A stretch of 60,657 nucleotides of DNA, counting the filler, from Nemertoderma westbladi (lineage: Eukaryota; Animalia; Xenacoelomorpha), in the NCBI GenBank assembly GCA_032718475.1. It is 3 parts of 3 records of this genome, joined end to end, with 100 filler letters (N's around TTAATTAATTAA, not from the genome) between each part and the next. Parts side by side here need not be neighbours in the genome. Positions count along the whole stretch, not along the records: positions 1 to 20,118 come from JAUCBJ010004864.1; positions 20,219 to 47,990 come from JAUCBJ010004715.1; 1 more part is not named here. The stretch is one strand, 5' to 3'. This document shows positions 1 through 60,657 of the stretch, in pieces; within the stretch, counting starts at the first letter, position 1; each line of letters starts with the position of its first letter. The notes under the pieces were generated by a model. It was not told where the DNA came from, did not search any database, and saw only the letters and a list, made by a program, of their open reading frames with translations. The position numbers and the translations under genes were made by a program.

Positions 1-225
1 AATGGATCCACTTTTGCTTGTATATTACTATGTTGTACTGTATAGCCACTGTACAGTATGTTATGAATAACAGCTACAGTAGGAAGCAATTAACTACTTT
101 TGGTTTCTTGTGTTATGTGAGGTCCTTACAAATTATGTATGCATTCATGATCTTATTACTTGATTTTATTACAAGAATCGAGGTTATAATGGAATGATTG
201 TCCTTAACTTACCTTACCAATTATA

Positions 226-1275
226 TTAATCATCATTGTCAGCCATCCAGATTTTCATCTCTATGATTATCAGTGGAAATTTTGGACTTTTCCATGAACC
301 CCAATAAGGTCCGGTTACCCTTGCAGAGATCGAGTGGTTTGCATCAATTTCCATACGCATGCACCATGCAAGGTCGTCTGAAGGGCAGAGATAACCAGTG
401 TTGAGGTTTGCCAAAGTACATCCGCGGTACCACCATCCACCAACGTGTCTCAAAGCGCAGTTACATCCCAAAGGTACACATTCGCGATGTCTATGACATT
501 CATCGGCATTGGAAATACATTGGTCGTTATCGTTGTCGAATGTTGAGAATGGATATCCGTTCACATCGGCGAGGCTGTTATCTCCAAACAAATCGTACCC
601 ATTGTGACCTTTATAATTTATACTATCCCCTATATCCCCAATAAAATTATCTGCTTGGAGAGCATAATTTGTAGCAGCATTGCCTAGGCTGAAATTATGA
701 TATATACCATAACCTTGAATAGTATTATATGGATCTCTTTCAATTTCATTATCTTCAGAGGACCAAGTTAAATCTATCCGCAATTGAACCCCACCTCTGC
801 TGAGCTTACTTATTGACTCCAATCCGAGCCAGAAACTGCCTTCGTCGATATCGCCAAACCCGATGGTGTAGTTAACCCAATTGCGATAAAAATCGATATT
901 CTTCAACAAATAATTATCCCTCAGTTTTTTCTGAGCTTCATCTCCTTGCCCTAAGGTATTCCACTCCATCCAATCTCTCCCCTTTTCTTGTCGTCGTTGA
1001 ATCAGCAACCACTTTCCGCCGCTGTTTTGCTCACACATTACCTTGCCTTTCAGGCCGTAATATCTGTTACTTTCTGCTTTCTGAATATATTCTCCCCCTG
1101 GTCTGGAACAGGGCCGATGGCGTTCTCTAAATAGGGCCACCATGTCATGTAAATAATTCAAATTAGTTTTATTATAAAGTCGATCTAGTAAGCATGTATT
1201 ATTATCATTATTACACTCGTAGTCTTCCATGAATGTTAATTCGTAAAATAAATCCTGCAGAGGAGTCCTGATATC
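226..1275 (-). CDS. Fibrinogen-related domain (FReD) secreted protein, exon 2 (terminal)
   Basis: FBG motifs: VMCEQ..GGKWLLIQRR, DFYRNWVNYTIGFGD..GSFWLGLE, QLRIDL, FSTFDNDND, NCA..GGWWY..C..ANLN. Acceptor ttttaaag|GATATC extends the ORF in frame to 1275 (phase 0). Confidence 0.92.
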   Translation of the reverse strand, partial: DIRTPLQDLFYELTFMEDYECNNDNNTCLLDRLYNKTNLNYLHDMVALFRERHRPCSRPGGEYIQKAESNRYYGLKGKVMCEQNSGGKWLLIQRRQEKGRDWMEWNTLGQGDEAQKKLRDNYLLKNIDFYRNWVNYTIGFGDIDEGSFWLGLESISKLSRGGVQLRIDLTWSSEDNEIERDPYNTIQGYGIYHNFSLGNAATNYALQADNFIGDIGDSINYKGHNGYDLFGDNSLADVNGYPFSTFDNDNDQCISNADECHRHRECVPLGCNCALRHVGGWWYRGCTLANLNTGYLCPSDDLAWCMRMEIDANHSISARVTGPYWGSWKSPKFPLIIIEMKIWMADNDD

Positions 1276-1524
1276 CTTTAAAATAAAAAATTAAATTAAT
1301 ACTTTAGAATGGGTATTAAAGTTATCATACAGTAGCATACAATTGTACGTACAGTATACAGTAGTATGGATGTGGGTGCGTGCGTGCATACCCCCCCCCC
1401 CCCCACACTCCCCTTCAGCCCCAAGGCCACGGCGATAGTATAAGCCTACTCAGAGAGGCAACCTATCCTTTAGCTGTGTATAATTACAGTATATATAGTA
1501 TAATTCAAATGCCTTACTACTTAC

Positions 1525-1596
1525 CTCGGTTGAAAATATTGTGTGGAATAGATTGTGAATAGAAAATATAAGTAACAAAATCTGAAGCGTGTCCAT
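1525..1596 (-). CDS. FReD gene exon 1, signal peptide (MDTLQILLLIFSIHNLFHTIFSTE)
   Basis: ATG at 1596, 24 codons, hydrophobic, ends at donor GAG|gtaagt in phase 0, matching the exon 2 acceptor. Confidence 0.8.
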
Positions 1597-1669
1597 ACTG
1601 TAGTTTATTATGATACAGGTAGGCTACTGTAACCAAATAGCGACGGCACTGAAGCGTTGAGTTCACATC

Positions 1670-4600
1670 GGCACTAAAAGGTTCCAATTCATACATGGGC
1701 ACTAAAAGGTTCACATTTATACATGGGCACTAAAAGGTTCCAATTCATACATGGGCACTAAAAGTTCACATTGGCACTAAAAGGTTCAAATTCATACAAA
1801 GGCACTAAATGTTTACATTAGAGCACTAAAAGGTTCAAATTCATACAAAGGCACTAAAAGTTTAGATTGGCACTAAAAGGTCCCAATTCATACAAAGGCA
1901 CTAAAAGTTTACATTGGCACTAAAAGGTCCCAATTCATACAAAGGCACTAAAAGTTTACATTGGCACTAAAAGTTTCCTATTCATTCATGGGCACTAAAA
2001 GTTCACATTGGCACTAAAAGGTTCAAATTCATACAAAGGCACTAAAAGTTTACATTGGCACTAAAAGGTCCCAATTCATACATGGGCACTAAAATGTTCC
2101 AATTTATACATGGCCACTAAAAGGTTCAAATTCATACAAAGGCACTAAAAGTTTACATTGGCACTAAAAGTTTCCTATTCATACATGGGCACTAAAAGGT
2201 CCCAATTCATACAAAGGCGCTAAAAGTTTACATTGGCACTAAAAGGTCCCAATTCGGAGCCCCTAAAGGGACATTTGTGAAGAGATATATTTTTTTTTAG
2301 TAACACGTACGAACGTGTTACCTAACACGTTCGCACGTGATACTAACACGTTCGCGCATGATACTAACACGTTCGCACGTGATACTAACACGTTCGCACG
2401 TGTTACCTAACACGTTCGAACGTGTTAGTATCACGTGCGAACGTGGTACTAAAAAAAAATATATCTTCACAAATGTCCCTTTAGGGGCTCCGTACAATTC
2501 ATACAAAGGCACTAAAAGTTTATATTGGCACTAAAAGGTTCAAATTCATACAAAGGCACTAAAAGTTTACATTGGCACTAAAAGGTCCCAATTCATACAA
2601 AGGCACTAAAAGTTCACATTGGCACTAAAAGGTTCAAATTCATACAAAGGCACTAAAAGTTTACATGGGCACTAAAAGTTTCCTATTCATACATGGGCAC
2701 TAAAAGTTCACATTGGCACTAAAAGGTTCAAATTCATACAAAGGCACTAAAAGTTTACATTGGCACTAAAAGGTCCCAATTCATACATGGGCACTAAAAT
2801 GTTCCAATTCATACATGGCCACTAAAAGGTTCAAATTCATACAAAGGCACTAAAAGTTTACATTGGCACTAAAAGTTTCCTATTCATACATGGGCACAAA
2901 AGTTCACATTGGCACTAAAAGGTTCCAATTCATACATGGGCACTAAAAGGTTCACATTCATACATGGCCACTAAAAGGTTCAAATTCATACAAAGGCACT
3001 AAAAGTTTACATTGGCACTAAAAGTTTACATTGGCACTAAAAGGTCCCAATTCATACATGGGCACTAAAATGTTCCAATTCATACATGGCCACTAAAAGG
3101 TTCAAATTCATACAAAGGCACTAAAAGTTTACATTGGCACTAAAAGGTCCCAATTCATACATGGGCACTAAAATGTTCCAATTCATACATGGCCACTAAA
3201 AGGTTCAAATTCATACAAAGGCACTAAAAGTTTACATTGGCACTAAAAGTTTCCTATTCATACATGGGCACAAAAGTTCACATTGGCACTAAAAGGTTCA
3301 AATTCATACAAAGGCACTAAAAGTTTACATTGGCTCTAAAAGGTCCCAATTCATACATGGGCACTAAAATGTTCCAATTCATACATGGCCACTAAAAGGT
3401 TCAAATTCATACAAAGGCACTAAAAGTTTACATTGGCACTAAAAGTTTCCCATTCATACATGGGCACTATAAGTTCACATTGGCACTAAAAGGTTCAAAT
3501 TCATACAAAGGCACTAAAAGTTTACATTGGCACTAAAAGGTCCCAATTCATACATGGGCACTAAAATGTTCCAATTCATACATGGCCACTAAAAGGTTCA
3601 AATTCATACAAAGGCACTAAAAGTTTACATTGGCACTAAAAGTTTCCTATTCATACATGGGCACAAAAGTTCACATTGGCACTAAAAGGTTCAAATTCAT
3701 ACATGGGCACTAAAAGGTTCAGATTCATACATGGCCACTAAAAGGGTCAAATTCATACAAAGGCACTAAAAGTTTACATTGGCACTAAAAGGTCCCAATT
3801 CATACATAGGCACTAAAAGTTCACATTGGCACTAAAAGGTTCAAATTCATACATGGCCACTAAAAGGTTCACATTCATACAAAGGCACTAAAAGTTTACA
3901 TTGGCACTAAAAGTTTCCCATTCATACATGGGCACTAAAAGTTCACATTGGCACTAAAAGGTTCACATTCATACATGGCCACTAAAAGGTTCAAATTCAT
4001 ACAAAGGCACTAAAAGTTTACATTGGCACTAAAAGTTTACATTGGCACTAAAAGGTCCCAATTCATACATGGGCACTAAAATGTTCCAATTCATACATGG
4101 CCACTAAAAGGTTCAAATTCATACAAAGGCACTAAAAGTTTACATTGGCACTAAAAGTTTCCCATTCATACATGGGCACTAAAAGTTCACATTGGCACTA
4201 AAAGGTTCAAATTCATACATGGCCACTAAAAGGTTCAAATTCATACAAAGGCACTAAAAGTTTACATTGGCACTAAAAGTTTCCCATTCATACATGGGCA
4301 CTAAAAGTTCACATTGGCACTAAAAGGTTCACATTCATACATGGCCACTAAAAGGTTCAAATTCATACAAAGGCACTAAAAGTTTACATTGGCACTAAAA
4401 GTTTCCCATTCATACATGGGCACTAAAAGTTCACATTGGCACTAAAAGGTTCACATTCATACATGGCCACTAAAAGGTTCAAATTCATACAAAGGCACTA
4501 AAAGTTTACATTGGCACTAAAAGTTTCCCATTCATACATGGGCACTAAAAGTTCACATTGGCACTAAAAGGTTCAAATTCATACAAAGGCTCTAAAAGTT

Positions 4601-5690
4601 TACATTGGCACTAAAAGGTTCACATTCATGCATGGCCACTAAAAGGTTCAAAGTCATACAAAGGCACTAAAAGTTTACATTGGCACTAAAAGTTTCCCAT
4701 TCATACATGGGCACTAAAAGTTCACATTGGCACTAAAATGTTCAAATTCATACAAAGGCACTAAAAGTTTACATTGGCACTAAAAGGTCCCAATTCATAC
4801 ATGGGCACTAAAATGTTCCAATCCATACATGGCCACTAAAAGGTTCAAATTCATACAAAGGCGCTAAAAGTTTACATTGGCACTAAAAGTTTCCTATTCA
4901 TACATAGGCACAAAAGTTCACATTGGCACTAAAAGGTTCCAATTCATACATGGGCACTAAAAGGTTCACATTCATACATGGCCACTAAAAGGTTCAAATT
5001 CATACAAAGGCACTAAAAGTTTACATTGGCACTAAAAGTTTCCTATTCATACATGGGCACTAAAAGTTCACATTGGCACTAAAAGGTTCAAATTCATACA
5101 AAGGCACTAAAAGTTTACATTGGCACTAAAAGTTTCCAATTCATACATGGGCACGAAAAGTTTACATTAGAGCACTAAAAGGTTCCAATTCATACATGGG
5201 CACTAAAATGTTCCAATTCATACAAAGGCACTAAAAGTTTACATTGGCACTAAAAGTTTCCAATTCATACATGGGGACTAAAAGTTTACATTAGAGCACT
5301 AAAAGGTTCCAATTCATACATGGGCACGAAAAGTTTACATTAGAGCACTAAAAGGTCCCAATTCATACATGGGCACTAAAATGTTCCAATTCATACATGG
5401 CCACTAAAAGGTTCAAATTCATACAAAGGCACTAAAAGTTTACATTGGCACTAAAAGTTTCCAATTCATACATGGGGACTAAAAGTTTACATTAGAGCAC
5501 TAATAGGTTCCAATTCATACATGAGCACTAAAAGGTTCCAATTCATACATTGGCACGAAAAGTTTACATTAGAGCACTAAAAGGTTCCAATTCATACATG
5601 GGCATTAAAATGTTCCAATTCATACATGGGCACTAAAAGGTTCCAACTCATACTTGGGCACTAAAAGGTTCCAATTCATACATGGGCACG
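1670..5690. repeat. Satellite array of mixed 19-20 bp and 28 bp units (ggcactaaaag core)
   Basis: About 4 kb of ggcactaaaagtttacatt / ggcactaaaaggttccaattcatacatg variants. Confidence 0.97.
2255..2494. mobile_element. MITE inserted into the satellite, with internal ~21 bp repeats
   Basis: TIRs cggagcccctaaagggacatttgtgaaga / tcttcacaaatgtccctttaggggctccg(ta); caat(t) on both sides; internal taacacgttcgcacgtga repeats. Confidence 0.85.
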
Positions 5691-5762
5691 AAAAGAGTCC
5701 ATTTCATACATGGATGGACACTGAATGTTCACATTAGTAGGCTACTACTGTATATGGACACC

Positions 5763-7075
5763 GAAAAGCCACCGCCAATTTGGAATAAAAGTCAACTAAA
5801 GCCTCTCCCCAAGAAAGGAGACCTCGGTATACCAACAAACTATCGTGGGATCTGTCTGCTTGTGGTGGCTGCCAAAATATACAATAAAATGATTCTATAT
5901 AGGATTAGGCCTCACATAGAGAAACTACTGCGTAAGAGCCAAAACGGATTTCGACCAAATAGATCAACAATAGCTCAGATACTTGCGATACGGAAACTGA
6001 TAGACGGAATTGTCAAATATTCTCCCCGCCATCCTGACATTTGTGGACTTCAAGAAAGTATTCGACTCCATCCATAGATTTAAAATTCTGGAAATCCTAA
6101 GAGCTTACGTAGGCCTAATACCAGAAGTAATTGTCGCTGGCACAAGAGTTCTTCTGAAAAATAATGAGTTCTTCTTAATCCTGGCTGGTGACTGCAAGGT
6201 GACACATTGGTGCCATTACTAGTCGTAATTGTACTGAATTAGGGGCCTACGCAATACGCGGGCGGACGGCCACAAAGGGGGAAGATCTGGGATTCAGATT
6301 AAAAGATCGCAGAACTAGCAGATATCCGGCAACTACAGTCACAGACGCCGACTTTGCGGATGACATCGCCCTGCTCTCTAATACGCTAGCAGATGCACAG
6401 CTTCTACTAAATAAAGTGGAGAGGGCTGCTAAGGAGGTTGGATTGCATATAAAGGCAACTAAGACCGAATTCATGACCTTTAATGTTGATGGAAACTTGA
6501 CAACCATTGATAATAATCAACTAAGGAAGGTCGACGACTTCCAGTACCTTGGATCATGGATAGAGAGTAGCAAAAAAGACATAGAAGTTAGGAAAGCAAA
6601 GGCTTGGGTAGCTCTATGAAAAATGGATACCATCTGTAAATCAGACCTTTCCAGGCACCTGAAGACTAAGTTCTTTCGAGCCACAGTGGAAAGTGTACTT
6701 TTATATCGGTGTGAGACCTGGACACTGACTAAATCAATTGAACAACGAATTGATGGTTGTTACACGAGACTACGAAGGGCAGCCCTAAACATCAGCTATA
6801 GACAACACATGCAACCACTCTCCGTAAACGCTTAGAGAAGTAAACATGAGGACATACCAGATCTAATTTTCTGACAAACCAAGCTCAAGCAAGCTGTAGC
6901 TCTGGACGACCGGTTATGACATACAGTAGGCCTACAGTATATACTGCAGGCCAACTTGAAAGGGATACTGGACTTGAGAGAAACGAAATTACGCCAATCT
7001 TCCCGATTGGGTGGATCTCATTTCCACTGTCCGAGGTCGCTCGACCTTCTTTAGTAGTAGAAGTAGTCTAGTAGT
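5763..7075 (+). mobile_element. 5'-truncated, frameshifted RTE-like LINE (reverse transcriptase to 3' end)
   Basis: PLPKKGDL..NYRGICLL, QNGFRPNRST, FVDFKKVFDSIHR, DFADDIAL, DFQYLGSWI, FRATVESVLLY; ends in a (TAG)n-like tail. Confidence 0.92.
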
Positions 7076-7849
7076 CTGGGTAGATATTACGATTTCCAGC
7101 GAAGGATGGTAATGTTAAGAACGGTATACACAATACAGTTCACTTAAATACTTATTTGTACTGTAGAATTCTGACAATCTGTTACATTTCCCCAAAAGCG
7201 TTTCGTTAGGAATTCTGTAAAATTGTTGTATCCTATAAATTAATGTTATGCCCACTGCAGTGTATTGTTGTGTACTGTAGTGGAGTGTACTACTGTAGGC
7301 CTAGTTGCAGTAAGTGTATAAAATGGACTTCCTCGTAAAATCCGTTGAGCAATAAATAATTCTGCGGAATGTCAATATAGTTAAAACTCGCGAATTTTTT
7401 GTCAAAAATAAGCTGCTGTTTAATTTAAAAAAATGGCCATTAGTTATAAGTTCTTTCTGGAGCCATTTTCTTTTGTCTTCATTAAGGGGGGGTACCCCAT
7501 GGAATACTAAATATAGATACATCTACAGATAATAATGAGATTTGGTTGAAAATGGCGGATGAGTAGTGTTTAAAAATGAAAAATCTCATTCTGAGATAAT
7601 TACATTAAAAGTTTGAACATTCCCGCACAAAAATTGGTACGCCATCTAGCTAAAAGTTTAGTTACTTAGTCACACGGACAGACAGCCATATCTCAAAGTA
7701 AGATAGATCTTGATAAACGGTTTTCAAATTTGGAATCTTGATAAAAATCTACAATAAAGATTAAATAATAAAAACAATTATGTAAAAAGGTGGTTGGTTG
7801 GATTTTCCTCCCTATAAGATGCAGGTTTATTGATTGCCATGCCTGGGCT

Positions 7850-9385
7850 GATTGCCTGCTATCGTCAGCATAGTTAAATAGCATCAACCTGTTTATTGAA
7901 AAGCTCCTTCAGATTTATCAGAGTACTGCCTGTTAAGGGACCTACTGTAGATGCAGCCCATCAACCGATCAGATCAGGTCAGGTATTCTGGGTCATTCAC
8001 ACATAAAACTTGCCACCTCATTGTTTTGTCCCATTTGTAACTATAAAACTACCAGAAGTACACCTACCCCATGATACAGTAAGAGTTCGAAAGCGATACC
8101 ATTACCTGAGAAAAGGCGATACCATTACCTGAGAAATGGCGATACCATTACTTGAGAAAAGGCTTTTGGGGAATCAATAGCACAAATGTAAACAACTGGC
8201 CTGTCGTTAAGGAAATTGTGTAGTACTGTATGGTTTCTTTTAAATTGTATGCCCATACACCCATGCCCATGTCCCAGAATATAGTGTCGTAATTCAGTGA
8301 CACGCCCCCCCCCCCCCCCCCCCCCCCCCCTAATTTTTCTACAAATCTTAATGAGATTGCATGAAATTTAAAACATAGAAGGTTTCACCTCCCGACCACT
8401 GACTGGGTGAGCCAGAATTTTTATTTTTGCTTTCAAGCTTTAGCTACAAACGTTTAAAAAAAGTGTCTCCAGCGATATTACACCAGTTACACCGCAGTTA
8501 TTCTTCTACCTTATAGCTGTTTGTTGGTACCAATGGAAAGCTGGTCATGTAAGGCTTCCAAATATGTAACACAATTTGAATTTCGTTGAAAAATAGCTGA
8601 GATATGAGCGTTCGAATGTTGCATGGTTTTGCAACGACGCGAGGCTATTTTATTCTATTAATAAATAAACCATATTCTGGAACATTTTTTAAATGTATGA
8701 ATAGCTACGTAATAGTATGATTAAAGATGTAATGCATTGTTGCCCAGCTACGTATTTGAATAAACAAAATATTCCAGATTATGATGAATTTATTAAATAG
8801 AATAAAATAGCCTCGCATCGGTGCATACCCATGCAAAATTTGAACGCCCATATCTCCGCTATTTTTCAACGAAATTCAAATTGTGTTACATATTTGGAAT
8901 CCTTGTACGGTCAGCTTTCTATAAGTACCAACAAATCACTATAAGGTTGAAGAATAACTGCGGTGTATCTGGTGTAATATCGCTGGAGACACTTTTTTTA
9001 AACGCATGTAGCTAAAGATTGAAAGCAAAAATAAAAATTCTGGCCCACCCAGTCAGTGGTCGGGAGGTGAAACTATCTCTGTTTCAAATTTCATGCAATC
9101 TCATTAAGATTTGTAAAAAAAATTAGGGGGGGGGGGGGGGGCGTGTCACTGAATTACGACACTATATTCTGGGACATGGTGTAATTATGTGCCTAACTTA
9201 TTTTTGAAGCCAAATTGTGAATCGGAAGTGCTTAGTTTTGCGCCAAAACTGTCAAGATAAATTAGTTCTAGAATTTTACTACTAATTGTTGCGATAGCAA
9301 TACCCCTACAATAATTGTCAAAATTTGTAATGTCGTCGTTCTTATCCTTCACAAAGGGCAGGATATTGTAACGCACGAGATTGTC
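7850..9385 (-). mobile_element. Decayed non-LTR retrotransposon RT (L2/Daphne-like), split by a foldback element
   Basis: Minus-strand fragments in RT order: PFVKDKNDD..NY.RGIAIA..SKILE..SQFGFK (9185-9385), VYICAIDSPKAF (~8160-8195), SFIVTNGTKQ, NYADD (~7860-7880). Confidence 0.75.
8267..9179. mobile_element. Foldback/palindromic non-autonomous DNA element (~0.9 kb)
   Basis: ccatgtcccagaatatagtgtcgtaattcagtgacacgc(C)n is mirrored by (G)ngcgtgtcactgaattacgacactatattctgggacatgg; complementarity continues about 430 bp inward. Confidence 0.92.
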
Positions 9386-9619
9386 ACTCAAATAGACATC
9401 GTACCGCTGGGTTTCCCAAGCACTACGTTAATCAGGAGGAAATTGTGACACTTAATTAAAATCTGTATTTATTGTGTAAATATAAAACGAAATATATCAA
9501 TCCGGCTAGTAAAGCAAAATCAAAAAGGATATATTTTTTATATTTAATAATAGGGCGGATAAGGAAATTGATAATAATCTAAAAATATTTTGTATCTACT
9601 TTTTATTTGAAACTTTTTT

Positions 9620-9850
9620 GGGTAGGTGTAAAACGCGGATTCGGATCCGGATTCCAAAATTATCAATTAAGGGAAAGGAGCAGGTTACAGTAGCACGTTA
9701 TTTTAACCAAAACAATTAACTAAAGTCAATAGAACAGGTTATAGTTTTATTTTTGGGAGTTATAAAAATGTAAAAAAAATCGACTTCCGTAGGGACAATG
9801 TTAAATGTAGAATTCGGATCCGGATCCGGATCCGCGTTTTACTCTGACCC
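9620..9850. mobile_element. MITE with 9-bp TSD (MULE- or Merlin-like)
   Basis: TIRs ggg..gtaaaacgcggattcggatccgga / tccggatccgcgttttac..ccc; identical aactttttt at 9611-9619 and 9851-9859. Confidence 0.85.
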
Positions 9851-10036
9851 AACTTTTTTATCATAGGCTAAATATTATCCAAATATAAATACTCTATAAT
9901 CCAATTCGAAAACAGTACAAATCTTGTGGCTGTAATATGTTTACCAAGTTACCATTTCATAAAGTTAATACGGTATATATTTCCTGTTGCAATAAATTAT
10001 GTGTTGCTCCATAATGTATTTATATATACATTTCGG

Positions 10037-10403
10037 TTACTTCCCATTAGTAACTTTTCGCACTGCGCCATATTTATTACTAAGACTATTAGTTAGAGGT
10101 TTTGTGTTTCTCAGTAAGAGATCCATTTGGGAATCTCTTTTCGTTTTGTATTTGTTCCCCTTTATTTTATAGGGAACGGAGATCTTTCCTGAGGAACCAG
10201 AATTCGCAATGTTTTTGGAGACTTCGTATTTAAACTTCCCGCCTTTTTTGGCCCGTAGACCGGTGTTCTTTCCAATACCAAATTTCCTCTTTAGAGTTGC
10301 GAATCTTGTTTTCGGCTTTTTGATCTCCTCCGTGTCTGACTCACAATCATCGACTTCTTCTTTCTCCTTCCCAATCGATTTTTGATCTGATGGCATTCCG
10401 TAT
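10037..10403 (-). CDS. Terminal exon of a minus-strand gene, probably the Sushi gene (Lys-rich tail)
   Basis: Acceptor tttttatag|A TAC GGA ATG (phase 2) matches the upstream donor phase; open frame to TAA at 10037. Confidence 0.7.
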
Positions 10404-11008
10404 CTATAAAATATAATGAATGATATTTTCTTTTTCTTTTGTATCTTCTATTTTCTTTACATAGGTACGGTGTGAAGCTTATATTATAAAGTAATCTACA
10501 AATGCCGCTTTTTAAACATAGATATCGTGCCTCAAACGCTACGCCCGAAAATTGTGTTGCCTCGAAGATGGCACTCCACAAACAAAATCATATGAATCCG
10601 CTTGGCAAAATTGGTCATTTGTTTGTGGGGCATTGTTGTTATGCGATTTGGTGATCTTGATGAAAAGATGGACTTGCAAATGTTCCATATCTTTGGCGTT
10701 CAAAAACTGAATGTATTTTAATTTGATTGAAATATATAATATAAATATAAAAAAAGATATTATATATTTTTTTAATAAACGGGGAAATTTCGCAGCTCTC
10801 AGATAAATGAAAATATAATTCAGATCCACAAGGAGTTTCATTATTTTTAGGAGTAAAAATGCTCATTTGCTTTGTTAAATATATAGGGGGACTAATGCTT
10901 TATTTCAAGATTCATTAGGTACACCATTATGTAATCTAGAACTTTATATTACTTATATTGAGGTTACATGGTTGTGGAAAGCAAATAATTATCCATTATA
11001 AAGTTTAC

Positions 11009-11398
11009 CTTATTCCCAAATAATCGTTGAGTTGCTGTTCCTTTTCTTTCCGAACTTCAATCATCCAGGGCCATTCGAACTCCTCGGTCATCACGCTCAC
11101 GTTGGCCAACCCGACACTGTCGGAGCTCTCCGCAGTGCCGACACCGCGGTCCGTCCGCAGATCGAACCCATCCCGAACCGCCGAGGTTCCTGTCTCCCGA
11201 ACTCCGGCGATCGGTTCCTCGATGGCGGAACCCGAGCGTTCCGTGGTGGGGGCTGGAGGCGACGCGAGTTTAATAATCGGGGAGGTTTGAGTTCCGTGAC
11301 GCGATCGGCGGGAGATTACCTGGACTCCTTTATCGTGGGGCGTCTTGCCTTTCTTACGGCGTCTGTTATGTGAGACAGGGGGAACTATTGACGCAATT
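11009..11398 (-). CDS. Internal exon (IASIVPP...DYLGIR), probably the Sushi gene
   Basis: GC-rich open frame bounded by ttgaatag| and AG|gtaaac; phase 2-2, consistent with both neighbours. Confidence 0.72.
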
Positions 11399-11689
11399 CT
11401 ATTCAATTGTTACGTATTGGTTTCCAAATGTTTAAATTTGTGTTCTTCTTGCAGAACAGTTGCCAATAATTCTTCAATAAAAAACAGAATTCAATAAATT
11501 ATTATCTGTATTTTTATTAGAAGAGCGTTTAGGGCTTATTACTGTAAAAGTATTATGTATGTATTTATGTGTATATCATGTAAACTCCTCCGAAGCTTTA
11601 GCTCGTCCGTCAATGATATTATTAGACTCAATGATAGCAATGATGGCAGATGGATACTCGTATCCACTGGAAACTCGTTGCGTTCGTTC

Positions 11690-11885
11690 GTTTGTTACCA
11701 AACTTTCGATTCTTTCTAAACTTTTGCCGGACTACATACGTACCAAGTTTGGTTTAATTTCATCAAGGAATAACAGAGTTATTAGCGATCAAAAATTTAC
11801 GACGACAGACGACGACGACGACAGACAACTCGTTAATGGCACCCATATGCTAAGGCTTCGCTCACTTCGTGGCTCGCCCGACAAT
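11690..11885 (+). mobile_element. (GAC)n-containing dispersed repeat, 3' part (Helentron/HINE-like)
   Basis: gacgac tract followed by ctaaggcttcgctcacttcgtggctcgccc, the same terminal motif as copies near 49220, 49915 and 53010. Confidence 0.6.
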
Positions 11886-12051
11886 GATATTGTAACAAAA
11901 ACAATAAACGGAAGTCAATACCTTGTATTTCCAGTATAACTTTATTTAATTTGCGGAAATTGCTATTACTTGCTTAGATGTTCCCCTGGCGTGGCGAGGT
12001 TATTTCCCCGGCGGCGATATACAGTAAATATATATGATTATTATTACATAC

Positions 12052-12646
12052 TTTTGCGTCAAGAGACCCCCCTCCCCTACCCGCCTTCTGTTTGTCTCCC
12101 CTTCTTTAATTTTTTCAGAGATTTCGCCTGGGAGTTGCGAACGCTTTGGAAGGATGTAGGTAGAAGGTCCTACATGCTGCACGAACTGCTCGGGAGGCGG
12201 CGGTAAATACTGCCCGTTGTCACCTGCAGGGTGAGGCTGGATCGGGGACGGGGGCCCATCGTTCCCGAGTTGTTTCTCCAGGGTTTTAGCGAGCGCGATG
12301 CTCGTTGCGAGCCACATATCGGCGATGTTAACGTCCTTGTGGTTGTAGAGCCCCGGCTCGGACGGGTAGTAGAATAGTTCCGGTTCCGGGTGTTGGAACT
12401 CCGTTCCGAGCTCCCGCTCTCGCAACGTCCTCGCGGCCTCCAGTTCGCTCACCGTAGGCGACGGAAACCGAACGTCAGCTTCAGTATCAACCCGCGCTAC
12501 GTATTGGGCGATCCGTTTAATAAGCGCTCGAGGTTTTATAAAAGAGAAGAAACGACGTCTCTCATTGAGTAATTCGCGTTTTAAATGCTGTTTCGCTTGG
12601 TTATGACTTCGAATATCGTCGACATTCAAATAGTCAATTTCTCGTT
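12052..12646 (-). CDS. Internal exon (REIDYLNVDD...GGLLTQK), probably the Sushi gene
   Basis: 595-nt GC-rich open frame, acceptor ttttattcag|, donor AA|gtatgt (phase 1-2). Confidence 0.75.
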
Positions 12647-12681
12647 CTGAATAAAATTGATAAATATACAATAGTTATATT

Positions 12682-12839
12682 ACCTGAAGCGAATAAAACT
12701 GAGTAATCACTGATGCCGTTCCAGAAGCAAATTCACCTGTATAATTACCGAGGCCGCAGGCCGAGGTATTATATTACAGTAGGTAAATTTGCTGAACGAT
12801 AAGTCAGAAGTGATTATTACAGTTTTATTTGCTGAAGGT
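12682..12839. repeat. Imperfect ~160 bp palindrome centred on ccgaggccgcaggccgagg
   Basis: aataaaactg..aatcact..gcaaatt.acct arms are mirrored by aggtaaatttgc..agtgatt..cagttttatt. Confidence 0.7.
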
Positions 12840-13007
12840 TTTTATTTCCGTATACTGTTTTAACTCTAGAACATTGCAATATTGTGTTTATTGTCAATTT
12901 GAGCATATTGAACGTAATGGCAGCATTGCATGCGGTGAGAGCCATTTTTAGGGATCGTATTCTAATACAACACGCTTATTCAGTTTTCCCCCAGCCATTA
13001 TTCAAGC

Positions 13008-13098
13008 CCCACCCTCGCGCTCGCGTAGCGGTTAAATCCATTGCCTTGAATTCACTTTCTCCGGAGGTCGTGGGTTCTACCCCTGCAGGCGGGGCCAG
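13008..13098 (+). mobile_element. tRNA-derived SINE head / tRNA pseudogene
   Basis: A-box-like gtagcggtt and B-box-like gtgggttctaccc; related to 57205-57280; no clean acceptor stem. Confidence 0.55.
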
Positions 13099-13329
13099 GA
13101 TATTTTTCGCACAAATGCGTTTAAAGGGATTAGCCAGGGATGGTCTCTACTTGGTAGTTAAACGTTACCAGTTTTTTTTTGTTTTTTTTTGTTTTTTTTT
13201 TGTTTTTTTTTTGTTACCAGTTACCAGTTTTCTCAGTGGAGTATAATTCTAGGGGAATATACTTGAAATGAGTCGTGAGACGTTGTGCCTCCAACATCTG
13301 TGTACTCACTTTTATATTTTTTTTAGTTA

Positions 13330-13495
13330 GGCCGCGTTCACACTACCGAGTCAAAGTCAAAAGTGAAAATGTAAAACACATCACAAGAAATTTAAATTTT
13401 TCTAGAATGCCCTTATGAATTATGTTAGGCCTCTAATGTATTATTACTTTTTATTGCTAGCTTTTTGACTTTGACTCGGTAGTGTGAACGCGGCC
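13330..13495. mobile_element. PIF/Harbinger-like MITE
   Basis: TIRs of about 33 bp, ggccgcgttcacactaccgagtcaaagtcaaaa; TWA-type flanks (tta / taa). Confidence 0.8.
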
Positions 13496-13791
13496 TAATA
13501 AAGGCCTTTCCATATTTTTTCTTCCTTCCCACACTCATTGTCTCTAAGATAAGGTTATGACTATTAAATCTGTGTAACTACAGTATATTTATTATGTTTT
13601 AATATTTATAGCTACGATTTTACAATAATGAATTTAATGGAATTAATAAGTTGGCAAACAACGAAAATATCTTAAGTTTCTTAATCCGTTTCTATCTGAT
13701 TTAATGAGGTCGGATAGCTTTTAGTGATGTCAGTTTATGAGTTATCTTCCTTGTGAAAGAAATCGTAGCAAATTTGGTATATTATTTACTG

Positions 13792-14770
13792 GGTGTCGTC
13801 GCGTTTCGGCAACTGTCGCGTTTCGGCACCAGTGGCGTTTCGGCAAAAAGGTTGCGTTTCGGCAAAAAATGATATGTTTCGGCAAAATAGTCGCGTTTCG
13901 GCAAAAAAGTTGCGTTTCGACAAAATGTTGCGTTTTGGCAACAGTCGCGATTCGGCAAAGAAGTTGCGTTTCGGCAAAATTATTTCTTTGTTGTAGGAGA
14001 ATACCTAATACAGTACTATCAACAACACAATTAAAAGTGAAACAAGCCGGACATTATCTGCTTGTTAGCAGATTTATTATTAGCTGATGATTATTAGCTG
14101 TGCCCAACAAAACGTTATTATAATTATGAACAATGGCGAATCTAATTTTATTTATTTGTAGTTATGCACTCAAACTTTCTAGAACAACCTAATAATGACG
14201 CGGTGACATACTGGATATAGGGGGGCCTTCTGGAAATACATAAATGTATGGCGTAGGGACATACTGAAAAATAATGTCGCACTGCGATATAAAGCTGGTA
14301 AATATGTCACCCTGGAGATATGGTGGTGCGAAATTAATTCCATAGAAATAATTAAAATAATATTAGTACTGAACCTACTTTGCATAATTGACATAAAAAA
14401 GACCACTAGGCCTCAATTTTATTGCCAAAACGCAGCTTTTTTGCCGAATCGCGACTGTTGCCGAAGCGCGACTGTTAACTTTCTTTGCCAAAACGCAACT
14501 TTATTTGGCGAATCGCGATTTTTTTGCCGAAACATATCTTTTTTGCCGAAACGCAGCTTTTTTGCCGAAACGCAACTTTTTTGCCGAATCGCGACTGTTA
14601 CAGAAACATAACTTTTTTTTTGCCAAAACGCAACTTTATTTCGTGAATCGCGACGTTTTGCCGAATCGCGATTTTTTTTGCCGAAACACATCTTTTTTGC
14701 CGAAACGCAGCTTTTTTGCCAAATCGCGACTGTTGCCGAAACGCCACAGTTGCCGAAACGCGATGTAACC
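13792..14770. mobile_element. Foldback-type element: inverted arms built of ~19-20 bp gcgtttcggcaaaa modules
   Basis: Arrays at 13792-13980 (+) and 14420-14770 (-) are reverse complements; GG termini; near-identical flanks atttactg / atttgctg. Confidence 0.75.
14189..14263 (-). CDS. Candidate 75-nt internal exon (CPYAIHLCISRRPPYIQYVTASLL) of the Sushi gene
   Basis: atttttcag| acceptor and TAG|gttgtt donor, phase 1-1, fits the next exon; however, it lies between the foldback arms. Confidence 0.4.
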   Translation of the reverse strand, partial: YVPTPYIYVFPEGPPISSMSPRHY

Positions 14771-15209
14771 ATTTGCTGTTCCATAGGATAATACATAAAA
14801 TTATATGAATATACTGCTACATATATTTTCTAGAATCCCGTATCAGAGCAATTTCTAAGAAAAGAGTCAAATTTTAGGAAAAAATGGTATCTTACAACAT
14901 TTATAGAACATTTATTTAAAATTATACGAAAATAAATTTAGTTAGTTTCCGTAGCGGCATGCGAAAATTAACAATAAACAGCATTTACGGGACTTATAAT
15001 TCGTTATGTTAGATTTACTCTAGGTATTCTAGGATATTGGAACATTGAATTTGCTTTCAATTTACTAATAATGGATAAATTTACTAATAAGATTTTTTTT
15101 TTATATAGTATTATTAATATCTGAAAAGCTTAAATTTATACAACGACTGGTAATTAGTTACGAGTATAGTCCACCGCTAACTCTGCGTTGTATTGACGAA
15201 TGTAGTTGT

Positions 15210-18200
15210 ACGCGTACACAATATCTAACCTGGAGAACCAACACCCCCCGACGCGTACACAATATCTAACGAGAACCAACACCCCCCGACGCGTACACAA
15301 TATCTAACGAGAACCAACACCCCCCGACGCGTACACAATATCTAACGAGAACCAACACCCCCCGACGCGTACACAATATCTAACGAGAACCAACACCCCC
15401 GACGCGTACACAATATCTAACCTGGGGAACCAACACACCCCGACGCGTATACAATATCTAACGAGAACCAACACCCCCCGACGCGTACACAATATCTAAC
15501 CTGGAGAACCAACACCCCACGACGCGTACACAATATCTAACGAGAACCAACACCCCCCGACGCGTACACAATATCTAACCTGGAGAACCAACACCCCCCG
15601 ACGCGTACACAATATCTAACGAGAACCAACACCCCACGACGCGTACACAATATCTAACGAGAACCAACACCCCCCGACGCGTACACAATATCTAACCTGG
15701 AGAACCAACACCCCCCGACGCGTACACAATATCTAACCTGGAGAACCAACACCCCCCCCGACGCGTACACAATATCTAACGAGAACCAACACCCCCCGAC
15801 GCGTACACAATATCTAACCTGGGGAACCAACACCCCCCGACGCGTACACAATATCTAACCTGGAGAACCAACACCCCCCGACGCGTACACAATATCTAAC
15901 GAGAACCAACACCCCCCGACGCGTACACAATATCTAACCTGGAGAACCAACACCCCCCGACGCGTACACAATATCTAACCTGGGGAACCAACACACCCCG
16001 ACGCGTACACAATATCTAACCTGGAGAACCAACACCCCCCGACGCGTACACAATATCTAACCTGGAGAACCAACACCCCCCGACGCGTACACAATATCTA
16101 ACCTGGAGAACCAACACCCCCCGACGCGTACACAATATCTAACCTGGAGAACCAACACCCCCCGACGCGTACACAATATCTAACGAGAACCAACACCCCC
16201 CGACGCGTACACAATATCTAACGAGAACCAACACCCCCCGACGAGTACACAATATCTAACGAGAACCAACACCCCCCCGACGCGTACACAATATCTAACC
16301 TGGAGAACCAACACCCCCCGACGCGTACACAATATCTAACGAGAACCAACACCCCCCGACGCGTACACAATATCTAACGAGAACCAACACCCCCCGACGA
16401 GTACACAATATCTAACCTGGAGAACCAACACCCCCCGACGCGTACACAATATCTAACCTGGAGAACCAACACCCCCCGACGCGTACACAATATCTAACGA
16501 GAACCAACACCCCCCGACGCGTACACAATATCTAACCTGGAGAACCAACACCCCCCGACGCGTACACAATATCTAACCTGGAGAACCAACACCCCCCGAC
16601 GCGTACACAATATCTAACCTGGAGAACCAACACCCCCCGACGCGTACACAATATCTAACCTGGAGAACCAACACCCCCCGACGCGTACACAATATCTAAC
16701 GAGAACCAACACCCCCCGACGAGTACACAATATCTAACCTGGAGAACCAACACCCCCCGACGCGTACACAATATCTAACCTGGAGAACCAACACCCCCCG
16801 ACGCGTACACAATATCTAACCTGGAGAACCAACACCCACCGACGCGTACACAATATCTAACGAGAACCAACACCCCCCCGACGCGTACACAATATCTAAC
16901 GAGAACCAACACCCCCCGACGCGTACACAATATCTAACCTGGAGAACCAACACCCCCCGACGAGTACACAATATCTAACCTGGAGAACCAACACCCCCCG
17001 ACGCGTACACAATATCTAACCTGGAGAACCAACACCCCCCGACGCGTACACAATATCTAACCTGGAGAACCAACACCCCCCGACGCGTACACAATATCTA
17101 ACGAGAACCAACACCCCCCGACGCATACACAATATCTAACCTGGAGAACCAACACCCCCCGACGCGTACACAATATCTAACCTGGAGAACCAACACCCCC
17201 CGACGCGTACACAATATCTAACCTGGAGAACCAACACCCCCCCGACGCGTACACAATATCTAACGAGAACCAACACCCCCCGACGCGTACACAATATCTA
17301 ACCTGGAGAACCAACACCCCCCAACGCGTACACAATATCTAACGAGAACCAACACCCCCCCGACGCGTACACAATATCTAACGAGAACCAACACCCCCCG
17401 ACGCGTACACAATATCTAACCTGGAGAACCAACACCCCCCGACGCGTACACAATATCTAACGAGAACCAACACCCCCCCGACGCGTACACAATATCTAAC
17501 CTGGAGAACCAACACCCCCCGACGCGTACACAATATCTAACGAGAACCAACACCCCCCGACGCATACACAATATCTAACCTGGAGAACCAACACCCCCCC
17601 GACGCGTACACAATATCTAACCTGGAGAACCAACACCCCCCGACGCGTACACAATATCTAACGAGAACCAACACCCCCCGACGCGTACACAATATCTAAC
17701 CTGGAGAACCAACACCCCCCGACGCGTACACAATATCTAACCTGGAGAACCAACACCCCCCGACGCGTACACAATATCTAACGAGAACCAACATCCCCCC
17801 GACGCGTACACAATATCTAACCTGGAGAACCAACACCCCCCGACGCGTACACAATATCTAACCTGGAGAACCAACACCCCCCGACGCGTACACAATATCT
17901 AACCTGGAGAACCAACACCCCCCGACGCGTACACAATATCTAACGAGAACCAACACCCCCCGACGCGTACACAATATCTAACCTGGAGAACCAACACCCC
18001 CCGACGCGTACACAATATCTAACCTGGGGAACCAACACCCCCCGACGCGTACACAATATCTAACGAGAACCAACACCCCCCGACGCGTACACAATATCTA
18101 ACCTGGGGAACCAACACCCCCCGACGCGTACACAATATCTAACGAGAACCAACATCCCCCCGACGCGTACACAATATCTAACCTGGAGAACCAACACCCC

Positions 18201-20118
18201 CGACGCGTACACAATATCTAACCTGGAGAACCAACACCCCCCGACGCGTACACAATATCTAACGAGAACCAACATCCCCCCGACGCGTACACAATATCTA
18301 ACCTGGAGAACCAACACCCCCCGACGCGTACACAATATCTAACCTGGAGAACCAACACCCCCCGACGCGTACACAATATCTAACCTGGAGAACCAACACT
18401 CCCCGACGCGTACACAATATCTAACCTGGGGAACCAACACCCCCCGACGCGTACACAATATCTAACGAGAACCAACACCCCCCGACGCGTACACAATATC
18501 TAACGAGAACCAACATCCCCCGACGCGTACACAATATCTAACCTGGAGAACCAACACTCCCCGACGCGTACACAATATCTAACCTGGGGAACCAACACCC
18601 CCCGACGCGTACACAATATCTAACGAGAACCAACACCCCCCGACGCGTACACAATATCTAACGAGAACCAACATCCCCCCGACGCGTACACAATATCTAA
18701 CCTGGAGAACCAACACCCCCCGACGCGTACACAATATCTAACCTGGAGAACCAACACCCCCCGACGCGTACACAATATCTAACCTGGAGAACCAACACTC
18801 CCCGACGCGTACACAATATCTAACGAGAACCAACACCCCCCGACGCGTACACAATATCTAACCTGGAGAACCAACACCCCCCGACGCGTACACAATATCT
18901 AACGAGAACCAACACCCCCCGACGCGTACACAATATCTAACCTGGAGAACCAACACTCCCCGACGCGTACACAATATCTAACCTGGGGAACCAACACCCC
19001 CCGACGCGTACACAATATCTAACGAGAACCAACACCCCCCGACGCGTACACAATATCTAACGAGAACCAACATCCCCCGACGCGTACACAATATCTAACC
19101 TGGAGAACCAACACCCCCCGACGCGTACACAATATCTAACCTGGAGAACCAACACCCCCCGACGCGTACACAATATCTAACCTGGAGAACCAACACCCCC
19201 TGACGCGTACACAATATCTAACCTGGGGAACCAACACCCCCCGACGCGTACACAATATCTAACGAGAACCAACATCCCCCCGACGCGTACACAATATCTA
19301 ACCTGGAGAACCAACACCCCCCTGACGCGTACACAATATCTAACCTGGGGAACCAACACCCCCCCGACGGCGTACACAATATCTAACGAGAACCAACACC
19401 CCCCGACGCGTACACAATATCTAACGAGAACCAACACCCCCCGACGCGTACACAATATCTAACCTGGGGAACCAACACCCCCCGACGCGTACACAATATC
19501 TAACGAGAACCAACATCCCCCCGACGCGTACACAATATCTAACGAGAACCAACACCCCCCGACGCGTACACAATATCTAACCTGGAGAACCAACACCCCC
19601 TGACGCGTACACAATATCTAACCTGGGGAACCAACACCCCCCGACGCGTACACAATATCTAACGAGAACCAACACCCCCCGACGCGTACACAATATCTAA
19701 CCTGGAGAACCAACACCCCCCGACGCGTACACAATATCTAACCTGGAGAACCAACACCCCCCCGACGCGTACACAATATCTAACGAGAACCAACACCCCC
19801 CGACGCGTACACAATATCTAACCTGGAGACCAACACCCCCGACGCGTACACAATATCTAACGAGAACCAACACCCCCCGACGCGTACACAATATCTAACG
19901 AGAACCAACACCCCCCGACGCGTACACAATATCTAACCTGGAGAACCAACACCCCCCGACGCGTACACAATATCTAACGAGAACCAACACCCCCCGACGC
20001 CGTACACAATATCTAACCTGGAGAACCAACACCCCCCGACGCGTACACAATATCTAACCTGAGAACCAACACCCCCCGACGCGTACACAATATCTAACCT
20101 GAGAACCAACACCCCCGA
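15210..20118. repeat. 38/41-bp minisatellite array containing a minus-strand donor-like junction
   Basis: Unit aacctggagaaccaacaccccccgacgcgtacacaatatct; reverse complement reads ttctccag|gttaga; runs into the gap. Confidence 0.97.
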
Positions 20119-20218
20119 NNNNNNNNNNNNNNNNNNNNNNNNNNNNNNNNNNNNNNNNNNNNTTAATTAATTAANNNNNNNNNNNNNNNNNNNNNNNNNN
20201 NNNNNNNNNNNNNNNNNN
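20119..20218. other. Scaffold gap with TTAATTAATTAA linker
   Basis: N runs flanking an artificial six-frame-stop spacer. Confidence 0.98.
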
Positions 20219-21435
20219 GTGTGTAGGGGGGATAGGTGGAAGACGGACACTAAACTAACGCAATCAATCCTCCTTACCTGAGGCACCCAAAACCAGTCCG
20301 TGTGTAGGGGGATAGGTGGAAGACGGACACTAAAGTAACGCAATCAATCCTCCTTACCTGAGGCACCCAAAACCAGTCCGTGTGTAGGGGGGATAGGTGG
20401 AAGACGGACACTAAACTAACGCAATCAATCCTCCTTACCTGAGGCACCCAAAACCAGTCCGTGTGTAGGGGGATAGGTGGAAGACGGACACTAAACTAAC
20501 GCAATCAATCCTCCTTACCTGAGGCACCCAAAACCAGTCCGTGTGTAGGGGGATAGGTGGAAGACGGACACTAAACTAACGCAATCAATCCTCCTTACCT
20601 GAGGCACCCAAAACCAGTCCGTGTGTAGGGGGATAGGTGGAAGACGGACACTAAACTAACGCAATCAATCCTCCTTACCTGAGGCACCCAAAACCAGTCC
20701 GTGTGTAGGGGGATAGGTGGAAGACGGACACTAAACTAACGCAATCAATCCTCCTTACCTGAGGCACCCAAAACCAGTCCGTGTGTAGGGGGATAGGTGG
20801 AAGACGGACACTAAACTAACGCAATCAATCCTCCTTACCTGAGGCACCCAAAACCAGTCCGTGTGTAGGGGGATAGGTGGAAGACGGACACTAAACTAAC
20901 GCAATCAATCCTCCTTACCTGAGGCACCCAAAACCAGTCCGTGTGTAGGGGGATAGGTGGAAGACGGACACTAAACTAACGCAATCAATCCTCCTTACCT
21001 GAGGCACCCAAAACCAGTCCGTGTGTAGGGGGGATAGGTGGAAGACGGACACTAAACTAACGCAATCAATCCTCCTTACCTGAGGCACCCAAAACCAGTC
21101 CGTGTGTAGGGGGATAGGTGGAAGACGGACACTAAACTAACGCAATCAATCCTCCTTACCTGAGGCACCCAAAACCAGTCCGTGTGTAGGGGGGATAGGT
21201 GGAAGACGGACACTAAACTAACGCAATCAATCCTCCTTACCTGAGGCACCCAAAACCAGTCCGTGTGTAGGGGGGATAGGTGGAAGACGGACACTAAACT
21301 AACGCAATCAATCCTCCTTACCTGAGGCACCCAAAACCAGTCCGTGTGTAGGGGGGATAGGTGGAAGACGGACACTAAACTAACGCAATCAATCCTCCTT
21401 ACCTGAGGCACCCAAAACCAGTCCGTGTGTAGGGG
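20219..21435. repeat. 80/81-bp tandem array, about 15 copies, of Sushi exon 3 end plus donor
   Basis: Unit reverse complement ...ggactggttttgggtgcctcag|gtaagg...; the rightmost copy is continuous with exon 21403-21498. Confidence 0.97.
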
Positions 21436-21498
21436 GAGTAGGTGGATCCTCGCAAGCCAGTTCGCATTGAAATTCTGGATGTTGATTCCATTTTCCGC
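21403..21498 (-). CDS. Sushi gene exon 3 (GKWNQHPEFQCELACEDPPTPPTHGLVLGAS)
   Basis: ttaacag| acceptor, cag|gtaagg donor, phase 1-1; completes Sushi 1 (W..C) and starts Sushi 2 (C..PP...HG). Confidence 0.85.
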
Positions 21499-21981
21499 CT
21501 GTTAATAAAACATTTAATTAATCCTCCAGAGGCCACTGATATTATTAATTAATTTTCTCTACAAGTTTAAATTATTTTAGTTTTCTGTGAGACTCAAGAC
21601 CGTCTTCGCTAGGCCATCTTCTGGCACGTTTTATTTTGTTTTAGTTCTAGAATATTTTTTATTGATAATGATAACGTTCTGCTGTTTTTACGCATATTTT
21701 TCGGTACTTTAACTTTTCTATTAGATTCAAGTTATTTTATTTTCACTACTTCTAAGGGACACCAAACCGCAAGGAACTCATATTTCAGTTTATATAATTG
21801 TAATAATACAGTTAGTTAAATTGGGAACAGGATATTTTTACACATAAATAAGAAATATTTCATTGTAAATTTCAGTGCTCCGATATTATTATAATATAAA
21901 CTATAATATACTGAAATAAATTGCAATTAATAAACATAATCCTATTAATAATAATTATAAACTAGTTTATTGTGCGAATTA

Positions 21982-23049
21982 TTATGTATCGGCTTGTTGC
22001 GAGCGAATATAGGAAATAATTTGGTTTCCAGAGTAACAGTAAGTAGCGAAAGTCGCCGCTGATAGACTCCCAGAGGCGACCCACGAGTACCACAAGAGCC
22101 AGTGGTGGGGGGAACCGAACAGTGGTGCCGCCAGTGAGAAGGCTAGAGTCCCCATCACAACACACGTAGTGCATTTACTCAACAGACTCGGCTCCAAAAC
22201 CATTCCTCTAGATCTCATAGAGAACATTTCCCTCAAGGAGACAGAGTTACCTAAACTCTGATACCGAATGTAAACCGCTCCCAAAATAACCGCCAAGTCT
22301 TTGAGTAACAGAACTGCAGCCAGTTCTATAGGAATCTTTTGAGTTATTACTAAAGCCAAGGCCAAAAATCCAACAAAGGTTTTATCCGCGATTGGGTCTA
22401 GTATCGCTCCAAGATTACTCCGTTGCGATGGAAACCTACGGGCTATCGCTCCGTCTAGGAGGTCCGTTGCCGCGGTGATGGAACACAACCACAGAGCCTC
22501 CATGAACCCCTGGTTCACTATAAAGTAAAGGATAAAGGGGGAGGCGGCGATCCGAAGTATACAGAGGATGTTCGGGACGGTTACAACGTTGTCTCCAATC
22601 CGCTCCCCTACCCGAATATCGGGAACGTTGTCCCCAATCCGCTCCCCAACCCGAATATCGGGAACGTTGTCCCCAATCCGCTCCCCAACCCGAATATCGG
22701 GAACGTTGTCCCCAATCCGCTCCCCAACCCGAATATCGGGAACGTTGTCCCCAATCCGCTCCCCAACCCGAATATCGACTGTATCATCTAGGGAGTTGAT
22801 TATTCGCCGTCGATCTTTCGGGATTCTCGCTGGTATCTGATCACTTTTACGCCGTTCGCAACGGTGAAACGAGATCCAAACATAATTTCCTAGACGCGTT
22901 TCTCTTTTGTTAGATATATGGTTTCGGTTTATACGGTGAAAGTTCGAAGTGTGATAGTGAGGAGTTACTAGGTGATACTTGGGGGGAGGGCGTCTGAGAC
23001 CGCCAGTCCCACTTCTACATAGTAACGATTGGTATGGAAGCGGCAACAT
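21982..23049 (-). CDS. CRLS1: Cardiolipin synthase (CDP-alcohol phosphatidyltransferase), intronless
   Basis: TVPNILCILRI, CDP-alcohol motif DLLDGAIARR..SNLGAILDPIADK, PSLLSK; basic N-terminal transit-like peptide; AATAAA just after the stop. Confidence 0.9.
   Translation of the reverse strand: MLPLPYQSLLCRSGTGGLRRPPPKYHLVTPHYHTSNFHRINRNHISNKRETRLGNYVWISFHRCERRKSDQIPARIPKDRRRIINSLDDTVDIRVGERIGDNVPDIRVGERIGDNVPDIRVGERIGDNVPDIRVGERIGDNVPDIRVGERIGDNVVTVPNILCILRIAASPFILYFIVNQGFMEALWLCSITAATDLLDGAIARRFPSQRSNLGAILDPIADKTFVGFLALALVITQKIPIELAAVLLLKDLAVILGAVYIRYQSLGNSVSLREMFSMRSRGMVLEPSLLSKCTTCVVMGTLAFSLAAPLFGSPHHWLLWYSWVASGSLSAATFATYCYSGNQIISYIRSQQADT
22585..22778. repeat. In-frame 39-bp repeat x5 inside CRLS1 (DIRVGERIGDNVP)
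   Basis: Five near-identical units preserve the reading frame. Confidence 0.95.
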
Positions 23050-23920
23050 GATATCTTCAGCTTTTATCCCGGACCAATCAACTTGCCTCCAATTACTACT
23101 TATTGAGTTACCGCGGTTGCTACAGCAACAAGTAGGCTTACCTTACCCGGTTACCGCCGATGGTAAAGATAGAGAACGAGGTAAAAATTACCAAATGCAG
23201 GAAACAATTCAGTTTGCAGTTCTGCACTTCTGCAGTTGTTACTGTTGTGTTGTAAGTGCCCCACTACTGCCCCGCTATGTCATGACTGACTGTATGAGCA
23301 GAACAACAACTGAATCTGGTCCATCATGCCTCTTTCAAATATCCCGCCTGCCTTGATTAACTTTACCATGTTGGATAATTATTATTGATACGTCATGAAG
23401 TCTACATTTTTTTAAAATTATCATGGAGATGGAGAGAGAACAAATATTTAACTTTGGTAACTAATGTAACACGGATTTCTATAATAATGTCCATGTGGTT
23501 GATTAACGGGAAAAATAGAGTGCTACAAATGGGCAAAGTCGGGATATTGTGACAGACTTCTGGACCACGCCCGCAATAACCGACAGGTATTGGACCTCAG
23601 CACTGAACCCATTCCGTCACTCACTGACTGGATACTCAATTCACGGCCACCACCTGTACTGCTCACAAAGCTCTTTCCATGAACCAAGGGAAACTTCCAT
23701 TTGCCGCATTTGCTTTCAACCGTCAACCCCATCCCGTTACCATCTTCTGAAGTGACCATGTGTAACCATCCCAGTGCCCAAGTCCCATGTTCCTGTGCAC
23801 ACATATTAAATCGTCCCTGCTCTTCTGTTTTCCTCCCAGTTTAATTAATTGATTGTATATTGTGTTAATGTGCCTATTTGGTTTAAATATTATTAAATCA
23901 ATAATTCCCTACTGTCTAAC

Positions 23921-24100
23921 CTGTAGTGCACTGGACAATGATTGCATTTTGACTAGCAGTTGAAACATATCCGTCCAGACAAGCATAGACTAACTTCTCC
24001 CCGATGGCATAGATGTTGGAATGCTTTGCGATAACAGATAGTATATGGGCTCTCGGGTGTGGTAGAGCTGGGGGATCTGTGCAATATTCATCACACTTTC
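23921..24100 (-). CDS. Sushi gene exon 2 (KCDEYCTDPPALPH...YAIGEKLVYACLDGY...VQCTT)
   Basis: Sushi/CCP pattern C..PP, Y..G....Y.C..GY, C; aatttag| and CAG|gttaga; 180 nt, phase 1-1. Confidence 0.88.
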
Positions 24101-24140
24101 CTAAATTAATAACAAATTAAAATAATCGTATTAATTATAT

Positions 24141-24625
24141 GGCCCATGTGAAGAATACCAGACTTTCTGCCGTTATATTTCACTTTGCAGTTACCCCCAT
24201 GTGAAGAATACCAGACTTTCTGCCGTTATATTTCACTTTGCAGTTACCCCCATGTGAAGAATACCAGACTTTCTGCCGTTATATTTCACTTTGCAGTTAC
24301 CCCCATGTGAAGAATACCAGACTTTCTGCCGTTATATTTCACTTTGCAGTTACCCCCATGTGAAGAATACCAGACTTTCTGCCGTTATATTTCACTTTGC
24401 AGTTACCCCCATGTGAAGAATACCAGGTTTTCACCAAAACCACAGGTTACAGAAGGGCTGAATCTAACCAAAACAATAAACGAATTGTACAGGTTATAAG
24501 ACAGAAATAAGCGCTATAAAACACTAATATACACACAATTAAAAAAAAAATAAAAAATCTTCATATATAAAATTCCAATAAAAAGTCGACCGAAAAGTGA
24601 AATCCTGGTATTCTTCACATGGGCG
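24141..24625. mobile_element. Non-autonomous TIR element with 8-bp TSD (Merlin-like) and tandemly amplified 56-bp left end
   Basis: ggcccatgtgaagaatacca ... tggtattcttcacatgggcg; aattatat at 24133-24140 and 24626-24633. Confidence 0.85.
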
Positions 24626-24729
24626 AATTATATCCATCGCTATTTTGTTAACAATTTTATGTACCATGCACTCAACTCAAATATTAAATGCATAACAAAA
24701 AATCGTACCCATATCACAGTATGTCTTGT

Positions 24730-24926
24730 AGGAGTGTGTCACTGAACTTACACCGTATCCTGGAATATGGTGTCTTTATTCAAGTACCTGTCCACCCCCC
24801 CCCCCCCCCCCCCCCCCCATTTGTCGACATTGCGCCATTGCAAAGCTGGCCCTGCAAGGATTCCAAGAAATTTATCACAATATGAATTTCGTTGAAAATT
24901 ACCTGAGATATGAGCGTTCAAATGTT
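24730..24926 (+). mobile_element. Fragment related to the 8267-9179 foldback family
   Basis: aaagctgg..tgaatttcgttgaaaa..ctgagatatgagcgttc.aatgttgc matches 8537-8621. Confidence 0.65.
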
Positions 24927-25503
24927 GCTACTTGTAGGACTCTGGCCCAACTAACTTACCCATGGCACAGAGGGCTACTTGTAGGACTCTGGCCCAACTA
25001 ACTTACCCATGGCACAGAGGGCTACTTGTAGGACTCTGGCCCAACTAACTTACCCATGGCACAGAGGGCTACTTGTAGGACTCTGGCCCAACTAACTTAC
25101 TCATGGCACAGAGGGCTACTTGTAGGACTCTGGCCCAACTAACTTACCCATGGCACAGAGGGCTACTTGTAGGACTCTGGCCCAACTAACTTACCCATGG
25201 CACAGAGGGCTACTTGTAGGACTCTGGCCCAACTAACTTACCCATGGCACAGAGGGCTACTTGTAGGACTCTGGCCCAACTAACTTACTCATGGCACAGA
25301 GGGCTACTTGTAGGACTCTGGCCCAACTAACTTACCCATGGCACAGAGGGCTACTTGTAGGACTCTGGCCCAACTAACTTACCCATGGCACAGAGGGCTA
25401 CTTGTAGGACTCTGGCCCAACTAACTTACCCATGGCACAGAGGGCTACTTGTAGGACTCTGGCCCATCTAACTTACCCATGGCACAGAGGGCTACTTGTA
25501 GGA
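24927..25503. repeat. 47-bp tandem array, about 12 copies, of Sushi exon 1 end plus donor
   Basis: Unit reverse complement ccctctgtgccatgg|gtaagttagttgggccagagtcctacaagtag. Confidence 0.97.
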
Positions 25504-25864
25504 GTGTATCGGCTGAATTATATATGGTATCATCACTCCGTTTATTTTTGTTTTCACTTCTGACCTTCTCTTTATTTTCGTCTTTATATATTGCCAGTAT
25601 TGAATTTAACTTTTCACTTGTGTCTCTAGACCGCCTGGTTTGATTTTTATATATTTCCAAGACTGAGTTTAATTTTTGTCTGATGTTCTTATCATAAAGT
25701 TTTACGTCTTTACTTGTGACGCCCATTGGGTTGGTTTTTTCCCCTGTTTCTATTTTGACATCCTTCGCATTCTCCGATGTATCAGCTAGTTCACTGTCGC
25801 TATGAATAGCTTGTGTTGCCTCTATTGTTACCAAAATCGTTAGAATTATAGTAATCGTATCCAT
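25477..25864 (-). CDS. Sushi gene first coding exon: signal peptide plus pro-region
   Basis: MDTITIILTILVTIEATQA hydrophobic leader, RRSR and KR sites; ends ATGG|gtaagt in phase 1, joining exon 2 as CAM-G-KCDEYC. Confidence 0.82.
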
Positions 25865-25983
25865 TATTATTGAAATAGTCTTGAAATTGTTATTGAACAA
25901 TGTTATTATGAATTTTGGATTTAATTATAATATATAATTCGATAATATTTTACTGTTGTTATAGAAATAATTGGTAGTGATTT

Positions 25984-26643
25984 TTATTTCTATATTTTAT
26001 TCTTCCACGTGTCCACACATAACTAACATAGTGCTTTGGTTGGCCCATATTATTTCTATGTTTTATTCTTCCACGTGTCCACACATAACTAACATAGTGT
26101 CTTTGGTTGGCCCATATTATTTCTATGTTTTATTCTTCCACGTGTCCACACATAACTAACATAGTGCTTTGGTTGACCCATATTATTTCTATGTTTTATT
26201 CTTCCACGTGTCCGCTAACTAACACAGTGTGCTTTGGTTGGCCCATATTATTTCTATGTTTTATTCTTCCACGTGTCCACACATAACTAACATAGTGCTT
26301 TGGTTGACCCATATTATTTCTATGTTTTATTCTTCCACGTGTCCACACATAACTAACATAGTGCTTTGGTTGACCCATATTATTTCTATGTTTTATTCTT
26401 CCACGTGTCCACACATAACTAACACAGTGTGCTTTGGTTGACCCATATTATTTCTATGTTTTATTCTTCCACGTGTCCACACATAACTAACATAGTGCTT
26501 TGGTTGACCCATATTATTTCTATGTTTTATTCTTCCACGTGTCCACACATAACTAACATAGTGCTTTGGTTGACCCATATTATTTCTATGTTTTATTCTT
26601 CCACGTGTCCACACATAACTAACATAGTGCTTTGGTTGGCCCA
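25984..26643. repeat. ~66-bp tandem array, about 10 copies
   Basis: Unit ttttattcttccacgtgtccacacataactaacatagtgctttggttgacccatattatttctatg; reverse complement contains ctat|gttagt. Confidence 0.95.
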
Positions 26644-27045
26644 CCCGTATGTCGTCTATTTTCACATCATTCTGCGTTTTAATTGCTGTTGCTGTTGAAA
26701 TATTTATTATGGTTTTCAATATTTAGCTACAAGCTTTTAAAAATCGTTGTCGTTGTCTTTATTGCATCGCTGTTCCTTGGTACCAAGAGAAGGTTGCAGT
26801 AATAGCGAAAAACCACAACGAAATAGCTGAGCGCTAGGAACTGTTGTAGGTGTTACTTTAATGTCCGTCTAAGACTGTTGGTATACTTTTTAAATTTTCC
26901 TAAAAACTAATAATAATTTATATAATTACCCTTCCAACACTTCCTTTCAACGGTTTTCTATACAAACTAATAACAATATATTACTACGTATATTAATAGC
27001 ATACTCATACACGCACAAATATAATATAAATGTATTTATTATTGT

Positions 27046-27440
27046 GGCACATGTGTGGTATCCCATACTTTATGCTGTTTGGAGTTTACCTACATGTGAA
27101 GAATACCAGATTTCACTAAAAACCCAGGCTACTGAAGGGCTTAATCTAACCAAAACAGTAAACGAATTATTGTATCTGTACGATCAGTGTTGAGCGAAGT
27201 GGCGTGTGATTGGTTGTGGTTAGGTTGGGCTCAGCGTCATTGAAGAGAGCATTGAAAGCCATGCAGGACAATGACAACGAGCCATTGCAGACAAGAATTG
27301 GAGCTGGCCTTGTTGATTCCGCTCCAGGATTTATAATGGAGGTGGAGGCCACCAGTTTTAATAACAAACATACTTTAAATTAAGGAGTTGGTATTTACAA
27401 GGTGACTCTTAATTGTTAAATGGTATTCTTCACCTGGGCG
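27046..27440. mobile_element. Diverged copy of the cccatgtgaagaatacca TIR family
   Basis: catgtgaagaataccag...tggtattcttcacctgggcg; flanks attattgt / gttattgt. Confidence 0.7.
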
Positions 27441-28622
27441 GTTATTGTTGTGTTTATTTGTAAATTTTAATGATAAAAAATGGTCTACCGTATTTGTTTA
27501 AAAATTATTTCGTCACATAAATTATTCAAATACATATATACTTATTAAATAGTGTTTAGAACTCTTAACGAATACATTGAATGTTATTGTTCCACTGAGA
27601 GTGAAATGAATAATTATGAATACTGAAACATAAATGGGTCAAAATCGATTCAGTTCTCAAAACTTCGTACAGTCATTGAACTTTAAACAAGCAACATATA
27701 CAATTTAATTTAATATTAATACGGTGGTACACACTACACATACATTGTTCATAAATATAAGGAAAGGTAATATTATTACAAACAGTATAATTATATTATG
27801 TCATCTTATCCGGGGCCTGGAGATATTCTCGTACGAAGTTATCACTAACTTAGTAACAATGAACTTCTAGAACACTTGTTGCGTAATATCCATTAGTTAT
27901 GGCAATTAGTGCTTTGCGAAGTGTACGATTGTTTGCCGTACAGGTGGTGTAGCAACTTGATAATTGCAATCCTTTAAAATGGGTACGAATTCACCAATAC
28001 ACCTAAACAATAAACATTACATAATAAAACACTCCGGCCGAACGCCGAAAAGTTGACATAATATAACCAAATTTATTATATCATTATTGTATGAAAAAGG
28101 TACCAATCCTAGCACCGGTACCAATCTCTGACAATAAATATATTCACCATTAAAGACCGATTAATAACCTCACTCGCTGCGCTCGATCTCATTCCTAAAT
28201 GCATTACAACAGATCCAAGGATTGCTTTATTTGTAATAAACGTTTTACATTTAACAGTTAACTACGTATAACGTACGTATTGAAAATATAATTATTTCAC
28301 GTGTGGAGAATATAATTATTATCCCGCCCAAGTTTCCAAAGGCATCGAAATTATATTTATAAATTTTTCCACCAAGAGTGGCTATAAAATTCAGAAACAA
28401 CTGGAAAAAACGCTAAATATTTGTATGAATTGTCCGCAATCATCCCAGTGAGACAAAGTTAATGAAATAGATACACTGGTATCGCAGCTTTGTATGAAAG
28501 TATTCATTATAATAACAAAGTCGATGTCCATAAGTAGCTCAAATCGAAACCTGATTTACGTATTATTGCGGTACTGTCCTGTCTGTCGTTCTATAAGGGA
28601 CCGACGACAAGTACTGGTACTA

Positions 28623-29747
28623 CTAAATGTTATCGCTCTCATCCAATACCGACGGGTTAGACATCCTCAAGGCATCTTTATTCCTCGTTAAGGTGTCATC
28701 TTTAGATGCTGCGGTGATGCTCATATGTCTGGTCAATGTACCAAACACCTTCTTTGCAGCCCCTTTCTTCTTCTTTTCAACTTCTCCTTCTACTGTCAGC
28801 GATCCCATCATGGAATCCACCGTTTTCTCCAACTCTTTGCTTCTCGGGTTGTATGCCACCTTGTGGTATTCGTTATTCAACCCCATATCGTTATCTATGA
28901 TCTCCTTTAAGTTATTCAGCAGTGTCACTGTATTAGTATCAACTTCTGCTTCTTGTATAACTATGTCTATGTTATTGAGAACAAATTTGCTATCATCCAC
29001 AGCTTTTTTCAAGTGGGTCTCCATTCCTTTAATGCGTTCATCGTACATCTGCTGTTTGTTATCAAAGAAAGCTCTCAAATCTTCGAGAATATGTTCTTTC
29101 TTAGCCCGTAGAGCCATAACTCCTTCGTTGTATTCTTGTTCAATAAGGTAACATAGACTTTCTACAATCTTCGTTTTTTCTTCTTCATTCTCAGCCCTGA
29201 ATTCTTTGACATCTCTTGTCAGACATTGCAAGGTCTCTAGACAGCGCTCCATATTGTTGGCGCATTCTCCCATACGAACAACCATCTTTAACTTATTGTG
29301 TTCTTTGTGGTTGGCCTCCACCAAACAATCACTACACAAAGCCATCTTACACGGAACACATATATACTTTAGCTGCTCATCTTTGTGGACGGGGCATCTT
29401 TCGTGAGCCTTCTCGCTGGTGGTGACCGCTACTGGAGTCTGGGAAGAGTTGCTAATCGGGCGGGAATTGTTGAGGCGATTGGAATCGATGGACCTGTTGA
29501 ATGCGGAACTCAGTGAGTCGTTGATGTCGTGGTCTGGTAGTTCGTCCAATAGGGATGCGATTGTGTTGCTGTTACATATCCTACAAGTCAGTTCGCAGTG
29601 GGTCTTGGATTCCGGGTTGTTTTGTGTGTCTCGCAGACAAGACTTACAGAATATGTGTCCGCAATCGAGAATCTTTGGGTGACGATAGACTTCTTGACAA
29701 ACTCTACATGTCAACTCTTGTATTAAGTCGCCTTTGCCTTTATCCAT
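28623..29747 (-). CDS. TRIM/RBCC E3 ubiquitin ligase (RING, B-box2, coiled coil, no C-terminal domain), intronless
   Basis: CRVC..CGHIFCKSC..CRIC RING; CPVHKDEQLKYICVPCKMALCSDC..HKEH B-box; helical C-terminal half. Confidence 0.93.
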   Translation of the reverse strand: MDKGKGDLIQELTCRVCQEVYRHPKILDCGHIFCKSCLRDTQNNPESKTHCELTCRICNSNTIASLLDELPDHDINDSLSSAFNRSIDSNRLNNSRPISNSSQTPVAVTTSEKAHERCPVHKDEQLKYICVPCKMALCSDCLVEANHKEHNKLKMVVRMGECANNMERCLETLQCLTRDVKEFRAENEEEKTKIVESLCYLIEQEYNEGVMALRAKKEHILEDLRAFFDNKQQMYDERIKGMETHLKKAVDDSKFVLNNIDIVIQEAEVDTNTVTLLNNLKEIIDNDMGLNNEYHKVAYNPRSKELEKTVDSMMGSLTVEGEVEKKKKGAAKKVFGTLTRHMSITAASKDDTLTRNKDALRMSNPSVLDESDNI

Positions 29748-30806
29748 AACTAATAATGCTGTAATGCTTCAGTAATAATTAGGCCTACTAATAATTCAAA
29801 ATTAATATTAATTAATAAATCATAGTAAAAGTATTTATTAATAAATGTTAATACGGTGATTTGTTTCAGTTTAGTACCAGCAATACAACAAAAGTAGAAA
29901 ATCTGATAGATATTCTTAGGTACAAATCAGTACAAATAGGCAGATAGACCTATTTATGGGCTAGGCCTAGAAAGGCGAGAGAGTTGTGTAGAATGTTAAA
30001 CTTAAATTATTGTACATATATATTGTACATATTGTATTGTACATATATTGTATATTTCTGATATGTAATATTAAAATGAATTCTAATATAAACAATAATA
30101 ATATCCGGAACAATCGACAAAGTGTGTTCTCATGTCGCTATATTAACCTTACCGCCCTATCCAATCAATAGTAGGGTTGTCTGGCTCTGTCAGTCCATGT
30201 AGATTCATCAGCTTATATTGATGGACTTAGTGGCAGCTCTCAGCTACATAATATACCGACATTATCAGCCCATGTTGTGAGTCTCTCTTCTCTGTCTATA
30301 GAGTTGTAGACCCATGGTGGTAGACAGTTCGGACTAGACAGCGGGAAACCAACTTGTTAGTGTGACCTGAAGGAAATATATTTCGGTAGATTTCTCTGGA
30401 GATTATTCCAACCAATTACTGTTATAGGGAGGTGAATGATTCCTATAAGCACTTGTTTTTCATTAACTTCTGTTTACTATAGTAACGGGAAGGCCTGGAT
30501 TAGTTGAATGTATAATCTGCGTTGGTTTGTCAGTGGGAAGCAGTTGTAGACATGTTTCTTTGGATACAATACTCAATAATCTATCCTTAGACTTAAACCC
30601 GGCGCACACTAGAGATACAAGATGCACGATGCATGATAAATTATTTGAAATATACATTAATATAATCAAAGTATAATATATAAAATAAAATACGATGCAT
30701 CTTGCATCTCTAGTGCCTTACTATATTATTATTATTGGGCGTAGACGCTGTGCCGACAGAGGTGCCGACCCAGGTGCGTGGATGATAGAAATAAAATAAA
30801 ATATTG

Positions 30807-30985
30807 GGCCCATGTGAAGAATGCCAGACTTTCTGCCGTTATATTTCACTTTGCAGTTACCCCCATGTGAAGAATACCAGGTTTTCACCAAAAGCACAGG
30901 TTACAGAAGGGCTGAATCTAACCAAAACAATAAACGAATTAGTTTATGTTCAGGTTAAAAGACAGAAATAAGCGCTATAAAACAC
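30807..30985 (+). mobile_element. Left-end fragment of the cccatgtgaagaatacca TIR family
   Basis: Near-identical to 24141-24525 but with a single 56-bp unit. Confidence 0.8.
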
Positions 30986-31337
30986 TTAGTAAAGATAAAT
31001 AAAAAAATCCCAGCAAGCCAAGGAAACAAGTAAATGTTTTGCCCCGTTTTGTTGCACTGTTTTGCACAGTTTTTATAAAATATTTAGCGCCGTTTGCACC
31101 ATTGTTTTGCGCCGTCTGTTCCAATAATTTTACCATTATTGGTTGTTATTATCGTTGAGTTGTTATATACCGTCCACATCCCCCCCCCCCCCCCCCCCCC
31201 CCCTCTCCAATTTATTTTTCGCTAGTGAGTTTTTTATTACGTTGACTTATAATTCATTATTATTCTATTGTAAAATCCGATTATAAATATTTTAATCAAA
31301 TTCCAAAACTTATTAATAAATCTATTTTTCTCTACAG

Positions 31338-31559
31338 GGAAGCGGTTGACTCGGCGTATCTTTACAGCAACCTAACGGCTATCCTTGATGACCTATTGGA
31401 AGGGTTTGAATCCAAGTCACCCGGAATTAAGTTGGAAACAATTCATTTCGTTAAGCGGTGCCTCCAGCGGGCAACACCGGCATCGCTAAAGAAGGACATA
31501 CTGAAACCGTTAGGGGGCGCTCTAACAAAACGCTTAGGTGAACAGCTACCAGAAATTCG
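31338..31559 (+). CDS. CKAP5: ch-TOG/XMAP215 internal exon (TOG2 HEAT repeats)
   Basis: EAVDSAY..KSPGIKLET..LKKDILKPLGGAL..QLPEIR resembles recalled CKAP5 EAIDAIF..KNPTIKQQT..LPKSLLKPF..SAPEVR; ctacag| and CG|gtgagt. Confidence 0.9.
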
Positions 31560-31677
31560 GTGAGTTTGGAAGAACAGCAACCTGAAATTTTGTAAGTTTG
31601 GAAGAACAGTAACCAGAAATAAAAATATAGTAAGATCTGATTGAGAGTGATTTGGTTATGTCGTCATTGTTTTTTAG

Positions 31678-31855
31678 TGATGCGGCATCAGAAGGCCTTG
31701 CAACTATGTGGAAAGTGATGGGAGACAAACCGATGAACCAATTCCTAAACGATCTCGATAAATTGAAGATGGATAAAATCCGAGAGTTTTATGAAACAGT
31801 GGAGCTCATTGGTAAAGGGAAACCTGGTGGGACCGTGGACGCTAAAACTACCAAG
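31678..31855 (+). CDS. CKAP5: ch-TOG internal exon (end of TOG2)
   Basis: DAASEGLATMWKVMGDKPMNQFLNDLDKLKMDKIRE; tttttag| and AAG|gtaggg; phases consistent. Confidence 0.92.
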
Positions 31856-32426
31856 GTAGGGGGACCCCTTAGTTGTCGTAAAAGCCACAGACGCCAAGAA
31901 AGTAAGACTAATTTTCTTAAAGGTGGCTTTCCCTTTTATAGGCATTTCAATTGTACACACTTGTGTCTTACTCAGTCTTACTTAGGTTTTTCAGACAGTA
32001 GCCTTGGACATAAAGACCAATACAACTTGTAAACAGAATATTTTGATCAGAAGTGTCTAAAATGTCCATTTTTTTTATTTTGGGCTGATATTTTTTTTTA
32101 ATTATCGTACATAACCGACATAGAAATTTCAAAATTCTGTCTACAGGTTTTCTTGGTCAATATATGAAGACAATTCACTGAAAGTTTCAAACAAATTTAT
32201 TACAAAATGACGGAGGAGTCGCATTTAGAGTGTCTGTTTGTCAGGAAACACATTTTAGTGGGAAAATAATGATAATTTGATATTTTGTGTAAACTTGCCA
32301 TATTAAAATTACATTATTAGGACTCGCCATTGACCCCCCCCCCCCCCCCCCCCCCCCCTTTAGTACACTTTATTTGATCTTTTTCTTTATGGAATTATTT
32401 TCTAACTATTTATTTTATTTCCTCAG

Positions 32427-32547
32427 CCAGACGCGCTTAGTAAACCGACGACTGGTGGTCCCGCCGCCGCTCCGCCTTGGAAGAAGAAATCGACAGTCCA
32501 GGGAGGTAAACCGACGGCTGGTAGTGGAGGGCAGGAAGGCAAAAAAG
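32427..32547 (+). CDS. CKAP5: ch-TOG internal exon (basic TOG2-TOG3 linker)
   Basis: cctcag|PDALSKPTTGGPAAAPPWKKK..GQEGKK G|gtgagt; phase 0-1 links the flanking exons. Confidence 0.82.
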
Positions 32548-35500
32548 GTGAGTGAGAGATCGGTAGTGGAGGGAGGTAAACCAACGGCTGGTAGTGGAGG
32601 GCAGGAAGGCAAAAAAGGTGAGTGAGAGATCGGTAGTGGAGGGCAGGAAGGCAAAAAAGGTGAGTGAGAGATCGGTAGTGGAGGGAGGTAAACCAACGGC
32701 TGGTAGTGGAGGACAGGAAGGCAAAAAAGGTGAGTGAGAGATCGGTAGTGGAGGGCAGGAAGGCAAAAAAGGTGAGTGAGAGATCGGTAGTGGAGGGGGG
32801 TAAACCAACGGCTGATAGTGGAGGGCAGGGAGGCAAAAAAGGTGAGTGAGAGATCGGTAGTGGAGGACAGGAAGGCAAAAAAGGTGAGTGAGAGATCGGT
32901 AGTGGAGGGAGGTAAACCAACGGCTGATAGTGGAGGGCAGGGAGGCAAAAAAGGTGAGTGAGAGATCGGTAGTGGAGGGCAGGAAGGCAAAAAAGGTGAG
33001 TGAGAGATCGGTAGTGGAGGGCAGGAAGGCAAAAAATGTGAGTGAGAGATCGGTAGTGGAGGGCAGGAAGGCAAAAAAGGTGAGTGAGAGATCGGTAGTG
33101 GAGGGCAGGAAGGCAAAAAAAGGTGAGTGAGAGATCGGTAGTGGAGGGGGGTAAACCAACGGCTGATAGTGGAGGGCAGGAAGGCAAAAAAGGTGAGTGA
33201 GAGATCGGTAGTGGAGGACAGGAAGGCCAAAAAGGTGAGTGAGAGATCGGTAGTGGAGGGAGGTAAACCAACGGCTGGTAGTGGAGGGCAGGAAGGCAAA
33301 AAAGGTGAGTGAGAGATCGGTAGTGGAGGGCTGGAAGGCAAAAAAGGTGAGTGAGAAATCGGTAGTGGAGGGCAGGAAGGCAAAAAAGGTGAGTGAGAGA
33401 TCGGTAGTGGAGGGAGGTAAACCAACGGCTGGTAGTGGAGGGCAGGAAGGCAAAAAAGGTGAGTGAGAGATCGGAAGTGGAGGGAGGTAAACCAACGGCT
33501 GGTAGTGGAGGGCAGGAAGGCAAAAAAGGTGAGTGAGAGATCGGTAGTGGAGGGAGGTTAACCAACGGCTGGTAGTGGAGGGCAGGAAGGCAAAAAAGGT
33601 GAGTGAGAGATCGGTAGTGGAGGGCAGGAAGGCAAAAAAGGTGAGTGAGAGATCGGTAGTGGAGGGAGGTAAACCAACGGCTGGTAGTGGAGGACAGGAA
33701 GGCAAAAAAGGTGAGTGAGAGATCGGTAGTGGAGGGCAGGAAGGCAAAAAAGGTGAGTGAGAGATCGGTAGTGGAGGGGGGTAAACCAACGGCTGATAGT
33801 GGAGGGCAGGGAGGCAAAAAAGGTGAGTGAGAGATCGGTAGTGGAGGGCAGGAAGGCAAAAAAGGTGAGTGAGAGATCGGTAGTGGAGGGCAGGAAGGCA
33901 AAAAAGGTGAGTGAGAGATCGGTAGTGGAGGGCAGGAAGGCAAAAAAGGTGAGTGAGAGATCGGTAGTGGAGGGCAGGAAGGCAAAAAAGGTGAGTGAGA
34001 GATCGGTAGTGGAGGGGGGTAAACCAACGGCTGATAGTGGAGGGCAGGAAGGCAAAAAAGGTGAGTGAGAGATCGGTAGTGGAGGACAGGAAGGCCAAAA
34101 AGGTGAGTGAGAGATCGGTAGTGGAGGGAGGTAAACCAACGGCTGGTAGTGGAGGGCAGGAAGGCAAAAAATGTGAGTGAGAGATCGGTAGTGGAGGGCT
34201 GGAAGGCAAAAAAGGTGAGTGAGAAATCGGTAGTGGAGGGCAGGAAGGCAAAAAAGGTGAGTGAGAGATCGGTAGTGGAGGGAGGTAAACCAACGGCTGG
34301 TAGTGGAGGGCAGGAAGGCAAAAAAGGTGAGTGAGAGATCGGTAGTGGAGGGCAGGAAGGCAAAAAAGGTGAGTGAGAGATCGGTAGTGGAGGGCAGGAA
34401 GGCAACAAAGGTGAGTGAGAGATCGGTAGTGGAGGTTAGGAAGGCCAAAAAAGGTGAGTGAGAGATCGGTAGTGGAGGGCAGGAAGGAAAAAGGTGAGTG
34501 AGAGATCGGTAGTGGAGGGCAGGAAGGCAACAAAGGTGAGTGAGAGATCGGTAGTGGAGGTTAGGAAGGGCAAAAAAGGTGAGTGAGAGATCGGTAGTGG
34601 AGGGCAGGAAGGCAAAAAAGGTGAGTGAGAGATCGGTAGTGGAGGGCAGGAAGGCAAAAAAAGGTGAGTGAGAGATCGGTAGTGGAGGGCAGGAAGGCAA
34701 AAAAGGTGAGTGAGAGATCGGTAGTGGAGGGCAGGAAGGCAAAAAAGGTGAGTGAGAGATCGGTAGTGGAGGGAGGTAAACCAACGGTTGGTAGTGGAGG
34801 GCAGGAAGGCAAAAAAGGTGAGTGAGAGATCGGTAGTGGAGGACAGGAAGGCAAAAAAGGTGAGTGAGAGATCGGTAGTGGAGGGAGGTAAACCAACGGC
34901 TGGTAGTGGAGGGCAGGAAGGCAAAAAAGGTGAGTGAGAGATCGGTAGTGGAGGACAGGAAGGCAAAAAAGGTGAGTGAGAGATCGGTAGTGGAGGGAGG
35001 TAAACCAACGGCTGGTAGTGGAGGACAGGAAGGCCAAAAAGGTGAGTGAGAGATCGGTATAGTGGAGGGAGGTAAACCAACGGCTGGTAGTGGAGGGCAG
35101 GAAGGCAAAAAAGGTGAGTGAGAGATCGGTAGTGGAGGGCAGGAAGGCAACAAAGGTGAGTGAGAGATCGGTAGTGGAGGGCAGGAAGGCAAAAAAGGTG
35201 AGTGAGAGATCGGTAGTGGAGGGCAGGAAGGCAACAAAGGTGAGTGAGAGATCGGTAGTGGAGGGCAGGAAGGCAAAAAAGGTGAGTGAGAGATCGGTAG
35301 TGGAGGGCAGGAAGGCAACAAAGGTGAGTGAGAGATCGGTAGTGGAGGGCAGGAAGGCAAAAAAAGGTGAGTGAGAGATCGGTAGTGGAGGGAGGTAAAC
35401 CAACGGCTGGTAGTGGAGGGCTGGAAGGCAAAAAAGGTGAGTGAGAGATCGGTAGTGGAGGGCAGGAAGGCAAAAAAGGTGAGTGAGAGATCGGTAGTGG

Positions 35501-38500
35501 AGGGCAGGAAGGCAAAAAATGTGAGTGAGAGATCGGTAGTGGAGGGAGGTAAACCAACGGCTGGTAGTGGAGGGCAGGAAGGCAAAAAAGGTGAGTGAGA
35601 GATCGGAAGTGGAGGGCAGGAAGGCAAAAAAGGTGAGTGAGAGATCGGTAGTGGAGGAAGGTAAACCAACGGCTGGTAGTGGAGGGCAGGAAGGCAAAAA
35701 AGGTGAGTGAGAGATCGGTAGTGGGGGGCAGGAAGGCAAAAAAGGTGAGTGAGAGATCGGTAGTGGAGGGCAGGAAGGCAAAAAAGGTGAGTGAGAGATC
35801 GGTAGTGGGGGGCAGGAAGGCAAAAAAGGTGAGTGAGAGATCGGTAGTGGAGGAAGGTAAACCAACGGCTGGTAGTGGAGGGCAGGAAGGCAAAAAAGGT
35901 GAGTGAGCGATCGGTAGTGGAGGAAGGTAAACCAACGGCTGGTAGTGGGGGGCAGGAAGGCAAAAAAGGTGAGTGAGAGATCGGTAGTGGAGGGCAGGAA
36001 GGCAAAAAAGGTGAGTGAGAGATCGGTAGTGGGGGGCAGGAAGGCAAAAAAGGTGAGTGAGAGATCGGTAGTGGAGGGAGGTAAACCAACGGCTGGTAGT
36101 GGAGGGCAGGAAGGCAAAAAAGGTGAGTGAGAGATCGGTAGTGGGGGGCAGGAAGGCAAAAAAGGTGAGTGAGAGATCGGTAGTGGGGGGCAGGAAGGCA
36201 AAAAAGGTGAGTGAGAGATCGGTAGTGGAGGGCAGGAAGGCAAAAAAGGTGAGTGAGAGATCGGTAGTGGGGGGCAGGAAGGCAAAAAAGGTGAGTGAGA
36301 GATCGGTAGTGGAGGGAGGTAAACCAACGGCTGGTAGTGGAGGGCAGGAAGGCAAAAAAGGTGAGTGAGAGATCGGTAGTGGGGGGCAGGAAGGCAAAAA
36401 AGGTGAGTGAGAGATCGGTAGTGGAGGGCAGGAAGGCAAAAAAGGTGAGTGAGAGATCGGTAGTGGAGGGAGGTAAACCAACGGCTGGTAGTGGAGGCCA
36501 GGAAGGCAAAAAAGGTGAGTGAGAGATCGGTAGTGGAGGGAGGTAAACCAACGGCTGGTAGTGGCGGGCAGGAAGGCAAAAAAGGTGAGTGAGAGATCGG
36601 TAGTGGAGGGAGGTAAACCAACGGCTGGTAGTGGAGGGCTGGAAGGCAAAAAAGGTGAGTGAGAGATCGGTAGTGGAGGGAGGTAAACCAACGGCTGGTA
36701 GTGGAGGGCTGGAAGGCAAAAAAGGTGAGTGAGAGATCGGTAGTGGAGGGCAGGAAGGCAAAAAAGGTGAGTGAGAGATCGGTAGTGGAGGGAGGTAAAC
36801 CAACGGCTGGTAGTGGAGGGCTGGAAGGCAAAAAAGGTGAGTGAGAGATCGGTAGTGGAGGGCAGGAAGGCAAAAAAGGTGAGTGAGAGATCGGTAGTGG
36901 AGGGCAGGAAGGCAAAAAAGGTGAGTGAGAGATCGGTAGTGGAGGGAGGTAAACCAACGGCTGGTAGTGGAGGCCAGGAAGGCAAAAAAGGTGAGTGAGA
37001 GATCGGTAGTGGAGGGAGGTAAACCAACGGCTGGTAGTGGAGGGCTGGAAGGCAAAAAAGGTGAGTGAGAGATCGGTAGTGGAGGGCAGGAAGGCAAAAA
37101 AGGTGAGTGAGAGATCGGTAGTGGAGGGCAGGAAGGCAAAAAAGGTGAGTGAGAGATCGGTAGTGGAGGGCAGGAAGGCAAAAAAGGTGAGTGAGAGATC
37201 GGTAGTGGAGGGAGGTAAACCAACGGCTGGTAGTGGAGGGCAGGAAGGCCTAAAAGGTGAGTGACAGATCGGTAGTGGAGGGCAGGAAGGCAAAAAAGGT
37301 GAGTGAGAGATCAGTAGTGGAGGGCAGGAAGGCAAAAAAGGTGAGTGAGAGATCGGTAGTGGAGGGAGGTAAACCAACGGCTGGTAGTGGAGGGCAGGAA
37401 GGCCAAAAAGGTGAGTGACAGATCGGTAGTGGAGGGCAGGAAGGCAAAAAAGGTGAGTGAGAGATCAGTAGTGGAGGGCAGGAAGGCAAAAAAAGTGAGT
37501 GAGAGATCGGTAGTAGAGGGAGGTAAACCAACGGCTGGTAGTGGCGGGCAGGAAGGCAAAAAAGGTGAGTGAGAGATCGGTAGTGGAGGGCAGGAAGGCA
37601 AAAAAGGTGAGTGAGAGATCGGTAGTGGATGGAGGTAAACCAACGGCTGGTAGTGGAGGGCTGGAATGCAAAAAAGGTGAGTGAGAGATCGGTAGTGGAG
37701 GGCAGGAAGGCAAAAAAAGTGAGTGAGAGATCGGTAGTAGAGGGAGGTAAACCAACGGCTGGTAGTGGAGGGCTGGAAGGCAAAAAAGGTGAGTGAGAGA
37801 TCGGTAGTGGAGGGCAGGAAGGCAAAAAAGGTGAGTGAGAGATCGGTAGTGGAGGGAGGTAAACCAACGGCTGGTAGTGGAGGGCAGGAAGGCAAAAAAG
37901 GTGAGTGAGAGATCGGTAGTGGAGGGCAGGAAGGCAAAAAAGGTGAGTGAGAGATCGGTAGTGGATGGAGGTAAACCAACGGCTGGTAGTGGAGGGCTGG
38001 AATGCAAAAAAGGTGAGTGAGAGATCGGTAGTGGAGGACAGGAAGGCAACAAAGGTGAGTGAGAGATCGGTAGTGGAGGGCAGGAAGGCAAAAAGGTGAG
38101 TGAGAGATCGGTAGTGGAGGGCAGGAAGGCAAAAAAGGTGAGTGAGAGATCGGTAGTGGAGGGAGGTAAACCAACGGCTGGTAGTGGAGGGCAGGAAGGC
38201 AAAAAAGGTGAGTGAGAGATCGGTAGTGGAGGGCAGGAAGGCAAAAAAGGTGAGTGAGAGATCGGTAGTGGAGGGAGGTAAACCAACGGCTGGTAGTGGA
38301 GGGCTGGAAGGCAAAAAAGGTGAGTGAGAGATCAGTAGTGGAGGGCAGGAAGGCAAAAAAAGTGAGTGAGAGATCGGTAGTAGAGGGAGGTAAACCAACG
38401 GCTGGTAGTGGAGGGCTGGAAGGCAAAAAAGGTGAGTGAGAGATCGGTAGTGGAGGGCAGGAAGGCAAAAAAGGTGAGTGAGAGATCGGTAGTGGAGGGA

Positions 38501-39642
38501 GGTAAACCAACGGCTGGTAGTGGAGGGCAGGAAGGCAAAAAAGGTGAGTGAGAGATCGGTAGTGGAGGGCAGGAAGGCAACAAAGGTGAGTGAGAGATCG
38601 GTAGTGGAGGGAGGTAAACCAACGGCTGGTAGTGGAGGGCTGGAAGGCAAAAAAGGTGAGTGAGAGATCAGTAGTGGAGGGCAGGAAGGCAAAAAAGGTG
38701 AGTGAGAGATCGGTAGTGGAGGGCAGGAAGGCAAAAAAGGTGAGTGAGAGATCGGTAGTGGAGGGAGGTAAACCAACGGCTGGTAGTGGAGGGCTGGAAG
38801 GCAAAAAAGGTGAGTGAGAGATCAGTAGTGGAGGGCAGGAAGGCAAAAAAAGTGAGTGAGAGATCGGTAGTAGAGGGAGGTAAACCAACGGCTGGTAGTG
38901 GAGGGCTGGAAGGCAAAAAAGGTGAGTGAGAGATCGGTAGTGGAGGGCAGGAAGGCAAAAAAGGTGAGTGAGAGATCGGTAGTGGAGGGAGGTAAACCAA
39001 CGGCTGGTAGTGGAGGGCAGGAAGGCAAAAAAGGTGAGTGAGAGATCGGTAGTGGAGGGCAGGAAGGCAAAAAAGGTGAGTGAGAGATCGGTAGTGGATG
39101 GAGGTAAACCAACGGCTGGTAGTGGAGGGCTGGAATGCAAAAAAGGTGAGTGAGAGATCGGTAGTGGAGGACAGGAAGGCAACAAAGGTGAGTGAGAGAT
39201 CGGTAGTGGAGGGCAGGAAGGCAAAAAGGTGAGTGAGAGATCGGTAGTGGAGGGCAGGAAGGCAAAAAAGGTGAGTGAGAGATCGGTAGTGGAGGGAGGT
39301 AAACCAACGGCTGGTAGTGGAGGGCAGGAAGGCAAAAAAGGTGAGTGAGAGATCGGTAGTGGAGGGCAGGAAGGCAAAAAAGGTGAGTGAGAGATCGGTA
39401 GTGGAGGGAGGTAAACCAACGGCTGGTAGTGGAGGGCTGGAAGGCAAAAAAGGTGAGTGAGAGATCGGTAGTGGGGGGGCAGGAAGGCAAAAAAGGTGAG
39501 TGAGAGATCGGTAGTGGGGGGCAGGAAGGCAAAAAAGGTGAGTGAGAGATCGGTAGTGGAGGGCAGGAAGGCAAAAAAGGTGAGTGAGAGATCGGTAGTG
39601 GAGGGCAGGAAGGCAAAAAGGTGAGTGAGAGATCGGTAGTGG
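32500..39642. repeat. 7.1-kb array of 42-bp and 28-bp units derived from the ch-TOG exon end plus donor
   Basis: Units ggtagtggagggcaggaaggcaaaaaag|gtgagtgagagatc and ggtagtggagggaggtaaaccaacggct. Confidence 0.98.
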
Positions 39643-39743
39643 TAGAAGTAGATCGATAACACATTTGATGTGATATAATCATATAGGGGTCGTTGTAAGA
39701 TCCGCTTCTTTCTGTTTAAAGAAAATTATTATATTAATTTTAG

Positions 39744-39925
39744 TTAAAGATAAGAAAGTTTCTAAGCCGAAAGAGACGAAACAACCAGTGGGGCCGCCAT
39801 CCGAGAGACAACTTGCATACGAGGAAGCGGTTGAGATCGTCAAGGAAACCTTGGGGGAGAAAACAATGGGCCAATTAGAGAACGCCACGTGGAAGGAAAG
39901 ATTGGAGGCGACAGAGTTCATACAG
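39744..39925 (+). CDS. CKAP5: ch-TOG internal exon (start of TOG3)
   Basis: LENATWKERLEA matches the TOG first-HEAT WKERL motif; ttttag| and CAG|gttgtt; phase 1-0. Confidence 0.9.
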
Positions 39926-40037
39926 GTTGTTAGATGTTCTAGAATGATAAAAATTCAAATAACCCTAGTTTATTTGGTCCAATCTAAATAACTCATGTTT
40001 TACTTTATCTTATTGTTTAACTGCTTTATTCTTCTAG

Positions 40038-40251
40038 AATTACATCTCATCGGCTGAACCCAACTCTGTTCCAATGCAAGCCGTACTGCTGGCCATGGCA
40101 GGAAAGAAATCCGATTGGAGAGAAAATAACTTCCAGGTCTTAATGGCTAAATTCAAGATCGTCGCCCAATTGGCTACCCATTGTAAGGTAACCATTCAAT
40201 CAGCTGAAGTCGCCATGTCTGGATTGGTTGACAAACTCGGTGACGCCAAAG
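40038..40251 (+). CDS. CKAP5: ch-TOG internal exon (TOG3)
   Basis: KKSDWRENNFQV..K..IV, GLVDKLGDAK; ttctag| and AAAG|gttcgt. Confidence 0.92.
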
Positions 40252-41924
40252 GTTCGTCTGTAACATCATTGAAATTCCGACCCACACAACTCCGAACCAA
40301 AACAATCATAAGGAATCAACAACCAAAATGACTTTTGCAGGGGAAATATATTTATAAATACAATTTAGGATCAATGAAACTTGGGGGGGGGGGTCTTACT
40401 CTGCAAACATAATGTAAAACTAAAACACGTAAATAAACCGCACGAAAAATGTTCAATGTATAATCGTGAACTCGTCAGGGCCTGGGCCCAACAACACCAC
40501 CCCACCACCTCTCCAAATACACTCTCACACCTATAAACTACCTCTTATATATTTAACCTAACCAAACCAAATAAACTAAATGATACCATTATTGTAAACT
40601 TTTAACTACAACCTATATTTATTAGAAAAGTATGACATTTGTCAGCCGCATAAAGGGAAGTACTAGTTAGCGGAAGAAAAATAATCAATTTATAAAAAAA
40701 ATCTGGGTGTGTCTCGATAGCCTGAGACCAGTACGCGCTAATCTCTGGCTATATTTCATCAGCTGGACTGGAAATTAGCCAAGAATATGATTAGAAAACT
40801 TTTCTAGAATCCTGGAGTCGTAAGTTGTCTGTCTGTACAGGCCAACCTCATTACTTTCGTTACCGGTACTCAATATATGCGGAGAAGTTAACAAATTTAC
40901 TCTATAAAATTATTTTAGTTAGATTTAGTTGGAGATTAATAATGATATCTTATTATAATTTCATATCATTTGTTAAACACAAGTTACTGTCAATCAATAA
41001 TCCGTAAATTTAATTAGTTTTAAATGATTTCTTGTGGCTCTAAATCACATTAAATCGTCATTATTTGTAGGTTGAGATTATTAAACCTGTAAGCGATTCA
41101 TTGTTTCTGACTGATGGTGATGTCGAATTATGCGGGGCGATTCATGTATATGACGGAGCCTCTTAAAAATGCAATAATCACTACACAATTATTCCCTTTT
41201 TCCCCTTCTCCCACCGTAATATTTCTCTCTAAATATATCCAATATCCCGATGTATTTCCACCCCAGACATCCTTAGCCGGCCTCACCCACAATATCTAAC
41301 CAATATTGCCGGCTACTCCCCCATGAATCATTCCAATCCAATAAAGGAGGCAACCACACAACCTCCTTCCTTTCTCTCATTGGCCCTCAACACGCCAACC
41401 TCACCTAACTATCACCCTCACCCAGTTACCCAGTTGTTAGCAAAGGAATAATTGGTCACCTTCAAAACTCTATTGTCTTTCCTTAATAATTGATTATTGG
41501 TCAGTCAATCATACAATGTGTTAATCATATTTTACATGGGTTGAACGTAAAATCTCTGCACTAGAAAGACAAACTCTGTTTAGGTGATAATTAGGGGTCA
41601 ACTTCATATCGACCCGACACCGGGTTTAAAAAGGGCCGTATTTGGGTTGAGAAGTGAGTCCCAACAACCAGCCTAACAGTACGCCGCCTCGGCAGCTAAA
41701 CTGGATTCTGCTCCAAGTTAGAGGGCGTCTTTGTTCCTGGGCCGTGCCCTAATAAGGCTTCGCGGTCGCTAGGAGCTTAAGACGATTCCGCCTAAGGACT
41801 GAGCTTCACTGGCTACTTAGTTCGTCCCAGGACCAACTATTTAGTTTTGGGGGCAAAGTAGCAGTGTCCCTATAGGCTTAGACTCTGTCAGTTACGGTAG
41901 TGCTTGTGCACTTTGTAACTCTGT

Positions 41925-44900
41925 GTGGTATGATCGATCTCTGTGTTCTTCTATTTATAGGCGTCCCCTGCCCAATCTGCACTCACTGCTCTAGAGGTAT
42001 GATCGATCTCTGTGTTCTTCCATTTATAGGCGCCCCCGGCCCAATCAGCACTCACTGCTCTAGAGATATGATCGATCTCTGTGTTCTTCCATTTATAGGC
42101 GTCCCCCGGCCCAATATGCACTCACTGCTCTAGAGGTATGATCGATCTCTGTGTTCTTCCATTTATAGGCGCCCCCCTGCCCAATCTGCACTCACTGCTC
42201 TAGAGGTATGATCGATCTCTGTGTTCTTCCATTTATAGGCGTCCCCCTGCCCAATCGGCACTCACTGCTCTAGAGGTATGATCGATCTCTGTGTTCTTCC
42301 ATTTATAGGCGTCCCCCGGCCCAATATGCACTCACTGCTCTAGAGGTATGATAGATCTCTGTGATCTTCCATTTATAGGCGTCCCCCGGCCCAATCTGCA
42401 CTCATTGCCCTAGAGATATGATCGATCTCTGTGTTCTTCCATTTATAGGCGCCCCCCTGCCCAATCTGCACTCACTGCCCTAGGTATGATCGATCTGTGT
42501 TCTTCCATTTATAGGTGGCCCCCCGGCCCAATATGCACTCACTGCTCTAGAGGTATGATCGATCTCTGTGTTCTTCCATTTATAGGCGTCCCCCGGCCCA
42601 ATCTGCACTCACTGCCCTAGGTATGATCGATCTGTGTTCTTCCATTTATAGGCGTCCCCCGGCCCAATCTGCACTCATTGCCCTAGAGATATGATCGATC
42701 TCTGTGTTCTTCCAATTATAGGCGCCCCCCTGCCCAATCTGCACTCACTGCCCTAGGTATGATCGATCTGTGTTCTTCCATTTATAGGTGGCCCCCCGGC
42801 CCAATATGCACTCACTGCTCTAGAGGTATGATCGATCTCTGTGATCTTCCATTTATAGGCGTCCCCCTGCCCAATCTGCACTCACTGCCCTAGGTATGAT
42901 CGATCTCTGTGTTCTTCCATTTATAGGCGCCCCCCTGCCCAATCTGCACTCACTGCTCTAGAGGTATGATCGATCTGTGTTCTTCCATTTATAGGTGGCC
43001 CCCCGGCCCAATATGCACTCACTGCTCTAGAGGTATGATAGATCTCTGTGATCTTCCATTTATAGGCGTCCCCTACCCAATCGGCACTCACTGCTCTAGA
43101 GATATGATCGATCTCTGTGTTCTTCCATTTATAGGCGCCCCCCTGCCCAATCTGCACTCACTGCCCTAGGTATGATCGATCTCTGTGTTCTTCCATTTAT
43201 AGGCGTCCCCCTGCCCAATCTGCACTCACTGCTCTAGAGGTATGATCGATCTCTGTGTTCTTCCATTTATAGGCGCCCCCCTGCCCAATCTGCACTCACT
43301 GCCCTAGGTATGATCGATCTGTGTTCTTCCATTTATAGGTGGCCCCCCGGCCCAATATGCACTCACTGCTCTAGAGGTATGATAGATCTCTGTGATCTTC
43401 CATTTATAGGCGTCCCCCGGCCCAATCTGCACTCACTGCTCTAGAGGTATGATAGATCTCTGTGTTCTTCCATTTATAGGCGCCCCCCTGGCCAATCTGC
43501 ACTCACTGCTCTAGAGGTATGATCGATCTCTGTGATCTTCCATTTATAGGCGCCCCCCTGCCCAATCTGCACTCACTGCTCTAGAGGTATGATAGATCTC
43601 TGTGATCTTCCATTTATAGGCGTCCCCTACCCAATCGGCACTCACTGCTCTAGAGGTATGATCGATCTCTGTGTTCTTCCATTTATAGGCGCCCCCGGCA
43701 CAATCTGCACTCACTGCTCTAGAGGTATGATCGATCTCTGTGTTCTTCCATTTATAGGCGTCCCCCTGCCCAATCTGCACTCACTGCCCTAGGTATGATC
43801 GATCTGTGTTCTTCCATTTATAGGCGCCCCTCTGCCCAATCTGCACTCACTGCTCTAGAGGTATGATCGATCTCTGTGTTCTTCCATTTATAGGCGCCCC
43901 CCTGCCCAATCTGCACTCACTGCTCTAGAGGTATGATCGATCTCTGTGTTCTTCCATTTATAGGCGCCCCCCTGCCCAATCTGCACTCACTGCTCTAGAG
44001 GTATGATCGATCTCTGTGTTCTTCCATTTATAGGCGCCCCCCTGCCCAATCGGCACTCACTGCTCTAGAGGTATGATCGATCTCTGTGTTCTTCCATTTA
44101 TAGGCGCCCCCGGCACAATCTGCACTCACTGCTCTAGAGGTATGATCGATCTCTGTGTTCTTCCATTTATAGGCGTCCCCCTGCCCAATCTGCACTCACT
44201 GCCCTAGGTATGATCGATCTGTGTTCTTCCATTTATAGGCGCCCCTCTGCCCAATCTGCACTCACTGCTCTAGAGGTATGATCGATCTCTGTGTTCTTCC
44301 ATTTATAGGCGCCCCCCTGCCCAATCTGCACTCACTGCTCTAGAGGTATGATCGATCTCTGTGTTCTTCCATTTATAGGCGCCCCCCTGCCCAATCTGCA
44401 CTCACTGCTCTAGAGGTATGATCGATCTCTGTGTTCTTCCATTTATAGGCGCCCCCCTGCCCAATCTGCACTCACTGCTCTAGAGGTATGATCGATCTCT
44501 GTGTTCTTCCATTTATAGGCGCCCCCCTGCCCAATCTGCACTCACTGCTCTAGAGGTATGATCGATCTCTGTGTTCTTCCATTTATAGGCGCCCCCCTGC
44601 CCAATCTGCACTCACTGCTCTAGAGGTATGATCGATCTCTGTGTTCTTCCATTTATAGGCGCCCCCCTGCCCAATCTGCACTCACTGCTCTAGAGGTATG
44701 ATCGATCTCTGTGATCTTCCATTTATAGGCGCCCCCCTGCCCAATCTGCACTTACTGCTCTAGAGGTATGATCGATCTCTGTGTTCTTCCATTTATAGGC
44801 GTCCCCCTGCCCAATCTGCACTCACTGCTCTAGAGGTATGATCGATCTCTGTGATCTTCCATTTATAGGCGCCCCCCTGCCCAATCTGCACTCACTGCTC

Positions 44901-47900
44901 TAGAGGTATGATCGATCTCTGTGATCTTCCATTTATAGGCGCCCCCCTGCCCAATCTGCACTCACTGCTCTAGAGGTATGATCGATCTCTGTGTTCTTCC
45001 ATTTATAGGCGTCCCCTACCCAATCTGCACTCACTGCTCTAGAGGTATGATCGATCTCTGTGATCTTCCATTTATAGGCGCCCCCCTGCCCAATCTGCAC
45101 TCACTGCTCTAGAGGTATGATCGATCTCTGTGTTCTTCCATTTATAGGCGTCCCCTACCCAATCTGCACTCACTGCTCTAGAGGTATGATCGATCTCTGT
45201 GTTCTTCCATTTATAGGCGTCCCCTACCCAATCTGCACTCACTGCTCTAGAGGTATGATCGATCTCTGTGTTCTTCCATTTATAGGCGTCCCCTACCCAA
45301 TCTGCACTCACTGCTCTAGAGGTATGATCGATCTCTGTGTTCTTCCATTTATAGGCGTCCCCTACCCAATCTGCACTCACTGCTCTAGAGGTATGATCGA
45401 TCTCTGTGTTCTTCCATTTATAGGCGTCCCCTACCCAATCTGCACTCACTGCTCTAGAGGTATGATCGATCTCTGTGTTCTTCCATTTATAGGCGTCCCC
45501 TACCCAATCTGCACTCACTGCTCTAGAGGTATGATCGATCTCTGTGTTCTTCCATTTATAGGCGTCCCCTACCCAATCTGCACTCACTGCTCTAGAGGTA
45601 TGATCGATCTCTGTGATCTTCCATTTATAGGCGCCCCTCTGCCCAATCTGCACTCACTGCTCTAGAGGTATGATCGATCTCTGTGATCTTCCATTTATAG
45701 GCGCCCCTCTGCCCAATCTGCACTCACTGCTCTAGAGGTATGATAGATCTCTGTGTTCTTCCATTTTTAGGCGTCCCCCTGCCCAATCTGCACTCACTGC
45801 TCTAGAGGTATGATCGATCTCTGTGATCTTCCATTTATAGGCGCCCCCCTGCCCAATCTGCACTCACTGCTCTAGAGGTATGATCGATCTCTCTGTTCTT
45901 CCATTTATAAGCGTCCCCCTGCCCAATCTGCACTCACTGCTCTAGGTATGATCGATCTGTGTTCTTCCATTTATAGGTGGCCCCCCGGCCCAATATGCAC
46001 TCACTGCTCTAGAGGTATGATAGATCTCTGTGATCTTCCATTTATAGGCGTCCCCTACCCAATCGGCACTCACTGCTCTAGAGGTATGATCGATCTCTGT
46101 GTTCTTCCATTTATAGGCGTCCCCCGGCCCAATATGCACTCACTGCTCTAGAGGTATGATCGATCTCTGTGTTCTTCCATTTATAGGCGCCCCCCTGCCC
46201 AATCTGCACTCACTGCTCTAGAGGTATGATCGATCTCTGTGTTCTTCCATTTATAGGCGTCCCCCTGCCCAATCTGCACTCACTGCTCTAGAGGTATGAT
46301 CGATCTCTGTGTTCTTCCATTTATAGGCGCCCCCCTGCCCAATCTGCACTCACTGCTCTAGAGGTATGATCGATCTCTGTGTTCTTCCATTTATAGGCGT
46401 CCCCCGGCCCAATATGCACTCGCTGCTCTAGAGGTATGATAGATCTCTGTGTTCTTCCATTTATAGGCGTCCCCCTGGCCAATCTGCACTCACTGCTCTA
46501 GAGGTATGATCGATCTCTGTGTTCTTCCATTTATAGGCGACCCCTGCCCAATCTGCACTCACTGCCCTAGGTATGATCGATCTCTGTGTTCTTCCATTTA
46601 TAGGTGGCCCCCGGCCCAATCTGCACTCACTGCTCTAGAGGTATGATCGATCTCTGTGTTCTTCCATTTATAGGCGTCCCCCGGCCCAATCTGCACTTAC
46701 TGCCCTAGGTATGATCGATCTGTGTTCTTCCATTTATAGGTGGCCCCCCGGCCCAATCTGCACTCACTGCTCTAGAGGTATGATAGATCTCTGTGATCTT
46801 CCATTTATAGGCGTCCCCCGGCCCAATCTGCACTCACTGCTCTAGAGGTATGATCGATCTCTGTGTTCTTCCATTTATAGGCGCCCCCCTGCCCAATCTG
46901 CACTCACTGCTCTAGAGGTATGATCGATCTCTGTGTTCTTCCATTTATAGGCGTCCCCCGGCCCAATATGCACTCACTGCTCTAGAGGTATGATAGATCT
47001 CTGTGATCTTCCATTTATAGGCGTCCCCCGGCCCAATATGCACTCACTGCTCTAGAGGTATGATAGATCTCTGTGATCTTCCATTTATAGGCGCCCCCCT
47101 GCCCAATCTGCACTCACTGCTCTAGAGGTATGATCGATCTCTGTGTTCTTCCATTTATAGGCGTCCCCCGGCCCAATATGCACTCACTGCTCTAGAGGTA
47201 TGATAGATCTCTGTGATCTTCCATTTATAGGCGTCCCCCGGCCCAATATGCACTCACTGCTCTAGAGGTATGATAGATCTCTGTGATCTTCCATTTATAG
47301 GCGTCCCCTGCCCAATCTGCACTCACTGCTCTAGAGGTATGATCGATCTCTGTGATCTTCCATTTATAGGCGCCCCCTGCCCAATCTGCACTCACTGCTC
47401 TAGAGGTATGATCACTGCTCTAGAGGTATGATCGATCTCTGTGTTCTTCCATTTATAGGCGTCCCCGGCCCAATCTGCACTCACTGCTCTAGAGGTATGA
47501 TCGATCTCTGTGTTCTTCCATTTATAAGCGTCCCCCTGCCCAATCTGCACTCACTGCTCTAGAGGTATGATCGATCTCTGTGATCTTCCATTTATAGGCG
47601 CCCCCTGCCCAATCTGCACTCACTGCTCTAGAGGTATGATCACTGCTCCTAGAGGTATGATCGATCTCTGTGATCTTCCATTTATAGGCGCCCCCCCTGC
47701 CCAATCTGCACTCACTGCTCTAGAGGTATGATCGATCTCTGTGTTCTTCCATTTATAGGCGCCCCCGGCACAATCTGCACTCACTGCTCTAGAGGTATGA
47801 TAGATCTCTGTGTTCTTCCATTTATAGGCGCCCCCGGCACAATCTGCACTCACTGCTCTAGAGGTATGATCGATCTCTGTGTTCTTCCATTTATAAACGT

Positions 47901-47990
47901 CCCCCGGCCCAATCTGCACTCACTGCTCTAGAGGTATGATAGATCTCTGTGTTCCCATTTATAGGTGGCCCCCCTGCCCAATCAGCACTC
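41925..47990. repeat. ~60-bp array, about 100 copies, derived from the acceptor plus 5' end of the next ch-TOG exon
   Basis: Unit tgttcttccatttatag|gcgcccccctgcccaatctgcactcactgctctagaggtatgatcgatctctg. Confidence 0.97.
47965..47990 (+). CDS. CKAP5: Probable start of the next ch-TOG exon, truncated by the gap
   Basis: tttatag|GT GGC CCC CCT GCC CAA TCA GCA CTC gives DAK-GGPPAQSAL(TAL), in register with recalled CKAP5 DVKCGNNAKEAMTAI; phase 1 fits. Confidence 0.65.
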
Positions 47991-48090
47991 NNNNNNNNNN
48001 NNNNNNNNNNNNNNNNNNNNNNNNNNNNNNNNNNTTAATTAATTAANNNNNNNNNNNNNNNNNNNNNNNNNNNNNNNNNNNNNNNNNNNN
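47991..48090. other. Scaffold gap with TTAATTAATTAA linker
   Basis: N runs with an artificial spacer. Confidence 0.98.
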
Positions 48091-49250
<1,160 letters not shown>

Positions 49251-49439
49251 AATCAAGACTTACCTGGCAAACTGTAAATGAGGTATCTGGTCTGAAAAGT
49301 TGGGCGCCTCAAAGCCGATAGTCCTGAAGAACGTGTTGGGAAGTGGAAAAATCACTTCAGCAACTTGCTTGGGCAGCCACCAAACATCGAGGTCAGCCCT
49401 ACAAGGAAAATATATGACAAGACACTACCTATAGAAACA

Positions 49440-49945
49440 CGAAGTGGGGACTTCGCGCAGCACGAAGTTGGCAGAGCCTTAGCGAATTGACACTGTTAGG
49501 GGGTAGGTCAATTTATGCAAATAGTCACGTTGGCCCTCTAGCGGCAGACTGGAGAACTGCAGATGGATTCGCCTCCTTTGAAAGTCACAGCTAATGGTCT
49601 AATACATATCTGCCAAGTTTCAGCTTAAACGGATTAAAAGCAAAGAAATGGGAGGGCATTTAATGTTTAGACATGTGGCCCTCTAGCGGGAGACCATTGC
49701 ACTGATGGTGTCTGAAAGTCTCTCAAAAATCTAAACTTTTGCTCATATTGATACCTACAAATTTTCAACTTGGCAGCTTTAAATCCGACAAAGTTATTAG
49801 CATGTCAAAATCGTAACGACGACGACGACGACGACGACAACGACGACGACGACGACAACGACGACGACAACTATTTGCATAAATTGACCCACCCCCTAAC
49901 AGTGTCAATTCGCTAAGGCTCCGCCAACTTCGTGGCTCGCCCCAC
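49440..49945 (+). mobile_element. Second copy of the (GAC)n element, inserted in the LINE
   Basis: 49530-49945 is nearly identical to 48661-49250; its left end has an inverted copy of the terminal motif. Confidence 0.8.
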
Positions 49946-50777
49946 AGGGGACTTCACACCTGCCGAACTCCAAAGAAGCATTAAAAGCATGTCCAATAAT
50001 AACGCGAGTGGATTAGATGAAATCCCAGCGGCGGTATAATGTGCTAAATGGACCATTATTGAATGTTTGCAAACGGATGTTAAAAGGGGAAAAGCCACCA
50101 CCAATTTGGACTAAAGGTCAACTAAAGCCTCTCCTCAAGAAAGGAGACCTCGGCATACCAACAAACTATCGTGGGATCTGTCTGCTTGTGGTAGCTGCCA
50201 AAATATACAATAAAATGATTCTACTGTATATAGGATTAGGCCTCACATAGAGAAACTTCTGCGTAAGAGCCAAAACGGATTTCGACCAAGAAGATCAACA
50301 ATAGCTCAGATACTTGCACTACGGAGACTGATTGAAGGAATTAAATCAAAGAATCTCCCCGCAGTCATGACTTTTGTGGACTTCAAGAAGGCATTCGACT
50401 CCATCCATAGAGGTAAAATGCTTGAAATCCTAAGAGCTTATGGAATACCAGAAGTAATTGTTGGTGGCATTGGATTGTTATATTGTGACACAGAAGCGCA
50501 GGTACTCTCACCAGATGGTGAATCTGAGTTTTTCTCAATCCTGGCTAGCGTACTGCAAGGTGACACATTAGCACCATTACTATTTGTAATTGTGCTGGAT
50601 TACGCAATGAGGACGGCCACAAAGGGTGAAAATCTGGGATTCACACTTCAAGAACGCAGAAGTAGTAGATATCCGGCAACTACAGTCACAGACACCGACT
50701 TTGCGGATGACAACGCCCTGCTCTCTAATACGCTACAGCATCGCTACAGCTACGCTACTGCACAGCTTCTACTAAAC

Positions 50778-52400
50778 TAGAGAGCCAGCAAGCTGGCTGG
50801 AAGGAGCCCGGGGGGAAGAATCCTAGCCAATACTAAACTAAACAATTATCTAAATGGTGTGATGATACATAGCTGACTTTGTGGCTTGCCCCACATAATA
50901 AAAAATGAAACTTTGCTGCCACTAACAACCGAATATTTATAAGAAAATGCCCATGATTCACAACCAGATAAATAACAAGTTAGATTTACCAGTACAGGTA
51001 CGGTTACCTTTCTTTTTGAAAACCATTAGATTTAACAATTAATAGAAGTCTAGGTCGCGGCGAAAAATAATAACGCAAATTAAACAACCATACAATCGGC
51101 CTACACACTTTTTTATTATTCGAAATAAATTCGCTAACAGAAAATATCTAAACTAATTTATTTATTTACTAATTAATCTAAACGAGAAGGTGAACAATTG
51201 TTTCTACACAATTAATTATGACGACTTTTATGGGATATGTAATATTTACTGTTCAATAATAATTTACAATCTCCCATTCCAACACATTCCCAGAGAGTAA
51301 TAATATCATCAATATATACAAACTAAGTGGATTATAATTCGATTTCTTCAGCCAAGTCCGATAGCTATTTTTCTGAAATTTATATTGCTAATTTAATTAT
51401 TTGGCATATTCTGTTTGTGGCGCGGACTATAATAATAATAACATTGTTGACATACAGTCTTTGAACCTTTCAGTCTTTCTCAGCAGTACTTTGTGGCTCG
51501 TCCCACATAATAAAAACTGAAACTTTGCTATGACAACACACCCGGTTCTTTTAAATTTGCGTGATTTGATTTATGCTCGCACCACTATTTGTAAGAAATA
51601 TTAAAACTTATCTTACAGTATGCCAATGTAGTAATGGTATTAAAATATAATTAAATTAATTTACACTATTAATGCTTCAGCTAAAAAATCGTTTCAGCTA
51701 AAAAATCGTATGTAATAAAAAAAATAAGAATATTTTTAATATGTGTATATGTAATATAGGTATTACTGCTAAGTTAGGCAGTAGGCCAGAGCGGGCTCCT
51801 TAAATACATGCAACTACTGTATTATAGTGTAGGTCAACTATAAAACATTTTGCAATCCACAGTGAGTATCGACTGCAATAGGACACAACACACTGCTTTG
51901 TGTAACTAAAATTCATTCTCCTGATCCACCCCCTAACATAGCAGAGTGAGTAACCTTATTGTAGATATACCCTTAGGAAGCACTGGGAGAGCAATCAGCT
52001 TATGGGGTAATACATTAGAAACCAACAGCTTATGTGTGAGTAAACATTGACTTTCCTTATAGCCTACTAGTAAAACTTGGCAACCAATACGTTTTACTAT
52101 GACTGTGTATAACATATTAAGCCATATTTCATCATGAACACCAGCTGTTATTTTACCATTGCTTTTAATTTCGCGACAAAACAATGTCAAAAAACTAAAT
52201 ATATCGAATACCACACATAGAATCGATCTGAAATTTTGTAACGCGATTATGAACCTCAAAAGCAATGTACTTGCAAAATTTCATCAAAATCGCCAGGCAG
52301 GAAGTGCCTTAACCTAGATAATTATCAGTCAGTCAGTGTCAGTCAATGTAATGTATCCTGAAGATTCTTACAGTAAGTATCCCGCTGTCAAGCGGGCTCC
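50778..52400. mobile_element. ~1.6-kb insertion interrupting the LINE
   Basis: LINE sequence cttctactaaa|taaagtggag is contiguous at 6401-6422 but split here; ends in hairpin cccgctgtcaagcggg. Confidence 0.65.
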
Positions 52401-52916
52401 TAATAAAGTGGAGAGGGCTGCTAAGGAGGTTGGATTGCATATAAAGGCTACCAAGACCGAATTCATGACCTTTAATGTTGATGGAAACTTGACAACCATT
52501 GATAATAATCAACTAAGGAAGGTCGATGACTTCCAGTACCTTGGATCATGGATAGAGAGTAGCAAAACGGACATAGAAGTTAGGAAAGCAAAGGCTTGGG
52601 TAGCTCTATCAAAAATGGATACCATCTGGAAATCAGATCTCTCCAGGCACCTGAAGACTAAGTTCTTTCGAGCCACAGTGGAAAGTGTATTTTTATACGG
52701 GGGTGAGAGCTGGACACTGACTAAATCACTTGAACAACGAATTGATGGTTGCTACACAAGACTACTAAGGGCAGCCCTAAACATCAGCTGGAGACAACAC
52801 ATGACAAACGCCGAGCTTTATGCTACAATACCACCTGTATCAACCACCCTCCGTGAACGCAGATTAAGATTCAGTGGGCACTGCTGGCGAAGTAAAGACG
52901 AGGTCATACCAGATCT

Positions 52917-53040
52917 ACGACGACGACGACGACGACGACGACGACAACGACGACGACGACGACGACAACTATTTGCATAAATTGACCCACCCCCTAACAG
53001 TGTCAATTCGCTAAGGCTCCGCCAACTTCGTGGCTCGCCT
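52917..53040 (+). mobile_element. 3' end of the (GAC)n element
   Basis: GAC tract plus aactatttgcataaattgacc..ctaaggctccgccaacttcgtggctcgcc. Confidence 0.8.
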
Positions 53041-53660
53041 CGATGGCTCAGTTTTATTCAGGATTTAATGGAAATATTCTGGGGTCACGCCAATTCACAC
53101 AGAAACACGATCTCCTTAAAATGTGACTTCCCGTTGGTTTCATCAAGAGTTCTTTACATATAAAGATAGATAATACTCTTAGCTTTCGAATGCACTAAAT
53201 ATCTCAGAATTCCATTAACATGGACTCGAGTTATTAAGGATTTCCTGAAAAAATTCCACATTTTAGCTAATTTTCATAATATTTGAGTATTACAGTATAA
53301 TTTTGCATTGTATGTACTGTATATCTCTGTTGCCATGGCAGCTGCTGTATGAATTGAATAGAAGCACTTCTAACTCAATAGGTATTCCTCACCGCGGTTG
53401 TAAATTTTGTGTTTCCACAGTAAATAGGCCGTTTTAGACGCGGTAAAAATTGTCTAAGGTCCCAAAGTAAGTGTGACATGTTGCCAATGGCAACGCCTCA
53501 AGCTTATTTAGCAAGGTTTCTATAAAATTATTACAAAATATTTGTTAAAACAAATATAACTTGCATCCAAAATGTCAATGCGTTGCCTCATTGTATGTCG
53601 GTTGAAAGATTACAGTATGTCTGGGTAGTTGGTAGACAGACATGTGTGAAGTTGGGAAGA

Positions 53661-54262
53661 GTATGCAGTCAGTATCCATGGCAACAGATGAGTATTCATG
53701 TACATACAGTGGCAACGGACGAAGGGTTGGTTGGTTTTTGTTTAAAACATGTATATAGACCTACATTGATTATTAGAATTATGTGATATACTTAGGGACC
53801 ACACCATAGCAACAGGGGGTCTTTACCATAGCAACAAGTTATACTCCATAGCAACCATCACGCAGTTATTGAAATCAGTAGAAAATGTTTGTTATGCTTA
53901 CTAGGCAATATAGGTGATAGACTGACAATAAGTTGGCAATATTCAGTAGTCATTTTCCACATAGCAACAATTTTACATATTGCACAGCAACGGATGAACG
54001 ATTAGTTGGTTATTGGTGAAAATTTGAATGTGGTCCTTTTTCTGATTACACGCAATTACACATTATATATTTGACGACCACACCGTAACAACAGGGGTTC
54101 GTTTCCATAGCAACTAGGTATCATCCATCCATAGTAACGCGAAAGTAGTTGGCTGATATTAGTTGAAAAAGTGTTAGTCTGTAGTTCAAACAATGTTTAT
54201 TTGTAAAATATTTTGATGGTGTGGCGGTGCCACTTACAAACTATGCGTAGCTGCGTAGGGCA
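53661..54262 (+). repeat. Dispersed repeat (ccatagcaac-rich); second copy at 58575-59300
   Basis: About 600 bp near-identical to 58575-59300; ends in ctatgcgtagctgcgtagggcatta. Confidence 0.85.
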
Positions 54263-54307
54263 TTACTACGGTGGCCCATAAGTGACAGCCATACAACATT
54301 TATAAAA

Positions 54308-54820
54308 CAACATTAACATTTAGGTTATCAACATTAACATTTAGGTTATCAACATTAACATTTATGTTATCAACATTAACATTTAGGTTATCAACATTAA
54401 CATTTATGTTATCAACATTAACATTTATGTTATCAACATTAACATTTAGGTTATCAACATTAACATTTACGTTATCAACATTAACATTTATGTTATCAAC
54501 ATTAACATTTAGGTTATCAACATTAACATTTACGTTATCAACATTAACATTTATGTTATCAACATTAACATTTAGGTTATCAACATTAACATTTAGGTTA
54601 TCAACATTAACATTTATGTTATCAACATTAACATTTAGGTTATCAACATTAACATTTACGTTATCAACATTAACATTTATGTTATCAACATTAACATTTA
54701 GGTTATCAACATTAACATTTAGGTTATCAACATTAACATTTATGTTATCAACATTAACATTTATGTTATCAACATTAACATTTATGTTATCAACATTAAC
54801 ATTTATGTTATCAACATTAT
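54308..54820. repeat. 21-bp tandem repeat
   Basis: (aacattaacatttakgttatc)n, about 24 copies. Confidence 0.97.
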
Positions 54821-55079
54821 TATATTCATTATTAATTTATTCCTTATTATCAACTTTGCATTTATTCAACCTACACCCCCATTACATTAGGTACCGGCAC
54901 AGAGTAATATGGCATCTGAAGAGGAACTTATCACTCATTATCTATATCTGTTGGTAAGAAGAACAGTAGACCAAATCCTCACGGTTTCGAGATTCAAGCT
55001 CACACAGCTGCACAGTCACAGACTCAGGAAGGCCTAGGCCCCCTACTATATCTTGTAGATGTTGAATCAATTCCAGAAT

Positions 55080-55800
55080 TTGGAACTTTACATATTCTGG
55101 CATTCATCTGTTCTGTTCATCATTCATACCACACATCTTCGGGAAAAAATATGTTTTCTGGTTGTTGATGTCCTCTTTAAAACTTTGTATATCAAATGAA
55201 GCCATTCCTCTCCTGAATACTTATGTAATATTCGCCTGCCCTAGCTCTATCTGTCAATTGGAATACTGTACCATCATTCTTCCACAGTTTGGAGCCCATT
55301 TCTAGACAAATGTTGCCGCAAAGGTTGACGTGGTTTATACAATATATGTGGACTTGATTCTTTTGTTAGTTATTCTATACGACTGGAGGTGGAGACTCTA
55401 AAGCTGGAACCACTACCTACTGCAGTATACATCAATCAAAGTTCAATTTGATAATGTGCTTTAAACTTATATGTACTGATCTAAACCTGATCCTCCATTA
55501 CAACAATGTGCAACATCCTCGCAGACTAGTTTCTGAGTTTAATATCCCAGCCAGACATCTAATGCAATCATGACCTGGCCATATATATAAAATTATGAAG
55601 CCAAGGCCATGCCCCGCCATGTTCCGGCATGCCTGCCATGTCTGCATGTTCCATACATCACCTCTTCTTTATCAGGGTCATTAACATATGGAACATGCTG
55701 GACCTGGAACACAGTAGAATCATCATCATCACTAATCGCTATTCTTTTAAACAGTCTTTAGACTCTGCTTTCTTATCAAGACATCTGAAATGTTTTAGAA
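55080..55800 (+). mobile_element. Highly decayed CR1/L2-like LINE 3' region
   Basis: LEYC-like remnant and HLFFIRVINIWNML (FF..RV...WN.L motif); many stops. Confidence 0.5.
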
Positions 55801-56090
55801 ATCTAAGTGACTGTTTGTTTGTTTATACTATACATACATACTGTACATCCTTTTAAATTGACCTTATGAGGAACCAGATTCATTTATAACTTGGGCAAAA
55901 AGTATAACCTTTTTCACTAACCTATTCTCGAGGCTTTATCTCATCTCTGGAGTACACCTTGCAGGCACTAAAGTTGCATTGCAATAGTGTGTAGGGATGG
56001 ATTTTGCTCAAATTTCGATCAAAAATTTTGATCAACATATTCAATGAAATTTTAGAAATTCCACCAAAAATATTTTGGCACTTTTGTCAA

Positions 56091-56336
56091 ATCAAATAGG
56101 TGACACTCCTAATCTGCTAATCCTGAAATCACCAGCTAATCCTGAAATTTAGTGCAGGTGATATCAATATTCCTAACTCTTGTTTATTGTTTTTTGGTTA
56201 CTTTCAAGTTCAATTCACCTCTGTAACCTGCTCCTTTGCTAACCCTGTAACCGCAACCGGGCACTAATGAAAGTGACTTTAGTTTAGGTGCGTTCAGGAT
56301 TAGCAGATTAGGAGCTAGGAGGGTCACCTATTTGAT
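56091..56336. mobile_element. MITE
   Basis: atcaaataggtgac..ctcctaatctgctaatcctgaa is mirrored by ttcaggattagcagattaggag..gtcacctatttgat. Confidence 0.75.
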
Positions 56337-56440
56337 ACAAGTGCCAATGTTTTATTTTACTTTTTTTACCGGGAGAAAAAGTAAAATCAATGCAAAATTA
56401 TGGCTCTATGGTACATTATTATGTGGCAATATTGTTCAAT

Positions 56441-56596
56441 CGGCCCGGAGATACTATCTCAGGCCCGGAGATACTAAGTCCGGCCCGGAGATACTATCTC
56501 AGGCCCGGAGATACTAAGTCCGGCCCGGAGATACTATCTCAGGCCCGGAGATACTAAGTCCGGCCCGGAGATACTATCTCAGGTCCTGAGATACTA
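56441..56596. repeat. 20-bp tandem repeat, two alternating variants
   Basis: ggcccggagatactatctca / ggcccggagatactaagtcc. Confidence 0.92.
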
Positions 56597-57204
56597 AAAA
56601 TAGAGAAAGAAAAGGATTCTTTCTGTACGAAACTCGTAGTAACAGTTTACTTTATATTAAATCTAACAGAATAAGCTACACCTATGCCTCAGTGATGCAT
56701 AGTCTGTGTCAGGTCTTAAATGAAAGTCTTACAAATCCGAACGTCAACGAGCGGGATATACTGTCTCGTCTCATTTCTTTATCACAAACCATGCATTTTT
56801 CATAACTAGGCATTATATAGCAATGTCAATTGATAGTATTGAATTTTTGTTAAATGATTTTACAAAATTTTAAATAAATAAAACTTTTATTAAAATAAAT
56901 AAAACTTTTAAAAATGAAAATTAGAGAATGAATGGGAATGCAGTGAATGGGGGCTATTATAGCTAGGGAGGCTAGAATGGAGTTGTGAAAAAAGAATAAT
57001 CTATTGCAAACCAGATGTTTCTTGAATTTTTCTCAGGTGTATTTGACAATAAAGTGGCTGAAGGTGAGGCTGTGGCTATGGCTGTGGCTGAGGGTGTGGC
57101 TGAGGGTGAGGCTGTGGCAGTGGCTGTGGTTGTGGGGAGTGCCTGAGTTCTTAAATCAGAGTCTTACAAATTCGAACGTTAACGAACAAATTCGAACGTT
57201 ACTG

Positions 57205-57280
57205 TTCCACCTTGGTGTAGTGGTTGCTTTGAATTCACATCTCCAGTAGGTCGTGGGTTCGATCCTCACATGGACCAGGG
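57205..57280 (+). mobile_element. tRNA-derived SINE head / tRNA pseudogene
   Basis: tggtgtagtgg A-box and ggttcgatcc B-box; shares ttgaattcac..aggtcgtgggttc with 13008-13098. Confidence 0.6.
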
Positions 57281-58574
57281 CAGTTTTCGTTCGATCAGCA
57301 ATAGGCCTAACTATACAAAGTGTAGTATTATTGCCTAGTAACCAATTCATAGCTACTGTATGGTTTTCACTTTGAGACATTTCGCCCTCTAGCGGCAGAC
57401 TAGGGAACTTCAGACTACTATGTGACTCCGCAAAAAGATATAGCCTATATTGTAATAGATACCGACTGGGGGGTCAAAATTAAGTAATAATATATCTAAA
57501 AAAGTCTCAAACATCTTACCTCATGGCTCGCCCTTCAGAACTCTTAAGCATAATATAGCTTCATATTTTTTAAGGAAAACTGGTAAACGAGATTTGTTAC
57601 TTACGCATACCTCGCAGACTTAAGTAATTAATTATACAGTAGGTTAGATCGTTTTGAGAGTAGGACCATTGGAAACAGCGCCCTCGAAAACCTCAGTACA
57701 AATAAAATTAATAAAGATTAACAGGATATAGCTTGTTATAATAAAACATAAATTATAATACAGTAGAAAAATTAGGGTTGTAAATAAAAACAAATTCAAT
57801 AAATTGAAGATAAACTGTATATAACTTATGTATTAAAAGAGGGCCTTATTTAATTATGTGCGGTCAGGCGCGCAGGCGGCTTCATACAGCACAATGTGAA
57901 AGAACGCAATCTATTGCAAAACCAGATGTTTATTGTAATTTTCTCAGGCGATTTGACAATGGTCGTATGGTACATAAAACTACAGTATCTAGTATAGAAA
58001 TGGTTGAGGATTAATTTAACATATGCGCTCGTATGTGCGGTAATTAATGGTTGTAGTTGGCCTATGTGCGATTGAGGTAATGCTGGCGCGTAAGATGTAA
58101 ACCTAAGGTTTCCAATCTTACATGATAACGAAGCTGAAGGCTACCATGGCAACATACCAAGGCAGCCCCCACCTACAAGTTTGAGCCAAGGCCAAACTGG
58201 CCCACTTTATTTTCCTGAAAGGGTAATTTATGTTTTGGACCCCACTCGCATCTTTATATTTCATTCTACCTTTACCTTCTTCTGTATGACAAAAATAATA
58301 CAAATGTACTGTATATTGTATTATTGTTCCTATTGTATTGCATATTTTATCTATTGTAGTACAATCTATTCATCGCGTGTCCCCTATCTGATTGATTTGT
58401 GTCAAATTAAATGGCCTTTGGCAACATTATTTGATACAAATCGATCGATTAAACAATTAATTAATTGTTTAATCAACCAATTAATTAATTGTTTAATTAA
58501 TTAATGACCTACTTAACACCTAAGGTGTGAAGTTGGACCAACTGTCGCCGAGGATGGCATACTCTTACTACTAC

Positions 58575-59300
58575 TATGCAGTCAGTATCCATGGCAACAT
58601 ATGTGTATTCCTGTACATACAGTACAGTGGCAACGGACGAATGGTTGGTTGGTTTTGTTTAAAACATGTATATAGACCTACATTGATTATTAGAATTATG
58701 TGATATACTTAGGGACTAGACCATAGCAACAAGTTATACTCCATAGCAACCATCACGCAGTTACTGAAATCAATAGAAAATGTTTGTCATGCTTACTAGG
58801 CAATATAGGTGATAAAAGCAAGCAAACAGTCGGCCGAAGCCGGAGGCGACCCGAAGGCTCCTCTTTCGATAGCTGCTACCCGAGGGTAGGGGTGTGCGCT
58901 ACTCCTATCCCAAGATTTGCTCCCAGTTATTTAACTGGTAGTCATATAGGTGATGGACTGACAATAAGTTGGCAATATTCAGTAGTCATTTTCCACATAG
59001 CAACAATTTTACATATTGCACAGCAACGGATGAACGATTAGTTGGTTATTGGTGAAAATTTGAATGTGGTCCTTTTTCTGATTACACAATTACACATTAT
59101 ATATTTGACGACCACACCGTAACAACAGGGGTTCGTTTCCATAGCAACTAGGTATCATCCATCCATAGTTACGAGAAAGCAGTTGGCTGATATTAGTTGA
59201 AAAGGTGTTAGATCTGTTGTTCAAACAATGTTTATTTGCAAAATATTTTGATGGTGTGGCGGTGCCACTTACAAACTATGCGTAGCTGCGTAGGGCATTA
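58575..59300 (+). repeat. Second copy of the 53661-54262 repeat, carrying an extra insertion
   Basis: Direct sequence match. Confidence 0.85.
58814..58943 (-). mobile_element. 130-bp retroposed insertion (SINE/RTE-type 3' end) with 11-bp TSD
   Basis: atataggtgat at 58803-58813 and 58944-58954; the empty site is present in the paralogous copy near 53908; minus-strand tail tgtttgcttgctttt. Confidence 0.85.
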
Positions 59301-59903
59301 CAGACTCAGACAGACAGACAGAGTGACTTGAGATATACCGGTACTGCTTACCGGTATTGCTCTGCTAAGGCTTTGAATATACGTATACAGATGTTGTCTG
59401 GATACAGCAGTACAGCAGAGTTAGTCGGCTCTATCACATATGGGGACCCGTGATTTTCCGCTACCTGCAATCAGCTCAACAAACACAAGCCTACAGGCTG
59501 ACAGGCACTATACTGCAACTGCTATTGCTACAGGTAGGCTATACTGCATACTGCTATTACAGTATTAGGTATTACCGGTCAGCCGGTACCGATACTGTAT
59601 TATTATAGTCCCAGTATCAGAGTGTCAGAGTGTGTAGCGTAGCAGTACCATACAGCAGTACATACAGTCAGTGTTTTTAGACTGATTTTCATATTCCGAT
59701 ATTCTGATATTAGGCCTACTGTATTATAATTCTGGATTACCGGTACTTCTGTACTTGATTATGTCGAAATGCACCGGCTGACCGGTATCCTATCAGCCTA
59801 TATGGAATACTGACAAAAAGCGCGCCACACACGTCACACGTTCTGGTTAAACGAAAATCGCGCCACCCACACCCATGATATCAAATGCGCGCCAAGCCAA
59901 CAA

Positions 59904-60553
59904 TTGACTATGTTGGTGATGAGGTACGACGATGAATGGCAGAATGGGCAGTTTGATGAAACTGCAGTATCCAAAAGGAAGTACCATCGCGGTAAAAGAG
60001 TGAGGAAGGACTCGACTCAGTGGTTAGCGACTGCGGTAGACGTTTCGCCATCAAAGAAGGCGAGGAAACTGTACGCGAAACCGGTGCCTAATCGTACTGG
60101 CCCAGTCCTTAGGGAACCCATTGTCCATCTCGCAGCAAGGCGCAGTACGGTTGCAACGGATGCTCATAAGAGTTACCACACCATTGGAAAGTCAGAAAGT
60201 CAGTCAGGCGAGGCCTATTCCACAATGTCGTCAACCACAGGCACAGCAGAAAGCGTAAGGATGGTCCACGGTTTGTGAATGATGATGGGTTTCATACGAA
60301 TCACATAGAAGCTGTACACGCCAGCCTCAAACGACAGTTGAGACGCCAATTCTGGCAAGTTAAGTGTCGTGGTGACATTGTTAGCAACAATAAGATACAG
60401 TTTGTCATATTCAAAGGGAACTGTGCCCGTAGCAAAGTCCCTCAAGATCCGTTGGTTGCGTGGCTCAGGATTGCTAAGTCTTTGAAAGAAGTGGGCGAGA
60501 AGGGTATCCGTGATGCATTGGAGTTTGGCAGTGACGATGATATCGAAAGTTAG
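59904..60553 (+). mobile_element. Merlin/ISXO2 (IS1595-related) DDE transposase, truncated and frameshifted
   Basis: FDET..KYHRGK, VPNRT..L...I, TVATDAHKSY, then after a frameshift near 60210 HNVVNH..FV..DGFHTNHIE. Confidence 0.88.
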
Positions 60554-60657
60554 ACTGCTATAGAATACTCTTTATATCTTAGGCCCTATATATGTTACCG
60601 GTATAGTTTTCCATGGTATTGATTTTATTTTATATTGTTGGCAAACTTGGCATTATG

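What the first reader, a model, noticed from the sequence alone, without database searches (positions are those of the whole stretch)
1670..47990. Window-wide pattern: large satellites are amplified splice junctions anchored on real exons
Seen: four unrelated arrays copy an exon edge plus its splice site and are continuous with an exon identifiable by translation (20219-21435, 24927-25503, 32500-39642, 41925-47990). A fifth (15210-20118) has the same form with its exon in the gap, and two more (1670-5690, 25984-26643) fit tentatively. Donor arrays extend 3' into the intron and acceptor arrays 5', so the authentic site is always the exon-proximal copy. Short exon/intron microhomologies mark unit boundaries (ggtagtgg, tccaccta, tcctacaagtagc). 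In the five coding cases, reading into the unit hits an in-frame stop within a few codons. Inference: a recurrent process generates or tolerates tandem amplification at splice junctions and inflates introns by kilobases, and the spliceosome must reject 10-100+ near-perfect decoy sites (exon definition, first-come choice or NMD). I do not know a named system for this.
Basis: partly seen in the sequence, partly recalled or inferred. Interest (0 to 1): 0.9.

Follow-up and report, generated by a model that had tools for sequence, protein, structure and literature searches.

The report
Kilobase-scale "mirage" repeats at splice junctions
In two genes of an unidentified animal, short DNA pieces that straddle exon-intron borders have been copied in tandem up to about 135 times, swelling introns by kilobases while the spliced RNA seen for three of them uses only the real border; this is an unusually large example of a known repeat type ("mirages"), most likely a harmless by-product of repeat expansion.

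Summary
Real and enriched, but a known kind. Five of 16 scored tandem arrays span an exon-intron border (0.5 expected; p about 1e-4). Three lie in ch-TOG/XMAP215: donor 31559, donor 32547 (136 GT copies, 7.1 kb) and acceptor 47965 (about 87 copies, at least 6 kb). Spliced contigs from public runs use the exon-proximal site. Two more, donors 25477 and 21403, rest on an in-frame sushi-gene model without RNA. A second individual's DNA holds the arrays too, and one differs in copy number. These are "mirage" minisatellites, described in amphioxus and in human F7, CBS and 6-16 (PMC3087553, PMC1557585). The scan noted them before in other genomes. What differs is size: 87-136 copies against at most about 25 in the passages read. 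Arrays 1670 and 25984 are unsupported, since their motifs are at chance level. The microhomology claim cannot be tested and fails at 24927. Array 15210-20118 reads differently: both halves of its 41-nt unit look coding around CAG|GT. It may be an intron born wholly from amplified exon sequence (Rogers model; about 50%, no RNA).

The parts
31338..31559 (+). ch-TOG/XMAP215 exon (TOG2 end)
   Evidence: PDB 2qk2 E 3.9e-9; X4 contig on 31335-31558
31540..31620 (+). Small, diverged donor-junction duplication, 32 nt x 2.5; one unit fewer in individual X2
   Evidence: (X2 record 14 skips 31563-31594)
31678..31855 (+). ch-TOG exon (model)
   Evidence: in frame in the six-exon model, no stops
32427..32547 (+). 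ch-TOG exon whose 3' end seeds the 42/70-nt array; its donor is the one used
   Evidence: X4 406-nt contig
32500..39642 (+). Donor-junction array: 42- and 70-nt units, 136 GTGAGT copies, 7.1 kb of a 7,196-nt intron
39744..39925 (+). ch-TOG exon
   Evidence: X4 contig; GT..AG joint to 40038
40038..40251 (+). ch-TOG exon (TOG3)
   Evidence: PDB 4y5j Mini spindles TOG3 E 1.5e-4; X4 and X5 contigs
41927..47990 (+). Acceptor-junction array: about 87 units of about 70 nt; 82 intact and 3 mutated acceptors; 73 units also carry an internal donor-like site; authentic exon at or in the following gap
25477..25864 (-). Exon 1 (signal peptide) of a sushi-domain gene
   Evidence: gene model; no RNA cover
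24927..25503 (-). Donor-junction array, 47 nt x 12; distal end fused to a transposon interior
   Evidence: X1 and X2 contigs both break at 25474
23921..24100 (-). Sushi gene exon 2; donor CAG|GTTAGA
   Evidence: Pfam Sushi E 2.2e-5
21403..21498 (-). Sushi gene exon 3: completes the first sushi repeat (G-x-W...C) and starts a second
   Evidence: in-frame model; motif reading recalled
20219..21446 (-). Donor-junction array, 80 nt x 15+, runs into the gap
   Evidence: multi-copy depth in X2
20119..20218 (.). Scaffold gap between two arrays; predicted to hold at least one sushi-gene exon
   Evidence: phase argument
15210..20118 (-). 41/38-nt array, 123 units: 74 with CAG|GTTAG, 49 lacking CAG; candidate intron made wholly of amplified coding sequence
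15162..15229 (-). Candidate 68-nt exon after the last copy, with an in-phase GTAACT donor
   Evidence: no RNA test
10037..12646 (-). Three downstream exons (12646-12052, 11362-11009, 10403-10037), open in frame with 15229-15162; no family, no hydrophobic helix
1665..5713 (.). Diverged 19/28-nt higher-order satellite ending about 70 nt upstream of a fibrinogen-domain gene's ATG; junction status unsupported
25984..26643 (.). 66-nt x 10 array about 120 nt upstream of the sushi gene's ATG; junction status unresolved
47991..48090 (.). Scaffold gap hiding the rest of the ch-TOG exon

Best explanation
Five arrays are tandem copies of 32-80-nt pieces that span an exon-intron border (three backed by spliced contigs, two by gene models), that is 'mirage' minisatellites, which likely began as short local duplications, likely grew by unequal exchange of multi-unit blocks, and likely persist as neutral passengers because splicing uses the exon-proximal site. 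Shown: unit anatomy, use of the exon-proximal site in three ch-TOG cases, presence in a second individual, copy-number difference at 31540, exact internal duplications of 400-600 nt. Inferred: the choice is by exon definition or 5'-to-3' scanning as in human F7; stray use of decoys gives early stops and would be cleared by NMD. Also inferred: the pile-up at junctions reflects a survival filter on GC-rich, exon-derived seeds in an AT-rich genome, since duplications wholly inside coding sequence are purged unless in frame.
For: Spliced contigs across the 7.2-kb and 7.7+-kb introns. Enrichment 5 of 16 against 0.49 expected. DNA contigs of X2, an individual with many base differences, break at the same array edges (25474/26048, 26614) and show multi-copy depth on the 80-, 42- and 70-nt units. 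Block duplications at spacings of 1133, 415 and 516 nt. All 48 array copies of the 70-mer's extra segment share one variant that the real exon lacks, pointing to a single founding event. Decoys are not being eroded: 15 of 15, 10 of 12, 82 of 85 intact. 1-kb bins over the three largest junction-type arrays are 48-54% GC, against mostly 31-46% elsewhere. The one array inside coding sequence (22585, 39 nt) is in frame. Same anatomy and silence are described for amphioxus mirages (PMC3087553, passages) and F7 (PMC1557585, abstract and introduction).
Against: RNA evidence is assembled contigs only, which drop rare forms, so low-level decoy use is not excluded; the tool labels X4 and X5 'DNA?', and I infer RNA from GT..AG joints and exon-only cover. 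In X5 a 72-nt repeat-unit contig has depth 143.5 against 18 for the spliced ch-TOG contig, which is unexplained and could mean abundant unspliced or decoy-spliced RNA. The filter model is not tested; enrichment survives tripling the site density only at P=0.011. Two of the five arrays have no RNA support. In human 6-16 and CBS proximal decoys are used (PMC1557585 introduction).
Confidence: 0.78

Rival explanations
1. A splicing- or transcription-coupled mutational process (R-loops, breaks at exon-nucleosome edges, small DNA circles) targets exon borders in this lineage and seeds the arrays.
For: Local enrichment about tenfold, including 3 of 3 arrays in ch-TOG. Similar arrays were noted in other invertebrate genomes by this scan (unchecked notes).
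Against: No genome is held, so no genome-wide test. The window was picked for this pattern. A GC-rich-seed plus survival filter predicts the same picture. 11 of 16 arrays are not at a known junction.
Confidence: 0.2
2. For 15210-20118 only: the array is a new intron born from a wholly exonic 41-nt segment containing CAG|GT (Rogers tandem-duplication model), the first copy giving the donor and the last the acceptor; internal copies could act as recursive splice points.
For: The 22 nt before the AG are 68% GC with 11 G, against 0-45% GC and 0-5 G in 12 modelled acceptors. The 9-mer CAG|GTTAGA equals the modelled donor at 23921. The unit plus the next 48 unique nt score best as coding in one frame (+9.7 bits; the 48 nt alone +6.0, reached by 3% of 340 intron windows), then GC drops from 0.44 to 0.21 after an in-phase GTAACT donor, and the frame stays open for 467 codons through three further exons. 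49 of 123 units have lost exactly the CAG, unlike the other arrays.
Against: No RNA or second allele was tested for this array. The upstream exon is in the gap. The Markov model is small and scored on its own training data; 1 of 9 post-donor intron windows reached +5.3. A first 41-nt duplication would be shorter than the shortest modelled introns (112, 118 nt) and frameshifting. A donor-only reading (exon in the gap spliced straight to 12646 in phase 1) and an acceptor-only reading also keep a frame.
Confidence: 0.5
3. The arrays are selected regulatory devices (decoy-driven NMD or intron delay tuning expression of ch-TOG and the sushi gene).
For: Decoys remain intact; high repeat depth in X5.
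Against: Copy number differs between individuals; units are young and homogenised, which explains intact decoys without selection; no decoy-spliced contig seen.
Confidence: 0.06
4. The arrays are assembly artefacts.
For: Three arrays end at scaffold gaps; exact lengths are unverified; depth on the 42-nt unit in X1 is about 23-fold, well below about 130 copies.
Against: Independent individual X2 breaks at the same edges with multi-copy depth; units carry structured variants and block duplications.
Confidence: 0.03

Closest known systems
Amphioxus 'mirages' (Adh3, globins BflGb6/BflGb9, troponin C, PGBD5); PMC3087553 and PMC3902484, passages read; Canestro 2002 not held
   Same: [quoted passage not shown]
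   Different: Copy numbers in the passages read are 2-7 (globins, PGBD5); here 87-136 copies and 5-7 kb, with three arrays in 17 kb of one gene.
Human junction VNTRs: F7 intron 7 (37 nt x 5-9), 6-16 (25 pseudo-sites), CBS intron 13 (15-20), LMNB2, PDGF; PMC1557585, abstract and introduction read
   Same: First unit spans the donor; identical pseudo-sites follow; the most upstream site is used (F7, shown by mutagenesis to follow oriented scanning).
   Different: Three to five times more copies than the largest listed; includes an acceptor-side array whose units are full decoy mini-exons; an invertebrate spliceosome.
Intron gain by tandem duplication of an AGGT-containing exon segment (Rogers 1989, as reviewed in PMC3443670, passages; PMC2812944, passages; PMC4974935, abstract)
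   Same: The 15210-20118 unit contains CAG|GT and both halves look coding.
   Different: Not met by the four main arrays, whose units include true intron sequence. For 15210 it would be a 123-copy, 4.9+-kb case; unproven.

Membership tests
Mirage / junction-spanning minisatellite | Repeat unit spans an exon-intron boundary of a real gene | tested here: met
   ch-TOG homology and spliced contigs for 3 arrays; in-frame sushi model for 2
Mirage / junction-spanning minisatellite | Head-to-tail tandem copies keep GT or AG signals | tested here: met
   136 GTGAGT; 15 of 15; 10 of 12; 82 of 85
Mirage / junction-spanning minisatellite | Regular splicing uses the authentic site | tested here: met
   3 of 3 RNA-testable arrays, at contig level only; minor forms not visible
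Mirage / junction-spanning minisatellite | Length polymorphism between individuals | tested here: inconclusive
   Met for 31540 (X2 one unit shorter); only a depth hint for the 7-kb array (2.6-fold in X2 against 23-fold in X1)
Mirage / junction-spanning minisatellite | Somatic instability (reported at amphioxus Adh3) | not testable with these tools
   needs single-molecule reads from tissues
Rogers-type intron gain (four main arrays and 31540) | Unit wholly exonic, AG|GT inside, array forms the whole intron | tested here: not met
   Intron part of the units does not match the neighbouring exon and read-through stops within 1-10 codons at donors
Rogers-type intron gain (15210-20118) | Unit wholly exonic with AG|GT | tested here: inconclusive
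   Composition and coding score favour it; upstream exon is in the gap
Rogers-type intron gain (15210-20118) | mRNA holds one unit; an allele or orthologue lacks the intron | not tested
   both read-laying runs went to other stretches; no homologue found

The most novel reading that the evidence does not exclude
The 4.9+-kb array at 15210-20118 is a young intron made of nothing but 123 copies of a 41-nt coding segment, spliced from the first CAG|GT to the last (possibly recursively, with 40% of internal sites already disarmed by loss of CAG), in a genome where junction amplification is a main route of intron growth and birth.
Probability: 0.35. Interest if true: 0.68.

Novelty: new member of a known kind. 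Interest (0 to 1): 0.36.

Why it matters
As a kind it is known. As material it is useful: over 130 near-identical donors, or over 80 acceptors, beside the real site make an extreme natural test of exon definition against scanning outside mammals, and of how tandem amplification inflates introns (here introns of 7.2 and 7.7+ kb beside introns of 112-571 nt). No genome-wide enrichment test of such arrays turned up in my searches (open-access library only), so this genome could supply one. If the 41-nt array is an intron born from coding sequence, it would be intron gain caught at an unusually clear stage. The arrays also break assemblies and mislead gene prediction.

Tried and rejected
No genome is held for this window, so no genome-wide test. 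The run search listed no holder on record as RNA; X4 and X5 turned out to carry spliced joints. X4 and X5 have no cover over the sushi-gene exons or 25984-26643: no evidence either way. Protein searches with the TOG3 exon and the 12.6-kb exon found nothing among longer proteins (weak evidence); the cardiolipin-synthase search used too strict a cut-off. Atlas hits for the 12.6-kb exon were at most 0.85 (leads only). The 41-nt unit had 0 exact matches in metagenome contigs. The organism was not identified: best cardiolipin-synthase match 44%; the named clusters among the top five were a sea urchin and a mite, whose hits are 35% and 37% identical. I first read exon 21498-21403 in another frame, splicing straight to 15229 (open for 497 codons); I dropped that reading because the phase-1 frame completes the sushi repeat of exon 24100-23921, but it remains a formal alternative. 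The 8093 array was rejected as a junction case. A 14-nt match of the 41-nt unit to a repeat at 41288 (E 0.006, 1 of 9 queries) is treated as chance. Canestro 2002 and Zhuo 2007 could not be read. No supplements were consulted.
Full report
Setting. The window is an animal scaffold piece with two 100-nt gaps (20119-20218, 47991-48090). No whole genome is held. The organism was not identified; its cardiolipin synthase is at most 44% identical to anything among 1.84 billion representatives. About 26.5 kb of the 60.7 kb lie in the tandem arrays scored.

Genes. The plus strand carries six exons of ch-TOG/XMAP215 (31338-31559, 31678-31855, 32427-32547, 39744-39925, 40038-40251, 47965-gap). They join in frame with no stop; two match solved TOG domains (2qk2, E 3.9e-9; Mini spindles TOG3 4y5j, E 1.5e-4). 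The minus strand carries a signal-peptide/sushi gene (25864-25477, 24100-23921, 21498-21403; 221 codons, no stop; Pfam Sushi on exon 2), a TRIM gene, a cardiolipin synthase, a fibrinogen-domain gene, and unnamed exons at 12646-10037.

RNA-level check. The run search gave six coded runs, none on record as RNA. Laying four of them showed that X4 and X5 contigs are spliced: a GT..AG joint 39925-40038 in X4, and exon-only cover. One 406-nt X4 contig runs from exon 32427-32547 straight into 39744, skipping the 7.1-kb array with its 136 GTGAGT copies: the first donor is used. X4 and X5 both join 40251 to a single copy of the 70-nt unit's exon part, and X5 continues into exon sequence found nowhere in the window. 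So the acceptor used is the exon-proximal one, at or inside the gap. 82 of 85 acceptors are intact and 73 units carry an internal donor-like site, so each is a potential mini-exon, yet none appears in these contigs. Contigs drop rare forms, so minor decoy use is not excluded. The sushi-gene arrays had no RNA cover and rest on the gene model.

Not an artefact. X1 may be the source sample and is not independent. X2 differs at many bases and comes from another study. Its contigs break at the same array edges as X1's (25474/26048, 26614), and it shows multi-copy depth on the 80-, 42- and 70-nt units. It has one unit fewer at 31540 and three fewer in the in-frame 39-nt repeat of cardiolipin synthase. 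Depth on the 42-nt unit is 2.6-fold single copy in X2 against 23-fold in X1, a hint of a much shorter allele; contig depth is a poor copy counter, and X5, labelled the same sample as X2, shows that unit at depth 143.5 against 18 for spliced ch-TOG, which I cannot explain. Exact array lengths remain unverified.

More than chance. With each array collapsed to one unit (35,041 nt) and 25 modelled splice sites, 5 of 16 arrays overlap a site against 0.49 expected (P=8e-5; 0.002 and 0.011 at double and triple site density; genic spans 5 of 9, P=3e-4; ch-TOG 3 of 3, P=0.004). The 15-kb array was left out because its sites were inferred from it. The window was selected for the pattern. A control matters for the tentative cases: 41-59% of random 40-66-nt unique windows contain a loose splice-like motif, so 1670-5690 and 25984-26643 are unsupported, though both end 70-120 nt upstream of a predicted start codon and could border untranslated exons.

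Claims that weaken. Use of the exon-proximal copy is what any junction-spanning duplication leaves as the only intact option. The boundary microhomologies are partial last units; at 24927 the 13-nt one runs into the interior of a transposon copy also seen near 8600. Stops on read-through come at 1-10 codons for donors but after 57 codons for the first decoy acceptor, and early stops are expected of intron sequence anyway.

Mechanism. Shown: exact internal duplications of at least 600, 400 and 200 nt at spacings of 1133, 415 and 516 nt in the 32-, 42- and 15-kb arrays, and one founding variant in all 48 array copies of the 70-mer's extra segment. Inferred: a short duplication across a junction, then minisatellite turnover by unequal exchange or conversion. 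Tolerance likely comes from exon definition or oriented scanning, shown for human F7 (PMC1557585, abstract and introduction), with NMD as a backstop. The junction excess is most simply a survival filter on GC-rich exon-derived seeds (large arrays 48-54% GC; the only array inside coding sequence is in frame). Junction-targeted mutation remains a rival at about 0.2.

The 41-nt array. But the sequence after the last copy also looks like an exon: best coding score in the frame that runs through the whole unit, an in-phase GTAACT donor at 15162, a sharp GC drop after it, and an open frame through three further exons. The 22 nt before the AG are unlike all 12 modelled acceptors (68% GC, 11 G). Both halves therefore look exonic, as in intron gain by duplication of an AGGT-containing exon segment (PMC3443670, passages). 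49 of 123 units have lost the CAG. Against this: no RNA test, the upstream exon is in the gap, the scoring model is small and self-trained, and a first 41-nt copy would be too short to splice if the 112-118-nt introns mark the minimum. I put it at about 0.5.

Comparison. Tandem repeats spanning exon-intron borders are named 'mirages' in amphioxus (Adh3, globins, troponin C, PGBD5): both borders can be copied, clusters vary in length, and splicing seems undisturbed (PMC3087553, PMC3902484; passages). Human cases reach 5-25 copies. The lead to the name came from earlier notes of this scan, seven of eight of which describe similar arrays in other genomes; I checked it in the papers. The arrays here meet the defining features that I could test. 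They differ in scale and density only. My searches of the open-access library found no genome-wide enrichment study and no case of recursive splicing through such an array; subscription papers were not searchable.

Verdict. Observation partly confirmed; new member of a known kind; interest 0.36, with a 0.35 chance of a more striking born-from-exon intron.

Noticed in passing
window 21991-31337: ch-TOG's X4 contig has 422 nt upstream of 31335 with no piece listed in 21330-31334 (table cut), and a motif scan found no convincing upstream TOG exon, so the TRIM, sushi and cardiolipin-synthase genes may be nested in a large ch-TOG intron. Cardiolipin synthase is itself nested on the same strand inside sushi-gene intron 2.
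   Followed up: partly
window 23317 (minus strand): An X4 contig upstream of cardiolipin synthase stops matching at a CAG and carries about 23 further 5' letters that were not displayed: a short first exon or a trans-spliced leader (record 17).
   Followed up: no
window 22585-22777: In-frame 39-nt coding repeat (13 residues x 5) in cardiolipin synthase; individual X2 has three units fewer.
   Followed up: partly
window 39575-39642: Repeat-unit contig in the RNA-like run X5 at depth 143.5 against 18 for spliced ch-TOG; unexplained.
   Followed up: no
window 24141-24625, 30804-31007, 27094-27170: Very high-copy MITE-like element (summed contig depth up to 1e5) whose left end is itself tandemly repeated 5.4 times at 24143.
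   Followed up: no
window 2256-2493: MITE-like inverted-repeat element with internal 21-nt repeats inserted into the 19/28-nt satellite.
   Followed up: no
window 49263-49400 (minus strand): Isolated exon-like ORF with canonical splice sites after the second gap; no Pfam hit.
   Followed up: partly
window 24720-24790: Stretch resembling, by eye, the 3' end of sushi exon 1; not recovered by the short blastn.
   Followed up: partly
window 5760-6850, 49950-50770, 52380-52915: LINE reverse-transcriptase fragments (recognition recalled), some beside (ACG)n-tailed short elements.
   Followed up: no

Follow-up and report, generated by a model that had tools for sequence, protein, structure and literature searches.

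The region analysed here holds an intact cardiolipin synthase gene of animal type (CRLS1), with a complete catalytic motif. It falls within a predicted intron of a second gene, which is read from the same strand and has one of its Sushi domains split by that intron. The sequence comes from Nemertoderma westbladi (assembly GCA_032718475.1), and by the window we mean the whole stretch of 60,657 nucleotides, in which three parts are joined by filler. As far as can be judged from the sequence the layout is real, and this type of gene within a gene is already well known in animals. We consider it fairly likely that CRLS1 is an ordinary nested gene, with its own intronic promoter and poly(A) signal, over which the host transcript is spliced.

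An intact cardiolipin synthase in one exon

The features of the nested gene are as follows.

21982..23049, minus strand: single-exon coding sequence of CRLS1 (CMP-forming cardiolipin synthase), 355 aa plus stop, with the first in-frame ATG at 23049
22780..23049, minus strand: putative mitochondrial targeting presequence, about 90 N-terminal aa, by residue composition
22585..22777, minus strand: in-frame tandem repeat of 39 bp x 4.9 (13-aa unit), found by TRF, 98% matches

The minus-strand frame is open from stop to stop over 386 codons (21982-23142, ORF scan), and the next methionine after the first is residue 183, within the catalytic core. When the stretch was shuffled 1,000 times the longest open frame had a median of 87 aa and a maximum of 210 aa. 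The product matches the Pfam family CDP-OH_P_transf (PF01066; E 4e-24), and both this match and the alignment contain the CDP-alcohol phosphotransferase signature motif; residues D196, D199, G200, A203, R204, G214, D218 and D222 are invariant in an alignment of 14 rows. The core is a continuous ORF that aligns end to end with its homologues, so that the coding sequence is intronless, a call that covers the CDS and leaves room for an intron in the 5' UTR.

Several lines of evidence place the protein with eukaryotic CRLS1 and not with bacterial PgsA/Cls. A homology search that included the repeat gave two weak matches, and one restricted to residues 152-340 gave 47, among which the best named ones are octocoral and fluke cardiolipin synthases (two and three sequences, respectively; 35-40% identity); identity to the top matches is at most 41%. 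In the ESM Atlas, residues 150-355 fell into top clusters named “cardiolipin synthase (CMP-forming)” (score 0.95, 220/256 features, Eukaryota 100%). In a quick tree of 50 rows CRLS1 joins five named animal sequences, with an SH-aLRT value of 93, below the mark of 95, and on a long branch (1.93). Bacterial gene transfer, considered as a cause of the intronlessness, was rejected on the Atlas clusters and the tree. Moreover, GC3 of CRLS1 (0.51-0.53) is in line with that of the neighboring ch-TOG (0.48-0.56) and TRIM (0.50) genes, and CRLS1 thus looks native rather than like a recent foreign insert. A PDB sequence search with the core returned zero matches at E 0.001, and the 227 pattern matches of a metagenome scan with the core included no relative. 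Of 588 loci in an alignment scan, 80 were retained; their identities of 28-43% are too low for synteny.

The N-terminus is likely a mitochondrial targeting presequence, as judged from its composition: the first 50 aa are basic and acid-poor (8 R/K, 1 D/E), and homologues of eukaryote type carry an N-terminal extension of roughly like length when the repeat is left out. The 39-bp repeat follows the presequence and precedes the first conserved motif; it keeps the frame without a stop, and its 13-aa unit is missing from all 13 aligned homologues. We rejected an intron hidden in the repeat, as it offers neither a T-rich acceptor nor a donor that fits the consensus. The K-x-x-T-x-x-Q motif of the C-terminal part has valine in place of the glutamine that 12 of the 13 homologues have.

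The valine change and the long branch could point to relaxed selection on a spare copy, that is, a retrocopy or duplicate, with the working CRLS1 elsewhere in the genome. The in-frame expansion of the repeat would fit such a reading, as would the lack of introns in CRLS1 while ch-TOG of the same genome has them, and the window holds decayed reverse transcriptase (RVT_1) fragments. These and an ISXO2-like transposase fragment lie at 5637-6616, 50214-52977 and 59814-60275 (Pfam). However, 355 codons are open with every catalytic residue retained, the repeat keeps the frame, and ch-TOG is comparably divergent, with at most 50% identity to any match; from this similarity the long branch of CRLS1 is probably a genome-wide trait. 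The 483-nt 3' flank of CRLS1 was found to contain no A-tract (the longest run of A is 6), and around the gene there was no target-site duplication, with only short, chance-like direct repeats. We therefore regard the spare copy as distinctly unlikely. The same two absences leave recent retroposition unsupported, and to that extent an earlier suggestion of retroposition does not stand; such marks decay, though, and their absence speaks only against a recent origin. Old retroposition, intron loss, or capture through exon gain by the host may each account for the nested gene, and the sequence does not separate them.

The Sushi host gene and its predicted intron

The predicted host gene runs on the same strand and comprises the following parts.

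25477..25864, minus strand: predicted Sushi gene exon 1, with ATG, a hydrophobic, signal-peptide-like start (judged by eye) and the phase-1 donor GTAAGT
23921..24100, minus strand: exon 2, 180 nt, with 3 of the 4 Cys of Sushi domain 1 (Pfam PF00084 positions 1-44 of 56)
21499..23920, minus strand: predicted host intron 2, 2,422 nt, GTTAGA...TAACAG, GT-AG, phase 1, splitting Sushi domain 1
21403..21498, minus strand: exon 3, the end of Sushi 1 and the start of Sushi 2, with AG at 21500-21499 and a GT donor directly next

Two lines of evidence support that these exons belong together. First, exon 2 is a recognizable but incomplete domain. Its Pfam match (E 2.2e-5, 25.2 bits) lies above the curated cut-off of 20.7, its PDB matches are CCP proteins, among them factor H and factor XIIIB, and it breaks off at domain position 44 with a GT directly next to it at 23920, where unspliced reading would meet a stop one codon on. 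Secondly, the missing end of the domain is found across the intron. The phase-1 donor of exon 2 was joined by script to each of the 1,164 downstream AGs on the same strand, and only the AG at 21499 brought in frame the sequence G-x-W...P..C, which we take from the consensus to be the end of a Sushi domain and which is the completing motif of exon 3. In favor of the junction, such a completion arose in 32 cases when the 2.6 kb were block-shuffled 2,000 times. The motif C-x-DPP occurs only twice when all six frames of the window are read, once where exon 2 begins and once in exon 3. Exon 3 alone had no match in Pfam, among CCP structures or in the Atlas. Exons 1 and 2 join in frame, and all three exons do so with canonical GT-AG ends and without a stop. 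The splice from 23920 to 21499 is accordingly predicted from domain continuity, for which the sequence evidence is strong.

The CRLS1 ORF (21982-23049) falls wholly within 21499-23920, between consecutive Sushi exons, and its coding sequence makes up 44% of the 2.4 kb intron. On these points the preliminary description holds: its coordinates for CRLS1, the Sushi exons and the AATAAA are correct when ORF, splice dinucleotides and motif are seen directly, its intron does split a Sushi domain, and its intronless CRLS1 is nested on the host's strand.

It could be argued that the nesting is apparent only, through a local misassembly or because the Sushi exons are dead or are not spliced, and that CRLS1 is an ordinary intergenic gene. 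Tandem arrays and the N gap at 20119-20218 do flank the region, and the remainder of the Sushi gene is untraceable beyond that gap. Against this stand the three exons joined in frame with canonical ends and no stop, and the stretch 21447-24142, which is gap-free and has the 193-bp coding repeat as its sole array; the whole of 20219-47990 has no N gap. A misjoin would in addition need to have dropped CRLS1 between the halves of one domain. We hold this explanation to be very unlikely and retain the predicted host intron.

Several introns of the window open with a tandem array whose units repeat the donor and the end of the preceding exon, at a high density per gene.

24927-25503: G/GTAAGT x10, 47-bp unit, at Sushi exon 1
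20219-21446: AG/GTAAGG x15, 80-bp unit, at Sushi exon 3
32500-39650: AG/GTGAGT x129, in ch-TOG
31540-31620: 32-bp unit x2.5, in a short ch-TOG intron

The same type of donor-copying array is described for intron 7 of human F7, where the first donor is used (PMC1557585). Two further arrays, at 15210-20116 and 41927-47990, carry the minus-strand donors AG/GTTAGA x74 and CA/GTGAGT x81, and both reach N gaps. Their source exons may have been lost in those gaps, and a 41-bp unit among them could be read as the end of a Gly-X-Y exon. The gaps themselves (20119-20218 and 47991-48090) consist of 44 N, TTAATTAATTAA and another 44 N, an artificial spacer across which contiguity is unproven.

Elsewhere in the window, a minus-strand ORF with a fibrinogen C-domain (226-1290, Pfam) has a strong acceptor at 1275 and may be a terminal exon or a single-exon gene. 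Three exon-like minus-strand ORFs without a convincing Pfam match (12674-12003, 11409-11008 and 10447-10037) may belong to a gene of their own or form the 3' end of the Sushi gene; they too would lie within the presumed ch-TOG intron discussed below.

Signals around the nested gene and its expression

The signals that bear on expression are listed here.

21966..21971, minus strand: candidate poly(A) signal AATAAA of CRLS1, 11 nt past the stop, seen directly
21741, 21663 and 21635, minus strand: other AATAAA downstream of CRLS1, seen directly
23141..23146, minus strand: 5'-splice-site-like pair GG/GTAAGG and AG/GTAAGC, some 95 nt ahead of the start codon of CRLS1
23501..23840, strand not assigned: GC-richer patch upstream of CRLS1, 49% GC vs 23-37% in the adjoining intron

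Four features suggest an independent unit, namely an ATG of its own, the presequence-like N-terminus, the AATAAA 11 nt past the stop, and the lack of a good acceptor near the ATG. The favored reading, an ordinary nested gene, would work as follows. The CRLS1 promoter would lie upstream of the ATG, in the roughly 800 nt that separate it from host exon 2, and the transcript would be cut at one of the AATAAA within 21971-21630. The host pre-mRNA would be spliced from 23920 to 21499 and so skip CRLS1, passing its poly(A) signal just as it would pass AATAAA elsewhere among its introns; in the host, as in other animals where this is known, intronic polyadenylation would face competition from splicing and U1, probably aided by narrower expression of the host. 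U1 shielding of intronic poly(A) signals is described in human, mouse and fly (PMC5499120). The CRLS1 protein would be imported into mitochondria and make cardiolipin from phosphatidylglycerol (PG) and CDP-DAG. Intronlessness suits nesting on the same strand because the inner gene then brings no splice sites of its own that need to be used.

The preliminary description was right that CRLS1 has its own AATAAA, at 21971-21966, yet the special problem it saw for the host transcript falls away. Four AATAAA in 483 bases (74% A+T) compare with a shuffle mean of 1.7 (P for at least four, 0.09), the chance of one within the first 40 nt past the stop is P 0.12, and Sushi intron 1 and a 118-nt ch-TOG intron contain one on the sense strand each. 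Since the motif is near chance density and also present in other introns, it poses no special obstacle.

The GC-richer patch may be a promoter region or a decayed element. One plus-strand frame in it runs for 113 codons, interrupted by a single TGA, and the frames tried gave no convincing Pfam match, also with the TGA read as X. The patch has no second copy within the window, and an Rfam search of 21400-31400 returned no match.

An alternative is that CRLS1 lacks a promoter and is derived from host pre-mRNA. It would then be spliced to Sushi exons 1-2 as an alternative last exon, or receive a spliced leader by trans-splicing at an acceptor ahead of its ATG. The shared strand and the position close to the host's 5' end fit with this, as does the fact that leader trans-splicing is known in ctenophores and glass sponges (PMC8527503, PMC10282587). 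To weigh acceptors we used a matrix built from the seven modelled acceptors of the window, which score 5.8-10.1 bits when left out one at a time; it is crude and mostly reads T/A richness, and the AG at 21910 scores 10.7, above the 7.5 (leave-one-out) of the chosen acceptor at 21499. The best of 54 AGs in the intron upstream of CRLS1 scores 5.4 bits, and weak acceptors at 23289 (5.2 bits) and 23460 (5.0) come only slightly below the weakest modelled value of 5.8. AGs at 23060 and 23054, directly ahead of the ATG, are in frame with the phase-1 donor, but these are purine-rich, the latter scoring -5.3, and a splice to 23289 would reach a stop within 8 codons. Nine AGs lie in the 150 nt around the ATG, and the best of them has 2.5 bits, so that the mark of trans-splicing, a strong unpaired 3' splice site upstream of the ATG, was not found in those 150 nt. 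By contrast, the TRIM and fibrinogen-domain ORFs have acceptors of 9.5 and 11.4 bits, both ahead of their frames, next to which CRLS1 looks the least spliced or trans-spliced. Furthermore, the signal-peptide-like start of host exon 1 would misroute a mitochondrial enzyme. The earlier proposal of expression through trans-splicing thus finds no footing in the acceptors near the ATG, and we regard a promoterless CRLS1 as unlikely.

A more elaborate scheme gives the donor-like pair a role. Here CRLS1 would be the animal's only cardiolipin synthase, with its output set by a position-dependent U1 switch. In host transcripts the sites at 23146/23141 would shield the CRLS1 poly(A) signal, and the Sushi intron would be completed; CRLS1 transcripts would start below these sites, or be cut from host pre-mRNA, and would then be polyadenylated. 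Were this true, a mitochondrial enzyme that is essential, and that sits inside two nested introns, would trade output directly with a secreted protein of complement type. One AGGTAAG anywhere in the intron was present in 20% of block shuffles, which makes the donor-like pair not significant, and we consider the switch highly improbable. The ordinary nested gene stays our preferred reading.

A probable surrounding ch-TOG gene and known nested genes

On the opposite strand the window contains exons of ch-TOG.

31338..31559, plus strand: internal exon of ch-TOG (CKAP5/Msps), the first that the window contains, from Msps residue 382 (tblastn E 6e-17)
about 31678-31900, 39744-39925 and 40038-40252, plus strand: further ch-TOG exons, by sequence match
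32427, plus strand: short ch-TOG linker exon, modelled from its acceptor
28623..29747, minus strand: intronless RING/B-box TRIM gene (Pfam RING and B-box; ORF check)

The four matched plus-strand exons match residues 382-687 of a bee Msps/ch-TOG protein. The exon at 31338 has an acceptor, and its ORF has no upstream in-frame ATG. Among 63 matches of this ch-TOG none exceeds 50% identity; the 8 that were looked up by name include tick, hemichordate, two bugs, beetle and sea cucumber. Profiles from 23 proteins were run without filters on 3,008 six-frame fragments of the window, a search that could overlook very short exons. The known exons scored 25.8-64.8 bits. Eight profile segments for residues 1-230 and 265-385 revealed no new exon, the best plus-strand score elsewhere being 7.9 bits, and seven segments for residues 680-1075 found no exon in the window. 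In these 60 kb ch-TOG is thus represented by residues 382-687 only, with nothing in the 31 kb upstream or the 20 kb downstream, a pattern that implies either a partial copy or introns of great length that are filled with other genes.

The absence of the first 381 residues from the window makes double nesting likely. TRIM, CRLS1 and the Sushi exons all fall within the gap-free 20219-47990 and are likely spanned by the ch-TOG intron upstream of 31338, and CRLS1 and the Sushi gene would then both lie inside an intron of the opposite strand. On the evidence of the exon positions we hold this to be quite likely, and a possibility that had been raised only conditionally has gained weight with residues 1-381 lying outside the window. 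The ch-TOG stretch may alternatively be a partial duplicate. If double nesting applies, TRIM is likely a second intronless gene in the same ch-TOG intron as CRLS1. It has a strong acceptor at 29787 (9.5 bits), 40 nt ahead of its ATG, which makes trans-splicing or a spliced 5' UTR more plausible for TRIM than for CRLS1.

The case leaves knowledge of nested genes unchanged. It is mildly special insofar as the inner gene is a housekeeping enzyme that fills much of a short intron; the global Crls1 knockout mouse dies at peri-implantation (PMC9601307). If our reading is true, the locus would offer a compact natural test case of a host transcript that passes both the start and the poly(A) site of a gene on its own strand. 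The locus also matters for annotation, because genes of this type can escape predictors that do not allow nesting (PMC10282587), and a core mitochondrial enzyme could then look lost.

Compared with eukaryotic CRLS1, the gene shares the D-G-x2-A-R...G-x3-D-x3-D motif, the insert of eukaryote type, the AAPL segment and the N-terminal extension; it stands apart in its single exon, the five-fold 13-aa repeat before the core, valine for glutamine, and identity of at most 41%. The matches listed in our literature search included no CRLS1 nested in an intron, and supplementary lists of nested genes could hold one.

Same-strand nesting, called unusual in the preliminary description, is in fact documented in Drosophila, a ctenophore and mammals (PMC5174743, PMC8527503, PMC11694760). 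The ctenophore Hormiphora californensis is reported to have 2,357 nested genes, of which 484 are doubly nested and many run in the direction of their host (PMC8527503), and in the glass sponge Aphrocallistes vastus 2,432 of 19,578 genes are nested, with 12,409 single-exon transcripts (PMC10282587). Both have spliced-leader trans-splicing, whereas CRLS1 here shows no good trans-splice acceptor. In mouse and human, same and opposite orientations are broadly similar in frequency, nested genes favor 5' introns, and premature polyadenylation of the host at nested genes is described; many of these genes are non-coding and lie in long introns, unlike CRLS1 (PMC11694760). In D. melanogaster 71.3% of nestings are on opposite strands, which leaves about 29% on the same strand, and “Russian doll” nestings, a gene in a gene in a gene, have been noted (PMC5174743). 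Inner genes in Drosophila tend to be tissue-specific and hosts broadly expressed, whereas in our case a housekeeping enzyme is the inner gene, and it is probably the host whose expression is narrower; the host intron is also short, 2.4 kb with 44% coding sequence. Among the same-strand inner genes of Drosophila 71.5% are intronless (PMC5174743), and CRLS1 resembles these nestings in being short, intronless and on the strand of its host.

What the first reader, a model, noticed from the sequence alone, without database searches (positions are those of the whole stretch)
32427..39743. A ch-TOG intron almost entirely made of copies of its own donor
About 7.1 of 7.2 kb is 42-bp (AAG|gtgagt-containing) and 28-bp exon-derived units, giving more than 100 consensus donors with purine-rich, enhancer-like exon sequence in a normally essential spindle gene. 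Only ~100 bp of unique intron remains, similar to the neighbouring ~110-120 bp introns, implying a small ancestral intron. Any later donor gives GGT GAG TGA (stop). Microhomology ggtagtgg occurs in the exon and at the array exit. Variant blocks recur, indicating multi-unit duplications.
Basis: partly seen in the sequence, partly recalled or inferred. Interest (0 to 1): 0.8.

Follow-up and report, generated by a model that had tools for sequence, protein, structure and literature searches.

The report
Splice-donor minisatellite in ch-TOG intron
Almost all of a 7.2-kb intron in an animal's spindle gene (ch-TOG) is 135 tandem copies of the exon end and its splice signal; a spliced piece, likely RNA from another individual, uses the first copy, so this is likely a tolerated, unstable repeat of a kind already known from human and lancelet genes.

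Summary
Observation confirmed. Intron 32548-39743 of a CKAP5/ch-TOG gene is 98% tandem array with 135 extra GTGAGT donors; reading past the first donor meets a stop two codons later. The true units are 42 and 70 bp, because the 28-bp piece never repeats on its own. Contigs of public runs support a real array of tens of copies. One run yields spliced contigs (its kind is only guessed; likely RNA, another sample, array length unknown) that join the FIRST donor to the next exon. Both choices give the shortest exon, as exon definition predicts; nonsense-mediated decay could hide errors. This is a large member of a known class: human F7, CBS and ABCA7 VNTRs (ABCA7 reaches about 427 units) and amphioxus 'mirages'. 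This scan has noted the class before on other DNA (18 donor-array notes in at least 11 genomes). No sign of function for the array. Interest 0.3.

The parts
31338..31559 (+). ch-TOG exon E1 (first exon seen in the window), TOG2 C-terminal half
   Evidence: PDB 2qk2_A hit E 1e-9; tblastn with CKAP5 homologues; X4 contig lies 31335-31558
31540..31620 (+). Decayed 32-bp x 2.5 repeat spanning the E1 end and its donor; one unit shorter in sample S2
   Evidence: TRF; unit alignment; joint 31562->31595 skipping 32 in X2 and X3
31678..31855 (+). Exon E2
   Evidence: X4 bin depths fit exon-only cover
32427..32547 (+). Exon E3, TOG2-TOG3 linker; source of the array units; carries CCG where 50 of 50 B copies carry CCA
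   Evidence: X4 406-nt contig lies 32425-32547
32548..32553 (+). Authentic (first) donor, AAG|GTGAGT
   Evidence: X4 contig leaves the genome at 32547 and resumes in E4
32562..39634 (+). Donor-spanning minisatellite: 135 A and 50 B pieces, i.e. 42-bp and 70-bp units; 135 decoy donors; 44% G, 34% A
   Evidence: unit contig at depth 507.6 in X1, 394.3 in X2, 67.8 in X3
39635..39743 (+). Array exit and unique 3' part of intron 3 with the only pyrimidine-backed acceptor of the intron; sample S2 has 146 other letters in place of 20 here
   Evidence: X1 contig 39594-40400 without difference; X2/X3 joint 39637->39658
39744..39925 (+). Exon E4, start of TOG3
   Evidence: X4 contig 39742-39923
40038..40251 (+). 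Exon E5, TOG3
   Evidence: PDB 4y5j_A hit E 1.5e-4; X4 joint 39923->40036 GT..AG
41927..47964 (+). Acceptor-spanning minisatellite of intron 5 (about 70-bp unit: 33 nt of intron end plus 34-38 nt of exon start ending in a weak donor-like site); 84 decoy copies before the used one
47965..47990 (+). Start of exon E6, the last acceptor copy; cut by the N gap at 47991
   Evidence: only 1 of 85 copies equals the X4 loose end behind E5; extends the alignment to CKAP5

Best explanation
The array is a splice-donor-spanning minisatellite ('mirage', F7-type VNTR) that likely grew from a short tandem duplication of the exon 3 end plus the first 14-22 intron bases by slippage and unequal exchange, and is likely tolerated because splicing picks the donor nearest across the exon, with nonsense-mediated decay predicted to remove any message that uses a later copy. 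Shown: the unit anatomy, the stop codon behind the first donor, block-wise recurrence of variants, a spliced contig joining the first donor to exon 4, and the mirror case in intron 5 where the last acceptor is joined. Inferred: the order of events (a 42-bp and a 70-bp duplication sharing a G-rich 12-bp repeat), exon definition or co-transcriptional commitment as the choosing step, decay of mis-spliced RNA, and neutrality of array length.
For: Unit = exon end + donor + intron start, polarity fixed. Variants cluster by region and a 601-bp block recurs, as turnover by unequal exchange predicts. X4's 406-nt contig lies on 32425-32547 and on 39742-39923 and 40036-40116; its loose end equals 32490-32519, a 30-mer found once in the window, so the first donor is joined. 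X4's 382-nt contig goes from E5 into the only matching copy of 85 in the acceptor array, the last. First donor plus last acceptor are the sites closest across the exon, the exon-definition pattern of PMC9225289. The gene copy is under purifying selection: 10 of 11 exon differences between samples are synonymous, P 3e-6. The intron-1 donor repeat differs by one unit between samples. Same anatomy and outcome in F7, LMNB2, PDGF, ABCA7 and amphioxus. No internal acceptor in the donor array; no selection signal on decoy donors (GTGAGT invariant, -1 G changed in 7 of 135; 18 distinct variants over 42 columns, about 6% chance of missing those 6 columns by my hand calculation).
Against: The spliced contigs come from one run of a different sample whose array length is unknown and whose kind is only guessed ('DNA?'); contigs drop rare forms and show steady state only, so splice choice and decay cannot be separated. 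The last decoy donor would give a 123-nt intron, the size of 2 of 4 neighbours, so intron definition predicts the opposite choice; PMC9225289 is mammalian data and this animal's splicing mode is untested. In intron 5, 19 of 81 decoy units could form 36-nt, stop-free, frame-keeping exons that decay would not remove. In ABCA7, array length does change splicing, so neutrality is not a given. No DNA contig bridged the left junction of the array, and no long reads were available.
Confidence: 0.8

Rival explanations
1. The array is a length-tuned dial: more decoy donors send more pre-mRNA into unproductive splicing, exon skipping or slower processing, and so set ch-TOG dosage, as the ABCA7 VNTR alters exon 19 skipping.
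For: ABCA7 precedent (passages). Every later donor puts a stop at 32553-32555 upstream of further junctions. Depth ratios differ between samples (34-98 in X1; 9-15 and about 3 in X2 and X3), which hints at length alleles. Decoy GTGAGT is invariant.
Against: The one spliced form seen is the normal one. Invariance is not significant. The same repeat type sits at other junctions of this gene and probably of three other genes in the window, which fits a mutational habit better than a gene-specific device. X2 and X3 are one sample yet differ 3-5-fold, so depth is noisy.
Confidence: 0.1
2. Splicing is not selective here: decoy donors (above all the last, by intron definition) are used often, and decay alone leaves the correct mRNA, at a real cost in output.
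For: Last decoy donor lies 123 nt from the acceptor; all decoys have the same U1 match as the first, and predicted openness is alike (0.69 for the first; 0.68-0.77 for 12 sampled decoys). CBS, 6-16 and ABCA7 use the second or third site at some level.
Against: F7 minigene work found only the most upstream site used, also where later sites gave no stop. The stop-free pseudo-exons of intron 5 are absent from the major contig. The last decoy was the least open of 14 sites folded (0.51; one value, weak).
Confidence: 0.06
3. The array length is an assembly artefact (over-expanded repeat), or this gene piece is a dead partial duplicate.
For: Both N gaps of the window lie at arrays. Only residues 384-701 of about 2000 are in the window; no other ch-TOG exon was found by tblastn with 13 homologues or by a profile. 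No DNA contig joined the TRIM gene region to E1.
Against: X1 unit contig depth is 34-98 times the flanks, and the window predicts 68. 27 A and 9 B variants in non-random blocks. 10 of 11 exon differences synonymous. Spliced contigs run on 422 nt upstream of E1 and 243 nt downstream of E5. One contig per DNA run on each exon stretch, so no second close copy was seen.
Confidence: 0.04

Closest known systems
Human F7 intron 7 37-bp VNTR and the cases its introduction lists: 6-16 gene intron 2 (25 pseudo-sites), CBS intron 13, LMNB2, PDGF intron 4 (PMC1557585; read: abstract, introduction, discussion)
   Same: First unit spans the exon-intron border; identical decoy donors follow; the most upstream site is the one used.
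   Different: 135 decoys against 4-25; two interleaved unit lengths; the array is 98% of the intron; non-mammalian animal; no minigene test here.
Human ABCA7 intron 18 25-bp VNTR (PMC5954066; read: passages)
   Same: Donor-containing unit, kilobase-scale alleles, a stop and decay if a later donor is used.
   Different: ABCA7 alleles reach 10,678 bp, about 427 units, longer than this array; its unit starts at the GT, whereas here 28-48 nt of coding exon are copied; a length effect on splicing is measured there and untested here.
Amphioxus 'mirages' in Adh3, globins BflGb6/BflGb9, troponin C, PGBD5 (PMC3087553 and PMC3902484; read: passages. The original Adh3 paper, PMC117041, was not held and is known to me only through these)
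   Same: Tandem copies of both 5' and 3' exon borders, several per gene or genome, length differences between haplotypes, normal mRNA.
   Different: Copy numbers in the passages read are 2-7; here 135 donors and 85 acceptors in one gene. Somatic instability not testable here.
Intron gain by tandem duplication of an AG/GT site (Rogers model, as summarised in PMC3087553 passages)
   Same: The unit holds AG|GT.
   Different: The copies have no pyrimidine tract, and the intron keeps its own unique acceptor: an existing intron was lengthened, not created.

Membership tests
Splice-site-spanning minisatellite (mirage / F7-type VNTR) | Tandem unit made of exon end, splice site and adjoining intron | tested here: met
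   28 or 48 nt of exon 3, donor, 14 or 22 nt behind it
Splice-site-spanning minisatellite (mirage / F7-type VNTR) | Unit length in the reported range (10-160 bp in PMC3087553 passages) | tested here: met
   42 and 70 bp
Splice-site-spanning minisatellite (mirage / F7-type VNTR) | The exon-proximal (authentic) site is the one used and the mRNA is normal | tested here: met
   one spliced contig of run X4 for the donor array and one for the acceptor array; other sample, array length there unknown
Splice-site-spanning minisatellite (mirage / F7-type VNTR) | Copy number differs between alleles | tested here: inconclusive
   shown for the intron-1 repeat; for the large array only depth ratios and a different exit in sample S2
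Splice-site-spanning minisatellite (mirage / F7-type VNTR) | Turnover by block duplication and homogenisation, border copies set apart | tested here: met
   601-bp repeated block, regional variants; the exon copy alone has CCG, 50 of 50 B copies CCA
Splice-site-spanning minisatellite (mirage / F7-type VNTR) | Somatic instability (amphioxus Adh3) or low-level use of the second and third site (CBS, 6-16, ABCA7) | not testable with these tools
   only assembled contigs were served; they drop rare forms
Intron created by duplication of an AG/GT site (Rogers model) | The acceptor in use is a copy of the duplicated AG|GT | tested here: not met
   acceptor 39743 lies in unique sequence behind the array
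Recursive-splicing ladder | Internal AG|GT sites with a pyrimidine tract | tested here: not met
   of the YAG sites in 32548-39743 (312 inside the array) only 39743 has 7 or more pyrimidines in the 12 bases before it
CKAP5 / ch-TOG / XMAP215 | Colinear TOG2-linker-TOG3 sequence matching full-length CKAP5 | tested here: met
   37% over residues 384-701 of a hemichordate CKAP5, E 1.5e-52; homologue carries PF21041
CKAP5 / ch-TOG / XMAP215 | Complete multi-TOG gene | tested here: inconclusive
   other exons are not in the window; spliced contigs run on at both ends; no whole genome held

The most novel reading that the evidence does not exclude
This animal's genome has a junction-seeking amplification habit (three RNA-supported and up to five sequence-inferred splice-site arrays in 60 kb), and its spliceosome, in a gene with 110-120-bp introns, still finds the one correct donor among 136 and the one correct acceptor among 82 by strict cross-exon pairing, while array length tunes ch-TOG dose through decay. 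The locus would then be a natural, allele-graded test of exon against intron definition in a short-intron animal.
Probability: 0.1. Interest if true: 0.65.

Novelty: new member of a known kind. Interest (0 to 1): 0.3.

Why it matters
As a kind of object it is known, and a human allele is longer. Its residual value is as test material. One conserved gene carries 135 identical decoy donors, the last of which frames an ordinary 123-nt intron, and 84 decoy acceptors, 19 of which could form frame-keeping mini-exons. With RNA from an array-bearing animal this would separate exon definition, first-come commitment and decay. It also explains why this assembly breaks: both gaps in the window lie at such arrays.

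Tried and rejected
No whole genome is held, so enrichment of arrays at splice sites could not be counted genome-wide. No RNA holder listed; I infer that X4 is RNA only from its laid contigs. X4 showed no contig of array units; a hole proves nothing, and its allele may be short. X1-X3 gave no cover on 32416-32512 and no bridge between the TRIM gene and E1; not used as evidence. Reads were laid on the two flanks only, so no single record spans the array. Word-based homologue search with exon E1 found none at E 0.001 among 103 candidates; Pfam on single exons gave no TOG hit. The cardiolipin-synthase search gave a best hit of 40% (octocoral) and CKAP5 37% (hemichordate): the animal lineage is not resolved. 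Pfam and the Atlas did not identify the exons beside the 80-bp and 41-bp arrays. Motif-versus-shuffle tests on 15 array units were significant only for the 42-bp unit (p<0.001), the 80-bp unit as donor (0.038) and the 23-bp unit as acceptor (0.041); the RNA-supported 32-bp and 70-bp units scored 0.146 and 0.143, so the test is weak. RNA folding does not single out the first donor. No three-tier G-quadruplex motif in the array (0 G3 motifs). The branch-point offsets printed were wrong and are not used. Rejected: recursive splicing, Rogers-type intron birth, a coding role of the long minus-strand frames inside the array (a by-product of the repeat, not tested further). Papers opened and not used: PMC2812944 (outline only), bioRxiv 10.1101/2022.03.26.485930 (passages). 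No supplements were opened; the amphioxus globin supplements may hold further copy numbers. Paper searches listed no report of a donor array and an acceptor array of this size in one gene, but the library lacks most subscription papers.
Full report
What is there. The window is three contigs joined by N gaps at 20119-20218 and 47991-48090; the 15 arrays I summed make up 44% of it. On the + strand, five exons between 31338 and 40251 join through GT-AG introns of 118, 571, 7196 and 112 bp into one open frame. Exon E1 matches PDB chain 2qk2_A (named LP04448p; that this is fly Msps TOG2 is recalled) at E 1e-9, and exon E5 matches Mini spindles TOG3 at E 1.5e-4. The spliced model aligns to residues 384-701 of a hemichordate CKAP5 at 37%, E 1.5e-52. 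No other ch-TOG exon was found in the window with 13 homologues or a profile of them, so the rest of the gene lies outside it. The host is an animal whose lineage I could not fix.

The array. From 32562 to 39634 the intron parses into 135 A pieces and 50 B pieces, 7073 of 7196 bp. A is the last 28 nt of exon 3, the donor and 14 nt of intron. B is the 28 exon bases before that. B never follows B (0 of 184 pairs; 13.2 expected), so the working units are 42 bp and 70 bp. There are 135 decoy GTGAGT sites, 128 of them with the full AAG in front. Reading on past the first donor meets TGA at 32553-32555, so every later donor gives a premature stop. Variants are regional and a 16-unit, 601-bp block recurs (longest in 300 shuffles: 8 units), the mark of multi-unit unequal exchange. 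All 50 B copies differ from the exon copy at one silent base. Removing the array leaves 123 bp, which I take as the likely earlier intron (inference).

Is it real? Six runs were listed, four holding part of the stretch, from three studies. X1 is identical to the window on both flanks and may be its source, so it tests the assembly but is not independent; one X1 contig covers the last unit and the exit without difference. Its 72-nt unit contig has depth 507.6 against 14.8 and 5.2 for the flanks, a ratio of 34-98; the window predicts 68. The tool warns that depth is no copy number, so this supports tens of copies, not 135. Sample S2 (X2, X3) also has tandem A units (joint 32561 back to 32520) at ratios of 9-15 and about 3, and a different exit: 146 letters in place of 20, a net 126 bp that equals three units, letters unseen.

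Which donor is used? Run X4 is labelled 'DNA?' by guess, but its contigs cover exons only and join them: a GT..AG joint over intron 4, and bin depths that fit exon-only cover to two decimals. I read it as RNA (inference; a processed copy would also reflect a spliced message). Its 406-nt contig lies on 32425-32547 and on E4 and E5. The tool placed its upstream part on the last decoy because exon 3 was not in that stretch, but the loose end equals 32490-32519, a 30-mer present once in the window. The first donor is therefore joined to 39744. Limits: one contig, another sample, unknown array length there, steady-state RNA, rare forms dropped.

X4's 382-nt contig leaves E5 and continues with letters of the 70-bp array at 41927-47990. 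That array holds 85 acceptor-like copies, 82 with AG; only the last, at 47965 just before the gap, equals the contig, and it extends the protein alignment. Intron 5 is thus a mirror image: intron end plus exon start, last copy used. Most decoy acceptors lead to a stop within 11-14 codons, but each unit also ends in a weak donor-like site, and 19 of 81 could form 36-nt stop-free exons; the contig includes none. Intron 1 has a decayed 32-bp donor repeat that is one unit shorter in sample S2. The gene copy is alive: 10 of the 11 exon substitutions listed are synonymous, P 3e-6.

How it likely works. Origin: a short duplication across the junction, then slippage and unequal exchange; copies that fall on the intron side of the used site cost nothing in protein, which fixes the polarity (donor arrays run downstream, acceptor arrays upstream). 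Splicing: first donor and last acceptor are the sites closest across their exons. PMC9225289 (abstract and one results section) reports that preference under exon definition and the opposite one under intron definition, in mammalian data. A plain 5'-to-3' scan, as proposed for F7, explains the donor but not the acceptor. The last decoy donor would frame a 123-nt intron, so pure intron definition predicts the wrong choice. Decay of stop-bearing forms may hide errors; this is untested. I put 0.8 on the tolerated-minisatellite reading, 0.1 on a dosage dial, 0.06 on frequent mis-splicing masked by decay, 0.04 on artefact or dead copy.

Comparison with what is known. PMC1557585 describes the class for F7, 6-16, CBS, LMNB2 and PDGF. 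ABCA7 has a donor-containing VNTR of up to 10,678 bp, about 427 units, with use of the second donor, decay, and a length effect on exon skipping. Amphioxus 'mirages' duplicate both 5' and 3' borders without disturbing the mRNA. The features I could test are met; allele length variation of the large array is inconclusive. This scan's notes list 18 donor-array findings in at least 11 genomes, acceptor arrays with last-copy use and genes with both; I did not check those notes, and none matches this sequence.

Verdict. A real, large, new member of a known kind. The size is not a record. What stands out is the pairing of a 135-copy donor array and an 85-copy acceptor array in one conserved gene with otherwise short introns, and the density of such arrays in this window. 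Interest 0.3.

Noticed in passing
window 20219-21498 and 15157-20116, minus strand: A 96-nt exon (21498-21403) is followed by 15 visible copies of its donor (80-bp unit); across the N gap lies a 41-bp array of 123 units, 74 with CAG and 49 that have lost it, whose last copy (15229) opens a short frame. Likely one intron amplified at both ends; gene not identified.
   Followed up: partly
window 24927-25503, minus strand: 47-bp x 12 array spanning the end of a 345-nt exon (25821-25477) and a G|GTAAGT donor; joining the first donor to an acceptor at 24101 keeps the frame into a cysteine-rich, CCP/Sushi-like stretch (label recalled) that soon meets a stop.
   Followed up: partly
window 25984-26643, minus strand: 66-bp x 10 array at the end of an open frame, each unit with a weak donor-like TAT|GTTAGT; may be another donor array.
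   Followed up: partly
window 8093-8163, minus strand: 23-bp x 3 repeat of a pyrimidine-rich acceptor plus exon start; the first copy has lost its AG; a donor follows 38 nt behind the last copy.
   Followed up: partly
window 21982-23142, minus strand: Intronless CDP-alcohol phosphatidyltransferase (cardiolipin-synthase-like, PF01066 E 3e-24) with an in-frame 39-bp x 5 repeat in its N-terminal part.
   Followed up: partly
window 28623-29747, minus strand: Intronless RING-B-box-coiled-coil (TRIM-like) gene 1.6 kb upstream of ch-TOG exon E1; it would lie inside a long ch-TOG intron, or the assembly is misjoined there.
   Followed up: partly
window 30770-31057 and 24143-24640: Very high-copy short element (summed depth over 250,000 in X1), itself with a 53-bp internal unit that is tandemly repeated at 24143-24426.
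   Followed up: no
window 5750-6840, 49940-50760, 52390-52915: Broken pieces of a non-LTR retrotransposon reverse-transcriptase region, judged by eye; (ACG)n runs at 48947-49173, 49816-49868 and 52917-52966 share flanks.
   Followed up: no
window 1665-5713: 4-kb satellite of 19- and 28-bp subunits, interrupted at about 2260-2490 by an element with inverted ends and an internal 21-bp repeat.
   Followed up: no
window 32506: Exon 3 holds an internal donor-like site (GAG|GTAAAC), copied in every B piece; the spliced contig reads through it.
   Followed up: partly

Follow-up and report, generated by a model that had tools for sequence, protein, structure and literature searches.

The window, a stretch of 60,657 nt from Nemertoderma westbladi, contains exons of the gene for ch-TOG, a microtubule polymerase, one of which was recognized as TOG3 by a phmmer match to Msps TOG3 (4Y5J, E 1.5e-4). 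The intron behind this exon harbors an array of head-to-tail 70-nt repeats (41928-47990; TRF period 70, 93% matches). In each unit a ...TTTATAG resembling an acceptor leads into part of the following exon, and a GTATGA resembles a donor. The features are as follows.

32520-39642, + strand: companion donor array in ch-TOG, two introns upstream, 7 kb, 129 copies of AG/GTGAGT plus the end of exon 32427-32547.
40038-40251, + strand: ch-TOG TOG3 exon, ending ...DKLGDAK plus one base, phase 1 (phmmer; spliced contig).
40252-47964, + strand: intron with the array, 7713 nt, GT...AG (X5 spliced contig; unit coordinates).
41163-41916, no strand assigned: dispersed repeat(s) directly 5′ of the array, inside the intron (contigs much deeper than on either side; X1 and X2 with loose ends at 41163 and 41916).
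41928-47933, + strand: upstream unit copies, n = 86 (unit coordinates; tandem joint in DNA runs X1 and X2).
47406 and 47634, + strand: two stubs of 20-21 nt, within the block of upstream copies.
47934-47964, + strand: last copy, holding the genuine end of the intron with its 3′ splice site; donor-like GT to AG 31 nt.
47965-47990, + strand: start of the true next exon, of which 26 nt are present before the assembly join truncates it; encodes GGPPAQSAL together with the last base of the upstream exon (X5 loose end; X2 contig).
47991-48090, no strand assigned: 44 N, a 12-nt linker with stops in all frames and 44 N, the same structure as at 20119-20218; most likely an artificial join.

The exon at 39746-39925 gave no meaningful match in the PDB, Pfam contained no family for the TOG3 exon searched alone, and Rfam had no match within 40252-47990. 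A protein search with the TOG3 exon found no ch-TOG relative among 39 candidates, and one with a RING/B-box ORF none among 1744; a CDP-alcohol phosphatidyltransferase ORF yielded six distant matches (28-38% identity), which were not used, and in a protein atlas search all matches were below 0.9, with no close relative.

The initial annotation had counted about 100 copies, each with a 3′ and a 5′ site around approximately 37 nt and with only about 23 nt between the sites. The array is real, its number being 87 acceptor-bearing units plus the two stubs; the spacer between a donor-like GT and the AG that follows it is longer than had been stated, 33 nt in 77 units and 31 nt in 10 units; and an AG followed by a GT after 34-38 nt was found in 79 of the 86 upstream copies, that is, not in every unit. 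A unit is composed of an intron end of 31-33 nt, with the donor-like GTATGA and the acceptor AG, and an exon-like part (pseudo-exon) of 34-38 nt. There are 84 occurrences of AGGTATGA in the window, as compared with 2.4 expected, and all of them fall within the array. The acceptor AG is intact in 84 of the 87 units and the donor-like GT in 85 of 89; 83 of the intact acceptors lie upstream of the last copy, most of them followed after 34-38 nt by a donor-like site, and the pyrimidine tract is retained. The donor-like site matches the consensus at 6 of 9 positions, on a par with four of the five real donors of the gene. Of the junctions, 73 are GAG/GT, 11 are TAG/GTATGA and 7 internal ones are TAG/GTGGCC. 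Variants of the unit are arranged in ordered blocks, with runs of identical neighbors (6 units at 44276-44626 and 7 at 45115-45529).

The array ends at the artificial join and is bridged by no contig, as would be the case if the assembly had inflated or scrambled the copy number and the real array were much shorter. We consider this very unlikely, because the tandem joint (a contig that "goes back 69") and several unit variants are present in two DNA runs, X1 and X2, at a depth far above that of the unique flanks (contig depth not being a copy number, and X1 possibly being the source of the assembly), and because the variants lie in ordered blocks. An artefact of this type would alter the size of the array, not its kind.

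Where the intron ends was deduced from contigs of the runs X4 and X5, which are labelled "DNA?" and which we take as RNA from their spliced joints, and of the DNA run X2. A spliced X4 contig joins 39923 to 40036 (GT..AG), and contigs of both X4 and X5 cease to fit at 40253. The X5 contig, 577 nt long, aligns with 40194-40253, after which it has 30 further letters, 24 of them matching 47967-47990 and 6 the start of the DNA continuation. The first 20 nt of what follows 40253 in X5 are present in one of the 87 copies, the last; the exon parts of the others differ from it by 2-6 edits over 26 nt, the nearest by 2. This RNA evidence is one contig with informative letters, from a small run; the X4 and X5 contigs cover neither the first copy nor 47905-47990 and give no evidence there either way. 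The X2 contig (550 nt; another individual) covers 47915-47990 and extends past the assembly join, its next 30 letters reading TALSEALGLP in frame, without a GT (translated by hand). This continuation is absent from the window (60,657 nt searched). The initial annotation was thus correct in reading the unit as a copy of the next ch-TOG acceptor together with the start of the exon, and the last copy, which is in frame, as the real exon start. The condition that it had set for its own refutation was checked and did not hold: the spliced X5 contig leaving 40251 continues into the last copy at 47965.

The true next exon spans at least 56 nt, with no donor in the X2 continuation, and is therefore not a micro-exon; on the same grounds (no GT in the 30 letters after the last copy) we rejected the idea that a true micro-exon had been duplicated in tandem. 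At the donor position of the unit the real exon has none, so that GAG/GTATGA is not the exon's own donor and would derive from the intron side or from the duplication junction. The array probably began with one local duplication that took in approximately 33-36 nt from the end of the intron and 34 nt from the exon, after which the copies would have expanded and become homogenized block by block through slippage or unequal exchange, the terminal, protein-constrained copy being left out. The array consensus differs from the true exon by substitutions at exon nt 2, 20 and 32, all at synonymous third positions (by hand); we considered gene conversion between exon and array, and these three synonymous sites fail to separate conversion from drift in both. 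The many intact AG (84/87) and GT (85/89) would be explained by young age or homogenization, but also by selection.

We therefore propose, since the one informative spliced contig joins the last copy alone, that the array is likely a tolerated repeat rather than a switch. Very probably it is a "mirage" minisatellite, spliced out together with the intron, the last copy being the splice site used in that contig. It has these properties of the class as defined in PMC3087553: it is a head-to-tail, minisatellite-like duplication (period 70, 87 units, 93% matches); its unit crosses a real intron-exon boundary (X5 junction; in-frame DNA of X2); many but not all copies have the splice signal (AG intact in 84/87); splicing goes to the authentic, exon-adjacent copy in the one lettered junction of one, contigs being unable to show minor forms; and the copies evolve in concert with the boundary copy excluded (identical runs of 6 and 7; last copy unique). 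Mirages may also vary in length between haplotypes or cells; in the contigs at hand the ch-TOG array is collapsed.

The accessible sections of two papers on amphioxus describe mirage minisatellites in Adh3, troponin C, the globins BflGb6 and BflGb9 and PGBD5, report that such copies do not disturb splicing and, for BflGb6, give normal RT-PCR products and boundary copies excluded from homogenization (PMC3087553, PMC3902484). As described there, BflGb6 has the same acceptor-side repeat anatomy as the ch-TOG array but only 3-6 copies (PMC3087553), against 87 copies over 6 kb; as far as these sections go, the ch-TOG array is further set apart by the donor-like site in each unit, which makes two-sided pseudo-exons, and by a second, 7-kb array within the gene. 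In man, according to the part of PMC1557585 available, VNTRs span splice junctions in F7 IVS7 (37 bp x 5-9), IFI6 (6-16), CBS intron 13, LMNB2 and PDGF intron 4. There too a minisatellite repeats the true splice site, and splicing is confined to the copy next to the exon or to the closest one or two, but it is the donor that is repeated, in 5-25 copies, so that these VNTRs resemble the companion array (32520-39642) more than the acceptor array. In primate segmental duplications internal tandem repeats that, like the ch-TOG array, cross an exon-intron boundary can be a source of cryptic splice sites and of new introns (PMC2812944); alternative transcripts were seen there in young paralogs, whereas ch-TOG is a conserved housekeeping gene in which no alternative product was seen. 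A literature search, with most subscription papers outside its reach, found no paper that describes an array in ch-TOG, or an acceptor array whose pseudo-exons are two-sided. We regard the array as likely a large, tolerated case of the repeat type known from lancelets rather than as a control switch; its size, and the density of arrays, stand out.

What would use of an upstream copy do to the protein? The exon's reading frame is held by only 7 of the 86 upstream copies, and it is to these 7 that the in-frame stop GAG GTA TGA is limited, which the initial annotation had expected for upstream acceptor use in general; 57 hit an earlier TAG within the unit and 22 read on for 20-172 residues. The unit length classes span all three frames (21/86 frame-keeping). 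Were they included as exons, 52 of the 79 two-sided copies would bring in a stop, 8 would shift the frame (together 60/79), and 19 would keep it and insert 12 residues into a TOG3 repeat. These numbers could speak for leaky poison or decoy micro-exons, by which a share of the transcripts is degraded and array length tunes the dose of ch-TOG, and so could a donor-like site that scores as real donors do and that predicted folding leaves accessible. Masking of this site by a hairpin was rejected: four stretches folded no better than their shuffles (z +0.2 to +2.0), and the predicted mean unpaired probability was 0.37 for 85 array sites, as compared with 0.20-0.73 for five real donors. Also in favor of such a role, splicing in human IFI6 (6-16) and CBS makes use of two pseudo-donors in addition to the true donor (PMC1557585). 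We nevertheless hold such a role to be unlikely. The sole junction seen bypasses every copy, other genes in the window carry like arrays without donor/acceptor pairing, a selected system would be expected to purge the 19 frame-keeping copies, and amphioxus mirages yielded no aberrant mRNA in the sections at hand (PMC3087553, PMC3902484). No pseudo-exon inclusion was seen, the one informative spliced contig skipping all copies; contigs drop rare forms and NMD targets.

The intron could also be removed stepwise, by recursive (ratchet) splicing via internal AG/GT junctions. The mature mRNA would then stay normal, as it was found to be, and the 11 TAG/GTATGA and 7 internal TAG/GTGGCC junctions do have an acceptor-type AG directly before the GT. 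However, the 11 sit after exon-derived sequence and not after the acceptor tract of the unit, a further 73 are GAG/GT, and GAG is rarely used as an acceptor. Described recursive sites are mainly found in introns far longer than the 7.7 kb of this one. Stepwise removal thus appears extremely improbable. Neither the decoy or poison role nor the recursive role suggested in the initial annotation is supported: the contig is spliced from 40251 straight to the last copy, and the real exon has no donor at the position where the unit has one.

For the tolerated mirage array, the last acceptor would be selected by exon definition, because the last copy alone leads into an exon of full length that has its own donor at a distance. 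Pseudo-exons of 34-38 nt and donor-to-acceptor gaps of 31-33 nt probably leave too little room for U1, U2AF and U2 to bind at the same time, and NMD would hide the stop and frameshift products of 60 of the 79 pseudo-exons if these were occasionally used. Since the donor-like site scores well, the pyrimidine tract is kept and predicted folding hides neither the donor-like site nor the acceptor, the reason why the 79 two-sided pseudo-exons stay silent is an inference.

Further splice sites in the window are repeated in like manner, in total 5 of the 16 mapped. That one 60-kb window is so rich in such arrays suggests that minisatellites are biased genome-wide in their sites of origin, by a mechanism called unclear in the available text of PMC3087553. 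A bolder proposal, which we judge improbable, is that the 79 two-sided copies are latent micro-exons included at a low, length-dependent rate, 60 of them setting the dose of ch-TOG via NMD and 19 adding 12 residues to TOG3, with boundary arrays at about one third of the splice sites; the minisatellite would then be both a splicing rheostat and an exon nursery in an essential spindle gene. If length-dependent inclusion were true, repeat instability would be coupled to how much of a core spindle protein is made. As a tolerated mirage, the array is, on a large scale, a natural experiment in how a 3′ splice site is chosen. The last acceptor is taken in preference to 83 intact ones upstream of it, which speaks for exon definition and against a simple choice of the first AG counted from the upstream exon.

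Tandem Repeats Finder resolved 41927/41928–47990 (+), at the 3′ end of the 7713-nt intron 40252–47964, as an array with a period of 70 nt and 93% matches. When cut at every GTATGAT/ATATGAT, the array gave 87 units with an acceptor-like end and 2 stubs of 20–21 nt (89 pieces), fewer than the approximately 100 copies of the initial annotation. The donor-like GT precedes TTTATAG by 33 nt in 77 units and by 31 nt in 10, not by the approximately 23 nt first estimated, and the exon-like part measures 34, 35, 36, 37 and 38 nt in 1, 10, 21, 47 and 7, respectively, of the 86 copies upstream of the last one. The acceptor AG is intact in 84 of the 87 units and the donor-like GT in 85 of the 89 pieces; both are present in 79 of the 86 upstream copies, for which, and not for the rest, the claim that every unit carries a 3′ and a 5′ site holds. 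The window holds 84 occurrences of AGGTATGA, every one within the array, versus 2.4 in shuffles. The period, the unit counts, the retained AG and GT and this word count therefore establish that the array is real. Identical neighbouring units form blocks (6 at 44276–44626, 7 at 45115–45529). Tandem joints were seen in two runs read as DNA, X1 and X2, of which X1 may be the assembly's source; that the copy number is inflated is very unlikely. One or more high-copy dispersed repeats (41163–41916) lie in the same intron and end 11 nt 5′ of the first unit.

The upstream exon, 40038–40251, matches TOG3 of Drosophila Mini spindles (4Y5J, E 1.5e-4). For the exon at 31678 the match is chain 2QK2_A (molecule LP04448p; E 7.3e-5), which we take to be Mini spindles TOG2. 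Judged by these matches, the host gene is ch-TOG/XMAP215.

Four of six runs were aligned (X1, X2, X4, X5), none of the six being recorded as RNA. A contig of X4 joins 39923 to 40036 over a GT..AG intron, and X4 is therefore spliced. A 577-nt contig of X5 fits 40194–40253 and then has 30 further letters, 24 of them identical to 47967–47990; a contig of X4 likewise ceases to fit at 40253, with 243 nt remaining. The first 20 nt of the X5 continuation are present in 1 of the 87 copies, the last, the nearest other being 2 edits off over 26 nt. Since these letters are unique to the last copy, the proposal that the next ch-TOG exon starts there, open to refutation by cDNA, passed this test: the contig runs from 40251 into the last copy. 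The junction bypasses all 86 upstream copies, as seen in one informative contig, from which rare forms would have dropped out. The functional reading of the copies as poison or decoy exons is unsupported and unlikely, although the contig leaves room for their use at a low level.

Read from the phase of the upstream exon (40251), 7 of the 86 upstream copies keep its frame and end at GAG GTA TGA, the stop initially expected of upstream acceptor use in general; a TAG inside the unit stops 57, and 22 run on. Included as cassettes, the 79 two-sided copies would bring a stop in 52, a frame shift in 8 and a kept frame in 19, which would add 12 unrelated residues. Like four of the five real ch-TOG donors, the donor-like site agrees with the consensus of PMC1557585 at 6 of 9 positions, and folding of array stretches predicted no structure beyond shuffles, the splice sites not being hidden. 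AG abuts GT as TAG/GTATGA 11 times, GAG/GTATGA 73 times and TAG/GTGGCC 8 times (including the true site); recursive splicing through the array is very unlikely.

A 550-nt contig of X2, an individual with alleles differing from the window's, covers 47915–47990 with 2 differences and continues past the join. Its next 30 letters, the first 6 identical to those of the X5 (RNA) contig, lack GT and on hand translation read TALSEALGLP in the frame of GGPPAQSAL. Thus, from sequence, the true exon is put at at least 56 nt, only its first 34 nt being common to the unit, and with no donor in the continuation the resemblance to a micro-exon does not extend to it. The AG(AG)GTATGA that follows the exon-like part in the copies is neither exon sequence nor the true exon's donor. 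In the last copy the GTATGA element precedes the true AG by 31 nt. Ahead of the first copy stands CTGTGTG, not CTAGAG, which indicates that the element originated either on the intron side or at the junction created by the duplication. Within 41961–47990 (+), the true exon departs from the array consensus at exon nt 2, 20 and 32; each is a third codon position, and the changes are synonymous. In addition, 7 internal copies share the exon's GTGG start. The exon may have drifted, or it may have exchanged sequence with the array, the sites being too few to tell. The sole branch-point-like word 15–52 nt 5′ of the true acceptor is CTCAC at 47919–47923 (+; −46). It falls in the second-last copy, within the stretch derived from the exon, and three AGs separate it from the true AG. 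The branch point of the true acceptor may now be provided by the array.

The N run 3′ of the array consists of 44 N, TTAATTAATTAA and 44 N, the structure also found at 20119–20218, and most likely reflects an artificial join. With up to 2 mismatches allowed, a 14-nt segment from the continuation of the exon was not found anywhere in the window. The 12-nt linker common to both runs (20119–20218 and 47991–48090) has stops in all frames, and each run lies at an array end, which makes order and distance across the joins unreliable.

Further features of the window
15210–20116 (−): 41-mer array, CAG/GTTAGA 74 times
20219–21446 (−): Sushi-gene donor array, 80-mer, 15 copies, cut by the join
20219–25924 (−): predicted secreted Sushi-domain gene, three exons chaining in phase 1
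21985–23142 (−): intronless CDP-alcohol phosphatidyltransferase ORF (Pfam, E 4e-24)
24927–25503 (−): Sushi-gene donor array, 47-mer, 12 copies
25984–26643 (−): 66-mer array, 9 donor-like words
28626–29747 (−): intronless RING/B-box (TRIM-like) ORF, 374 aa
31540–31620 (+): end and donor of another ch-TOG exon, in 2.5 decayed copies of 32 nt
32520–39642 (+): ch-TOG donor array, 42/70-nt units, 7 kb, repeating the end and donor of exon 32427–32547

Near-copies of each 24-nt junction word were counted within 10 kb of its site. Three of 11 ch-TOG sites are repeated (donor 31559, twice; donor 32547, 136 times; acceptor 47965) and 8 are not (one, the acceptor near 31338, tested 2 nt off). In the predicted Sushi-domain gene (Pfam Sushi, E 2.2e-5; exons linked by phase alone), 2 of 5 sites are repeated, both donors (12 and 15 times). 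The total of 5 of 16 excludes the 66-mer and 41-mer arrays, whose donor-like words adjoin unproven exons and which, by sequence, may be further donor arrays. Wherever an exon was mapped, the intact copy is the exon-adjacent one. The 32520–39642 array contains AG/GTGAGT 129 times, and reading beyond its first donor meets TGA two codons on.

The CDP-alcohol phosphatidyltransferase ORF is nested in an intron of the predicted Sushi gene on the same strand; it has an in-frame 39-nt repeat (4.9 copies) close to its start, and its nearest matches reach only 28–38% identity. The RING/B-box ORF lies 5′ of the first mapped ch-TOG exon and, since earlier exons were not located, may sit in a ch-TOG intron. 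By eye, 5760–6900 and 49940–52900 contain broken stretches resembling non-LTR retrotransposon reverse transcriptase.

We consider it very probable that the acceptor array is a boundary-spanning duplication that expanded, its last copy used and the upstream copies silent, origin and silence being the inferred parts. One duplication across the intron-exon boundary would have started the array, and slippage or unequal exchange would have enlarged it. The copies would be silent because exon definition requires a full exon, exons of 34–38 nt with spacers of 31–33 nt leaving scant room for U1, U2AF and U2; most slips to internal copies would be hidden by NMD.

Minisatellites of this kind, called mirages, are described in amphioxus (PMC3087553): intron end and exon start are repeated together in tandem, most units keep AG/GT, RT-PCR products are normal, homogenisation is internal and excludes the boundary copies, and the origin is called unclear. 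PGBD5, Adh and troponin C are further examples (PMC3902484). Repeats across boundaries are also described in primate paralogs (PMC2812944), and human cases repeat the donor side; two of these use the nearest pseudo-sites too (PMC1557585). Our literature search found no paper on the ch-TOG array locus or on acceptor arrays with two-sided units. Of the six features of a mirage, the five that could be scored, all but length instability, are found in the ch-TOG array. The ch-TOG acceptor array is a large new case of an already described, mirage-type repeat.
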